A stretch of 62,992 bases of DNA, counting the filler, from Octopus bimaculoides (lineage: Eukaryota): NCBI RefSeq assembly GCF_001194135.2. It is 3 parts of 3 records of this genome, joined end to end, with 100 filler letters (N's around TTAATTAATTAA, not from the genome) between each part and the next. Parts side by side here need not be neighbours in the genome. Positions count along the whole stretch, not along the records: positions 1 to 30,501 come from NC_068985.1; 2 more parts are not named here. One strand, given 5' to 3'. A model generated the notes under the pieces. The model made no database searches. It saw only the letters and a list, made by a program, of their open reading frames with translations, and had not been told where the DNA came from. A program made the translations under genes and the position numbers. Position 1 is the first letter of the stretch, and each line of letters starts with the position of its first letter. Shown here one piece after another: positions 1-62,992 of this stretch.

Positions 1-329
1 TATATATATATATATATCCGTATATATATAAGAGAAGATGTGTGTGTGTACGTGAATGTACTTTATGCTCGTCCACAAATTAGCACGCATGTCGCTCCAA
101 TTTTAGGAGGAGATTCGTCATGACCCTAGCTGCATTTTAGTCAACTTTTTCTTTCAGAGACACCCGCGTATAGCTGTAAAAATCGATAAACTTTTAACAA
201 TCTTGAAGTTTGTTGACATGGCAAAGTCAAATCTGTGTGTACGGGCGTGAAGGAGAGAGCGAGAGAGAGAAAGAGAAAGAGAGAGAGAAACAGATACAGA
301 GAGAGACAGATACAGAGAGAGACAGATAC

Positions 330-365
<36 letters not shown>

Positions 366-932
366 TGACAGAAATAGTGTGTTTGTGACAGGTGGGAGTT
401 ACAGAGTGTTTGTTAGCGTCTAACAAAAAAAATGAAAAAGTGGGAAAGAGAGACAGAAAGCAAAGAAAATCTTTCTAACCAAGACAGAGTTTGTTTGCCA
501 GCGTCTAACAAAAGAAAAAAAGAACGAAAAAGTGGAAGAGGGACACAGAAAGCGTATTACGAAAGAAAATGTAGGTAAGGAAGACAGAGTAAGTGTAAAA
601 TGTAAAATACTTTTTTTTTTCTTAAACATGAGATATAGTTTCAAATATAAGATGTTTTTGAAAGACACTATATTCTAAAATGAGATTATATATACTTTCA
701 CACACAACAATTAAAATATATTTATTTTAAATCGTTCATCTTTCTCCCCCCCTCTCACACTCACACATACGCACATATACTACTTTGGGAGTGAAAGAGT
801 TTTGTTTATATTTCACAACAACTATGAAACAAAAACGTATGTAACAATTTGTCAGTCATCCCCACCAACCCGTTTTTCGGACCACAAAAAGGGTTTGGTA
901 ATTTTTCAGATTAACACCTGCACGATTTCCAC

Positions 933-1097
933 TAGGGTGTTACATTTAGGGTTTTAGGGTTAGGGTTAGGGTTTTACGGTTAGGATTAGGGTTAGAGTTA
1001 AGGTTAGTGTTAGGGTTAGGATTAGGATTAGGGTTGGTGTTAGGATTACGGTTTTAGGGTCAGGGTTATGGTTAGGGTTTAGGGTTAGGGTTAGAGT
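933..1097 (+). repeat. Degenerate telomere-like (TTAGGG)n array, interstitial
   Basis: Direct reading: TTAGGG units mixed with TTAGGA, TTAGAG and TTTTAGGG variants. Confidence 0.9.
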
Positions 1098-1351
1098 TAA
1101 CCTAGAAGGGACAGGCCCTTTATTTTTTGGTTATATGATTTGTCCAAAAGAAACAACTTTTAAATAACAATTTTGCTTCCATTAGTGTTAGCTATACATA
1201 TCTTTCAGAAAGCTCCAAACCAATTTCACTTTATGTGGCATTCATTATGCTATATGGGAAGACAGAATAAAGGAACTTTTGTTAGCTTATAATAGAATCA
1301 ATAATCACATGGTACACTAAAACCCATTTTCCTTTTCCAGATAATACAAGC

Positions 1352-1660
1352 ATGCCATCTAAAAAGAGAGCATGCATTGGCAGAAAGTCTTCTGCAGCAG
1401 CACTGGCAGGCTAAAGAATCTGAGGACCAGAGGTCTTGTTGACGATTGAAAAGAGCTCTGCTGCTAGAGTTGAAACTACTTCAGAGCAGCATGAAACCTA
1501 TCAAGTACATGCTGCTGATGCAAGGGCTGCAGAAACCCCACAAAAGAGTGCTATCTGTCAGTCATGTGATACTGCATCCACTTCTGCCATGAGGGCCAAA
1601 AAAGCCCCATAAGAGAGTGCTATCCGCCAGGCATGCAACACTGCATCCAGTTTTGCCGCA
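1352..1660 (+). pseudogene. Decayed coding remnant (MPSKKRACIGRKSSAAALA...RAAETPQKSAI...), probably from the N-terminal repeat region of a Helitron-type protein
   Basis: Basic start followed by short Ala/Glu-rich repeats (AARVETTSEQ, ARAAETPQ) with stops and frameshifts. The assignment is from recalled similarity only. Confidence 0.3.
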
Positions 1661-2653
1661 AGATTGGCAGATGATGATAACCATAGCCATCACTGTGTTG
1701 GGCAGAATATCCAAATTTTCATGAGAAATACAAAATATTGATATTAAGAGAACAGGAAGCATGCTCATATGAAAGAAAAAGGTATTAATAAGAACAGACC
1801 ATATTAGATTAAAGAAGGGACATATTAAATTAAGGATGATGCATAAAAGGCAGTTTTGACACAGTGAAAACCAAAGTTTATGACAAAAATTAAAGCTAGG
1901 AAAACAGATTTTAGCTTATTTTGACATCTATTTTGACGTAATTTTTCAAGTCTCACAAAAGAATGTCTGCTGGTAGTGAAGTGTTCAAAGTAAATGAAAA
2001 CAACATAGTATTCAGTGTATATATGAGGGGAAGAGGAGACAAGGAACTGAAAAATTGTCAAAGGAAGTGCTGAACATGCATGAACCATGCATTGTGAGCT
2101 TGTGAGTTGCAAAGTTTCATGAGATGAAATATTGATATTAAGAGAACAACAAGTGAACTACCACACTCACATGAGAGAAAAAAAATATTAAAAAGAAATA
2201 TTTAATATATATATGTATGTGTGTATGTATCAAATCCAAGCTTCATGAACTGATTTGGTAGGGGGTGAGAAGTCCGTCCTACGCGCGTGCATGTGTGTGA
2301 GTGAGTGAGTGAGTGTGTGTGTGTGTATGTGTGTGTGTGTGTGTGTGTGTACATGTTCATGTTCATATATGTCCTCAAGAATGTTACAGTTACACTTTTC
2401 TGAATATTGCAAGTTAAAAGAGGTGATGCTGCCATCTCTCCAGTGAATAAATTACCCACTGGCCCCTCAAAGGCAAATAATAGAAGAGTTCTTTTGCTTG
2501 AAAAACAAGTAAAGGTTAACAAATGTGGTTATCTGGCTGTTAAGCCATGCTTCAATTACATATTCATCTAACCCTTGCCATCTTGGGGAAATAACAGCAA
2601 ATGAACACTGAAATGTGTGTGTGTGTGTGTATTTGTTTATATATGTATATATA

Positions 2654-2925
2654 CGCTGCTGGACAAAATCTTAAGACCAGTGAAAAAACTGCTGACATGA
2701 ATGCTTTGCAGACCAATATATTCAATCATTTTTCATTATATATTCATCTCACACACCCTAACACAACAAACTCAACCATTCCATCTATATTCTGATCCCC
2801 TTGTGAATACACCAGCACTTTGCCACCATCTCTGTCCTACTGTCTCCTACTCTCTCTCTCTCTCTCTCTCTCTCCTTCTGCACTTCCCTCTGATTGAATA
2901 ACCATGTATCTCCTTTGCAGCTGCA

Positions 2926-3002
<77 letters not shown>

Positions 3003-4248
3003 CTCTCTCTCTCTACAGGTAACCTTGTACTTCCTCTACAGCAAGACACCTGTTTTTGTCTTTCTGTCTCACTATAACCATTCAGCATCTGACACGTCTA
3101 TTGCCATCCATCCTCAAAGATTTTCAATGAGGTTTCAGTCAGGAGACATGGAAGATAATTCAAAAGATGAATGCTATTTGTTCTGAAGAAATCTTTTGGC
3201 CTGTGAGAATTATGGATTGTAGTATTACCCTGTTGATAAATCCAGTCTTCTCCACACAAACGAGAGCCTTCAGTCAATAGTGATGCCTGTGCCAATATGC
3301 CAACATAGCCAGTTGCTGTTTGATGTCCCTGCACAACCTAAAGTTCCATAGTTCTTCTGTTCAAGAAAGCACCCCACACCATGATAGAGCCTCCATCACT
3401 GTGCTTATTTGAAAAAGTCTCCAATGGAATATCTTTTGCATGCCAATATCGTTGGAGACCATCAGGACCATCAAGGTTGAATTTTTTCTCATCTTAGGAT
3501 TAAACTTTCTTCCAGTTGTAAACGTCCTAGGTCTGCTGATTCTGAGCAAATTCTAAACAAGTAGTTTTGAGGTATGGATGAAGATGAGGTCTCTGAAGAC
3601 ATTCAAGATTTTTTAAGCTCCTCTCTTTCCCTCTCTCTCTCGCTCAAGTGTTATCTTACCTTCCTTGAGCTACATTCCAAATTTGTAAGTATATTAATCT
3701 GGTTTGATGATCAACTAGTGTCTTTCCTAACTTCCCATCAAATCCTACTTAATGCTAATGAAATTTTCTTTGGTCAACTGGTCAATCTTTTCTATCTGTA
3801 TGCCTCAGGGTCTTTTAAGAAGTTTGCAATGGAGGTTTTACTGCAACCAATTTCACTGGAGATGGCATGTTGAGCAAGGCTTTGTATCTGTAGCTCTGCA
3901 ATTCTACCATGTTCAAAATCCATCAACATTTTGACTTTGCTCAGTGTTACTGTTGTGTAATAGACAGGGAGTGACTGACAGTTGTTGACACACAGAAAGC
4001 TTGAACATAAACGCCAAAATTTTTATAGAATATACCCGATTCAAACATTTTATTTGTCATGGACTTAAATTTTAGTTTTCATGCAATCCATATTTTCTGC
4101 ATTAAATGTTAAATATTTCTTTAGGTTTTGTATATCTCTTCTATTTGCCAATTATGAATCTATAATGAAAAATAGTCAAATAAATCAGTTTGAAAGGAGT
4201 TCATTTTGGCAGTTTTTTTCACTGATCTTAAAATTTTGGCCAGCAGTA
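2654..4248 (-). mobile_element. Tc1-like DNA transposon, near full length, transposase decayed
   Basis: Terminal inverted repeats: CGCTGCTGGACAAAATCTTAAGACCAGTGAAAAAACTGC at 2654 vs the reverse complement of GCAGTTTTTTTCACTGATCTTAAAATTTTGGCCAGCAGTA ending 4248; TA at the left end. Minus-strand remnant GYVGILAQASLLTEGSRLCGEDWIYQQGNTTIH resembles the DDE domain region W.FQQDNA..H. Confidence 0.85.
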
Positions 4249-4251
4249 TGA

Positions 4252-4288
<37 letters not shown>

Positions 4289-4291
<3 letters not shown>

Positions 4292-7200
4292 TGAATTAGC
4301 AGGAAACAAAAGATGAAGACAGGTGTAGGAACAACAAGTAGGTGTATTAATTTAACGTTCAGGAAAAATGGAAAAGTCTTTTACATGCCAAGCCTATGCA
4401 CTTTGAGAGAAATGATTAAGAGGCAAAAAATGGAGAGAGAATGAAAAAAACCTAGAGAGAGAAAGTTTGCAGAGTTCAATGGTCCAACATGATAAGATGA
4501 CTGGAAAAAATAGGTAGAATGAAAGGGAGATAATAATAATAATGGTAATGATGACCCTGACAAACTAAGGTGCACAAGCATGTGTCTGTATTCGAGAATG
4601 GTGTGTTGAGTCTGTATGTGTGAATGGGAAAAAGTGAGTCTAACATGTGTGTGTGTGTGTGTGTTGTATGTAGCAGTTAACGTGTGCTTGTTCAGGTGGT
4701 GTGTGCACATGCATGTGTATGTGTCTCTGTGAGCAAATAGTGGGCATGTATATAGCCTATGTGGGTGAAAGTTGTCTTTGTTTATGCATGTATTTATGCA
4801 TATTGCATGTGTGTGTATATATTGTCTGCGTCCAGGTAATATGTGCTTGTGTGGGTGTGGGAGTGTGCATGATGGTGTGTGATGTGTACTTAGTTAAACG
4901 GTGTGTGTGGCTGCTAGCATAGTGGCATGTGTGGTGACGCTATTGAAGATTGTATGTGGATGTGTGGATAATTGTGTGTAGTGTGAGTACTGAAGAGTGG
5001 TCGGTGCTAGTGTGTGTAGAGTGGTGTGTGAAGTGAGTAATGTGTTGAACAGTGTGTATGAGTGATTTTATAGTTGTGTGTGTGTGGTGAGGGTACTGAG
5101 GTAGGTGATATATAGGTGTGTAAATAGAAAGGGGGAAGTTAAATGTGGGAGGTGTGTGGGAATCTGTGTGGCATTGGTGTTAGATGAAGATAGGAAGTGA
5201 GTTGATCCCATATGGTGCAAAGGAATGAAGGAGGAAGATTAATTCCTGTTCACAGTGAAGGTGGGTGTCCAGGTGGCCCCAGTGCAGAGACAGTTTGAGC
5301 ACAGACAAATATTGTAATGAACGACCAGTAGAGAAGAAGTGGTGTGAGACTGGGGTGTCATCGTCTGGCGTCTTGGAGGTGCTCTGCGAACCAGTCAGCC
5401 AAGTGGCGTCCCATTTGAGCAATGTATAGTGAAGGACAGAAAGAGCAGGATATGTAGTAAATAACATTAGTAGAGGTGCAGGTAAAAGAGTCGGTGATGT
5501 GATAGGGACAGTTATGGGTGCCAGTGAGAATGGCGGTGTTAGAGAAGTGGGAGCAGGTGTGACAGCATGGGCAGGAGCAGAGGAAGGAGCCAGGTTGCGA
5601 AGCAGGGGTAGGGAAGAAACTGTGAACTAGGAGGTCACACAGGTTATGGGCTTATTTGAAGGAGGGAAGGGATAGGTTAGGAAAATGTGCGAGTTGGAGG
5701 GGTTGGGCTGGAGTTGCCAGAAGGCTCAGAGAATGGTGCATTGGAGGGATAGAGTGGAGGGGTGATAGGTGAGGGGAAATAGTTAAGGGTGGGGTGGGTG
5801 TGAGGAGAAAGAGCAGAGGCACGGTCCACAGATCAGACCCAAGCAAGATAATGGTAAGGAGATATCCATGTAGTATGAAGTGGTGAGCCATGAGTTGAGA
5901 CTGAGTCCCAAAGTCATGGTCATTACTGCAGAGCTTGTGTAGATGGAGGAATTGGGAGTAGGTGAAGGAGAGTGTGGGTAGGGTGGGAGGAGAATAAGCT
6001 AAGGTAGAAGTGTGAGTCAGTGTGTATGTAGTGGATGGAAGAAATGAGAACAAAGTGGTGTATGCTGAGAGAAATGTTGAAAAATTTGACGAAAGAGTTA
6101 GAGGTAGTGCAGGAGAATTTGAAGGCAAGATGGAAGGATTGGACAAAGTTAGGAAGGAGTCCAGTTGTTCTCAGGAGAGTCAGGTCATGCTGATACAGTC
6201 ATCTATATAGCGACCATATAGCTTGAGTGGGACCAGTGAACTGGGAGAATATTTGGGCCTCAACACAGCCAACAAACAGGTTTGCATAGTTGGGACCCAT
6301 TCTCATTCTCATGACCACTCCCAAGACCTGTTGGTAAAACTCCACCGTGAATGAGAAGTTGAGAGGGGCTAGAAGGGAAGGAGAAAGAGTTAAACAGATA
6401 GAGAGCATGATTGGTATCATGGGTGTGTGAGGGGAGGGAAGTCACTAGGGAGGCAAGGACATGGTTAAGGTATTTGGAGATCATTTCAGTGGGGCAGTTG
6501 CAGGCGGAGATGATTGGGGTGGCCAGGGTTGTTGGGCTTGTGAACTTTGGAAAGGAAGTAAATAGTGGGAGTGTGTGGGATATGGACAATGAGGTTGGAG
6601 GCAGTGGGAGAGAGATTGAAGGAGGAAATGAAGTCATGTATAATGGAGAGCAGTCTGCTGGTAGTTAGGCATGAGGCTGGAGGGCAGAGGGCAATTGAAG
6701 TAGGTGTCTTCAAGCTGATGGAGAGCTTCAGCTTTGTAAAGGTCTGTGCACCACACCGCTATAACTCCACCCTTGTTGGCCAGTTTGTGATATCAGAGAC
6801 ATCGAAGGACTGAGAGTTTAGCTCGGGAGATGTTAAAATGTTGGGGACACCTGCAAAAGTTGAACTGGTCCACAAGTTGGCAGATGCTTGCAAATTGATT
6901 AACTGTTTGGAACTGACCAGGAGCTGGTGTCCAGTGGGTGAAGCAGTCTTCTTCATTAGATGGTGGTGGAGTGTTGTGGAATAATGTATGTAGCCTGACG
7001 CAGTGCACAAAGTGTTGGATAATAGCATGAGTCTGAAACTCGTTACTTGATGGTATGAGAGGGAGGAAGCGCAGGCCCTTATTGAGAAGAGAGCAATCCA
7101 CTTCAGAGAGTAGAGTTCAGGAGGAATGGTAACAACAAACTGGAGTGGTGGAGATGAGCTAGATGGGGGAGGGATGATAGAAGTAGTGGAAGGCTGGAAG

Positions 7201-7800
7201 GAGACAGAGGAGGAAGTGGTGTGTGGGAGGATTGGAGTAATGGAAGGGTGAGAATGAGGATGGGCAGGAAGGGAGGGGTCGGTGTCGTGGCATCAGGTGG
7301 GACAAGATGAAAGAGTGAATGGAGTTTATGTTGTTTAGTGCAAGTGAGGAAGTTGTGGAAAAGGTGGTTCAGATGGAGGATGAAACGTAAGGTGGAATGT
7401 GCAATGGATGGTGAGCAGTAGGAAAAAAAGGTGGAATAAGCAAGTGGGAGAAGGTGGTTCAGGGTGTGTATTTTGGAGAGATTAGAACGAATGGTGGCAG
7501 GCATAAGGCAGCAGGGTAAGAGGAATAAGATGGCAGGGGCAGAATGGAAAGTAGGGTGGAAATGGTGGAAACTTTGGAGATGAGATGGTGGTGAAAGCAG
7601 AGAGTGAGAAAGGAAACATGATTACAGAAGCGTGTAGGGAAAGATTAATAGAAGGTTGAAAGCAGCTGAAAGAAAGTGTGGTAAAGTGTTTTTTTAGGCA
7701 GTGGTGAAAGTAGAGGAGAAAGAATTTATAATTAGGCATGCTGGAAAAAGGAGCAAAAAAGGAGAGAGGAAAAAAAAGTAAAAATGAGAGAGAATGGCAA
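4289..7800 (-). mobile_element. Penelope-like retroelement (RT + GIY-YIG), decayed
   Basis: Minus-strand remnants TPTIYFLSKVHKPNNPGHP, PIISACNCPTEMISKYL, FYQQVLGV...MGPNYANLFVG and the C-terminal PVSHHF...EQELIFLLHSFAPYGIN; multiple stops and frameshifts. Confidence 0.85.
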
Positions 7801-8564
7801 AGTTATTAACATATATATACTCACATATACACATATATACATACATATATATATACATAATTAAGGTTATGAAGGCTTTCCTTACTTTCATAACCTTAAT
7901 TGATTTAACCATAATACTTCTGTTTACTAGAACAACTGTTTCCTATGTTGGGTTCATGTTGGGAAGATGCTCCCCTACCCATAGAATCTTCATATTTAAT
8001 AACTTTCCATGGGAGCACTTGAATGCCTCTAACTTTTAATGATCAGTAATTCCAAATGTGTCATTATGCACTTGCACATGACTCTCCCTTGCTTTAATTG
8101 TTGATTGTTAACATTGATGGTGTCAAAAATCATTTTAATAGAAGTTATTGGGAATTTGTCATTTGAGAAGAAATCAAAATGGGAAAAATAGTGAATCATG
8201 ACATGATTTGTGGAATTTTGTTTAAGTAACATTGATTGAGCAGTAAATATCTTGTTCTTTAACTTTCCTCATGAGAGAATAAGAAAGTTTCTTATCTAAG
8301 AATTAGAAATTAAAACTAACACCTGAAACACATGTTTATACTAATGTGTATGTGTGTGCATGTGCATGTTAGTGTGTCTGTGTCTCTGTGTGTGCATGTG
8401 CATGAGTCTGTGTGTCTCTGTGTGTGCATGTGTGTATGTGAGTGTGTGTGCAAGTGTTTGAGCCTATCTCATTAGTCTTTATTCTGGTAGATTCAACACA
8501 ATGCAATATATTTTAACTGTTATTTATAGCTATGCATTATATTCATTATTTTTATTTCTTAAAG

Positions 8565-8606
8565 ACATGGATGATGCTAATGGTAACATTTCAAGGGAAC
8601 CTGATA
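8565..8606 (+). CDS. Micro-exon A1 (42 nt, phase 1-1): (D)MDDANGNISREPD; unknown Tyr-motif protein
   Basis: tttcttaaag|ACATGG...CCTGATA|gtaagt; open frame, length divisible by 3, repeated in paralogous units. Confidence 0.65.
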
Positions 8607-8734
8607 GTAAGTGTATAAACGATCCTTTAATACAATTACAATAATTAAAGCACAAGTCCACCCTTTTATTTCATTTTAGTTTCTGTCAGAGGCTGTGACA
8701 ATATGGGTGGAGGGGGTTTACTTGTTTGTTTTAG

Positions 8735-8771
8735 ACTCATTTGCCCAGCCCTGTCACTGGAATCAGTTTTG
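8735..8771 (+). pseudogene. Frameshifted copy of micro-exon D (37 nt)
   Basis: AG/GT intact but one extra G relative to the 36-nt copies at 15295 and 18012. Confidence 0.4.
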
Positions 8772-9113
8772 GTGAAGTTAGCAAAAATTTTGGCTTGCTC
8801 TTCCTTTGTGTAAAATATATAGCTTAACTACATTTCTATGCATGTACTTAAATACAACATTGAAAATATTTAGAATTCTACACATAATTTACACCTCTAT
8901 TAATCCTCATTAATAATCCAGCCCATACATATTCCTTGTAAGCCTTAACTGTGCAAGTAAACCAAACAAAGATATAATTCACATTAAATTCATTAGGTTT
9001 TTACTCAGGCAAGAGACATAAAGTGAGGAAAAGATTTGCAATGACGAATATGTCATGTTATAATCAGCTGTTGTTGTTGATAATTAACCACAATCAGCTT
9101 TGTTTGTTTTTAG

Positions 9114-9185
9114 ATACCTCTTGCTTGAAAGTAATTATGACAAATATTTTATGTCTCCAGCCATAATTGGGAATGGCTTTTAACG
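9114..9185 (+). pseudogene. Copy of candidate exon C (72 nt) with in-frame TAA at 9164-9166
   Basis: ttttag|ATACC...TAACG|gtaac; TAC (Tyr) of the 15626 copy is TAA here. Confidence 0.35.
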
Positions 9186-9724
9186 GTAACATGATTAATT
9201 TTAAATATCAACTAAACGTTTGAGTGGCAGAAATAGTAGAGTCAATAAATTAATTGTTTGGCATTAATTAATTTAGGTCCACAACATTCTGAGTTCAAAA
9301 CACAGAAAAGAAAATTTTATTCTGTGAACCACCCTTATAAGTACTAACTTTTATATAATTTCTCTTATACAATGAACATTTTGATTATGGAATAACATTT
9401 TTAAGGCCAATTTACTGAAGAACTTTTTTTCCAAGCACAAATTTCAAAATACCATTTTACTAAAATTACACTTTGTTTACTTTTGTTCATACAAAATGAA
9501 TTTATTAGGCAATTCTTTTCTTTTTCCCCAATACATCAATGAGAGGATAGTACATTCAGCTACGTTTGAATTCAAATATTTATTTGTTTCTAAATATATG
9601 TGTACATATATGACATATACAATATGTTATCCTATATGCTTAGTTACTTTCTATGCAATATCAAATTATTTAAATCATCCTCTCCAAACAATAAATATAC
9701 CTATTTTTATGTAATTTCTTGAAG

Positions 9725-9775
9725 AGCAATGCACTGAAATTAGTGATCTCAGATATTTATGGATGAAACAGCCAG
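9725..9775 (+). CDS. Micro-exon B1 (51 nt, phase 1-1): xQCTEISDLRYLWMKQP
   Basis: tttcttgaag|AGCAATG...CAGCCAG|gtaagt; in-frame 9-nt deletion at the 5' end relative to the 60-nt copies. Confidence 0.65.
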
Positions 9776-9891
9776 GTAAGTATAATCACTATTGATAATA
9801 CGTAAAGTGATCTTAGAAGAAGAGAAATAGAAAACTAGCAATCATGAAACATGTCACTCTTGATCTTTTGTCTCTTAATATATGCATACAT

Positions 9892-10112
9892 CTAAGGCGG
9901 TGCACTGGCAGAAACGTTAGCCTGCTGGGCAAAATGCTGAGCGGTATTTCATTTGCCTTTACATTCTGAGTTCACATTCTGCCGAGGTCGACTTTTCCTA
10001 TCATCCTTTTAGGATGGATAAATTAAATACCAGTAGCATACTGGGGTCGATGTAATTAACTAGCCCTGTCTCCAAATATTTCAGGCCTTGTGTCTAGAGT
10101 AGAAACCAAAAG
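9892..10112 (+). mobile_element. tRNA-derived SINE with 15-bp TSD AATATATGCATACAT
   Basis: Head GGCGGTGCACTGGCAGAAACG and B-box-like GAGTTCACATTC; TSD at 9877-9891 and 10113-10127. Confidence 0.85.
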
Positions 10113-10162
10113 AATATATGCATACATGCATGTTGTGTGAGAATGTTTAAGTCTATATCTTT

Positions 10163-10508
10163 TACCAATTTTGAAGTTTGACATGGCGAAGTCAAATCTG
10201 TGCGTACGCGCGTGAAGGAGAGAGAGCAAGAGAGAGAGAAAGAACGAGAGAGAGAAAGAAAGAGAGGGAGAAAGAAAGAGAGAGAGAAAGAAAGAAAGAG
10301 AGGGAGAAAGAAAGAGAGAGAGAAAGAAAGAAAGAAAGAGAGGGAGAAAGAAAGAAAGAAAGAAAGAGAGGGAGAAAGAAAGAAAGAGAGAGAGAAAGAA
10401 AGAAAGAATGGGAGAAAGAAAGAAAGAGAGAGAGAAAGAAAAGGGGATAAACAGAGTGTTTGCCAAGCGTCTAAAAAAAAAAAAAAATGAAAAAGTGGAA
10501 GAGGGAGA
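10163..10508 (+). mobile_element. Internal fragment of the same Helitron-like family as position 17+
   Basis: TTGAAGTTTGACATGGCGAAGTCAAATCTGTG...GA-rich tract...AAGTGGAAGAGGGA matches ~200-545. Confidence 0.6.
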
Positions 10509-11550
10509 NNNNNNNNNNNNNNNNNNNNNNNNNNNNNNNNNNNNNNNNNNNNNNNNNNNNNNNNNNNNNNNNNNNNNNNNNNNNNNNNNNNNNNNNNNNN
10601 NNNNNNNNNNNNNNNNNNNNNNNNNNNNNNNNNNNNNNNNNNNNNNNNNNNNNNNNNNNNNNNNNNNNNNNNNNNNNNNNNNNNNNNNNNNNNNNNNNNN
10701 NNNNNNNNNNNNNNNNNNNNNNNNNNNNNNNNNNNNNNNNNNNNNNNNNNNNNNNNNNNNNNNNNNNNNNNNNNNNNNNNNNNNNNNNNNNNNNNNNNNN
10801 NNNNNNNNNNNNNNNNNNNNNNNNNNNNNNNNNNNNNNNNNNNNNNNNNNNNNNNNNNNNNNNNNNNNNNNNNNNNNNNNNNNNNNNNNNNNNNNNNNNN
10901 NNNNNNNNNNNNNNNNNNNNNNNNNNNNNNNNNNNNNNNNNNNNNNNNNNNNNNNNNNNNNNNNNNNNNNNNNNNNNNNNNNNNNNNNNNNNNNNNNNNN
11001 NNNNNNNNNNNNNNNNNNNNNNNNNNNNNNNNNNNNNNNNNNNNNNNNNNNNNNNNNNNNNNNNNNNNNNNNNNNNNNNNNNNNNNNNNNNNNNNNNNNN
11101 NNNNNNNNNNNNNNNNNNNNNNNNNNNNNNNNNNNNNNNNNNNNNNNNNNNNNNNNNNNNNNNNNNNNNNNNNNNNNNNNNNNNNNNNNNNNNNNNNNNN
11201 NNNNNNNNNNNNNNNNNNNNNNNNNNNNNNNNNNNNNNNNNNNNNNNNNNNNNNNNNNNNNNNNNNNNNNNNNNNNNNNNNNNNNNNNNNNNNNNNNNNN
11301 NNNNNNNNNNNNNNNNNNNNNNNNNNNNNNNNNNNNNNNNNNNNNNNNNNNNNNNNNNNNNNNNNNNNNNNNNNNNNNNNNNNNNNNNNNNNNNNNNNNN
11401 NNNNNNNNNNNNNNNNNNNNNNNNNNNNNNNNNNNNNNNNNNNNNNNNNNNNNNNNNNNNNNNNNNNNNNNNNNNNNNNNNNNNNNNNNNNNNNNNNNNN
11501 NNNNNNNCAGCATCATCGGAATAAAATGTTTTTCCTATCAAACAGTTATC

Positions 11551-11589
<39 letters not shown>

Positions 11590-11769
11590 AGAAGAAAATG
11601 GATGGAATCCAGAGGTAGTATTCATCACCCAAGTACCCTAATTTTATCTACAGATCACTACAGTACATTGAAAAGATGGAAATAACATGTGAGGTACTGT
11701 GACCTCTTGGCAGAAACAGCTGTAAGAAACTGCTCTTCTTTCTCTGTTCTAGAAATGGTGGTATGGATA

Positions 11770-12490
11770 GAGAGAGTCTGCTTCGATGAGATGCAATTCG
11801 GTTTTGTGCCAGGTAGAAGCACCACTGATGCTATATTCCTGGTACGGCAACTGCAGGAGAAATACCTAGCCAAAGATAAACCCCTATACTTGGCTTTTGT
11901 TAACTTGGTGATAGCCTTTGACAGATACCCCCAATCCTTTATCTGGTGGGCGATGCGGAAACTGGGGATAGATGAGTAGTTAATAAGAGCTGTACAGGGA
12001 TGCTGTTAGTAAGGTAAGGGTTGACAATGAGTATAGTGAAGAATTCCAGGTAGAAGTAGGGGTTCACCAAGATCAGCCCTCATCCCCCTCTTATTCATCA
12101 TAGTCCTCCAGGCAATAACAGAAGGAGATTCTCTATGCTGATGACCTTGCTTTCATAGCAGGATCACTATCAGAACTAGAGCAAGGTTTAGAATCAAAGG
12201 GCCTTAGAGTCAATGTCACTAAGACCAAAGTCCTAGTAAGTAAGAAGGCGAACACATCACAAACTCCTTTAGATAGGTTTCCCTGCCCAATGTGTATAAA
12301 AGGTGTAGGTAGAAATTCTATAAGATGTACCTAGTGTAAGCTATGGATGCATAATAGGTGCAGCAACATCAAAGAGGTCACAGTACCTCACATGTTATTT
12401 CCATCTTTTCAATGTACTGTAGTGATCTGTAGATAAAATTAGGGTACTTGGGTGATGAATACTACCTCTGGATTCCATCCATTTTCTTCT

Positions 12491-12537
<47 letters not shown>

Positions 12538-13732
12538 GATAACTGTTTGATAGGAAAAACATTTTATTCCGATGATGCTGTAAAATAGGCCTTCCAAGAT
12601 TTTATTGACTCTGGATTGCCAGGCTTTTAAAGTTCTGGCCTGGACAAGCTACTACTGAAATGGCAAAAGTGTATTGACAATATGGGTGCATACTTTGATG
12701 AAATTATTTTGTATGATGCATATGTGCAAACTGCCATGCTAAACAGCAGTGAAACATGGACCATGACTGCTGAAGACATGCATAGGCTCAAAAGAAATAA
12801 AGCTAATATGATCCACTTGATGTGTAATGTCAGTGTGCACACAGTACAAAGAGTAAGCGCCCTAAGTGAAATGTTGGACATAAGAAGCATCAGATGCGGT
12901 GTGTAAGAGAGACAACTGTGCTGGTATGGTCATATGTTGCATATGGATGAGAAGAGCTGTGTGAAGAAGTGTCACTCCCTAACAGTGGAACGAATCCATG
13001 GAAGAAGGAGAGTCACTAAGACATGGGATGAGGTCAGGGTTAGGGTGAAGCATGACCTTCAAACATTGGGCTTCACTGAGGCAATGACAATAGACCGAGA
13101 CCTCTGAAGATATGCTGTGATTGAGAAGACCCAGTAAATAAAGTGAGATCACAGCTGTAGCCTACACCAGTGTTGCATAACCAGCCCATTTAATTAAGTA
13201 CCTTTGAATTGTGGGGCAACATTCTGCGCTTGAGGAGACCTGTTGAGTCAAGTAAAATCAAAATCAAAATCAAATTATAATCAAATGGAATTGTAGTTGT
13301 GGCAGATGCCAGTGCCGCTTGACTGGCTCCCGTACTGGTGGCATGCAATAAGCACCATGCATGCGTGGGTCGTTGCCAGTACTGCCTGACTGGCTTCCCA
13401 TGCTGGTGGCATGTAAAAAGCACCATCCAAACATGGTTGATGCCAGCCTCCCTGCCCCAACTGGTAGCACATAAAAAGTCATAACACATAAAATGCACCA
13501 TCCGATGTGGCCAAAGCCAGCTGCACCTAACTGGCTCCCATGCTAGTGGCATGTAAAAAGCATCTGCAACACACTTGGAATGGTTGGCATTAGGAAGGGC
13601 ATCCAGCTGTAGAAATACTGCCAGATCAGATTGGAGCCTGGTATAGCCTCCTGGCTTGCCAGTCCTCAATCAAATTGAAGAACCCAAGCCAGCATGGAAA
13701 ACAGGCATTAAACAATGATGATGATGACGATG
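11770..13732 (+). mobile_element. RTE-clade LINE, decayed and interrupted at ~12372-12710
   Basis: RT motifs DEMQFGFVPGRSTTDAIFLVRQLQEKYL...LYLAFV, LLYADDL-like sequence, AMLNSSETWTMTAEDM; family 3' tail ending in (GAT)n at ~13714-13732. Confidence 0.9.
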
Positions 13733-13756
13733 TATATATTGTTAGGTATGTCTGTG

Positions 13757-13793
<37 letters not shown>

Positions 13794-14310
13794 GTGTGNN
13801 NNNNNNNNGGGGGGGGGTGAATGAATCTGTCTAGTTAGTCTGCATTCTGTAGAATTACTTGGCATTAATCAATATAGAACCACAACATTCCAAGATAAAA
13901 ACACATCAGAGTCAATTTTAGACTGTAAACCACCCATTAAGTACTTTTATATAATTTCTCTAATAAAATTAACAGTTTCAATATGGAATAAAATTTCTAA
14001 GGCCAATTTACTTAAAAACTTTCTCTCCAAACACAAATTCTGAAATGCAATTTTACCAAAATTACTTAAATGAATTTATTAGGCAGTTCTTTTCTATTTC
14101 TCAGTACATCAATGAGAGGATAAAGAACTCATACCCTACATTCAGCTTAGTTAGAATTCAAATATTCATTTTTGTCTAAATATATGTGTATATATATGAA
14201 ATATGCAGTATGTTTTCCTATATGCTTAGTTACTTTCTATGCAATATCAAATTATTTAAATCATCCTCTCCAAACAACAAATATACCTATTTTTATGCAA
14301 TTTCTTGAAG

Positions 14311-14370
14311 CTGTGGAAGAACAATGCACGGAAATTAGTGATCTCAGATATTTATGCATGAAACAGCCAG
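14311..14370 (+). CDS. Micro-exon B2 (60 nt, phase 1-1): (A)VEEQCTEISDLRYLCMKQP
   Basis: tttcttgaag|CTGTGG...CAGCCAG|gtaagt; open frame. Confidence 0.7.
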
Positions 14371-14616
14371 GTAAGTATAATCACTATTGATAATACGTAA
14401 AGTGATCTTAGAAGAACAAAAATAGAAAGCTAACAATCATGAAACATGTCATGCTTAAACTTTTGTCTCTTAATATATGCATACATACATGTATGTGTGT
14501 GAGAATGTTTAAGATTATTTCATTGGCATTTCTTATGACAGTGTCAGTACATTACTAACATAATTTAAATGTTATTTCTAGCAATGCTATTTATTCTTTT
14601 TTTAAATTTCTTAAAG

Positions 14617-14658
14617 ACATGGATGGTGCTTACATTAATGATTCACAGACACCTGGTA
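14617..14658 (+). CDS. Micro-exon A'1 (42 nt, phase 1-1): (D)MDGAYINDSQTPG
   Basis: tttcttaaag|ACATGG...CCTGGTA|gtaagt; open frame. Confidence 0.65.
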
Positions 14659-15128
14659 GTAAGTATATAAGCAATTCATTAATAAAATTACATTCATTGG
14701 ACTGTGGTCACTACCTTGAAGGGTTTAGTCTAACAAATCCACCAAGATACTTATTATTTTTAAACTTAGTACTTATTCTATTGAATTCCTTTGCCAAACC
14801 ACTAAGTTCAGTGAATGTGAACTAACTAACTCTGACTGTCAAGTGATGGTTGGAGATGAACACAAAGACACACATACTCTTGTGTATTTATAAATACATA
14901 CACACACGTAAGTATGTATGTATGTATGTATGTATGTATGTATGTATGTATGTATATATAGATGTGTGTGTGTGTGTGAGTGTGTGTGTGTGTGTGTGAG
15001 TGTGTGTGTGTGTGCATGTGTTTGAGTCTATCTCATTAGTCTTTATTCTGGTAGATTCAACACAATACAATATATTTTAAATATTATTTATAGCTATACA
15101 TTATATTCATTCTTTTTATTTCTTAAAG

Positions 15129-15170
15129 ATATGGATGATGTTCATGGTAACATTTCAAGGAAATCTCATA
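15129..15170 (+). CDS. Micro-exon A2 (42 nt, phase 1-1): xMDDVHGNISRKSH
   Basis: tttcttaaag|ATATGG...TCTCATA|gtaagt; open frame. Confidence 0.65.
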
Positions 15171-15294
15171 GTAAGTGTATAAACGATCCTTTAATACAAT
15201 TACAATAATTAAAGCACAGGTATGCCCTTTTATTTTAGTTTCTGTCAGAGGCTGTGACAATATGGGTGGAGTGGGGTTTACTTGTTTGTTTTAG

Positions 15295-15330
15295 ACTCAT
15301 TTCCCAGCCCAGTCACTGCAAACAGTTCTG
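15295..15330 (+). CDS. Candidate micro-exon D2 (36 nt, phase 1-1): xSFPSPVTANSS
   Basis: ttgtttgttttag|ACTCAT...AGTTCTG|gtgaag; symmetric and open, but the donor is weaker. Confidence 0.45.
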
Positions 15331-15625
15331 GTGAAGTTAGTAAAAATTTTGGCTTGTTCTTACTTTGTGTAAAATATATGGCTTAATAATATGTGTATGT
15401 ATATACTTAAGTACAACATTAAAGATATTAAAATTCAACACAAAATTTGCACTTTCATTAATAATACAGCACATAAATATTCTTTGTAAGCCTTAGCTGT
15501 ACAAGTAAACCAAGCAAAGATATAATTTACAATAAATTCACTAGATATTTACTCAGGCAAGACACATAAAATATGGAAGAGATTTGCAATGGTGAATATG
15601 TCAAATCATAATTAGTTGTTTTTAG

Positions 15626-15697
15626 ATAGCTCTAGCTTGAAAGTAAATATGCAAAATATCTTATTTCTCAAGCCATACCTTGAAATGGCTTTTCATG
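15626..15697 (+). CDS. Candidate exon C2 (72 nt, phase 1-1): (D)SSSLKVNMQNILFLKPYLEMAFH
   Basis: tttttag|ATAGC...TTCATG|gtaaca; open and symmetric, but the other three paralogues are disabled. Confidence 0.4.
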
Positions 15698-16246
15698 GTA
15701 ACACAATCAATTTTAAATAACAACTAAACTTTTGACTGGCAGAAATAGTAGAACCAATGAATTAATTACTTGGCATTAATTAATTTGGGTCCACACCTTT
15801 TTCTAACTCAAAACACATAAGAGTAAATTTTATCCTGTGAACCACCCTTTAAGTACTTTTATTTAATTACTCTAATAAAATTAGCAGTTTGATTCTGGAA
15901 TAAAATTTTGAAGGCCAATTTACTGAAGAACCTTCTCTCCAAACACAAATTCCGAAATTATATTTTACCAGAATTTCTCTTGTTTCATTTTGTTCATACA
16001 AATTGAATTTCTTAGGCAATTCTGTTTTTTTTTTTCCTGATATATCAATGAGAGGATAAAGAAATCATGCTCTACATTCAGTTTGGTTGGAATTCAAGTA
16101 TTTGTTTCTAAATATATGTGTATGTATATATATGAAATATACAATATGTTTTCCAATATTTTTAGTTACTTTCTGTGCAATATCAATATATTTAAATCAT
16201 CCTCTCCAAACAATAAATATAGCTATCTTTATGTAATTTCTTGAAG

Positions 16247-16306
16247 CTGTTGAAAATGAATATGCTGAAATTAGTGATCTCAGATATTTATGGATGAAAC
16301 AGCCAG
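16247..16306 (+). CDS. Micro-exon B3 (60 nt, phase 1-1): (A)VENEYAEISDLRYLWMKQP
   Basis: tttcttgaag|CTGTTG...CAGCCAG|gtaagt; open frame. Confidence 0.72.
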
Positions 16307-16422
16307 GTAAGTATAATCACTATTGATAATACGTAAAGTGATCTTAGAAGAAGAGAAATAGAAAACTAGCAATCATGAAACATGTCACTCTTGATCTTTT
16401 GTCTCTTAATATATGCATACAT

Positions 16423-16643
16423 GTAAGGCGGTGCACTGGCAGAAACGTTAGCTTACTGGGCAAAATGCTGAGCGGTATTTCATTTGCCTTTACATTCTGA
16501 GTTCACATTCTGCCGAGGTCGACTTTTCCTATCATCCTTTTAGGGTGGATAAATTAAATACCAGTAGCATACTGGGGTCGATGTAATTAACTAGCCCTGT
16601 CTCCAAATATTTCAGGCCTTGTGTCTAGAGTAGAAACCAAAAG
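16423..16643 (+). mobile_element. tRNA-derived SINE, same insertion as 9892 copied by unit duplication
   Basis: Near-identical to 9892-10112, same flanks and TSD (16408-16422, 16644-16658). Confidence 0.85.
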
Positions 16644-16786
16644 AATATATGCATACATGCATGTTGTGTGAGAATGTTTAAGTCTATATCTTAAATATTT
16701 CTTATGAGTGTGTGAGCACAATACTAACATAGTTTAAATGTTATTTCTAGCAATGCTATTCATTCTTTTTTTTTAATTTCTTAAAG

Positions 16787-16828
16787 ACATGGATGATGCT
16801 TACGTTAATGATTCACAGACACCTGGTA
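16787..16828 (+). CDS. Micro-exon A'2 (42 nt, phase 1-1): (D)MDDAYVNDSQTPG
   Basis: tttcttaaag|ACATGG...CCTGGTA|gtaagt; open frame. Confidence 0.68.
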
Positions 16829-17518
16829 GTAAGTATATAAGCAATTCATTAATAAAATTACATCATTAGAGAAAGAGTTACCAAATATCTTGGTTCATTC
16901 TTTCTTTGAGTAGTATAGGTAGCTTAATATATGTCATTTATTTTTTACTTGTTTTAGTTATTGAAATGAAGTCATGCTAAGGCACCATCTTGAAGGGTTA
17001 AGTCCAAATTCACCTAAATACTTATTATTTTTAAGCTTAGTACTTATTCTATTGGTTACCTTTGCCAAATTGCTAAGTTGTTTGGATGTTAACAAACTAA
17101 CACTGATTGTCATGTGGTGGTGGAAGATGAACACAAAGACACACATATTCCTCTGTATATATATATATATATATNNNNNNNNNNNNNNNNNNNNNNNNNN
17201 NNNNNNNNNNNNNNNNNNNNNNNNNNNNNNNNNNNNNNNNNNNNNNNNNNNNNNNNNNNNNNNNNNNNNNNNNNNNNNNNNNNNNNNNNNNNNNNNNNNN
17301 NNNNNNNNNNNNNNNNNNNNNNNNNNNNNNNNNNNNNNNNNNNNNNNNNNNNNNNNNNNNNNNNNNNNNNNNNNNNNNNNNNNNNNNNNNNNNNNNNNNN
17401 NNNNNNNNNNNNNNNNNNNNNNNNNNNNNNNNNNNNNNNNNNNNNNNNNNNNNNNNNNNNNNNNNNNNNNNNNNNNNNNNNNNNNNNNNNNNNNNNNNNN
17501 NNNNNNNNNNNNNTATAA

Positions 17519-17688
17519 TTTCTTTACTGCCCACAAGGGGCTACACATAGAGGGGACAAACAAGGACAGACAAACGGATTAAGTTGATTATATCGACCCC
17601 AGTGCGTAGCTGGTACTTATTTAATCGACCACAAAAGGATGAAAGGCAAAGTCAACCTCGGTAGAATTTGAACTCAGAATGTAGCGGC
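17519..17688 (-). mobile_element. tRNA-derived SINE (5' part missing)
   Basis: Reverse complement reads CTGAGTTCAAATTCTACCGAGGTTGACTTTGCC...GGGGTCGAT...TTGTGGGCAGTAAAGAAA, the same family core as other copies. Confidence 0.8.
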
Positions 17689-17843
17689 ATATGTATGTAT
17701 GTATATATAGATGTGTGTCTTTGTGTGTGTGTCTGCATGTGTGTGTGTGTGTGTGCATGCATTTGAGTCCATCCCATTAGACTTTATCCTGGTATATTCA
17801 GCACAATACAATATATTTTAAATATTATTCTCATTTCTTAAAC

Positions 17844-17885
17844 ACATGAACTATGCCTATGTTAACATTTCAAGGAAACCTGATA
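17844..17885 (+). pseudogene. Pseudo-exon A3 (DMNYAYVNISRKPD) with both splice sites lost
   Basis: Frame intact, but the acceptor reads aaac instead of aaag and the donor reads ctatgt instead of gtaagt. Confidence 0.6.
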
Positions 17886-18011
17886 CTATGTATCTAAACA
17901 ATCCTTTAATAAAATTACAATAATTAAAGGACAAGTTCACCTCTTTATGTTATTTTTATTTCTGTTAGAGGCCGTGACCATACCGGGTGGGGTGCTACTT
18001 GCTTGTTTTAG

Positions 18012-18047
18012 TCTCGTTTTCCAGCTCTGTCACTGGAATCAGTTCTG
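18012..18047 (+). CDS. Candidate micro-exon D3 (36 nt, phase 1-1): xSFSSSVTGISS
   Basis: ttgttttag|TCTCG...AGTTCTG|gtgaag; symmetric and open. Confidence 0.45.
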
Positions 18048-18384
18048 GTGAAGTTAGCAAAAATGTTTGGCTCATTCTTCCTTTGCATAAAATATATGGT
18101 TTAATAACATGTGTATGCATAGACTTAAATATAACATTGAAAATACTAGAAGTCTACATTAAATTTGCATCTTTATTTATCCTTGTTAATAATCCAACTG
18201 ATAAATATGTTTTGTCAGCCTTAGCTGTACATATCACAACCAAGCAAAGATACATTTCACATTAAATTCACTAGGATTTTACTCAGGCAAGAGACGTAAA
18301 TAATGGAAGAGATTTCAAATGGTGAATATGTCACATTATAATCAATTGTTGTTGACAATTAACTACAATCAGCCCTGTTTTTAA

Positions 18385-18456
18385 ATAGCTCTAGATTGGA
18401 AGTAAATATGCAAAATATCTTATTTCTCAAGCCATACCTTGGAATGGCTTTTTATG
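18385..18456 (+). pseudogene. Copy of candidate exon C with acceptor AG>AA
   Basis: tttttaa|ATAGCT...TTTATG|gtaaca; the frame is still open. Confidence 0.35.
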
Positions 18457-18989
18457 GTAACATGATTAATTTCAAATAACAACCTAAACTTTTGACTGGC
18501 AGAAATAGTAGAACCAATAAATTAATTACTTGGCATTAATTAATTTAGGTCCACACCTTTTTTTTTTTTTTACTCAAAACACATAAGAGTAAATTTTATC
18601 CTGCGAACCACCCTTTAAGTACTTTTATTTAATTACTCTAATAAAATTAGCAGTTTGATTCTGGAATAAAATTTGAAGGCCAATTTACTGAAGAACCTTC
18701 CGAAATGATATTTTACCAGAATTTCTCTTGTTTCATTTTGTTCATACAAATTGAATTTCTTAGGCAATTCTGTTTTTTTTTCCTGATATATCAATGAAGA
18801 GGATAAAGAAATCATGCTCTACATTCAGCTTGGTTGGAATTCAAGTATTTGTTTCTAAATATATGTGTGTATATATGAAATATACAATATGTTTTCCAAT
18901 ATTTTTAGTTACTTTCTTTGCAATATCAATATATTTAAATCATCCTCTCCAAACAATAAATATAGCTATCTTTATGTAATTTCTTGAAG

Positions 18990-19049
18990 CTGTGGAAAAT
19001 CAATATGCTGAAATTAGTCATCCCAAATATTTATGCATGAAAAAGCGAG
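18990..19049 (+). CDS. Micro-exon B4 (60 nt, phase 1-1): (A)VENQYAEISHPKYLCMKKR
   Basis: tttcttgaag|CTGTGG...AAGCGAG|gtaagt; open frame. Confidence 0.72.
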
Positions 19050-19165
19050 GTAAGTATAATCACTATTGATAATACGTAAAGTGATCTTAGAAGAAGAGAA
19101 ATAGAAAACTAGCAATCATGAAACATGTCACTCTTGATCTTTTGTCTCTTAATATATGCATACAT

Positions 19166-19279
19166 GTAAGGCAGAAACTGGCAGAAACGTTAGCTTGCTG
19201 GGCAAAATGCTGAGCGGTATTTCATTTGCCTTTACATTCTGAGTTCACATTCCGCCAAGGTTGACTTTGCCTTTCATCC
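19166..19279 (+). mobile_element. 3'-truncated third copy of the unit-embedded SINE
   Basis: Follows the same AATATATGCATACAT site; homology stops at ~19279. Confidence 0.8.
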
Positions 19280-20315
19280 AAGGCTGTGAAAGATTTCAGA
19301 ACATTTATAAAGAGAAAGTTTTACAGCTGTTTCTGGGATATTTTATATATCACTTCATAGGAGATAGTGTAAAAAAATGGTTAAGCAATAATTATTCTAG
19401 ATAAGATATGAAATAGAGAGTGAAGTGGAGGAATGAAAATAGACGTGATATATGCAGGGATATTGTATCTGCAGTTCCATTATTTAGGCAGAATGGTATA
19501 CATATAAGATTCATGTACCTTGTGTGTAAGTTCGAATAGTATTTAAAATCGGTCATTCCAAGCATAGAGTATGTAAATGGTGTTATTGAATCGAGGGTTT
19601 TTTTGAAGTGACTTAAAAGTTGGAAATGTGTTTGTAAGGTCAAATCAACAACAGGAAGAGAGGAAAAAAGAAAAGAAAAAAAATGAAAGCGGTGGGGGGG
19701 GGGAGAAATATAATAAAGAAATGAAGAGAGAGAAAGTGTACTGGTTAGTGGTCAGTCAGGATAAATTGATGGAAGGAATGGGGAGGTAAGGGTGATAGAA
19801 AGAGAAAGATATGAGGATGTAAAGAGATGAGAGGGTAAATAGTTAAAGAGTGTCAGGTATGTAGTGATAGAGCCTAAGTGAAGGGCAGAGAGAGGGGATA
19901 GTGGTATTAAAATGGTGGAATGAAGAATTTGGGAATATAGGTTAGGTTGCTTAGAGGACAGGTCAGTGCTTAGTAGTAGAAGAATATATATATGTGAAGA
20001 TGTATACACATGCATATATTGAACATGTATATAGATATTTACACACATCAACAGCTATACATACAACATGTACTCATATGTATATGTATATATGCACACT
20101 CATATATACATGTATCTGTATGTATTATCACCCCTGCACATGCAGGTATATATACCTTGCTTACATACATACACATACTGGTGGTGTGGAGAGGGGAGAC
20201 TGGTATGCATGGGTGACTGCTCATCATCCATAAAACAATCTTTCCTGGACTTGTGCCTGGGAGGGTAACTTTCTAGCTGCAATCCCATGGTCTATCATGA
20301 CTGAAGGGGGTCCCA

Positions 20316-20346
<31 letters not shown>

Positions 20347-20347
<1 letters not shown>

Positions 20348-22386
20348 TAGCAGTATAACCTGACCTTGTCCGGGTGTGACTTATTACGCCATCTACAATA
20401 AGTCTTGCGAGGTGAAAATCAACCAAAAAAGAAAGCCTTACAACGAAAAAACCCTTATGATGTAAATATGTTCATAATTCAAAAGACGATGAAATTAATA
20501 GGGAAAGTCTGAAGGCTGTTTTGCGTAACATTATTAAGAGTACGTAAATTTCATCCGTCTAATTGGTTGTAGAAATGCTTGTGCAAAACAACTTTTTGCG
20601 CTGCCCTGATTATACATAGCAGGGTAATTCCTTTTAGCAAGAGGTAGGATGGCAATTTCTGATGAAGCAATTGCTGGCGATCTGTTGCTACACAGTTTTG
20701 TCAGAATTCTATCAGATTAGGCAGAAGAAGTTGATGCACCATTTTGCATTATGTTCAAAGTAGCTTCTGGAATGTGGTGAATTGCTGCAGTCTGTTGCTG
20801 TCATTTTAAACTGGTTGCTTTCTTTCCGCAGCAAACTCTCTTCTTTGGAGGCATAATCTATGTATATATTAAACAGATCAACAAAAGTTATAATAGATGG
20901 CAGAGTNNNNNNNNNNNNNNNNNNNNNNNNNNNNNNNNNNNNNNNNNNNNNNNNNNNNNNNNNNNNNNNNNNNNNNNNNNNNNNNNNNNNNNNNNNNNNN
21001 NNNNNNNNNNNNNNNNNNNNNNNNNNNNNNNNNNNNNNNNNNNNNNNNNNNNNNNNNNNNNNNNNNNNNNNNNNNNNNNNNNNNNNNNNNNNNNNNNNNN
21101 NNNNNNNNNNNNNNNNNNNNNNNNNNNNNNNNNNNNNNNNNNNNNNNNNNNNNNNNNNNNNNNNNNNNNNNNNNNNNNNNNNNNNNNNNNNNNNNNNNNN
21201 NNNNNNNNNNNNNNNNNNNNNNNNNNNNNNNNNNNNNNNNNNNNNNNNNNNNNNNNNNNNNNNNNNNNNNNNNNNNNNNNNNNNNNNNNNNNNNNNNNNN
21301 NNNNNNNNNNNNNNNNNNNNNNNNNNNNNNNNNNNNNNNNNNNNNNNNNNNNNNNNNNNNNNNNNNNNNNNNNNNNNNNNNNNNNNNNNNNNNNNNNNNN
21401 NNNNNNNNNNNNNNNNNNNNNNNNNNNNNNNNNNNNNACGAACATGAGTTATATTGTAGTCAATGATTGTGTGTACAGGTAGAAGGGAAGAAATATAAAA
21501 GTTGCTAGAAACAACAGCCAAATCTCCCTTAAATCACACAAAGTAAACGGAATTTTAAAATTTTTACATCAATGGAATTTTTTCGATGGGAACTTTCCAA
21601 TGCAGTAATTATGCGCTCAACATATAATATAGAGAGTAAGAATAAAAGAGGGGGAAAGAGAGAGAGAGAGTGATACATAAACCCTAACACTAACACCCTA
21701 ATGAAAATCGTGGTATATTTACCAAACATTGACGAACATGAGTTATATTGTAGTGAATGTTTTGTGAGAGAGAAGAGGGAGAGAGGAAGAGAGACAGGGA
21801 GAGAGGGGGGAGAAAGGAATAGAGATGGTAGCAATGAAAAGAGAAAGAGAGAACGGAAGACAGTTATAAAATAGCAATGCGTGCACGTGNNNNNNNNNNT
21901 AATTTTTCAGATTAACACCTGCACGATTACCCAACCCTAACCCTAAAACTAACCCTAACACTAACCCTAAACCCTAACCTTAAAACCCTAACTTTAAAAC
22001 CTTAACCCTAACCCTAAAACCGTAACACTAACCCTAATCCTAACTCTAAACCCTAACCCTAACCCTAAAACCCTAACCCTAACACCCTAGTGAAAATGGT
22101 TGTATATTTACCAAACATTGACGAACATGAGTTATATTGTAGTCAATGATTGTGTGTACAGGTAGAAGGGAAGAAATATAAAAGTTGCTAGAAACAACAG
22201 CCAAATCTCCCTTAAATCACACAAAGTAAACGGAATTTTAAAAAATCTAATTACTGCACTGGAAAGTTCACATCGAGAAAATTCCATTGATGTAAAAATT
22301 TTTACGAAAAAGTGGTAAATGTGGATTTCTATAAACTTTAAAAACGGCTTCACACAGACACACAACTTCAGCTTTATATATTAAGA
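20347..22386 (-). mobile_element. Helitron-like non-autonomous element with internal (TTAGGG)n-like array; second 5' terminus copy at 23116
   Basis: On the minus strand it begins A|TCTTAATATATAAAG (22386) and ends ...GGTTATACTGCTAG|T (20347), with an imperfect GC-rich hairpin just upstream and inserted in (TA)n. This fits the canonical Helitron 5'-TC/CTAG-3' A|T pattern. Contains gaps and internal duplications. Confidence 0.7.
21930..22090 (-). repeat. Degenerate (CCCTAA)n / (TTAGGG)n array
   Basis: Direct reading: CCCTAACCCTAAAACTAACCCTAA... Confidence 0.9.
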
Positions 22387-23329
22387 TATACATGATATAT
22401 ACATATATANNNNNNNNNNNNNNNNNNNNNNNNNNNNNNNNNNNNNNNNNNNNNNNNNNNNNNNNNNNNNNNNNNNNNNNNNNNNNNNNNNNNNNNNNNN
22501 NNNNNNNNNNNNNNNNNNNNNNNNNNNNNNNNNNNNNNNNNNNNNNNNNNNNNNNNNNNNNNNNNNNNNNNNNNNNNNNNNNNNNNNNNNNNNNNNNNNN
22601 NNNNNNNNNNNNNNNNNNNNNNNNNNNNNNNNNNNNNNNNNNNNNNNNNNNNNNNNNNNNNNNNNNNNNNNNNNNNNNNNNNNNNNNNNNNNNNNNNNNN
22701 NNNNNNNNNNNNNNNNNNNNNNNNATATTATGAAAAATATGTTAGGGATAGAGGAAAGGTATTAAATGAGAGAGAGGAAGAAGTAAAAGTGTAAAATGTA
22801 ACCAAGTTAATCTATGACTTTGTATGTATTACTTTCTCTCTCTCTCCCTCTCCCTCATTTACTCTTACTCTCTATAAGAACGCTGGTACAGGAAGAAGGG
22901 AAGAAATATAAAAGTTGCTAGAAACAACAGCCAAATCTCCCTTAAATCACACAAAGTAAACGGAATTTTAAAAAATCTAATTACTGCACTGGAAAGTTCA
23001 CATCGAGAAAATTCCATTGATGTAAAAATTTTTACGAAAAAGTGGTAAATGTGGATTTCTATAAACTTTAAAAACGGCTTCACACAGACACACAACTTCA
23101 GCTTTATATATTAAGATATACATGATATATACATATATACATTATATATACATATACATATATACATTATATCTATATATACTTATATACATTATATATA
23201 TACATATATACATTATATATATACATATATACATTATATATACATACTTTATATATATATATATACATAATATCTATATGTATTATTTTTATATACTTTT
23301 ATTTTTTATTTTATTTTATCTAGTTTCAG

Positions 23330-24190
23330 CTCATGAGCTGTGGCCATGCTGGGGCACTGCCATTTGCTGTTGCTACATAATTTTACTTCACGAATGCTTT
23401 TTAGGAATTGACATTTGGTACATGAGAGAGTTTGATGCAGCTGCCCTCATCTTCACCTCCTACTGCGAACTTGGTTCATCTGGGACACTTGACAGGAAGA
23501 GGTCCAGCTTTATTTTGAAGACACCTACATCCACCCATATGCAGGTCTCTCAGGTCCTTCGGGAGGATATTGAAGAGATGTGGACCTCTGAAGCCCATGC
23601 TATTGCAGTATTTTGTCCTATATCTTGATGGCAAATTTGGAGTCTTTGGCACTATGCAGTGCCACCCAGTTCTAGTATTTGTGTAACTCTTGATGCCAAA
23701 GTTTGGGACAATTCCTTCGAGGATCTTCCAGATGTATTTTATGGTATATCTTTCTCGCCTACGCTCTAAGGAATAGAGTCTTAATCTCTTGAGTCTTTCC
23801 TAGTAGCTTATATGCTGCATAGAGGCTATCTTCTTCATGTAGCTTCGTTGGATTGCCTCAAGTTCTGAGATTAATTTGACACTGGTTGGTGACCATAGCT
23901 GAGAGCAATAGTCAAAGTGGCTTTGGACAAGTGTCCTCCAGAGGAGCATCATGGTTTCCTGATCTCTTGTTCTAAAAATCTATCCGGTCAGCTGCCTGCA
24001 TTTCATTGCCAATTTAGCAAAATGCACATGAAAGAATGCATCATTACTCATGTAAATGCCCAGGTCTCACACTGACTGTGCCTCTGGGATTGCAATCCCT
24101 CCAGGTTCAGTGTATTTAATGAGTATTGCATGATGATAGCACAAGGCTTGAAACTTTTCAGCATTAAACTGCATGCTATTCTTTTCAGCT
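23330..24190 (-). mobile_element. CR1-like LINE, 3' region of RT ORF, decayed
   Basis: Minus-strand remnants RDLGIYMS, LWRTLVQSHFDYCSQLWSP, LKRLRLYSLERRRERY..YIWKILEGIVPN, GFRGPHLFNILPKDLR. Confidence 0.85.
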
Positions 24191-24918
24191 GGACAAGCTA
24201 CCACTGAAATGATAAAAGTGTATTGACAATATGGGTGCATACTTTGATGCATACTTTGATGCATAAAGATATTCCTTGTATTTATAAAACATTAGCAAAC
24301 TTTCTTTTCTTTTCTACAAATTTCATACTTGATGGCCTTATACACACACACGTGCACACACAGACACACATATATGTATATATAGTTATGTGTGTGTCTG
24401 TGTCTGCAAGTGTCTGTAAGTCTGCATTCTGTAGAATTAATTGGCATTAATTAATATAGGTTCACAGCATTCCGAGATTAAAACACATAAGAGTCAATTT
24501 TATACTGTGAACCACCCCGTAAGTACTTTTATATAATTTCTCTAATAAATTTAGCAGTTTCAATATGGAATAAAATTTCAAAATTTATGCCTGAAAAAGC
24601 TAGGTAAGTATAATCACTTCTGATGATACATAACATGATCTTTGAGTATTATAGGCAGCTTAATATATGACTTTTATCTTTTGTTTCACTCATTCGACTG
24701 TCAGCACTACCTTGAAGGGTTTAGTCTAACAAATCCACCTAAATACTTATTATTTTTAAACTTAGTACTTATTCTATTGATTCCCTTTGTCAAACCGCTA
24801 AGTTGTGTGGATGTGAACAAACGAACACTGCTTGTCATGTGGTGGTAGAAGATGACCGTAAAGACACACATATACTTCTGTATATATAAATATATTATAT
24901 ATATATATATATATATAT

Positions 24919-25979
24919 GTGAAAAACTAGAGGTAGTCGATAGCTTCCGCTATCTGGGCGACCAAGTTAGTAGTGGGGGTGGGTGCGCTGAAAGTGTAGC
25001 TGCTAGAATAAGAATAGCCTGGGCAAAGTTTAGAGAGCTCTTACTCCTGCTGGCAACAAAGGGACTCTCACTCTGAGTAAAAGGCAGACTGTATGACGCA
25101 TGCGTATGAACAGCCATGCTACATGGCAGTGAAACATGGGCTGTAACTGCTGAGGACATACGTAAGCTCGCAAGGAATGAAGCCNNNNNNNNNNNNNNNN
25201 NNNNNNNNNNNNNNNNNNNNNNNNNNNNNNNNNNNNNNNNNNNNNNNNNNNNNNNNNNNNNNNNNNNNNNNNNNNNNNNNNNNNNNNNNNNNNNNNNNNN
25301 NNNNNNNNNNNNNNNNNNNNNNNNNNNNNNNNNNNNNNNNNNNNNNNNNNNNNNNNNNNNNNNNNNNNNNNNNNNNNNNNNNNNNNNNNNNNNNNNNNNN
25401 NNNNNNNNNNNNNNNNNNNNNNNNNNNNNNNNNNNNNNNNNNNNNNNNNNNNNNNNNNNNNNNNNNNNNNNNNNNNNNNNNNNNNNNNNNNNNNNNNNNN
25501 NNNNNNNNNNNNNNNNNNNNNNNNNNNNNNNNNNNNNNNNNNNNNNNNNNNNNNNNNNNNNNNNNNNNNNNNNNNNNNNNNNNNNNNNNNNNNNNNNNNN
25601 NNNNNNNNNNNNNNNNNNNNNNNNNNNNNNNNNNNNNNNNNNNNNNNNNNNNNNNNNNNNNNNNNNNNNNNNNNNNNNNNNNNNNNNNNNNNNNNNNNNN
25701 NNNNNNNNNNNNNNNNNNNNNNNNNNNNNNNNAAAAGACACCATTTCGAGCATGGCCGTTGCCAGTACCGCCTGACTGGCCTTCGTGTGGGTGACACGTA
25801 AAAGCACCCACTACACTCTCTGAGTGGTTGGCGTTAGGAAGTGCATCGAGGTGTAGAAACTCTGCCAAATTAGATTGGAGCCTGGTGTTGCCATCCGGTT
25901 TCACCAGTCCTCAGTCAAATCGTCCAACCCATGCTAGCATGGAAAGCGGACGTTAAACGATGATGATGATGATGATGAT
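24919..25979 (+). mobile_element. 5'-truncated RTE LINE spanning a gap, in (TA)n
   Basis: EKLEVVDSFRYLGDQVSSGGGCAESVAARIRIAWAKFREL, MLHGSETWAVTAED; 3' tail ends CGTTAAAC(GAT)n. Confidence 0.9.
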
Positions 25980-26358
25980 ATATATATATATATATACGTA
26001 CACACACATACATGTATGTATACATATATATGTGTGTGTGTGCAATCAGTTCTGGTGAAGTTAGTAAAAATTTTGCTTATTCTTCCTTTGCATAAAATAT
26101 ATGGTTTAATGACATATGTATGTATGTATTTAAATATGACATTGAAAATATTAGAATTCTACACAAAATTTGCAACTTTATTTATCCTCATTAATAATCC
26201 AGCCAACAAATATTCTTTGTAGGCCCTAGCTGTACACCTAAACCAAGCAAATATATAATTCACATTAAATTGACTAAAATTTCACTCAAGCAAGACACAT
26301 AAAGTATTGAAGAGATTTGCAATGGTGAATATGTTACATCATAATCAGTTGTTCTCAT

Positions 26359-26431
26359 ATAGCTCTAGCTTGAAAGTAATTATGAAAAATATCTTATTTC
26401 TCAAGCCATACTTTGGAATGGTTTTTTTATG
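26359..26431 (+). pseudogene. Copy of candidate exon C, acceptor lost (AT) and +1 frameshift (73 nt)
   Basis: gttctcat|ATAGCT...TTTTTTTATG|gtaaca. Confidence 0.35.
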
Positions 26432-26976
26432 GTAACATGATTAATTTTAAATATCAACTAAACTTTTGACTGACAGTAATGGTAGAATTGATAAATCAAT
26501 TACTTGGAATCAATTAATTTAGGCTTACACCTTTCTAACTCAAAACATATAAGAGAAAATTTTATTCTGTGAACCACCCTGTAAGTACTTTTATATAATT
26601 ACTCTAATATTAGCAGCTTGATTATGGAATAAAATTTTGAAGGCCAATTTACTGAAGAACCTTCTCTCCAAACACAAATTCTGAAATGACATTTTACCAG
26701 AATTACTCTTGTTTCCTTTAGTTCATAGAAAATGAATTCATTAAGCAATTCTTTTTTTTTTTCCCCAACATATCAATGAAAGGATAAAAAATTCATGCTC
26801 TACATTCAGCCTGGTTGGAATTCAAGTATTTATTTGTTTCTAAATATACGTGTATGTATATATATGGAATATACTATGTTTTCCAATATTTTTAGTTACT
26901 TTCTGTGCAATATCAATATATTTAAACCATCCTCTCCAAACTATAAATATAGCTATCTTTATGTAATTTCTAGAAG

Positions 26977-27036
26977 CTGTGGAAGATCAATATGCTGAAA
27001 TTAGTCATCCCAAATATTTATGCATGAAAAAGCCAG
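26977..27036 (+). CDS. Micro-exon B6 (60 nt, phase 1-1): (A)VEDQYAEISHPKYLCMKKP
   Basis: tttctagaag|CTGTGG...AAGCCAG|gtacgt; open frame; the acceptor is NAGNAG (tag aag). Confidence 0.7.
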
Positions 27037-27281
27037 GTACGTATAATCACTATTGATAATATATAACGTGATCTTAGAAGAACAAAAATAGAAAGCTAAC
27101 AATCATGAAAAATATCACTCTTGAACTTTTGTCTGTTAATATATGCATACCTGCATGTATATGTGTGAGAATGTTTAAGTCTTTTTCATTAGTATTTCTT
27201 ATGACAGTGTCAACACAATACTAACATAATTTAAATGTTATTTCTAGCAATGCTATTTATTCTTTTTTTAATTTCTTAAAG

Positions 27282-27323
27282 ACATGGATGATGCTTACAT
27301 TAATGATTCACAGACACCTGGTA
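27282..27323 (+). CDS. Micro-exon A'3 (42 nt, phase 1-1): (D)MDDAYINDSQTPG
   Basis: tttcttaaag|ACATGG...CCTGGTA|gtaagt; open frame. Confidence 0.68.
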
Positions 27324-27894
27324 GTAAGTATATAAGCAATTCATTAATAAATTTACATTCATTAGAGCAAGAGTTACCAAATATCTTGGTTCATTCTTTC
27401 TTTGAGTAGTATAGGCAGCTTAATGTATGTCTTTTATTTTTTTACTTTTTCAGCCATTGAACTCTAGCTATGCTAATGTACCAGTTTGAAGGGTTTAGTC
27501 CAACAAATACACCAAAATACTTATTATTTTTAAGCCTAGTGCTTATTGCATTGGTTAACTTTGCCAAACCGCTAAGTTGCGTTGATGTGAACAAACCAAC
27601 ACTGATTGTCCTGTGGTGGTGGAAGACAAACACAAAGACACATACTCTTCTGTATATATAAACACACACACTCACGCACACACATATAGGTGAGTTGAGT
27701 TAGAGTTTAAAATAACCGTTTAAGGGACGGAAGTATTCAATACGCTTCTGGTATATTACCTATATTTAACTATGGACATACATAAGCAAACATATTATGT
27801 TCATAAGTTATAGGTAAAAACAAGGATAAACATGGGTTTATCAAGAATCAAAATATAAAGAAAACAGAAAATGGAGAAGTATTGATTAACAACA

Positions 27895-28393
27895 ATTGAC
27901 TTACTCCAATTATTATTTATTAATTCAATGCAAACAGACTGCATCCCATCTAACAGATGTTTCTACTTTCAATGTTATATGGTTTGCCATTGATATTCAA
28001 AATATGTAAAAAAATATCAATCATATTTGGTAATAAAACCGATCTGAAACAAGGAGCTTCATCAGAGTGAAGAATAAATAGAGTAGAACAAAGGAAAAGT
28101 TGAATATGGTTGTTATCATAGCATTTTGCTTGTGTGTCTCTTTTGGCCATTAAGTAAAAGGCTACAGCCATATTCAACTTTACCCTTGTTCTTCTTGATG
28201 CTCTTCCTCTCTATTCATTCTTCACTCTGATGATGTTCCTTGTTTCAGATTGGTTTTATTACCAAATATGATTGATATTTTTACATATTTTGAATATCAA
28301 TAGCAATACCATATAACATTGAAAGTAGAAACATCTGTTAGATGGGATGCAGTCTATTTGCATTGAATTAATAAATAATTGTTGTAAGTCAAT
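27895..28393. repeat. Long foldback inverted repeat (~220-bp arms, ~50-nt spacer)
   Basis: 27895-28113 is the near-exact reverse complement of 28164-28393 (e.g. CATCCCATCTAACAGATGTTTCTACTTTCAATGTTATATGG vs CCATATAACATTGAAAGTAGAAACATCTGTTAGATGGGATG). Confidence 0.95.
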
Positions 28394-28635
28394 AAATCAG
28401 TCTTTTTCCATTTTCTATTTTCTTTACACACACACACAAACACACGCACATATAATATATATGTATAGTTATGTGTGTATGTATGTGTGTCTGTCTGTCT
28501 GTGTGAGTGTCTACGTGTGTGCATGTGTGAGTGTGTGTGAGTTTGTCTAGTTAGTCTGTATTCTGGTAGTTTCAGTACAATACAAAATATTTTAAATATT
28601 ATTTATAGCCATGAATTATAATCATTATTTCTTAG

Positions 28636-28676
28636 ACATGGATGATGCTTATATTAATATTTCAAAGAAACCTGAT
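28636..28676 (+). pseudogene. Probable pseudo-exon A4 (DMDDAYINISKKPD), donor region altered, 41 nt
   Basis: tttcttag|ACATGG...CCTGAT|gtagtg; one base shorter than paralogues, so frame-shifting if used. Confidence 0.5.
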
Positions 28677-28817
28677 GTAGTGTATATAAGCAATTCTTTA
28701 AAAAAAGCTTTGTACTGACTTTAATGGTTTCTTTTTCCAAACTGCTAAGTTCCACGAATGTGAACAAACCAATAAGTGGTGGTGGGATATGAACACAAAG
28801 ACACACACATTCTTATT

Positions 28818-28849
<32 letters not shown>

Positions 28850-29542
28850 CATATATGATGAAAGAAAACTTTGAATGATTTNNNNNNNNNNNNNNNNNNN
28901 NNNNNNNNNNNNNNNNNNNNNNNNNNNNNNNNNNNNNNNNNNNNNNNNNNNNNNNNNNNNNNNNNNNNNNNNNNNNNNNNNNNNNNNNNNNNNNNNNNNN
29001 NNNNNNNNNNNNNNNNNNNNNNNNNNNNNNNNNNNNNNNNNNNNNNNNNNNNNNNNNNNNNNNNNNNNNNNNNNNNNNNNNNNNNNNNNNNNNNNNNNNN
29101 NNNNNNNNNNNNNNNNNNNNNNNNNNNNNNNNNNNNNNNNNNNNNNNNNNNNNNNNNNNNNNNNNNNNNNNNNNNNNNNNNNNNNNNNNNNNNNNNNNNN
29201 NNNNNNNNNNNNNNNNNNNNNNNNNNNNNNNNNNNNNNNNNNNNNNNNNNNNNNNNNNNNNNNNNNNNNNNNNNNNNNNNNNNNNNNNNNNNNNNNNNNN
29301 NNNNNNNNNNNNNNNNNNNNNNNNNNNNNNNNNNNNNNNNNNNNNNNNNNNNNNNNNNNNNNNNNNNNNNNNNNNNNNNNNNNNNNNNNNNNNNNNNNNN
29401 NNNNNNNNNNNNNNNNNNNNNNNNNNNNNNNNNNNNNNNNNNNNNNNNNNNNNNNNNNNNNNNNNNNNNNNNNNNNNNNNNNNNNNNNNNNNNNNNNNNN
29501 NNNNNNNNNGGATATGAACACAAAGACACACACATTCTTATT

Positions 29543-29574
<32 letters not shown>

Positions 29575-30234
29575 CATATATGATGAAAGAAAACTTTGAA
29601 TGATTTGCCCTTGTTTTTTCTCGTCCCTTTTTGTATCATCTAACTCTCTGGATGTCTTATTGTTGCTCACAGTAGGACTGAACTCAGAACCATGTGTTCG
29701 GAAAATGAACTTCTTACTGCACCAGAAAACCTTTGAAAATGTTGAAATTTCGTAACATGTACAAGAGACCTCTTGCAGACATCCCTTTTTAACTTTGATA
29801 TTATACCTTTTTTGATTCTTACACTTAATACTGTAATTTATAAGTGTATATGCTGTACGTTTTATTTATACAGATAAACAAATAAGTGGCAGAAATAGTA
29901 CAATACTGTACTAAATGCTGACAGAATGAAATTTAGTGTCAGTATATTCTGAGATTATATCACAATGAAGTAAATATTGTCCAATCAGCTTCTCAATAAG
30001 TACTACTTTTACATAATTATTAGCATTTTGCTCATAGAATAGAATTTTGAGTGCTATTTACTGAGGAACCCTCTTTCCAAACATTCATATTGAAATAGCG
30101 TATTAACCCAGATTACTCTGTTTCCTCTTGTTTATTCCAAATAGATTTATTAGGCAATACATAATAAATTTATTAGGCAATACATTTTAGTAAAACAATA
30201 ATTATGCCAATTTTTTAAATGTATTTTCTTGAAG

Positions 30235-30294
30235 CTGTGGAAGTACAATATGCTGAAGTAAGTGAGCACATATATTTGGAAATAAAACAACGAG
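30235..30294 (+). CDS. Micro-exon B7 (60 nt, phase 1-1), most divergent: xVEVQYAEVSEHIYLEIKQR
   Basis: ttttcttgaag|CTGTGG...AACGAG|gtaagt; length, frame, splice sites and both Tyr are kept although the flanking intron is clearly diverged. Confidence 0.72.
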
Positions 30295-30408
30295 GTAAGT
30301 ACAAATGATATTGTTAGCACACAGCATGATCTTAGAAATTATCTTCAATGAAATATAAAGCTAACTATTATGAAATATACTATCCTCTAAATTTACCTGT
30401 TATGTGTA

Positions 30409-30459
<51 letters not shown>

Positions 30460-30545
30460 AATAATATATAAATATATGCATATATACATACATATATGTA
30501 CNNNNNNNNNNNNNNNNNNNNNNNNNNNNNNNNNNNNNNNNNNNN

Positions 30546-30557
30546 TTAATTAATTAA
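30546..30557. other. Artificial six-frame-stop linker TTAATTAATTAA inside an N gap (also 56693-56704)
   Basis: Identical 12-mer flanked by N runs at both sites. Confidence 0.85.
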
Positions 30558-30802
30558 NNNNNNNNNNNNNNNNNNNNNNNNNNNNNNNNNNNNNNNNNNN
30601 NGGACAGACAAACACGGATTAAGTCGATTATGTGTGTGTGCATGTGTGTGTGTGTTTGTGTGTGTACATGTGTGTATGTGTGTGTGTGCGCGCGCACGCG
30701 CGTGTGTGTTTATGTGTGTGTACACACACAACACATTCAAATTCCAGATTCCTTTCTGTAAAAAATTACGCCTTCCTTTTTCTTTTTTTTTTTTATTATC
30801 AG

Positions 30803-30906
30803 CCCATCTCTATCTAAGTCACGAAGAGATTAACGTACTTTACGTCGGGTTCTCCTTTAAGTTAGCTGAAGGCGAGGAGATGATGAGCTCGATCCTCCCC
30901 GAGTGA
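30803..30906 (+). CDS. Candidate terminal exon (phase 1): (A)HLYLSHEEINVLYVGFSFKLAEGEEMMSSILPE*
   Basis: Very long polypyrimidine tract ending ttattatcag|, open in the phase required after B7, ends TGA. No paralogue supports it. Confidence 0.3.
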
Positions 30907-31810
30907 TGCTTTTATGGAGGCGGCACTTTTGGGTCTGCTGTATAAGTCTATATAGGCTTCGGATCTCGGGACGAGGTGGGGAAACTCAAGTGCTGCTCCG
31001 ACTAGCATACACTCTACGCCACAGTATTCTCTTGAAATTTATTTGATGGTAGACATTTCGCAGGTGATAATTTGATTCAGATCAAGACTTGAACTTCCTT
31101 TTCTATCACTGTGATTCACCTTATTCGATAGGCTTAGGGACCGGTTGATTCAAGAAGTCAACATTCTTTATATATAATTTTATTGAGTCAGATGAAAATT
31201 GAAGGCAAAATTTAATGTTAAATTTTTAAAGAATCTTCTATTTACTGATTTCAATAACAAAATGGAAATTTGAATATAATTAACGCAATTCCCGGTGTGC
31301 GCAATTGAAATATCATTAGAATATAATAACCATCTCTGTATCATACTTAACATATATATACATCATTGACAAGCATGATGCTGTGGATTTTGTCTAAGAG
31401 AAAATCTCTTCGTGATCATGCAATTTTAAAAACACAATATATATCGGAGCGTGAAGGAAGCCGAAACGTGTCTGTACAACGCTATACACTGTAAGGGTTG
31501 TCTTGAAGGCTATACAAAAGACACACCAGAACAAGAATGTATCCATGTCTATAAAAATAAAGAATATAACTAGGATGTGCCAGTAAAAACAGTAACTTAG
31601 TGTGAGCACAAAAGTCCAGATATTGTTGCCAGGGTCGAGGAGCAAAAATAAAGCATGTTGTAGAGATCAGATGCCCAACGGGTGAGAATGTCTTACATAT
31701 ACATGAACATTGCGGAAAAGAAGAGTATCTGTTAGAAATGAGAAATCTACAAATTTTATATTCAGTCTATAGATTTTCATCTGTGTCGCGATTGTTACAT
31801 TGGGTTACGT

Positions 31811-32090
31811 CAGGGGTTTTCAAACTTTTTGACTTGCGGACCCCTTTATATTTCAGGCTTTACCTTAGGGACCCCCTTATAAACGCTTATGAAATTTATA
31901 CATAAATATTTGCTTAAAATAACATATATTTTTACATTTATTTATTTAACAGTATTTAACAAATAGGTTTATTGTCAATTAAAAGATTTCAATTAAAAAA
32001 ACATTTATAAAATCAAATTGCCCATAAAAAGTATTTGCTGTCTACGGACCCCCTGTCTTGTCTTTGCGGACCACAGTTTGAAAACCCCTG
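31811..32090. mobile_element. hAT-type MITE, 280 bp
   Basis: TIRs CAGGGGTTTTCAAAC / GTTTGAAAACCCCTG; perfect 8-bp TSD GGTTACGT (31803-31810, 32091-32098). Confidence 0.92.
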
Positions 32091-32769
32091 GGTTACGTAA
32101 CAACAGAACTGCATTACAACAGAACTGCATTACAATAGAACTAGAAATGCTGGGACGCTCCAAAAAACGATTATAACAGACTGATTCGTATTTTCCAGAT
32201 GCAATCGATTAGAGGTAGAGTCAAACTTGGTAAAACATTCCAAAGATTCCCCATTGGAGGTTCCTAAGCTGAATATATGAACGCAACCACATATACGAAT
32301 GAAATACACTTGCGCACACATAAAAAGAAAAATAAAGTACAGCCACAACACGAGTACAAGTGCATGCAGAAACACACACTCACAAACAAGCCTACAAACA
32401 CACACAAGTAAGCATACACATACACACACGCGCTCGCGCACATGCACACGCCAACCAATTCATATAGCCACATACATACGTTATAATAAGGTTCGAATGT
32501 ATGCATATTTCTGCCTGATTTGGCTTGTGTATATAGAAACATATATGCGGGCGCGTCGCGCACACACGCAGGCACATATAGACATACATACTGCATATAT
32601 TGCAATAAGGTTGGAAATGTACGCATGTCTGATTGGGTTTATGTATATAGAAACATACACACACATATATATATATATCGATATATGACAGATTTAAACA
32701 TACCTAGCTGTGTTAGAAACGTGAGTGTATATTATATCCACAAATATATAACACATACATGCATATATG

Positions 32770-32809
<40 letters not shown>

Positions 32810-32824
32810 CAAATAAATACGTAA

Positions 32825-32880
<56 letters not shown>

Positions 32881-33192
32881 CAGATAACAGATAGAGAAAT
32901 CTTTCTCGGCAGAGATAAGCAGTCATATATTTTTTCGCCTCCAAGTTAATGTGATGAATTGTCTTTTTGTCCGTTTTTTACGTATTTTCCTTCGTATTTT
33001 TGTTTGTTTTATTAGCTTTTGCTTTTCTCTTTTTTGCAAGATAAACTTTCGTATTCTCAACTGTGACTACATGTATGGCTACAAACTTACTACACCAGGA
33101 AATTGATTCTTTTTTATTCTTTTGTTTTTTAGATAAGACATTATTTGCCAGTATATACATACATAAATACACACACGCACACACATATACAC

Positions 33193-33232
<40 letters not shown>

Positions 33233-34499
33233 NNNNNNNNNNNNNNNNNNNNNNNNNNNNNNNNNNNNNNNNNNNNNNNNNNNNNNNNNNNNNNNNNNNN
33301 NNNNNNNNNNNNNNNNNNNNNNNNNNNNNNNNNNNNNNNNNNNNNNNNNNNNNNNNNNNNNNNNNNNNNNNNNNNNNNNNNNNNNNNNNNNNNNNNNNNN
33401 NNNNNNNNNNNNNNNNNNNNNNNNNNNNNNNNNNNNNNNNNNNNNNNNNNNNNNNNNNNNNNNNNNNNNNNNNNNNNNNNNNNNNNNNNNNNNNNNNNNN
33501 NNNNNNNNNNNNNNNNNNNNNNNNNNNNNNNNNNNNNNNNNNNNNNNNNNNNNNNNNNNNNNNNNNNNNNNNNNNNNNNNNNNNNNNNNNNNNNNNNNNN
33601 NNNNNNNNNNNNNNNNNNNNNNNNNNNNNNNNNNNNNNNNNNNNNNNNNNNNNNNNNNNNNNNNNNNNNNNNNNNNNNNNNNNNNNNNNNNNNNNNNNNN
33701 NNNNNNNNNNNNNNNNNNNNNNNNNNNNNNNNNNNNNNNNNNNNNNNNNNNNNNNNNNNNNNNNNNNNNNNNNNNNNNNNNNNNNNNNNNNNNNNNNNNN
33801 NNNNNNNNNNNNNNNNNNNNNNNNNNNNNNNNNNNNNNNNNNNNNNNNNNNNNNNNNNNNNNNNNNNNNNNNNNATATATATATATATACACACATTTAC
33901 ACACATATAGGCACATATGTTTACACGTCTATGCAGATAGATACATACATATGTACATACATACACACAAAAACGCACAAACACACACATAAACAAACAA
34001 ACACACACACACACACACACTCCTGTCAATTTCGAGGCATATATCTAGTTGATCGAACAACTGAACAGTTTACTCATTGAATTAGAGTGCGAAGTGATTG
34101 AGTATTCCTCAGTTATATGTGCCCTTAACATAATTCTCTTGAAGAATCAAAGTGACACAAGAATGACAAGCTAGATATTTGAATTACATGTGAAATCCAT
34201 CCGTCGGATTCGAAACAGTTTCCGTCTACCAATTTCCACTCATAAGGCTTAGGTGAACACGGAACATTGGCAATGATACTTACTGAAGATTCCACACAGT
34301 ACGACTGAACCGTGTATCCCATGATTGCAAAATAAACTTCTTAACTTCTCAGACATGTCTACACACACAGATATATGTGTGTGTATATATGTGTGTGTGT
34401 TTGTGTGTGTGTGCGTGCGCGTGCGTGTATGTATGTATGTATGCATGTATTATTAAAAAGCAGCAAAATATCGCAAAAACTGTTACTCAGAGTTTCACG

Positions 34500-35940
34500 T
34501 TCCCATAAGTATGAGGTATACTGGTGTATAAATTAGAGGCAATTCAGTTCTGGCTGGACCAATTCCCGGAAGAAATCCCAAACAGGATCAGTAAAGAATT
34601 CATTACTAAATCGGTTGAATTCATCTTCCGAAACAACCACTTCTTGTTTGACAATACTTTCTACCGACAAAAATCCGGAATTGCTATGGGCACTAGGGCA
34701 GCTCCAGTCATTGCGAACCTAACAATGGGTTACTTGGAAATAATAATATACCAGGAATCTTTCTCTATCTTTGGAAACACCCTTTCCCAATACATAAAAG
34801 AAAATTGGAAAAGGTTCCTGGACGACTGTTTCATACTCTGGAATGAAAACACAGATGAACTCTTGAAATTCAAAAGTCTATTGAACAGTGTCAACCCAAA
34901 CATACAGTTCACAATGGAATACAACCAAAAGGAGCTCCCANNNNNNNNNNNNNNNNNNNNNNNNNNNNNNNNNNNNNNNNNNNNNNNNNNNNNNNNNNNN
35001 NNNNNNNNNNNNNNNNNNNNNNNNNNNNNNNNNNNCAGTGGATAAGGACCCCAAATTAAAGGAAGTTTTACACACACACAAAATCATTAAAAGCTACAAA
35101 CAACCAAAATCACTGGAAAAGATCCTCACAAAGGCAAAATTATTTTCCAAAATAACAGATGCAAAAGTGAAAAAATGTGGTCGACCAAATTGCGCAACAT
35201 GCCCAAACCTTCTAGAAGGTTCAAAATTCCTCTTCAAAGAGGGACATGAATGCAAAGTTAAATCTAACTTTACCTGTGCCTCAGAAAACCTTATTTATGT
35301 AATAAGATGCTCGGGCTGCCACGAAAACTACATAGGGTCCACAGGATTAACGCTCAGACGTAGATGCACTCTGCATCGACAGCAGATTGCATGCCCAGAA
35401 TACCGAATGATACCTTTTAGTGAACATATTAAGAAATGCGCAAAACAAATGCTACCACAATTTATAATCTTTCCATTCTATCAATGTGCCATTAGTACAC
35501 CAACACAAATTAGATTAAATAAGGAAACCTTCTTCATTCAAAAATATAAACCCAAACTTAACAATTGCTAACACTTTTAAATAAGGAAATTCACCTCACT
35601 GAGAGGAAAAAAATATAGAATAAAATCTAACATACTATTCTTTCTAAACCAAACCATGATAAATTAATCAAAATCTACCACATTCTACATTTCGTTTATC
35701 TCCCTTATACCGGAAGAAATCCCTAATTACCTCTCCCTATCTAGAACTCTTTTATTTACACACGGGAGCGAAGACATGTTACCATGAAGTAGAGAAATTT
35801 GAAAAGACAACACGAAACCGGTTATTTCTCCAAATACAATGTTTATATACCAAAAAAATTTTATAACATTTTTCTGACATAATTTAAATATATACTTTAA
35901 CCATGTAACACAAGCCTTCTGTAGTTTTTTCACTCTTGTT
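34500..35940 (+). mobile_element. Penelope-like retroelement, 5'-truncated, RT + GIY-YIG
   Basis: NNHFLFDNTFYRQKSGIAMGTRAAPVIANLTMG, WKRFLDDCF, IQFTME; then CGRPNCATC, NLIYVIRCSGCHENYIGSTGLTLRRR..LH, ETFFIQKYKPKLN. Frames are open over the sequenced parts, with a gap between. Confidence 0.92.
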
Positions 35941-36798
35941 TATCTTCTATATATATATATATATATATATACTACAGCTACCAGTTTCCGTCGTCCATAT
36001 TCACTCACAAGGTATTGGTCGGCTATAGTACAAGACACTTTCCCCCAAGGTGCCGCGCAGTGCGAGTAAACCTGAAACCGCATGACTGCAAAGCAAGCTT
36101 CTTAGCCACAAAGCTATACCTGTCATTTGTCAATTCGATCAGAGCTGACCAATGGCTAAACAACGATGACAACAACTTGTAAGTGACAGACTGACGAATA
36201 TCTGTGGCTTTGTAGATGTTTTACATCATCTAGAAATTTAATTTAAAGGCTAACAACAAATGCAAAACTGATTCGGATCTGCAGTTAACTTGACATGTAA
36301 AGATGAATGCAACACATGTAATCCCATTATGGGATTATAGCTTAAGACATATAGCAGTGTTACTTGGAATTAAAGAAATTAAGATTTTGAAATTCTAAAC
36401 AAGTTTATCGATAGCCAAAAGTGGATCGATAACCAGGTTTACATTTAAGATGTGATATACATAACTTAGTAGATATGACCGAGCGCATTCAAAAAACTGG
36501 ATTACTAATTCATTGACTATGAGTTCGAATCCATTACAGACCTTCCGATATACTTTTAAGCAAAATAGTTTTATTCTACATTGACTCAATTGATTAGCTC
36601 TAAGTCAGCCTTGGTTGAGAAAACTTGTGGACAAGGAGCACAGGCAGATCTGTGAAGCTAAGAAATTCGTTTTGTGACTACGTTTTCCAAAGAAGTCACT
36701 GCGCAGCACCTCAGGCAAGTGTCTTCTGTAACTTCGAGTTAACCAACGCTTTGTGAGTGGAATCTGTTAGAAAATCTGTGGAAGCTTGTCGTATGGAG

Positions 36799-36835
<37 letters not shown>

Positions 36836-37429
36836 CGTGCGTGTGTGCGTGTTAATGAGGGTCTGTCTGTCTTTCGGTGATGTATATCAATGAGAAAACC
36901 GATAAACTGGTAATATTTGTTCCGCCTGATTCGCACAGAAAACCCCTTGCCTCTTCACCGTCATCACAAATTTGCTAACTCATTCGTTGGTTCACAGAAA
37001 CCTGTGGGCAATGAAGATATTGTTCATAGAATACGATATTAATTTTTTTCTTAATAAAAAGATAAAGAAATGTAAGGCATCAAGCCGTGACCATTTCGTC
37101 ATTGCTTTTATAGAATACGTACATAGAATACGTTTTTATCGAAAAAAAACTCATACCTTATGACAGAAGACCTTAACTCCTTTGAAGGCAATATTTAGAG
37201 AACACCCTAACCCGTGTTCGCAGGTCTGACGATGATATTTATTTAAAAGGACATAATGAAGAAGCTAACGATATAACAACAACACGTCTTAAAATTTGGA
37301 ATGAAAATAAAAGCTGGAAAAGAGGAAGTCAATTTAAGGATAACTGTTGGGGAAGGTCCGAATGTCTCGTAAGATTGCGTCTGAATGTAGTAAGTTCCTC
37401 GTCAGTGCACAGATCTGACCGAGTTTTCT

Positions 37430-38200
37430 TTTGTTTTTTTTTTTTGTTAAAACCGGCAGTTACTTATGCATACATGTCCACTCTCGACACCGATTTTTAT
37501 CCAAAGGAAAGGCAAGAATGTATATAGCTTCGCACCAGCGCCGTCGTGCACTGTATGGACAAAAGGAAAAAGCAAAGCTAATTAAAATAGAAAGAAAGAC
37601 GCTCAAACAAGTTTGTTAGTTTAAATATTAGGAAAGAAAATAATGTAAGATGAAAGACAAAGATGAAATAATAAGATAAAGAGCCGGGCAGAATACAGCA
37701 TCTACAGCGACTGTAGTAAAATTAAACCTTGTTTGGAAAAACAAAAATATATTACAACAAAAATTAATTTTGTAAAAGCAATAGGAATTTCATCTGTTCT
37801 TTAGGGATTGCGAATTTTAGAGGATAGGTGCTGAAAGTGAGAAAAGGGATCATAGCTTTTGAAATGAAATCTTATAGAAAATGTTTATTATTCCATATAC
37901 CGAACATTGAACAAACGAGTTTTAAGAAAGACGTTGAGAACCAAAAACCTCTTCTGTCAATTGACAAAAGACGGAAATTAAATAGTTTGGTCAGATTAAC
38001 ACGATACGATGACGTCTTAACTCTAGTGAGCATGAGCTTGTACGGACAACCCATAATAAAATAGAAATAGGAAGCAAATGAAGTGAATGGTTGAGTCTCA
38101 CCAATGAACGGACAGGACAGAAGATAAGAGAAAACTTAAGATGGCTGATAACCACAGAAGATGGAGGGAAGATGTGTTTCTTGTGCATCCATGGTTATAG
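37430..38200 (+). mobile_element. RTE-like LINE remnant, heavily decayed
   Basis: EKGIIAFEMKSYRKCLL..., KPLLSIDKRRKLNSLVRLTRYD resemble the RTE C-terminal consensus (RIQAFE.KC.R; PLLA.VKRRKL.WFGHV.R). Boundaries approximate. Confidence 0.6.
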
Positions 38201-38429
38201 ATTTTGATTGATGATGCCATGAAATCGCAGTTAAGAGCTGATCCCACTAGTGTTTTTTTTTATCTTTCTTTTGAGAATTATGAATCATTTACATTATCTG
38301 CCTCACATTACTTCTGGATTAAGTCGCTATTAAGTGAACTACAGGAAACCCTGCGTTACGAGACTAATGAGTTCATGAAAAACTTGTAACGCGAAGTTCC
38401 GCAATGCATAATTAATTTTCCTATTGATT

Positions 38430-39290
38430 TTCATGTTATAAAGTGATGGTGAGTTCCAATGGGAAAAAGATGTTGACTACAATGTGCGGGATGGTGATAG
38501 TGGAATGAGAGTTACTGGACAGATGAGAGACACTATCTTCTATTTTATAGTTCAACATCATCAACATCTTGAGAAGTGAAGAATTCATCTCTTTGTGCAG
38601 CTCAGTGTAGGACCCGAGCTCATTGTATACTATCGTAATTTTTATGTTACGTTCAGGATTAGAGCTGCTATCACCAAAAACTTTCCTCCATAAGTGCCAA
38701 CGCTTTGGCAGTACTCTTTGCAATCAATTTGAATAGAGTTGATGGAATTTCCGTATTCTCATTTGTATTCTTGTTCTAACAACATCAATTCCTCATCAGA
38801 TATTATTTTCTCTATGAGGCAATAGCAACTGAACCACATCATCCCCTATGACTTCTTCAAACGCTATATCACAAGCAAGTGTCACAATATCTTTCTGAAT
38901 TTGGTGTAGACTTTCTGCTTCTGAAAACTTGTAAAGCCACGGATACAGTCAGACTGTATTCTTCTAAGCACCATTCAAGGTGTTGAAGCTCTTATTACAT
39001 TCCATGAGTCAACTATGTCATCCATAGCATCCATTATGCTGAACTTCTTCCAAAAAGTCTCTGACACTAGATTTATCTACAGTTAGAGACTTCTTGGAAG
39101 CAGTTGGCAAGAAAGGTTTATCAGAGATAAATTAAAGCTTTGGAAGCCCACGGAGTTTTGGACTGATACATGAGAAAGCTTTAATTTCACATCGCCAACG
39201 GTATTTCCTCGCAGAAAAAGCGTCAAACCATTTTTGGAAACCAGTAACAGTTTTCTGAATAATATAACATTTCTGATGATTTGTGTAATC
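38430..39290 (-). mobile_element. pogo/Tigger-like transposase remnant
   Basis: GLTLFLRGNTVGDVKLK (cf. RLTLLLGGNAAGDFKLK), FWKKFSIMDAMDDIVDSWNVI, ISDEELMLLEQE, NPERNIKI; frameshifted. Confidence 0.75.
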
Positions 39291-39494
39291 ATTTTTTTAA
39301 AAGACTTACTTGACTTAAATTAATTTAATTTAATATAATTGTGTATCACAGTTATGTAATTTAAATTGATAGTATACACATTTGGTGGTGTTTACCTTAG
39401 TGGAACAGCTGTCAAATATAATTAGAATATGAACTATACAATGTTAAATTTATCCTTTTCTGCTAAATATGCATGTGTGTGTATATATATATAT

Positions 39495-39964
39495 AGGGAG
39501 AATTCACAAAAAAAAAACCAACAAACGAAGACAGGAGGTGTAGAAAACAAATAGATGTATTAGTATAACGCTCGGGAATTGAGAAAGTCTTTAACGATTC
39601 GAGCCTACGCTCTTCCACTGATTGTTGGCGAGTTTTTTTCCCTCCTTCGTCTTGGACTTTCCTGTTTTTCCTGTTTCCGAAGAGCTATGCTCAAAACGTA
39701 AAACTACTACCCTTTTCTTTCTTTGAGCGTCTTATTAATACATTGCTTGTGCAAAGGTTTTTAACGGATCGGTCTATTGTATTTAAAACACTGAGAATAA
39801 CATTTAAAAGAAAAGTGTCTGTAACTCGAAGTATTTTAAACAGTTTCGTACATAAAACACCGACTTCTCAGTTTTCTAGTTGGTGCTTTATCTCTCAGTG
39901 ATGTAAGTCTGCAAGGGCTGTACATAAATACATACATACATACATACATACACACATACAAACA

Positions 39965-39995
<31 letters not shown>

Positions 39996-40115
39996 GTGTC
40001 TTTCTTGAGAAGAGCGTATTCTCGAAACGTAAAAGACTTTGCTTCCTATTTTCCTGAAAGTAAACCTAATACACGCTGTTTGATGTTTTTACCTCGTCTT
40101 CATGCTTTTTATTAA
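39495..40115. mobile_element. Three short Penelope-type 3'-terminal fragments (one minus, two plus)
   Basis: GAAGAGC-loop-GCTC/CTCGAAACGTAAAAGACTT motif at ~39594-39620 (minus), 39677-39699 and 40005-40030; related to the end of the element at ~4290-4410. Confidence 0.6.
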
Positions 40116-40379
40116 TTTTGCTACATACACATACATACATACATACATACATACATACATACATGCACACGCACAAGCGCATACACACAGACACACACAA
40201 ACACACGCATACGAACAGGTGCTCATACACGCACACGCACGCAAGTGTGTGGATATATGTGTGCGTTCAGGCTAAATCAGTGTTCGGGCTAAATTTGACA
40301 GTTTGCATAAAAGATAAAGAAAACACAAAATCCCATACAAAAATAAATTTTTTTTTTTTTTAAATATAAAAAAATCAAC

Positions 40380-40940
40380 TAGATTCTACCAAGAAGTTAA
40401 TAGTTTACTCAAAGTAGCCGCCCTCAGCTTCCAACCACGGCCTCAAGACGGCTCCTGAACCTGGCGAATGCATTCCTTACTATGTTCTTGGGAAGACCTT
40501 CGAACACCTCCTTGGTCTTAGCCACCAGCTCGAATTTGGGTTGCCGGCAGAGAGGTTAGTGTCTTTGTAAACCGCGTCCCACACATAGTAATCGGGGGAA
40601 TTAGGAAGCCAGAAATTGAGGTGATATAGTCGTAGAAATTCTCTGACAATCACTTCTGACTCTTTATGGAGGTATGGCAAGGAGCTGAGTCCTGCTGCCA
40701 CACACATAGCCTCCCAGTAGTAACTCACTCCAGCCAGTGTTTGACCAGTCTCCAGGAGCTTCACATAGCCGTCAGAATTGAGCTTAATGCTCTGATCAAA
40801 GATGTGGGGCTGCATGACGTCACCCTCACTGGAGACATACCCAAATACCATCAAGGTTTGGGGAACTTGGTTTTCATAATACGTGGGACATGTCCATGTC
40901 ACGTCTTACCACCTTCACAGTGTTCACAGATCATTGAATA
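40380..40940 (-). mobile_element. Tc1/mariner-superfamily transposase C-terminal remnant
   Basis: LMVFGYVSSEGDVMQPHIF...LNSDGYVKLLET, QQDSAPC-like segment, FWLPNSPDYYVW, RSRLEAVVEAEGGYFE; frameshifts. Confidence 0.85.
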
Positions 40941-41111
40941 GCAATCACAATATCGGTATTTTGATACCGGGTACGAATCATTATGATACAGATGACTCTT
41001 TTCCAATATTCAGATGGCTTCCAGCACTGCATGTCAGCTAACTTCAACTTTAATCTTTATACTCTTCAACGCCATGGAATGTTCAGTAATACATCAAGCT
41101 GTTTCTGAAAA

Positions 41112-41444
41112 TGTTGTTGTTGGCACACCGTCGCTTACGACGTCGAGGGTTCCAGTTGATCCAATCAACGGAACAGCCTGCTCGTGAAATTAACGTGCAA
41201 GTGGCTGAGCACTCCACAGACACGTGTACCCTTAACGTAGTTCTCGGGGATATTCAGCGTGACACAGTGTGACAAGGCTGACCCTTTGAATTACAAGCAC
41301 AACAGAAACAGGAATTAAGAGAAAGTTGTGGTGAAAGAGTAGAGCAGGGTTCGCCACCATCCCCTGCCGGAACCTCGTGGAGCTTTAGGTGTTTTCGCTC
41401 AATAAACACTCACAACGCCCGGTCTGGGAATCGAAACCACGATT
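41112..41444 (-). mobile_element. tRNA-derived SINE, second family (related fragments at 47638-47802 and ~53930-54155, both minus)
   Basis: Reverse complement carries B-box GGTTTCGATTCC; body CGTCGCTTACGACGTCGAGGG...CCCTTTGAA is shared with the other copies. Confidence 0.75.
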
Positions 41445-42055
41445 NNNNNNNNNNNNNNNNNNNNNNNNNNNNNNNNNNNNNNNNNNNNNNNNNNNNNNNN
41501 NNNNNNNNNNNNNNNNNNNNNNNNNNNNNNNNNNNNNNNNNNNNNNNNNNNNNNNNNNNNNNNNNNNNNNNNNNNNNNNNNNNNNNNNNNNNNNNNNNNN
41601 NNNNNNNNNNNNNNNNNNNNNNNNNNNNNNNNNNNNNNNNNNNNNNNNNNNNNNNNNNNNNNNNNNNNNNNNNNNNNNNNNNNNNNNNNNNNNNNNNNNN
41701 NNNNNNNNNNNNNNNNNNNNNNNNNNNNNNNNNNNNNNNNNNNNNNNNNNNNNNNNNNNNNNNNNNNNNNNNNNNNNNNNNNNNNNNNNNNNNNNNNNNN
41801 NNNNNNNNNNNNNNNNNNNNNNNNNNNNNNNNNNNNNNNNNNNNNNNNNNNNNNNNNNNNNNNNNNNNNNNNNNNNNNNNNNNNNNNNNNNNNNNNNNNN
41901 NNNNNNNNNNNNNNNNNNNNNNNNNNNNNNNNNNNNNNNNNNNNNNNNNNNNNNNNNNNNNNNNNNNNNNNNNNNNNNNNNNNNNNNNNNNNNNNNNNNN
42001 NNNNNNNNNNNNNNNNNNNNNNNNNNNNNNNNNNNNNNNNNNNNNNNNNNNNNNN

Positions 42056-42119
<64 letters not shown>

Positions 42120-42299
42120 CAGAGAGGAAAGCGGGACGTGACACGATAATAATGATAGGTACAATGGCGTAAACAGAGAAAAGATTAGGACCCTACAAGT
42201 GACTGAGACTAGTGTAAAGAGGTCCAAGACATCTATCCCAGAGATCCATAAATCTGTGTTTAACAAGACTAAAGAAGTTTGAAATCTACAAGTCACCAC

Positions 42300-43100
42300 T
42301 CAATAATTGTCTAACGGCTGCAGCCAAACCGTGTCACTGATCAGATCAGTGAGGGTGATGAAAATGTTAATGCCTGGTGAAGAAGAAAAGACTGACGCTC
42401 TTGTAATCCTGTGGAAGACATCACGCATGTGATTAGCAGCTGTCCTAAAATGTCGTCACGGTACTACATCCCTCTGTGGCATGATGTTGTTGCTAAAACA
42501 ATTTACAATGCCATCTGCAAAAACGACTGTTCTGAAATAAACTTAGAAAATCCCTCTGTTATGGAATACATTCATAAAAATCAACTGATATAAACTGAAT
42601 ATTCCACCAAGAATACTGGTGGAATATTCCCATCAAAATTTCTGTCAAATGTTAACATAACAGGTCGGATACTGTTGTTTGGGACAGAGGGACAAGGGTA
42701 TGTACCATCATAGAGGTTAGCTGCCCTGCAGATATAAATATCTCTTTGGATATCAAAGAAAAAGAGGATACCTACGGACAACTGCTTCAGAACTTCCAGC
42801 TTCTACATCCAGACTATGATTCATATTCACATCAATAATAATTGGAGCACTAGGTTTTGTTAGTGAATGCTTAAAAAAGAATCTGGATAAACTGGGATCT
42901 TCAGAAAGAGAATTCGACCGGCTAATTCGTACATTACAAGTGCAATCAGTGAGTGGAACAATAAAAATATGCAAGACTTTTCTCAAGTTCTAAATGTGAA
43001 TTTGTCTATGTTAACTAGATCCCAAAGATGGAACCTTGTATCTTTGTTGGAAAGTGGCTCCCTCCTCAGTGGAAGATTTATAATAATTAAAAAAATAGAA
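42300..43100 (+). mobile_element. 3' end of a restriction-like-endonuclease (RLE) non-LTR retrotransposon, R4/Dong-like
   Basis: CCHC knuckle C..VEDITHVISSCP; RLE motifs HNRSDTVVWD, IIEVSCPAD, KEKEDTY, IIIGALG; stop at 42991-42993, ~110-nt 3' UTR, then (TACA)n. Frameshifted. Confidence 0.85.
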
Positions 43101-43192
43101 GAGACATACATACATACATACATACATACATACATACATACATACATACATACGTACATACATACATGAACACACATACATACATACATACA

Positions 43193-43224
<32 letters not shown>

Positions 43225-43506
43225 CGTTAGTTCTCTGTAAATTGATGCAAGACGTCCTTGATGATCCGTTCTGGTTAAGTCTCCAGATGCGCTTAGAACA
43301 TCCAGTGCAGGATTCCAAACAACCAGAATGGTAAAACGTGCGTAGGAACAAATAATATAAACACGGTTTTCTTTTTAATTTATATTAGATATATATATAT
43401 ATGTGTGTATATATATNNNNNNNNNNNNNNNNNNNNNNNNNNNNNNNNNNNNNNNNNNNNNNNNNNNNNNNNNNNNNNNNNNNNNNNNNNNNNNNNNNNN
43501 NNNNNN

Positions 43507-43573
<67 letters not shown>

Positions 43574-44244
43574 TAGATAAAGAACTTAGAAAGTTCTCGC
43601 TTGGTGCACTTGTTCACGCAATACCAATTTGATGGAGGGAGTGAGCTAATGAACAACACAAACATTTAATCATTATAAACAAATCATCTGTGCAGGTTAT
43701 TCAGTAAGAACTTGTGAAACCTTCATCTCTTTCCTATATCGATATTTGCGTGTATGTATGTGTACTGTGTGCGTGTGTGTGTGTGAGTGCGGAGTGTGTG
43801 TGCGGTGTCTGTGTGTGTATGTGTGTGCATGCGGTGTGTGTGCGGGCGTGTACATTTTCCAGCTTGTGCTTGAGCCAACAAGAAAAAACAAACATGTCTC
43901 GGACCTTCTCTCTGACCATGACATGGTACTCTGCAATCTTATTTCCAACATGCCAAAGCCAAACCAGTCGCTCTCAACCCAGCACACCTTTTCGACAACA
44001 TTAATCTTCACAAAGCAGACTGAAGAGCAATTAGGCAAAATCTGTTGTTTATCGATTGATCCTTCACTCAAACTTCCCCAGACGTTCAAACAACTTGGCA
44101 GAGGTTTGAGAACATTGTCACTTATACATGTTCAAAATTGGCTTCAACAAAACTCATTAGCATAAATAGAAGTTGGTTCCCAAGAGAGAGAAAAAAACAT
44201 CAAGAAAATCAAAAAACTTGATTTAAAAAATCAATCAATTAAAA

Positions 44245-44534
44245 CAGACATGTCAAACTGCAGAGTCTCTATGGACCGCATTGCTCACATACGTGTTGCT
44301 ATGGGGGCCGCATATTTTTAAACACACGTTTACAACGAAAATTTCCGTCGTAAAAGTTCTTTATCATTAAGAAAAAATCTTTTAAAACCTTTTATTTGCT
44401 CATCAATAATCCTAATTTTACAAATCAAATTATTAATTTATTTTCATTATTAAGATTTTTGAGTGTTCCCCGCTAGCCATGCCACTCGAGGACCGCCATT
44501 GTGTTTGAAAAGGGTCGCTTGTTTGACATGCTTG
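44245..44534. mobile_element. hAT-type MITE, 290 bp
   Basis: TIRs CAGACATGTCAAAC / GTTTGACATGCTTG; 8-bp TSD AATTAAAA / AATTAAAG. Confidence 0.8.
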
Positions 44535-44559
44535 AATTAAAGTACATTCAGCAACAACA

Positions 44560-46290
44560 TCCACAGTCAACAGCAATAAAGATACTTGGGTTGGAAAAAT
44601 ATCATCTGCTGAACAGCATGAAGACGTATATTAAAAAGAAAGATGATTCCGAGGAAGACTGGGTTATTTAAAGAAATCAAACACAACCCAAAAGTGTTAT
44701 CTTCATCTACCAACAAGCATAGGACCGCTGTCTCATCCATTGGTTCACTTGATAGGAGATAACAACATTCTCCACCATGAAATGGCAGTGATCCTGCAGA
44801 AACACTTTACTCTGTCTTCAATGATTCAGTTGAGGTTGACTTGTGCTATTTCAATGAAATCAACACCAAATATATTATCTCCGGTATTACTTTCATACCT
44901 CAGACACCACTGTAGCAATAAACGAAACCTAACATTATTCTGCAGTAGCCACTGACAGATTCTCTACAAGTGTCCTAAAAGAATGCGGATATCAAATTGC
45001 GTCACCTCTAACCAATCTACGGAGAAAATCTTCAGTCAGGTTATATACCCAAACATTTCTTATCCCAATGTTATCCCACCCTCCAAAAAGGGAATCAGGT
45101 CACTTGTAGTTAACTATCCCCAATCTAACTCACTTCCTATGTCATCAAAATATTTGAAAGAGTGGCATGAACAAGAATAACTGACTTCCTGGAGAGTAAC
45201 AATCTCCTAGACTCTTACCAGCACAGCATTCGTGCAGCAGAGGCCACCTTACACAATATCTACATCACTTTGATAACAACCTTAAAGTTTTGATCAGCGC
45301 TCAACATCCTACCGTTAAAATTTTCCGTCACAGGTGTCCATGGTAAACTGCTGCACTAGATCAAATATTTCCTGGTGAACAGAACCCAACATGTTGTCAG
45401 CGATTGGATCTCCTCAAGCCCAGCAAAAGTCGTCAGTGGTTTTCCTCGAGGGAGTATAATGGGCCCACTTTTCCCCATATCTCAAATTTCATCAAGCACA
45501 ACAAAATATAAATATTTGCAGATGACTCCAAGCTTCAAACACTTGTCAAAGGAGAAGACCGAAAAAAAAAAAGACTACCTGATCATTATGCTATAATTCA
45601 ATGGGCGGACAGAAATATCATGCTGCTAAATAAGGGGAAATTTGGACTCGTACACTTTAGAAAGGAGAATATGCTCAAACAACCATACTCTCTTTCTTCA
45701 CAATAACCATCCGCAGAATCGTTCCCTTTCCTTTTTTGTACCGCCTCATCTATATTACTGTTACCTCCTGTGGCTTCCTATATCAAGCAAAATATTATGA
45801 GAACCGAGACACTGCAGTGAGCAATTACAAATAAATAAATTAATGTCATAATTGATCTTGATTATTGGAACAGTCTTAAAACATTGAAAATTTATTCTCC
45901 TCAACGACACCTCGAGCGATACATCATTTGCTCAATATGAAGAATATACCACCAGCCTTGCCCAAACGACCTTAGCATCAAATTTACAATTTATCCAAGT
46001 CGTGCCATACGACTCATACGCAATTCAAGCTCATAGCACATAATCACATTGCAACATAATTACTTTTCCTCAACAAGCTCTGCCTTATTTGATATTATAC
46101 AAAAGCAAATGAAAGATGAAAGAGGTTTCATAACCTTCAAATGATATCTGAACAAACTTCTTCAAGGGTACCAGACAAACCACCTATATCTGGATATATC
46201 TCCCTATTTGAATGGGCTATGATACCACAAAACTTGACTTAAAAGATTCTCTCGGGTGGTACAATTCAATCAGACATAGCCTGGGCCAAT
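44560..46290 (+). mobile_element. CR1/L2-like LINE RT remnant, decayed
   Basis: KEIKHNPKV, NRTQHVV...SSPAKVVSGFPRGSIMGPLF, IFADDSKL-like segment; many lesions. Confidence 0.8.
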
Positions 46291-47598
46291 TTTGGTCGAA
46301 ACATCTAAGTTTACACACACACACACACACATACATACATACATACATACATACATACATACATACATANNNNNNNNNNNNNNNNNNNNNNNNNNNNNNT
46401 ATATATACACCTGTTTCTGTTCATCAGAGCTTCAAACACGCAGCAGAAACAGCTGTAACTAATGGAATTCATAAGGTAATTATTTATTCCCTCGTCATCT
46501 CAGTTTCCTTAACGACAATGTAACATTGTGGTTAAGGAAATTATATCTTCGGCGAGTTAACTTGGGAATCCTTAACGATGTAAGGTTCATATAATTAAGG
46601 TATCTTCGACCTGATGAGTAACTGAGTACCCCTCGTTGAGTAATTATTACATCAGAGGATTTGCTAGCCAACCCTTATTTTAACCAGCTCCATTCCCTCA
46701 ATTTGGATTTTTATTCGCATTCAGAGCAACTCAAATTGCTAACCGTGAGCTATAAAAAATTTTTTTCTCGCTTATCGAACTTCGATATGGGAAAAGCCTA
46801 CAACCTTCGACGGTAATAAATTATTATTGTTCCTGAACGTTGTTTTTTATACCTACCACGGACTGCTCGAGGTTTACTAACTTCCTACACTTAGATCCTT
46901 CGATCTAGACCCTCAGTTCTTTCAGTCTTTCCCAGTAACTCATCTGTTGTACTGAAGTAATCTTCTTTGTGTAACAGCGTTGGAATGCCTCAAGCTCCGC
47001 TGTTAATATTAGGTTATGAAGTGACTATAACTAGGAACAGTAGTCCAGGTGGCTGAGAACTGAGAACATACGTTCTCCACACGATCACCATGGTTTCCTC
47101 ACCATCCAACCAGCCAGCCAACCAGTGGCCTGCACATTGTTGCCATTTTATAATTATGCATACAGAATTTTGCATCATTATTCATGTGGCTTTCTAAATG
47201 ATGCACTGATGGCGACTCCGTTATTACAATACACACTGGCCCTGAATATATTGTGATTGAAATCTATTTGTGAACTGATAATGATGTACTTGAAACTTTT
47301 CAGCATTGACTTGCATGTTGTTTTCTTCAACCCACTTGAGAATACTGTGTTCAGGTGTTACTATAATTTCACGTTAGCATTTCGGTTCTTCACTGCTTAT
47401 GATACTTTTCTATCGACAGCATATGACAAAGGGTATTTCTGACAGTGGGTATTTCTGAGAAGGCTTCCACAAACAGTGGCGGTCCCAGTAGAGCACGGAG
47501 AGGGACTCCACTTAAAATTGATGACTCCTCAGAAATTTCCAACTATGCTAGGTCAAGCAGTTTGGAATGTATCATTCTGTGAACAACTTTATCGAATG

Positions 47599-47637
<39 letters not shown>

Positions 47638-47828
47638 AGGCTGGCCCTTTGAAATACAGGTACTACTCATTTTTGCCAGCTATTTGGACTGGAGCAACGT
47701 GAAATAGTGTCTTGCTCAAGGACACAACGCGTCACCAGATATTGAACTCACGACCTTACGATCGTGAGTCGAATATCCCAACCACTAAGCCACGCGCCTT
47801 CACATACATACATACATACATACATATA

Positions 47829-47971
47829 CAGTCATAGCGAAAAGTTTGGAACATAGGTCTTAAAATAAGAATTTTTATATTAAATGGCCTATGTTATATT
47901 TGTTCGGAGCGTATACTGGGCATAACAATTTAAATTTTTCTTTTAATGTTACAAACTTTTGGCGACGACTG
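47829..47971. mobile_element. Tc1-type MITE, 143 bp
   Basis: TIRs CAGTCATAGCGAAAAGTTTGGAAC / GTTACAAACTTTTGGCGACGACTG; TA on both sides. Confidence 0.85.
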
Positions 47972-48003
<32 letters not shown>

Positions 48004-50587
48004 TGAATGCATGCATGTATGTATATATGTCCATCGTTGAACAAGTTACTGTGGTATTCGTATCGAGATAACATCTCCAACGGACGAGCTTCCAAACAGT
48101 TTCCGTCTTCGAAAATTCCAACCACAAGTTATTGGTTAATCCAAGGATATGATTAAAAACATTTGCCGAAGATTAGAGCTAATCCGGAAACACGCGATAT
48201 TTAAGCAAACTGCCCATCCATAATGTCAATAGCAGTAACTGAGAGTTTCGAGAAAGGTTGTCAATGAATTTGGTTGCTATTTCTAGTAGCGACACTGACC
48301 ACATAGACTACTGTCTTCTTGATACACAAAAATTGCCGTTTAAACGTAATAACATGAAGCGTATTTACTAGTATAAGGGAGGTAATTTCCATTTCGGTGT
48401 TAGTGTGATTGCTTCCCTTGGACTATCCGCTTTCTGAATATGCCTGCACATTGCCTTCTAAATATTGTAGTCTTGGAGACATGTTGCCTTTAAATTTTAC
48501 TACACCATTTCTTACAGTATCATCCTCATTTATATATGACTAGTACTGTCAAACCAACTTTGTTCCCCGCGCAAATGTTGTCCGTTCACATCACTTACTA
48601 ATATAAGTGCATCCACGAGCCAACGAGAGTCTCCCGTCGTTACACGATCTGCTAGATATAGCAGTCAAATCTCCCTTAAATTGCATCAATAGTCTTAAAG
48701 AGGACATGTATTATATGGAATGGTCACAGCTGGAATGCCTTCGATCGTAGGTGTGCTTAAGAAAGGGCTGACTTGAAGCTAAACAATAACAACAACTAGC
48801 TTCAATGATAAGCTCGCTTATGATCTAACTTTCATTCCAGTTAACCTTACACATCTAATAGACTGACCCACAACTCGTGTCTCTCAGATCTTCCAAATTC
48901 AATGTCTATATCTCATTATCTTCGATGGAGCACCACAATTCTTAGACAGACTTTCTACAATCGATAATTTTGCTTTAAGAAATGTTTACATCGCCTTTTT
49001 CTTTAACAAGACAACGTTATTTTAAATTCATCTATTAAGCATTCCTTCCAATCACAACACATTCACCATTGAACGTGTATAGACTGCATGCTCAGGGTCG
49101 AGCTGACACCTTTGACAGAAATACTTTATCGTGCTTCCTTGAACAAGTTGTCTAACCTGACATCAAGCTCGAAGCTGTGACTCCAACAAACTGCGGTCAC
49201 ACTACAAATTATAGAGGACGGCCGTCACACTACAGATTATAGAAGACGGCCAGCATTGTGCAATTCAGACGCATTTATTTTTGTCTAATTCATGTACAGA
49301 TTAAGTCATCACATGATGTGATGGTCATCCACAATACTGAACAAACAAGCTATAATACCAATATTTTCAAGTGTGGAAAACCCTTAAACTAACAGTCTGT
49401 TTCAATGCCAGTAATATTACATATTTGGAACGTGGTGTATTTATGTATATTCAATAGAAATAGCCTTTCCTATATATTTACAATATCGATTTCTGACATA
49501 AGCACGAATCCTCAACTTTAGAGCGGGGATATTCGCTTATATCAATATCTGTACTTGATTTAGTTTGAAAATTTAATAAGGGTAGAAATTGATATTAGTC
49601 AATTAAAACCAGTGGTCTAGCATATTTTAAAAAAATCCGAAGATTAAAATTATATTACATACAAAATTAAGAGGAATAATTATTTCATATATTTTCATTT
49701 GTCTTGCCCTTTTACGGTCTGGTGTCTCGCTGAAATTTTTTTCTTGAGAACATATTCTTCGTGGTTAGGTGATTCGGCATCTATTTCTAGCATATAGGAG
49801 TCCACTTTTGCTGGTCATTCCTCTTGATTTAGTTTGTGTAGTTTATATTGCAACTGGTGAACAATAGCCTCGTTGGTTAATGGTTCTCAACAGCCAGCCA
49901 CTGGTTCATTGCATTTCAAACGATGAGAAATAAGGAGGCATCTTTAACTCGGTGGATTTGTTTTTCGTTAGTTTACTTTCTTCACTAATATTCTTCAAGA
50001 AATATAGATAAAACTGAAACCTAATAAGACTGAAACATGCTTTGGCAGAAATACTTTACCGTGCTTCCATGAACAAGTTGTCCNNNNNNNNNNNNNNNNN
50101 NNNNNNNNNNNNNNNNNNNNNNNNNNNNNNNNNNNNNNNNNNNNNNNNNNNNNNNNNNNNNNNNNNNNNNNNNNNNNNNNNNNNNNNNNNNNNNNNNNNN
50201 NNNNNNNNNNNNNNNNNNNNNNNNNNNNNNNNNNNNNNNNNNNNNNNNNNNNNNNNNNNNNNNNNNNNNNNNNNNNNNNNNNNNNNNNNNNNNNNNNNNN
50301 NNNNNNNNNNNNNNNNNNNNNNNNNNNNNNNNNNNNNNNNNNNNNNNNNNNNNNNNNNNNNNNNNNNNNNNNNNNNNNNNNNNNNNNNNNNNNNNNNNNN
50401 NNNNNNNNNNNNNNNNNNNNNNNNNNNNNNNNNNNNNNNNNNNNNNNNNNNNNNNNNNNNNNNNNNNNNNNNNNNNNNNNNNNNNNNNNNNNNNNNNNNN
50501 NNNNNNNNNNNNNNNNNNNNNNNNNNNNNNNNNNNNNNNNNNNNNNNNNNNNNNNNNNNNNNNNNNNNATATATATATATATATACT

Positions 50588-50780
50588 ACAGGCTTACTTC
50601 AGTTTCCATCTACGAAATCCACTCACTAGGATTTGGTCGGCTCGGGGATATTAGTATACACATTATTTCATTGTGATATACTTATACAGTGTATTATGAT
50701 AACATAGAAGTGCCACGCAGTGGGGCTGAACCCAGAACCATGTAGTAAGGAAGCAGACTTCTTATCACGCAGCCACGCCG
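50588..50780 (-). mobile_element. tRNA-derived SINE, third family (related copies ~34150-34350 -, 35975-36115 -, 36600-36790 +, 48060-48200 -, 52725-52890 +)
   Basis: Reverse complement GGCGTGGCTGCGTGATAAGAAG...GGGTTCAGCCCCACTGCGTGGCAC...GAAACTGAAG is shared among copies. Confidence 0.75.
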
Positions 50781-51259
50781 AGACTGATTTTTTTTTTTTT
50801 TACATACAACCTTCACGCTTCACCGCCCACCTAAAATAACTCAATTCATGCCACTGAACCATTTAAGATATTTTCCTTATTATGCAAATCATATTTGTTA
50901 AAATTCTGAGTTTCTACAAGTAAGAATCTCTGTCCACTGATCTAAGCAGGCTGGAAAGTATGCTTCACTAATGAGTTCTAGCAAAACTGGAATATAACAG
51001 CAGTCGTCATCTCATCTGATAAGAAAAAAATTCCCAAGATTACTTCTAAACTTGAAAACTTAGTATTCTATGCAATTCTAAAATTCTTGAAATGTTTACC
51101 CGTCTTCTTTGAGAGTCAATAATATGCATCATTAGGTCTTTGTTTTCTTTCTCCAACTAAAAGTAACTTTCAATATATCTGAAATGCTTGTGTCTACCGT
51201 TCAGAATGTCACCACCTATCTGAATTGCTGTACTGCTGTGGCATGTTTATGAGCAAGAT

Positions 51260-52260
51260 AAACAGTGTATTGTCACTATACAACTAAACAATCTATTGTT
51301 GTGGTACAGATATTAAGCAGCCATACATTGTATTGTTATGGTACAGTAATACATACATTGCACAATTGTACAACAGTTCTGTACAACAACAATACAATGT
51401 ACAGCTGTAATTGTACACACATTATATCATTGTGGTATACTTATATAGTGTATTATGATAACATAGTTATCGCACAACCATACATAGTTGTTGTATAGCT
51501 CATATTGTACTATCGTGATATTGTTGCTATACAACTATACATTGTATTGTAGTAATGGTATAGCTAGTATATATATATATATTGTACAGTTGTGGTACAG
51601 TATACATTGTTCTGTCACAGTAAAGTTATTTATTTCTTTATTGCCCACAGGNNNNNNNNNNNNNNNNNNNNNNNNNNNNNNNATAGAGAGGACAAACAAT
51701 GGATTAAGTCGATTACATCGACCCCAGTGCGTAACTGGTACTTATTTAATTAACTTCGGCAGAATTTGAACTCAAAACGTAACGGCAGACGAAATACCAC
51801 TAAGCATTTTGCCCGGCATGCTAATGATTCTGCCAGCTTGCTGTTGTGGTAAAGTTATTATACAGCCATACATTGTGTTGCGATATTATTATTAATCAAC
51901 TAGCCCTCTCCCTAGAAATTTCAGATTCTGTGCCTATAGTAGAAAGGATTGTTATACAATAAACATTGTATGGTTGTGGTATACATCCTACTGGCGTGTT
52001 AGTTACTATACCCAGAGCTATCTTAGAAGCATTGTAGGTCCCCAGGAAAACCAGTGCACTGAGCCCTGTATTTATTTATTGACAGAAAGCCACAGCATAC
52101 ATAGATCAGAATTAGACCCCTAGAGCTGTGGGGCTCCCAGGCAACTTATTAAGCTATATATTATACTGCTATGGTACAGCTATTTTAAAGCTATACATGT
52201 ACTGTTGTGGTACAGTTATACAGCTGTACATAGTATAAAGCTATATATTACATTGTTATT
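51260..52260. repeat. Old degenerate minisatellite (TTGTGGTACAG / ATACATTGTATTG motifs) split by a SINE
   Basis: The motifs recur many times with variation on both sides of the SINE. Confidence 0.6.
51631..51848 (-). mobile_element. tRNA-derived SINE (first family) with 11-bp TSD GTAAAGTTATT
   Basis: TSD at 51620-51630 and 51849-51859; further copies at ~59180-59310 (+), 61260-61468 (-), 57880-58000 (-). Confidence 0.8.
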
Positions 52261-52896
52261 TTATATGTATTTCTGATAATCTGGGCATAGACATAGAATT
52301 TTCAGGCCCTACTAGATATGCCGAAAGAGATCAACAGCTTGATTAAAATATTTAGTTTGAACAATTACAGGTTGATAGTTGGACAGAAAATACAATTCGT
52401 AGATCAAAGAGCTGAAGTAAAAAGGAAAGGCCAAAGCAGGAACAAGACAACTATTATTATATTTCACTTAAGTCTGTTGACTAAGATATCTTCTTAAATG
52501 TCTAGATTTATAAAGCGCAACACTGTTATAGAGAGGTAGGTTTAGTATGTTAAACATGTCTTGACACAACTGTTCATACAAAGCTAGATGAAGAAGTCGC
52601 TTGTTGTGGATAACAGTGAATCTGTATATTCCAGACTTGAAGGAATAACTATGTTATTATAGCAAAAGTCTAGTTTGGGAGCTAATTAAATCTGTAGAAT
52701 CATTATTTTAAATGTCAATTATAGGTGCAGGTAAGACTGTGTGGTAAGAAGTTTGCTTCCCAACCACATGGTTCTAAGTTCATTCCCAATGCAGAGCACC
52801 TTGGACAAGTATTTTCTACTATAGCGCCTGCCAACCAAAGCCTTGTGAGAGGACTTGGAAGACAGAAACTGAAAAGAAGCCCATCATTATATATAT

Positions 52897-53098
52897 ACCG
52901 CCTGACTGGCCTTCATGCCGGTGGCATGTAAAAGCACCCACTACACTCTCTGAGTGGTTGGCATTAGGAAGGGCATCCAGCTGTAGAAACTGCCAAATCA
53001 GATTGGAGCCTAGTGTAGCCATCTGGTTCACCAGTCCTCAGTCAAATCGTCCAACCCATGCTAGCATGGAAAGCAGACGTTAAACGATGATGATGATA
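52897..53098 (+). mobile_element. Isolated RTE 3' tail
   Basis: Near-identical to 25760-25979, ends CGTTAAAC(GAT)n. Confidence 0.85.
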
Positions 53099-55149
53099 TA
53101 TATATATATATATATGCTTGTCTCCATGTCTTGACATCGTACAATAGTTATAAAATGATTCTCACTCTCATACAAGTGTTTTCATTTCCAGTAGCAAAGT
53201 CTAGCATTGGGGAAATATTAATTTGCTTGGAAACCAGTGAGGATTGGTAACAAGGGCACCCAACCATAGGAAACCTGCATCAATAAACCTTGTCTAACCC
53301 ATATAAGCAAGGAAACTTAGATATTAAAATGATGATGAATTCTCCTCACTTATGATGATGGCTTGGGTTGAACTGTTATACGAGATTATTGCTAATCATC
53401 TTAATCTTTCACCATCTCTTTGAGACAAAGCTTCCTGAGATCTAGCCTCACCATTCCTGCAATCAACTTTCATACTCATTAACATTCCACAGCACTTCTT
53501 CAAAAAGTACTTAACATCATGTGTCACTGCTACCTTTAACCCTTCAGCATTCAGATTAATCTGTCTAATGTAATACTTTTATATTCACATTACTACAAGA
53601 TAATGAATGATTAATTCAAAGCAATGAAATTTTGATGATGTGATTGTTTGTTTTTAGAATGACATTGTAGATTGGGTGTGAGAGGCCAGATAGAAGATAA
53701 AATAAGTAGAATATTTGGACCAAATATAGACAGTTTAAATGCTAAAGGGTTAATACCTTGTTCTCCCAGTTCACTTGTGCTCAGCATTTCATGCAAATTA
53801 ACAAATATATTGAACATATTTACCTCTTCTTCTCCAGGCCTTCTACATTCAGTGTTTAGATTTAACAAGACAGCATCACAATATATATAGATACATAGTA
53901 TGTACTGTCTCAAGTCCAAGGACTCAGGGTTGCTTACCTGGTTTCCATGGTGTGTAAGTGACCAAAATCACAACTTTCCCCTCTGAAAAGGACACCAGTC
54001 CATCGTAGGGTTACTCATTTATAGCTGAGTAGACTGGAGTAATGTGAAAGGAAATGTTTTGCTCAAGGACACAACACACTACCCAATCCAGGAACTGAAA
54101 CTATGATTTTCCAGTTGGGAGTGCAATGCCCTAACCACAAGGCCATATGACTTCACACACACACACACACGATCTGCTTGTTACCAACAAGGATAGTACT
54201 CTCAAATTCAACTGCCCCTTATTTTCCCATATCTACTGTTTTCATGTAGTTCTCTGAAATATTAGTGTCCTCTTTTCTCACTAACTTCCCTACATCCAAC
54301 CACAGATTACTAAGATAATAGAAACTATCAACTACAACTAGTGATTCTGATCAACATTTCTCAGACATCAATTCAAAAAGGTACCCCTACAGCTGAACTA
54401 CACCTCAAGCCCTGCTCTTCTGTCAGCCTTACAGCATAACACTGTGTAACATTTTTTTTTTTTTGTCTTTGGTCAATAAGTCTTATTTCCTAAGTACATC
54501 TTTCTAGAAATCAAAGGAAATGACTACTATTCTCTTCAAACTTTGCTTTTGTGACCTGGACATCAATGTTTTGAAACTGATCTATTTTTCATTACATTTC
54601 AGGCAGATTTAGCACTGAGTGAACAGAAATATCATTATACAAAATATTATGTTCAGTACCACAGATTTACTTGTCAGTTGCTTGACTGTAACTACTTGAG
54701 CATGTCACTTAGTGGTTGACAATATGTGCATCTCTGATCATGAGCAGGAATAGTGGGGGAGCATCATAGCCATGTGTGGAGAAGGATTCTTTGAGGTTTG
54801 AATAAATGTAAAAAAAAGCAAAGTTTGAAGAAGATATTAGCCATTATTCATACTTTCTAGAGGTGAGCAAATAGAAAATAACAGTTGCTACCCAAGGACA
54901 CAAATCATGTTACACAGTGTAATTTTTGTATACTCACAGCGTACAGCATGTATACTGTATAACAAATCTATACACCAAGCAGCAACACTTGTACAGCAGA
55001 TTGTGCAAAGATTTCATGCTCTTTCTCTTACTAACTACTACAACACATAAAGTTCAATAAAATAGAAACAATACCAGTATTAAAGACAGTGAGGGTTTAG
55101 ATACTAAGTTTCTATTATTTATTTCCACAAAACATAATGGTAATGACTG

Positions 55150-55354
55150 TTCAACAGGTTTTGTATGATAAAAAAAAAAAAACTTTTTAATGAAAAAAAA
55201 ATTTCCTTCATTTACAAAAGAATGAGTGTATGTGTATATATATATAATACACTATATGCTTATATATATAATTTAGAATATATATATGTATGTATGTATG
55301 TATATATATATTAGAGTATATATGTATATTATATATATATATATACATACATAC

Positions 55355-55419
<65 letters not shown>

Positions 55420-56455
55420 TATATATATATACACATACACATATATATATATACACACACATACATAAATGTGTATGTATATACACACACATACATAATA
55501 TATATTTGTGCACATACACAATTTACATGAAACTTAGAACTGCCACATTAAATTCTAAGACAAGGATTTCAACAAAACAATTTTGCAAATATGAAAATTA
55601 AGAGACATGTGTCGAATCTCCTACAGAAGACTGTCTTTTGTGGGGGTTTTTTTTTTCTTTCTTTTTTCTATACTATTTTTGTTGGCTGGATACATATCCC
55701 ATTCCACAAAGAATTTTACTCACAAACTTTCTTAAAATCACTATCTAATTTTTGTTTTTCAAAAAAAAAAAGAAAAAATTTAAATTACTTTCAGTATTTA
55801 ATAAAACCTATGAATTTTCAATAATGACAAATAATTTATTTTATCAATTCCAGTTTAAACAATGATTTAGTTATGTATAAATCATACAAGTTTACATGAT
55901 TCCAACTATCATTACGTACTTTGGATATATTCTCTATCTCTTATATATATATAACCACAAAATATACTTGAAAGTAACTGGTAAGTGTAACAGTGTTGTA
56001 AGAAAAAAAAAAATCACAAATCAAAATGAAATGTTACTTTCAATCAAATCTTAATTAAACTGAATAAAAAATTTTTAACTGTTTACTTAAAAATAACATG
56101 AAGAGTATAAATCATACTGAGAAATAGTTATTAAAAATGTTTGATACCATGGCCAAAGCCATCATGAATACAACAAACTAATGTGTATGTATATATAAAT
56201 AATGTGTGTTATTTTCGTATTTTTGTGGTAACAAACTAATAAAACACTACACAACAATAGGGTAGAGTATGTAAATTAGTGTGAAAAATCTCATCACTGA
56301 CACCTTCGGTTTCCTGTCGATAGAGTTGGCCTGCTGACATTCTTTCAGCTTCTTCTGAGTTATGGCTTACAGCCAGGCCTCGAACCAAGTAAACATTATA
56401 TCAGTAGACCAATTTTAATGATGGGAAACTCAAGGTATCAGTGACAAGAATTAAT

Positions 56456-56530
<75 letters not shown>

Positions 56531-56650
56531 CATTTCTTACTTAAAAGTTCATGACACTTTGTTGTAATATAGGTTTGATATATGCATCCAGTGAACAAAC
56601 CAAAACTACTACAGCAAAACTAAAAGCCAGTATTTGATAGAGATACTANN
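55150..56650 (-). other. Possible 3' UTR / terminal exon of a neighbouring minus-strand gene
   Basis: TE-free, UTR-like AT-rich sequence; the minus strand reads TTTGTAAATGAAGG...CATTAAAAAG (ATTAAA signal) near 55185. No coding exon confirmed. Confidence 0.3.
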
Positions 56651-57499
56651 NNNNNNNNNNNNNNNNNNNNNNNNNNNNNNNNNNNNNNNNNNTTAATTAA
56701 TTAANNNNNNNNNNNNNNNNNNNNNNNNNNNNNNNNNNNNNNNNNNNNCCAAAGCTCTACTTTGTAATGTGTCCATTTTCTGTATTTAGCCCTGTGTGGC
56801 TATAATAAAAAGATATCTATTTATCTATCTATCTAACCATCTATGTATCTTTCTAATCGGTCTACATTTCCTGAATGCATGTTCATATTTATTCTCATTT
56901 CTGTTAACAGCACGATTACTGCCCGCTTCCATTGTCAGGGTATATTAGTGACCCATTGGAGAAGTATCTGATACGTGATCTTGCGTGAGATATTGACTCA
57001 TTTCAGTTACCAGTTGCACATCGGTATTCTGATACCTGTGCAAGTTTTACGTCAATTTAGTTCGCATATATATCTTTTGACCATTTTGAGGATGTTTTGT
57101 GCTATTCTCTCTTTTGTTTAGTGTTTTGTTTGTGTAATATTCTTGTGCATGACATAGATTCTCTTTTGGTGTAAGTTTTCTCAAGTGTTTTATGATTTTG
57201 AATATTCTGACTGGGGTGTATTAAAATGTCAACGTTTTGAGTATGGAGAGCAGTGTTTCTGAATGTGGATAGTACCGTCTCCAGTGGTGGGGAGTGTTGG
57301 TAAATTTCCTAGGAGTATCGGAATAGAAGAAGCGGCAGATGATTGCTGCATGATTCTGTGCAAATATCTTGAACTTATTAGATGTAATATGATCAACTGC
57401 TTGATAGCCACAATCAGAACAACAAGCAATAATAACAATAAGAGTAGCAACACGAATGACAATAATTGATTTTGAAATATAAATATTTAAATAAGCAAA

Positions 57500-57543
<44 letters not shown>

Positions 57544-57656
57544 ACACTTATGTATGAAAATCATAAAGAAGAATAAAATGCATTCCCAAAATTTGGGAAA
57601 TTTCCAGACATAGGGTGTCACTGCATCTACAGCATTAAGTAACTACCTGAACTGTG

Positions 57657-57714
<58 letters not shown>

Positions 57715-60220
57715 TATGTGTGTGGATGCGTGAGCGTGTGTGTATACATATGCAAATATCCATATTTGAACGTTGTTGATTTTAGGAAAGTCATATGCCA
57801 TCTCTTAATCTCATAATTTATCATCACTTATAGATTTTGGTTTCGAATTTTGACAGTAAGGCCAGCAAGTTCAGGAGGAGTAGCAACTCGATTATATCTG
57901 CCCCAAAGCTGAAACGATACTTATTTTACCGATCCCGAAAGATGAATGTCAAAATCAGAATTTGAACTCACAACACAGAGGGACAAAATACCGGTAGGCA
58001 TTTTAACCCCTGTAAATTGACACAAAAATCAACAAATGTGTGTGGACAATTAGAAACCACAACTATGGAGGTGTATACGAAATACACAAAGAATACATAT
58101 GTATCGTGCCTTCGGTGCAGTCACACGCTTAAGGTGTATGCAATAATTAAGCTCAAATGGCAATGCGTCAACCATTTACTTTAATACTTTAGTGCTTTGG
58201 GAAGTAGAAAACCGCATCAAGTAATATTCAGAACAGAATTACTTCGACTTCATTGCGTGTAAGTAGATTGAAATCGACGGGTCATTGAATCATAGCTAGT
58301 AGTTGTTGAAAATGTGTCAATTTAATTACAGCCTCGATAGTTACAAAAATGTTTGAGAAGCACTGGTGAAAAATATTTTGTAATCTGTGATATTTTGCTG
58401 TGTATTAGTTTTGTAGAGTATGTGTTGCGTTGGCTGTTTCCTATTTTAACTCTGGCCAGGATTAGTATTCGTATGTGCCGTGTGAGTGTGTTATTGGTTT
58501 CGGTATCGGATGTAAATCCTCTAAATTATGTGATATATGGCTGTGATACGAGCTACATTATTGGGCTGGGTGACGATTGTGAAGAATGTCTAACGTATGA
58601 AAGCTAAAGTAACAAACACGATCACTTGTGTGTGAGTGTGCGCGCATGTACGCACCAACACCCACCTCTAGAAAACGTAATCGTGCTTGATATATGCAGT
58701 GACTTGGGTAACATAGAAACAGCATGCAATATTTACCAACTGTACAAATATATCATAATATAAGTGAATTTTTAGGTGAATTGACCTGAGTTTTTCACGC
58801 ATCATTTTGTATTTTATAGACATAAAACAGTACTTCTTGCATTTTTTGTTAATCTTACGTATGTGATGCGTAAATAATGATTCATGAGCAAATAAGAGGG
58901 CCTGTGGTTATTATTTACTGTTTTATTGCATATTTTATAAACAGAAAAATGTCCTATTTTATTGCATGTTTTATAAACAGGAATAAAACATACTTTAGAA
59001 TATTTTTAGGCATTCGGCAAGTCGAGCTTGTCTTTTTTACACGGCTGGATCGGTGGGTGTTGCTTGTGTACATATTGGTCAAATTTATCTACACTCACAC
59101 ATATACATAAACATGTATGTATGTATGTATATATGCATGTATGTATGTATGTTCTGGTATATTATGAACCGTTTGAAGGCGGCGAACTGGCAGAAACGTT
59201 AGCACACAGGGCGAAATGTTTAGCGGTATTTCACCTGTCTTTATGTTCTGAGTTCAAATTCCACCGAGGTCGACTTTGCTTTTCGTCCTTTCGGTGTTTA
59301 TAAATTAAGTACCAGTTTTGTAACAGAGGTACAAACCTGGAGGAATTGATTTCGAATAGAGATACCCATTTGATTTCTAACAGAGTTGCATAATTTCCAG
59401 CATTGCTGGAATTTATGTAACAATAACGAATTCACATTGTAAACTTGATAACATTTTGATTTATTTTTTGTTAGAAGTTGGGGGAATCTTAGTCCATCTA
59501 GATTTTCACTTAATCACTTACTCACAAAATCGAATGCACCACTTATTCTTAGTATATATTTGAAGATATAGTCTCGATGTAGACGCTGAAAGTTTTGAAG
59601 CAGTTTTCCATAGTTATTGTCTTACTCTAATTTTCGAAGTGATAATCACGTCAGCTGGACAGCTGATATCTATCATGTTACATGATTTTTCGTGTCCCAA
59701 ACAATTTCCGGGCTCTTGACAGTAATTTTAATGGAAATGATACTCCAATATTCCTTGTGTTTATTTGTTTTAAGTAACAGGGGCGTTCTCTAAATGTATC
59801 TTAGGGCAATCTTTTTTATACGGATAGCATTGTATATTGTCTTAGCATTCTATGCTGTCGTCTCGTATAGGGAGGTAGAACCTAGATGACATTTCGTGCA
59901 GCGGCTAATCACATATGTGATGTCTTATAATCTACACTTTCGTTTGCATCTTGGGTTTCCATGGGCTTTACTGTCATTTTTGTTCCTTACGTAACACTAA
60001 TATTTTCTTGGACTGAAAATGCATACCCTTCAAAGTGCGATGTGATGTAGGGATCACGAGTCCTAGAGAGGCTGATGTTACTGCCTTCTTCATGTCTTTG
60101 TGAAACATACGCATGCGCAGCCTTCGTTTAGCATGCCGTGCGTTTCATACCCAGGTTTTCTTTGACGTATGTTAATCCGGCTGATCAGGGCTTTTATGTG
60201 AGGTCATTAGGAAGGTGCTC

Positions 60221-60265
<45 letters not shown>

Positions 60266-60305
60266 GAAAGAGAGAGAGAGAAAGAGATAGAGAGAGAAGG
60301 AGAGA

Positions 60306-60357
<52 letters not shown>

Positions 60358-60374
60358 AAGTGAGAGAGAGATTA

Positions 60375-60640
60375 TACGACGTTCGAAATCTGTTTGCACT
60401 GATCTCAAGCCTCTAACTCCTTCATCTCTTCTCTTGCACAAACTGTCAATATCACATCTTCCGTGTATATGACCAGGCGATGTCAGAATCTTGTGTGTTT
60501 TTATGTCTGTGGAGTCGATTTGCTCTACAGACCACTCAAATATTCAAAATGCTGGACTTAGTACGGATACAGCTCAAACATTGAGAAAAGTTCCAACTGT
60601 CATGGAAGATTCTCGCATCAATCCCTCTTTATTCACAACA
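60375..60640 (-). mobile_element. RT C-terminal fragment of an RLE-type (R4/Dong-like) non-LTR retrotransposon
   Basis: LNV*AVSVLSPAF*IFEWSVEQIDSTDIKTHKILTSPGHIHGRCDIDSLCKRRDEGVRGLRSVQ, cf. consensus INTWAVPVL.Y.FG...W...EL..ID.KTRK.LT....HP..D.DRLY..R..GGRGL. Abuts (GA)n. Confidence 0.8.
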
Positions 60641-62992
60641 CATTCGGATTACATATTTTCGTTAATAACTGGGTGTCTGTAGCATTCATTGTGTGGAATT
60701 GGAACGAAACAAACATTTGAAGCAACTGTTTAAGACATGTGGGACTGATTTTTCACGTTTAACAATAAAATAGAAATATTTCTTTTGACGAAATTCCATT
60801 CCTATCGAAAACGTTCATATTTCATGCATTTTTTTCTTTTTACTTTTGGTATTGATAATATTTTTAGCGCCAGTCTTCAGGTTATCCACAAAGAAATTAT
60901 GAGTTGCCTTAATATCTTTAGTTCTTGCAGATCTTAGCATCTAGTCATTTGATTTTTGTGGCAGGAATGATAATGCATGTATGCATGTATGTATGTATGT
61001 ATGTACGTACGTATGTATATGTGTGTATGTATGTATGTATGTATGCATGTGTGTGTGTATGCATGTATGCATGTATGTGTGTGTATGTATGTATGTATGT
61101 ATGTGTGTGTGTTTGTTTGTAAGCATGCATGTATGTGTGTTTGTATGTATGTATGAATGTATATTTTGGGGAGATTGAGAAATCTCGCACATATTTCATT
61201 GATATATATATATATTGTTTATCTTTCTTAAAATCCTTTTTCATATAATTTCAATATTCTTTCTACTCTAGGCACAATGCCCGAAATTTTGGAGAAGGAG
61301 TCATTCGATTACTTCGACCCAAGTACGCAACTGGTACTTAATTTATCGACCTCGAAGGTATGAAAAGCAAAGTCGACCTCGGCGGAATGTAAACTCAGAA
61401 CGTAAAGACAGACGAAATCCGCTAAGCATTTCGCCCGGCGTGCTAACGATTCTGCCAGCTCGCCGCCTTGTATATTATCAATATTGTGGTTGCTAGTTCG
61501 TTATTTATGACTTTTGTTATATAGTATTAATTATGTTAAAATGTTATAAGAAGTAAATAAAAAGAAAGAAACGAGTTGATATCTCTTGCCCAGACAATGG
61601 CACAATATAATGGCAAACCTGATCAATGGTCTAGGAATGCCTCGTTCATTTTATAGAAGTTTATTAAGTGCGGCTGGAGACATGAACAAAACAGTAATAT
61701 CTGAACTATGGCAGTGTGTGGTAGTATTTGTGGTTTTACTTGGTGACGTAGGAATGTTGATTAAGGATGTAGGGAATCTGCGGAAATTATGAAAGGAGGA
61801 GACGAGACGTATATATTAGGCACGTTAAACAGCCTCAACATATATCAGTACTTATACGATTTAAATTAATGCGAAAGGCATTCATTGATGCCACATGTGT
61901 GTATGCTCGAATTAGAATTTCAAATGCGGGCATTGACATCCATAACATTTCTACGTTCATTGACCGACATATATCTAAATGTATAGAAAACCAAATCTGC
62001 ACATTCTGGAAGCCCATTTTGGATGACTAATTAAAGGGGCGTTATATTTAATGAGATACAGTTCCCAATTCAGTGCTGCATATACAGCTGAGTATACAAA
62101 CGCACACACACACGCACACACACACACGCACACACACACACGCACACACACACACACACACTAAAAACACACACGCACTAAAAACACACACACACACTAA
62201 AACACACACGCACTAAAAACACACACACACTAAAAACACATACACATAAGTACACACAAGCACACACACACACTAAACACACACACACAAACAAACATGC
62301 ACACAAACACACACAAACACAAACACTCAAACACAAACATGCAAACCGGCACAGTCACACACACACGCACACAAATATAAGAGCTCGCACATAGACACGC
62401 GCAAGAATTTGGAAGCAAACAGTGATTGTCGATAATTTTCCTAACTAAGGGAATTTTCATTCTGTTTCCTGCAGTTATGGGCCTTAAACTGTTTAACTTG
62501 ATTGCTAAATGCTATACATAATATTATTAATTTAGACGAAATGCAACTTCAGTCCACAGACACTTACATACACACACATACACTATATGTGTACATGTGT
62601 GTGTATGCATATCTATGTATATACAAACACAAAGAAACACACACATACACATACGACTGATTTCAGTTGGTGAATACATTTTTCTTCAATTCATACATAC
62701 AGCACCATGAAATGCAATTATTCCTTAAAACACCGATGCCCTCCTTAGGATCAGTCTATGTATATGTGTGAAAGAGAGGTTGGCAGACGAACATAGAATG
62801 GAGGGAATATGTATACAAACGTGTAGAATTTTAAAATGAAGTTGCAGAAATAAGTGTGTGTATGATATGAGCCAACATGGAAGGAATTTAAGTAGCATAT
62901 ATGCGTGAATAGTTGTGTCGAACTGGAATTTACAGTGTATATATCTATACATGTATAGATAAGTATGTCTGTATATATATATATATATATAT

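What the first reader, a model, noticed from the sequence alone, without database searches (positions are those of the whole stretch)
8565..30294. Hidden array of symmetric micro-exons encoding a modular phosphotyrosine-motif tail
Seen: 14 AG/GT-bounded segments of 36, 42, 51, 60 or 72 nt, all phase 1-1, inside tandemly duplicated units; every A and B exon except B6 (gtacgt) has a gtaagt donor. Joined in order (705 nt) they read, without a stop, DMDDANGNISREPD-KQCTEISDLRYLWMKQP-AVEEQCTEISDLRYLCMKQP-DMDGAYINDSQTPG-NMDDVHGNISRKSH-NSFPSPVTANSS-DSSSLKVNMQNILFLKPYLEMAFH-AVENEYAEISDLRYLWMKQP-DMDDAYVNDSQTPG-ISFSSSVTGISS-AVENQYAEISHPKYLCMKKR-AVEDQYAEISHPKYLCMKKP-DMDDAYINDSQTPG-TVEVQYAEVSEHIYLEIKQR. 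All 14 Tyr fall in YAEI/V (4), YLxM/I (7) or Y[IV]N (3), mostly preceded by acidic residues. Every exon ends in A or G, so no junction can create a stop and any skipping pattern stays in frame. Established: pYxN is the Grb2 SH2 consensus, pYxxM the PI3K p85 consensus, and (D/E)YxEI resembles the Siglec membrane-distal ITIM-like motif; YAEI-x4-YLxM is more tightly spaced than a canonical ITAM (x6-8). Inference: this is the cytoplasmic tail of a receptor or adaptor (possibly immune or neural) expanded by exon-cassette duplication, allowing combinatorial splicing of signalling outputs rather than of ectodomains. The upstream TM or ectodomain exons are not visible in the window.
Basis: partly seen in the sequence, partly recalled or inferred. 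Interest (0 to 1): 0.92.

Follow-up and report, generated by a model that had tools for sequence, protein, structure and literature searches.

The report
Duplicated micro-exons encoding a tyrosine-motif repeat
Eleven of the fourteen proposed tiny exons are really spliced together in RNA and encode an acidic, tyrosine-rich repeat with no known relatives; it looks like a docking region for signalling proteins, but that role, its place in the cell and any combinatorial splicing remain unproven.

Summary
All 14 AG/GT-bounded segments are at the stated coordinates. RNA contigs from two public runs of the same organism show exon-confined coverage and GT..AG junctions. These join 11 of them in genome order: six 'A' exons (51 or 60 nt) and five 'B' exons (42 nt). 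The same chain links to one exon upstream and one downstream of the window. The three other segments (36, 36 and 72 nt) have zero RNA depth and are skipped by direct junctions. Their paralogous copies carry frameshifts, a stop or lost acceptors, so they are intronic look-alikes.

All assembly gaps lie in introns that RNA junctions bridge. The 187-aa product is open in one frame only. It is acidic and hydrophilic, has no membrane segment, and has no homologue, Pfam or PDB match. Its 13 Tyr sit in YAEI/V, YLxM/I and Y[IV]N contexts.

The array grew by tandem duplication of a unit of about 2.7 kb. Exons are more conserved than introns in old comparisons, and all live copies keep the frame.

Not shown: that this is a cytoplasmic receptor or adaptor tail, because the 5' exons lie outside the window. 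Combinatorial splicing is not shown either: every junction seen fits consecutive inclusion, though skipping is not excluded. A glycosylated, sulfated extracellular repeat is a live rival.

The parts
8565..8606 (+). B exon, N-type, 42 nt (NMDDANGNISREPD; Tyr replaced by Asn). It is joined upstream to an exon outside the window that ends ...CTGATGAAACTATTTCATACAAGCAAAACA.
   Evidence: Junction 8606|9725 (GT..AG) in X25 and X28; the same upstream loose end appears in both runs; that upstream sequence is absent from the window.
9725..9775 (+). A exon, 51 nt (KQCTEISDLRYLWMKQP). It has an in-frame 9-nt deletion at its 5' end relative to the other A exons.
   Evidence: a 142-nt contig runs from this exon's end into exon 14311 and then exon 14617.
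14311..14370 (+). A exon, 60 nt (AVEEQCTEISDLRYLCMKQP).
   Evidence: RNA depth confined to the exon; junction 14370|14617 (GT..AG) in X25 and X28.
14617..14658 (+). B exon, Y-type, 42 nt (DMDGAYINDSQTPG).
   Evidence: a 120-nt contig joins it to 15129.
15129..15170 (+). B exon, N-type, 42 nt (NMDDVHGNISRKSH; Tyr replaced by His).
   Evidence: Junction 15170|16247 (GT..AG, skips 1076 nt) in X25 and X28.
16247..16306 (+). A exon, 60 nt ((T)VENEYAEISDLRYLWMKQP).
   Evidence: contig piece 16247-16294 with 0 mismatches.
16787..16828 (+). B exon, Y-type, 42 nt (DMDDAYVNDSQTPG).
   Evidence: An A-exon end is followed by ACATGGATGATGCTTACGTTAATG, which is specific to this exon, in X28.
18990..19049 (+). 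A exon, 60 nt ((T)VENQYAEISHPKYLCMKKR).
   Evidence: Depth confined to the exon; preceded by a Y-type B exon end; 19049|26977 join in a 75-nt contig in X25 and X28.
26977..27036 (+). A exon, 60 nt (AVEDQYAEISHPKYLCMKKP), with a GTACGT donor.
   Evidence: Junction 27036|27282 (GT..AG) in X25 and X28.
27282..27323 (+). B exon, Y-type, 42 nt (DMDDAYINDSQTPG).
   Evidence: followed by CTGTGGAA, the start of an A exon.
30235..30294 (+). A exon, 60 nt and the most diverged copy ((T)VEVQYAEVSEHIYLEIKQR). It is joined downstream to a B-like exon outside the window (ACATGGATGTTGCTTACATTAATGTTCCAA... = DMDVAYINVPKFLEITSE).
   Evidence: A 142-nt X25 contig holds a Y-type B exon end, this whole exon, and 60 nt of the next exon (the continuation also appears).
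15295..15330 (+). It is not used and is intronic.
   Evidence: RNA depth 0 and skipped by 15170|16247; the paralogue at 8735 is 37 nt.
15626..15697 (+). It is not used and is intronic.
   Evidence: X25 and X28 depth 0 and skipped; paralogues: 9114 has a TAA, 18385 and 26359 have lost the AG.
18012..18047 (+). It is not used and is intronic.
   Evidence: RNA depth 0 over 17800-18547; a B exon end is joined directly to 18990.
17844..17885 (+). Dead B copy (MNYAYVNISRKPD). Acceptor is AC and donor is CT.
   Evidence: RNA depth 0.
28636..28677 (+). B copy with an intact AG and reading frame (DMDDAYINISKKPD) but a lost GT donor.
   Evidence: not in the main transcript, because exon 30235 is preceded by ...ACACCTGGTA.
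24580..24645 (+). Truncated relic of an A exon's 3' end plus its donor flank.
   Evidence: bypassed by the 19049|26977 join.

Best explanation
Shown:
- Window 8565-30294 is an internal part of one expressed protein-coding gene on the + strand.
- Eleven symmetric phase 1-1 micro-exons are present, each 42, 51 or 60 nt long. All junctions seen fit splicing in genomic order into one open frame.
- There are two cassette types. A has the pattern VExx[Y/C][A/T]E[I/V]Sxxx-YLx[M/I]K. B has the pattern [D/N]MD[D/G][A/V][Y/N/H]xNxS.
- The cassettes were multiplied by tandem duplication of a unit of about 2.7 kb. The unit runs: GT-microsatellite, B, about 1.1 kb of intron, A, B. Some copies have since died.
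- The product is an acidic, hydrophilic and probably disordered repeat with 13 Tyr in 187 aa.

Inferred:
- The repeat most likely works as a multivalent docking scaffold. Its tyrosines would be phosphorylated; upstream acidic residues suit tyrosine kinases.
- Three partner classes could then be recruited. Grb2/Drk-type SH2 domains would bind pY-[I/V]-N. PI3K p85-type SH2 domains would bind pY-L-x-M. Src-, SHP-2- or Csk-type SH2 domains would bind pY-A-E-[I/V].
- On this view, the number and mix of docking modules is set by cassette gain, cassette loss and Tyr-codon change. No splicing choice has been demonstrated so far.
- Whether the region hangs from a transmembrane receptor or belongs to a soluble adaptor is unknown.
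For: Splicing: coverage is confined to the exons and GT..AG junctions appear in two independent RNA runs.

Coding:
- One frame is open over 645 nt, while the other two frames have 7 or more and about 50 stops.
- All live A and B copies keep a length divisible by 3, including an in-frame 9-nt deletion in exon 9725. The intronic C and D look-alikes carry frameshifts and stops.
- Exons are more conserved than their flanks in old comparisons. Exon 30235 against the other A exons is 0.715 versus 0.556 (p=3e-7). The three Y-type B exons are 0.968 versus 0.761 (p=1e-9).

Not a high-copy transposable element: in the genomic-like run X9, depth over the exons (9-91) is close to that of the unique flanks (about 7-47). 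A neighbouring repeat reaches 400-500.

Motif constraint: between the oldest A copy and the rest, both Tyr and the residues at +1 and +3 are kept (YAE[I/V], YLx[M/I]) while the residues between vary.

A cytosolic location is favoured by five Cys at variable positions (W/C and Y/C exchanges) and by the conserved hydrophobic residue at Y+3.

From established knowledge rather than tests here: pYxN is the Grb2 SH2 motif, pYxxM the p85 motif, pYEEI the Src-family optimum, and [IVL]xpY[TVA]x[IVL] the SHP-2 N-SH2 motif.
Against: - No transmembrane segment, signal peptide or domain is visible, and the 5' exons are outside the window.
- No homologue exists from which to transfer a function.
- Because the exons are duplicates, only three ancestral Tyr motifs are independent. 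Motif enrichment is therefore weak statistically; my rough estimate is about 0.03 by chance.
- dN/dS among paralogues is 0.4-1.4 and is uninformative.
- Several live exons have lost the Tyr: 8565 (N), 15129 (H), 9725 and 14311 (C).
- All five B exons keep an N-x-S sequon even where the Tyr is lost. Acidic Tyr contexts also fit tyrosine sulfation. Phase 1-1 modules are typical of extracellular proteins.
- Expression was seen in only 2 of about 20 RNA runs, and their tissues are unknown because the metadata are coded.
Confidence: 0.5

Rival explanations
1. The repeat is extracellular or secreted. It would be an acidic stalk or matrix-like region that is N-glycosylated at the conserved N-x-S of each B cassette and tyrosine-sulfated at the acidic Tyr sites. 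Under this reading it is not an intracellular docking region.
For: - There are five N-x-S sequons, one in every live B exon. They are retained even in the N-type B exons that lost the Tyr, and in both dead copies.
- D/E residues immediately upstream of the Tyr (DMDDAY, VENEY) fit the sulfation context.
- Symmetric phase 1-1 exons are the classical class for extracellular modules (established knowledge).
- No homologue or domain contradicts this reading.
Against: - Five Cys sit at non-conserved positions and interchange with W or Y. Free, variable cysteines are unusual in secreted repeats.
- The sequon's Asn is the same residue as the +2 Asn of YxN, so its conservation does not discriminate between the readings.
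- The conserved hydrophobic Y+3 (I/V, M/I) has no role in sulfation.
- No signal peptide is available to check.
Confidence: 0.2
2. The exons are real and coding, but the region is a young, fast-evolving disordered spacer with no motif-specific function. The SH2-like patterns would be inherited by duplication from one chance ancestor.
For: - dN/dS among paralogues is near 1 in many pairs.
- The Tyr codon is lost in four live exons.
- There are only three independent ancestral motifs.
- No homologues were found anywhere.
- The recent pair 16247/18990 differs more in the exon (0.87) than in the flanks (0.97), p=0.002.
Against: - Older comparisons show exons clearly better conserved than flanks.
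- All live copies preserve frame and splice sites, while the intronic look-alikes decay.
- Tyr, +1 and +3 are the positions kept in the most diverged A copy.
- The 16247/18990 excess can be explained as a mosaic. The 18990 exon is 97% identical to the 26977 exon although their flanks are only 76-88% identical, which suggests gene conversion.
Confidence: 0.2
3. The array provides combinatorial or mutually exclusive splicing of signalling cassettes. Different cells would include different subsets of exons.
For: By structure, any subset of the 42, 51 and 60-nt phase 1-1 exons stays in frame, and no junction codon can be a stop because all exons end in A or G. Several junctions cannot be assigned uniquely because paralogous exon ends are identical, so some skipping would be invisible in this data.
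Against: - Contigs carry three consecutive exons: 9725-14311-14617 and 14617-15129-16247. Every exon shows a single kind of neighbour, consistent with constitutive, colinear inclusion.
- Mutually exclusive use is therefore excluded for those exons.
- The data are assembled contigs, which drop rare isoforms, so this is absence of evidence only.
Confidence: 0.2
4. The unit is a dispersed repeat or transposable element, or a non-coding spliced RNA, and the open frame is accidental.
For: The introns are full of repeat fragments, including a reverse-transcriptase relic and high-depth RNA over intronic repeats. The whole unit, introns included, is duplicated.
Against: - Exon DNA depth is close to that of the unique flanks.
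- RNA depth on the exons is low and exon-confined.
- A single open frame of at least 645 nt is present, with in-frame indels only.
Confidence: 0.03

Closest known systems
PECAM-1 (CD31) cytoplasmic domain
   Same: In PECAM-1 the tail is encoded by a run of short exons (exons 9-16). Individual Tyr-bearing exons exist, such as exon 14 with 19 aa, about the size of the A exon here. Exons 10-16 are alternatively spliced to change signalling (PMC2132561). The last A exon here, VQYAEV, resembles the PECAM-1 ITIM VQYTEV; that resemblance is from my own knowledge.
   Different: The PECAM-1 tail exons are not recent tandem duplicates of one another, and there is no sequence homology. An Ig ectodomain and a transmembrane segment are known for PECAM-1 but not seen here. 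Alternative splicing was not observed here.
Transmembrane and cytosolic adaptor scaffolds with multiple SH2-docking tyrosines (LAT, PAG/Cbp, Gab/Dos, IRS, BCAP)
   Same: These are disordered acidic regions that carry many YxN and/or YxxM sites acting as multivalent docking platforms. In LAT, several tyrosine motifs lie on separate small exons (my own knowledge, not tested here).
   Different: There is no homology. No PH or PTB domain, transmembrane segment or palmitoylation motif is visible. Here the three motif classes alternate in a regular cassette pattern created by recent segmental duplication.
Tandem exon-duplication arrays with mutually exclusive splicing (for example Dscam1 exon clusters)
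   Same: Both are tandem arrays of paralogous exons of equal length and phase inside one gene.
   Different: Here neighbouring paralogous exons are spliced together into the same RNA. The array therefore lengthens the protein rather than offering alternatives.
ITAM- and ITIM-bearing immunoreceptors
   Same: All have paired tyrosines with a hydrophobic residue at +3. One exon (30235) matches the ITIM pattern VxYxxV.
   Different: The spacing is YxxI-x4-YxxM, where ITAM needs x6-8 and L/I. Three of the four YAE[I/V] sites have N or D at -2 rather than I/V/L/S.

Membership tests
ITAM | Yxx[L/I]-x6-8-Yxx[L/I] | tested here: not met
   The spacing is x4 in all A exons, and the second motif is YLxM in 5 of 6.
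ITIM-bearing inhibitory receptor tail | [I/V/L/S]-x-Y-x-x-[I/V/L] motif | tested here: inconclusive
   Only exon 30235 (VQYAEV) fits. The others have N or D at -2 (NEYAEI, NQYAEI, DQYAEI).
ITIM-bearing inhibitory receptor tail | Motif lies C-terminal to a transmembrane helix of a receptor with an ectodomain | not testable with these tools
   The upstream exon is outside the window. There is no hydrophobic stretch in the 187 aa (max KD19 0.02).
SH2-docking scaffold (LAT/Gab/IRS-like, functional class) | Multiple YxN and/or YxxM sites in a disordered region | tested here: met
   There are 3 Y[IV]N sites, plus 1 in the downstream exon, and 5 YLxM sites. GRAVY is -0.96 and pI 4.5. This is a pattern match only.
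SH2-docking scaffold (LAT/Gab/IRS-like, functional class) | Tyrosines are phosphorylated and bind SH2 proteins | not testable with these tools
   This needs phosphoproteomics or pull-downs.
SH2-docking scaffold (LAT/Gab/IRS-like, functional class) | Sequence homology to a known adaptor family | tested here: not met
   No hit at E<=10 among 5.8 billion proteins, none above threshold in Pfam, and none in PDB.
Mutually exclusive tandem exon array (Dscam-like) | Only one exon of the cluster is included per transcript | tested here: not met
   Contigs contain A-A-B and B-B-A runs of adjacent paralogous exons.
Cassette-exon (combinatorial) alternative splicing | Junctions that skip one or more A or B exons | tested here: inconclusive
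   None was seen. However, only assembled contigs of two runs were available, and several exon ends are identical between paralogues.
Neuropeptide or repeat-peptide precursor | Repeats individually flanked by dibasic cleavage sites, with a signal peptide | tested here: not met
   Only one KKR and one KQR occur among the 11 cassette ends; the others end in KQP, KKP, TPG, EPD or KSH. The signal peptide is not testable.
Dispersed transposable element | High genomic copy number | tested here: not met
   Exon word depth in the genomic-like run X9 is 9-91, against about 7-47 for unique flanks and 400-500 for a nearby repeat.

The most novel reading that the evidence does not exclude
This could be a lineage-restricted signalling scaffold that is probably missing from protein databases. 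Its complement of Grb2-, PI3K- and Src/SHP-2-type docking modules would be built and remodelled by duplication, death and Tyr-codon turnover of a two-cassette micro-exon unit. Because every cassette is symmetric, the complement could also be tuned per tissue by exon skipping. That would make it an intracellular counterpart of ectodomain exon arrays.
Probability: 0.15. Interest if true: 0.75.

Novelty: new member of a known kind. Interest (0 to 1): 0.5.

Why it matters
If the phosphotyrosine-docking reading holds, the locus would show signalling valency evolving almost in real time. Live, Tyr-less and dead cassettes sit side by side in 22 kb. It would also add a protein that homology-based annotation cannot find. 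It is a concrete test case for how short linear motifs multiply through exon duplication in a disordered region. More practically, the result shows that micro-exon arrays of 42-60 nt can be recovered from raw sequence and validated with public RNA data. It also shows that splice-site and open-frame look-alikes inside the same duplicated unit (here 3 of 14) need RNA or paralogue checks.

Tried and rejected
- Protein homology: two searches with the spliced peptide, at E<=0.01 and E<=10, found nothing. Pfam gave only a sub-threshold Nesprin-3 hit at E=0.12. PDB gave nothing.
- Extending the locus: the 30-nt upstream exon end and the downstream exon were searched in the window, including all 12-mers, with no match. 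An exact look-up of 10 window ORFs, meant to fetch flanking contig DNA, found none in the collection.
- Raw RNA runs X24, X26 and X27: about 0 depth on the exons, with signal only from microsatellites, so they were uninformative.
- A wide read-laying over 15053-20906 was swamped by simple-repeat joints and had to be repeated on clean sub-stretches.
- dN/dS among paralogues was too noisy with 40-57 sites.
- Rfam found nothing in the window.
- Literature searches for cephalopod micro-exons or ITIM found nothing relevant to this locus.
- The organism could not be named because the run metadata are coded.

Full report
**Sequence check.** The piece runs from 1 to 30501, is 35.5% G+C and is rich in microsatellites. 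It contains eight runs of N. Two of them, 25185-25732 and 28882-29509, were not listed in the finding. Each segment is preceded by a pyrimidine tract and AG and followed by GT. Lengths are 42, 51, 60, 42, 42, 36, 72, 60, 42, 36, 60, 60, 42 and 60 nt. I call the 51 and 60-nt type A (6 copies), the 42-nt type B (5), the 36-nt type C (2) and the 72-nt type D (1). Ten of the eleven A and B exons have a GTAAGT donor. The exception, GTACGT, follows A exon 26977-27036. C has GTGAAG and D has GTAACA.

**RNA evidence.** Public runs of the same organism were found. Names are coded, so the species cannot be stated. Three deep raw RNA runs (X24, X26, X27) show essentially no coverage of the exons. Two RNA runs held as assembled contigs, X25 and X28, do express the locus.

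- On clean sub-stretches, depth is confined to the A and B exons and is zero in the introns.
- Canonical GT..AG junctions are reported at 8606|9725, 14370|14617, 15170|16247 and 27036|27282. Each appears in both runs.
- A 142-nt contig reads the end of a W-type A exon, then all of 14311-14370, then the start of 14617.
- A 120-nt contig reads the end of 14617, then all of 15129-15170, then 16247-16294.
- A 75-nt contig joins ...AAAAAGCGAG, which is unique to 18990-19049, to CTGTGGAAGATC, which is unique to 26977.
- Exon 16787 is specifically preceded by an A-exon end.
- Exons 18990 and 30235 are each preceded by a Y-type B exon end.
- Exon 8565 is preceded in both runs by ...CTGATGAAACTATTTCATACAAGCAAAACA. 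This sequence is not in the window, even as 12-mers.
- Exon 30235 is followed by ACATGGATGTTGCTTACATTAATGTTCCAA..., a further B-like exon beyond the window.

The gene therefore continues on both sides. Positions 1-8564 are intron, which is an inference.

Some donors cannot be told apart because paralogous exon ends are identical. This applies to 9775 versus 16306 and to the three Y-type B exon ends. The chain is the colinear, parsimonious reading. Every acceptor is unique and is shown to be used.

**Gaps.** Every gap lies inside an intron that an RNA join spans.

| RNA join | Gaps spanned |
|---|---|
| join into 14311 | 10509-11507, 13799-13808 |
| join into 18990 | 17175-17513 |
| 19049\|26977 | 20907-21437, 21890-21899, 22410-22724, 25185-25732 |
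| join into 30235 | 28882-29509 |

The frame and exon order therefore do not depend on the unread letters. Constitutive hidden exons are excluded, but rare ones are not.

**The three segments that fail.** Segments C (15295-15330 and 18012-18047) and D (15626-15697) have zero RNA depth in X25 and X28. The junction 15170|16247 and the B-to-18990 join skip them.

- C at 8735 is 37 nt long, which shifts the frame.
- C at about 26019 is truncated.
- D at 9114 has an in-frame TAA.
- D at 18385 has AA instead of AG.
- D at 26359 has AT instead of AG, plus an indel.

These segments are intron sequence that happens to be open and AG/GT-bounded in some copies.

**The product.** The 11 exons total 561 nt. 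Together with the RNA-derived flanks (645 nt) they are open in one frame only, and the other two frames are full of stops. At this base composition, a stop-free run of 187 codons has a probability of about 4e-7, ignoring the non-independence of duplicates. The peptide is:

NMDDANGNISREPD-KQCTEISDLRYLWMKQP-AVEEQCTEISDLRYLCMKQP-DMDGAYINDSQTPG-NMDDVHGNISRKSH-TVENEYAEISDLRYLWMKQP-DMDDAYVNDSQTPG-TVENQYAEISHPKYLCMKKR-AVEDQYAEISHPKYLCMKKP-DMDDAYINDSQTPG-TVEVQYAEVSEHIYLEIKQR

Its properties are:

- pI 4.5 and GRAVY -0.96.
- The maximum 19-residue hydropathy is 0.02, so there is no membrane segment.
- There are 13 Tyr: YAEI x3, YAEV x1, YLxM x5, YLEI x1 and Y[IV]ND x3.
- There are 5 N-x-S sequons, all in B exons.
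- There are 5 Cys at variable positions.

No relatives were found among 5.8 billion proteins, even at E<=10. Pfam gave no hit above threshold and PDB gave none.

**Origin and constraint.** A self-comparison shows a tandemly repeated unit. The offset between the third and fourth units is 2749 bp. The unit runs: GT-microsatellite, N-type B, about 1.1 kb of intron (holding C and D), A, Y-type B. Copies or partial copies lie at 8348-10161, 13853-14899, 14912-17174, 17690-19279, 26041-27669 and 28456-30294, at 70-89% identity. Introns are duplicated together with the exons.

- Dead copies are a B copy at 17844 (AC...CT), a B copy at 28636 (donor lost) and a truncated A at 24580.
- All live copies keep a length divisible by three. 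This includes an in-frame 9-nt deletion in exon 9725.
- In old comparisons, exons are better conserved than 200-nt flanks. Exon 30235 against the other A exons is 0.715 versus 0.556 (p=3e-7). The three Y-type B exons are 0.968 versus 0.761 (p=1e-9).
- One recent pair goes the other way. For 16247 versus 18990 the exon is 0.87 and the flanks 0.97 (p=0.002). Meanwhile the 18990 exon is 97% identical to the 26977 exon although their flanks are only 76-88% identical. This mosaic is best explained by gene conversion or recombination.
- dN/dS among paralogues (0.4-1.4) is uninformative on so few sites.
- Genomic depth over the exons in run X9 is comparable to the unique flanks, so this is not a high-copy element.

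**Interpretation.** That these are real coding micro-exons is shown. What the peptide does is inference. The three conserved Tyr contexts match textbook SH2 specificities. These are pYxN for Grb2, pYxxM for PI3K p85, and pY-[A/E]-E-I for Src-family SH2 domains. VxYAxV also fits the SHP-2/ITIM pattern. This rests on established knowledge and was not tested here.

- In favour: in the most diverged A copy, the Tyr and the residues at +1 and +3 are what is kept. Acidic residues precede each Tyr. The freely varying cysteines favour a cytosolic location.
- Against over-reading: only three ancestral motifs are independent. Four live exons have lost their Tyr. The N-x-S sequon is conserved even where the Tyr is not. 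Acidic Tyr contexts also suit sulfation. Phase 1-1 modules are typical of extracellular proteins.

I therefore put the phosphotyrosine-docking scaffold first (about 0.5). An extracellular glycosylated and sulfated repeat follows (about 0.2), as does a largely unconstrained spacer (about 0.2). A receptor tail cannot be asserted, because no transmembrane or ectodomain exon is reachable. Combinatorial splicing is structurally possible, since all exons are symmetric and all end in A or G. It has no support in the data, and mutually exclusive use is excluded by contigs carrying adjacent paralogous exons.

**Comparison with known systems.** The nearest architectural analogue is the PECAM-1 cytoplasmic domain. 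It is encoded by short exons 9-16, of which 10-16 are alternatively spliced. Its exon 14 encodes 19 aa and carries a functional Tyr (PMC2132561). Functionally the repeat resembles multi-tyrosine scaffolds such as LAT, Gab or IRS, though that is my own knowledge. It is not a member of any of these by sequence. It fails the ITAM spacing test, and only one exon fits the ITIM pattern.

**Verdict.** This is a real locus that is probably missing from protein databases. It belongs to a known kind of system: short linear motifs multiplied by exon duplication in a disordered region. The finding is about four-fifths right as an observation. Its functional claims remain plausible but open. Interest is moderate.

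Noticed in passing
window 11508-11708 and 12372-12580: A near-perfect (98-100%) inverted repeat of about 200 nt starts exactly at the edge of gap 10509-11507. It encloses a reverse-transcriptase fragment (ORF 11689-11979, PF00078-type hits). It is either a foldback insertion or a palindromic mis-assembly next to the gap.
   Followed up: partly
window 22156-22409 and 22886-23139: A 254-nt direct duplicate at 99.6% identity brackets gap 22410-22724. It looks like an assembly redundancy around the gap rather than biology.
   Followed up: no
window 954-1099 (+) and 21929-22089 (-): Two interstitial telomere-like arrays, (TTAGGG)n and (CCCTAA)n, lie in opposite orientation inside introns.
   Followed up: no
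window 25185-25732 and 28882-29509: Two further assembly gaps lie inside the finding's range but were not listed in the scan program's note. Both are in introns bridged by RNA joins.
   Followed up: yes
window 18990-19049 versus 16247-16306 and 26977-27036: The pattern is a mosaic. The 18990 exon matches the 26977 exon (97%), while its flanks match those of 16247 (96-98%). This suggests gene conversion or recombination between cassettes.
   Followed up: partly
window 16425-16620, 17013-17174, 19169-19364, 20149-20906: These intronic stretches have very high RNA word depth (hundreds to tens of thousands) in all RNA runs. They are presumably fragments of abundantly transcribed dispersed repeats and are unrelated to the gene's own expression.
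   Followed up: no
window 3098-3334 (-), 6199-7100 (-), 12682-12906 (+), 24852-25180 (+): These ORF fragments read like transposase or reverse-transcriptase remnants, for example ...YQQGNTTIHNSH......GPNYANLFVGCVE... and ...SETWTMTAEDMHRLKRNKA.... They are decayed mobile elements in the introns, judged by eye only.
   Followed up: no
window 9776-9817, 14371-14412, 16307-16348, 19050-19091, 27037-27078: The first 40 nt or so of the intron after five A exons (gtaagtataatcactattgataatacgtaaagtgatcttaga) are 92-100% identical, in some pairs more so than the exons themselves. The motif gatcttaga also persists after the old copy at 30295. This may be a splicing-control element or simply recent duplication.
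   Followed up: no
window 8565-8606 and 15129-15170: The codon aligned with the B-cassette Tyr is AAT (Asn) in one live exon and CAT (His) in the other. It is TAT in both dead N-type copies (17844, 28636). The Tyr was therefore lost in the copies that stayed spliced.
   Followed up: partly
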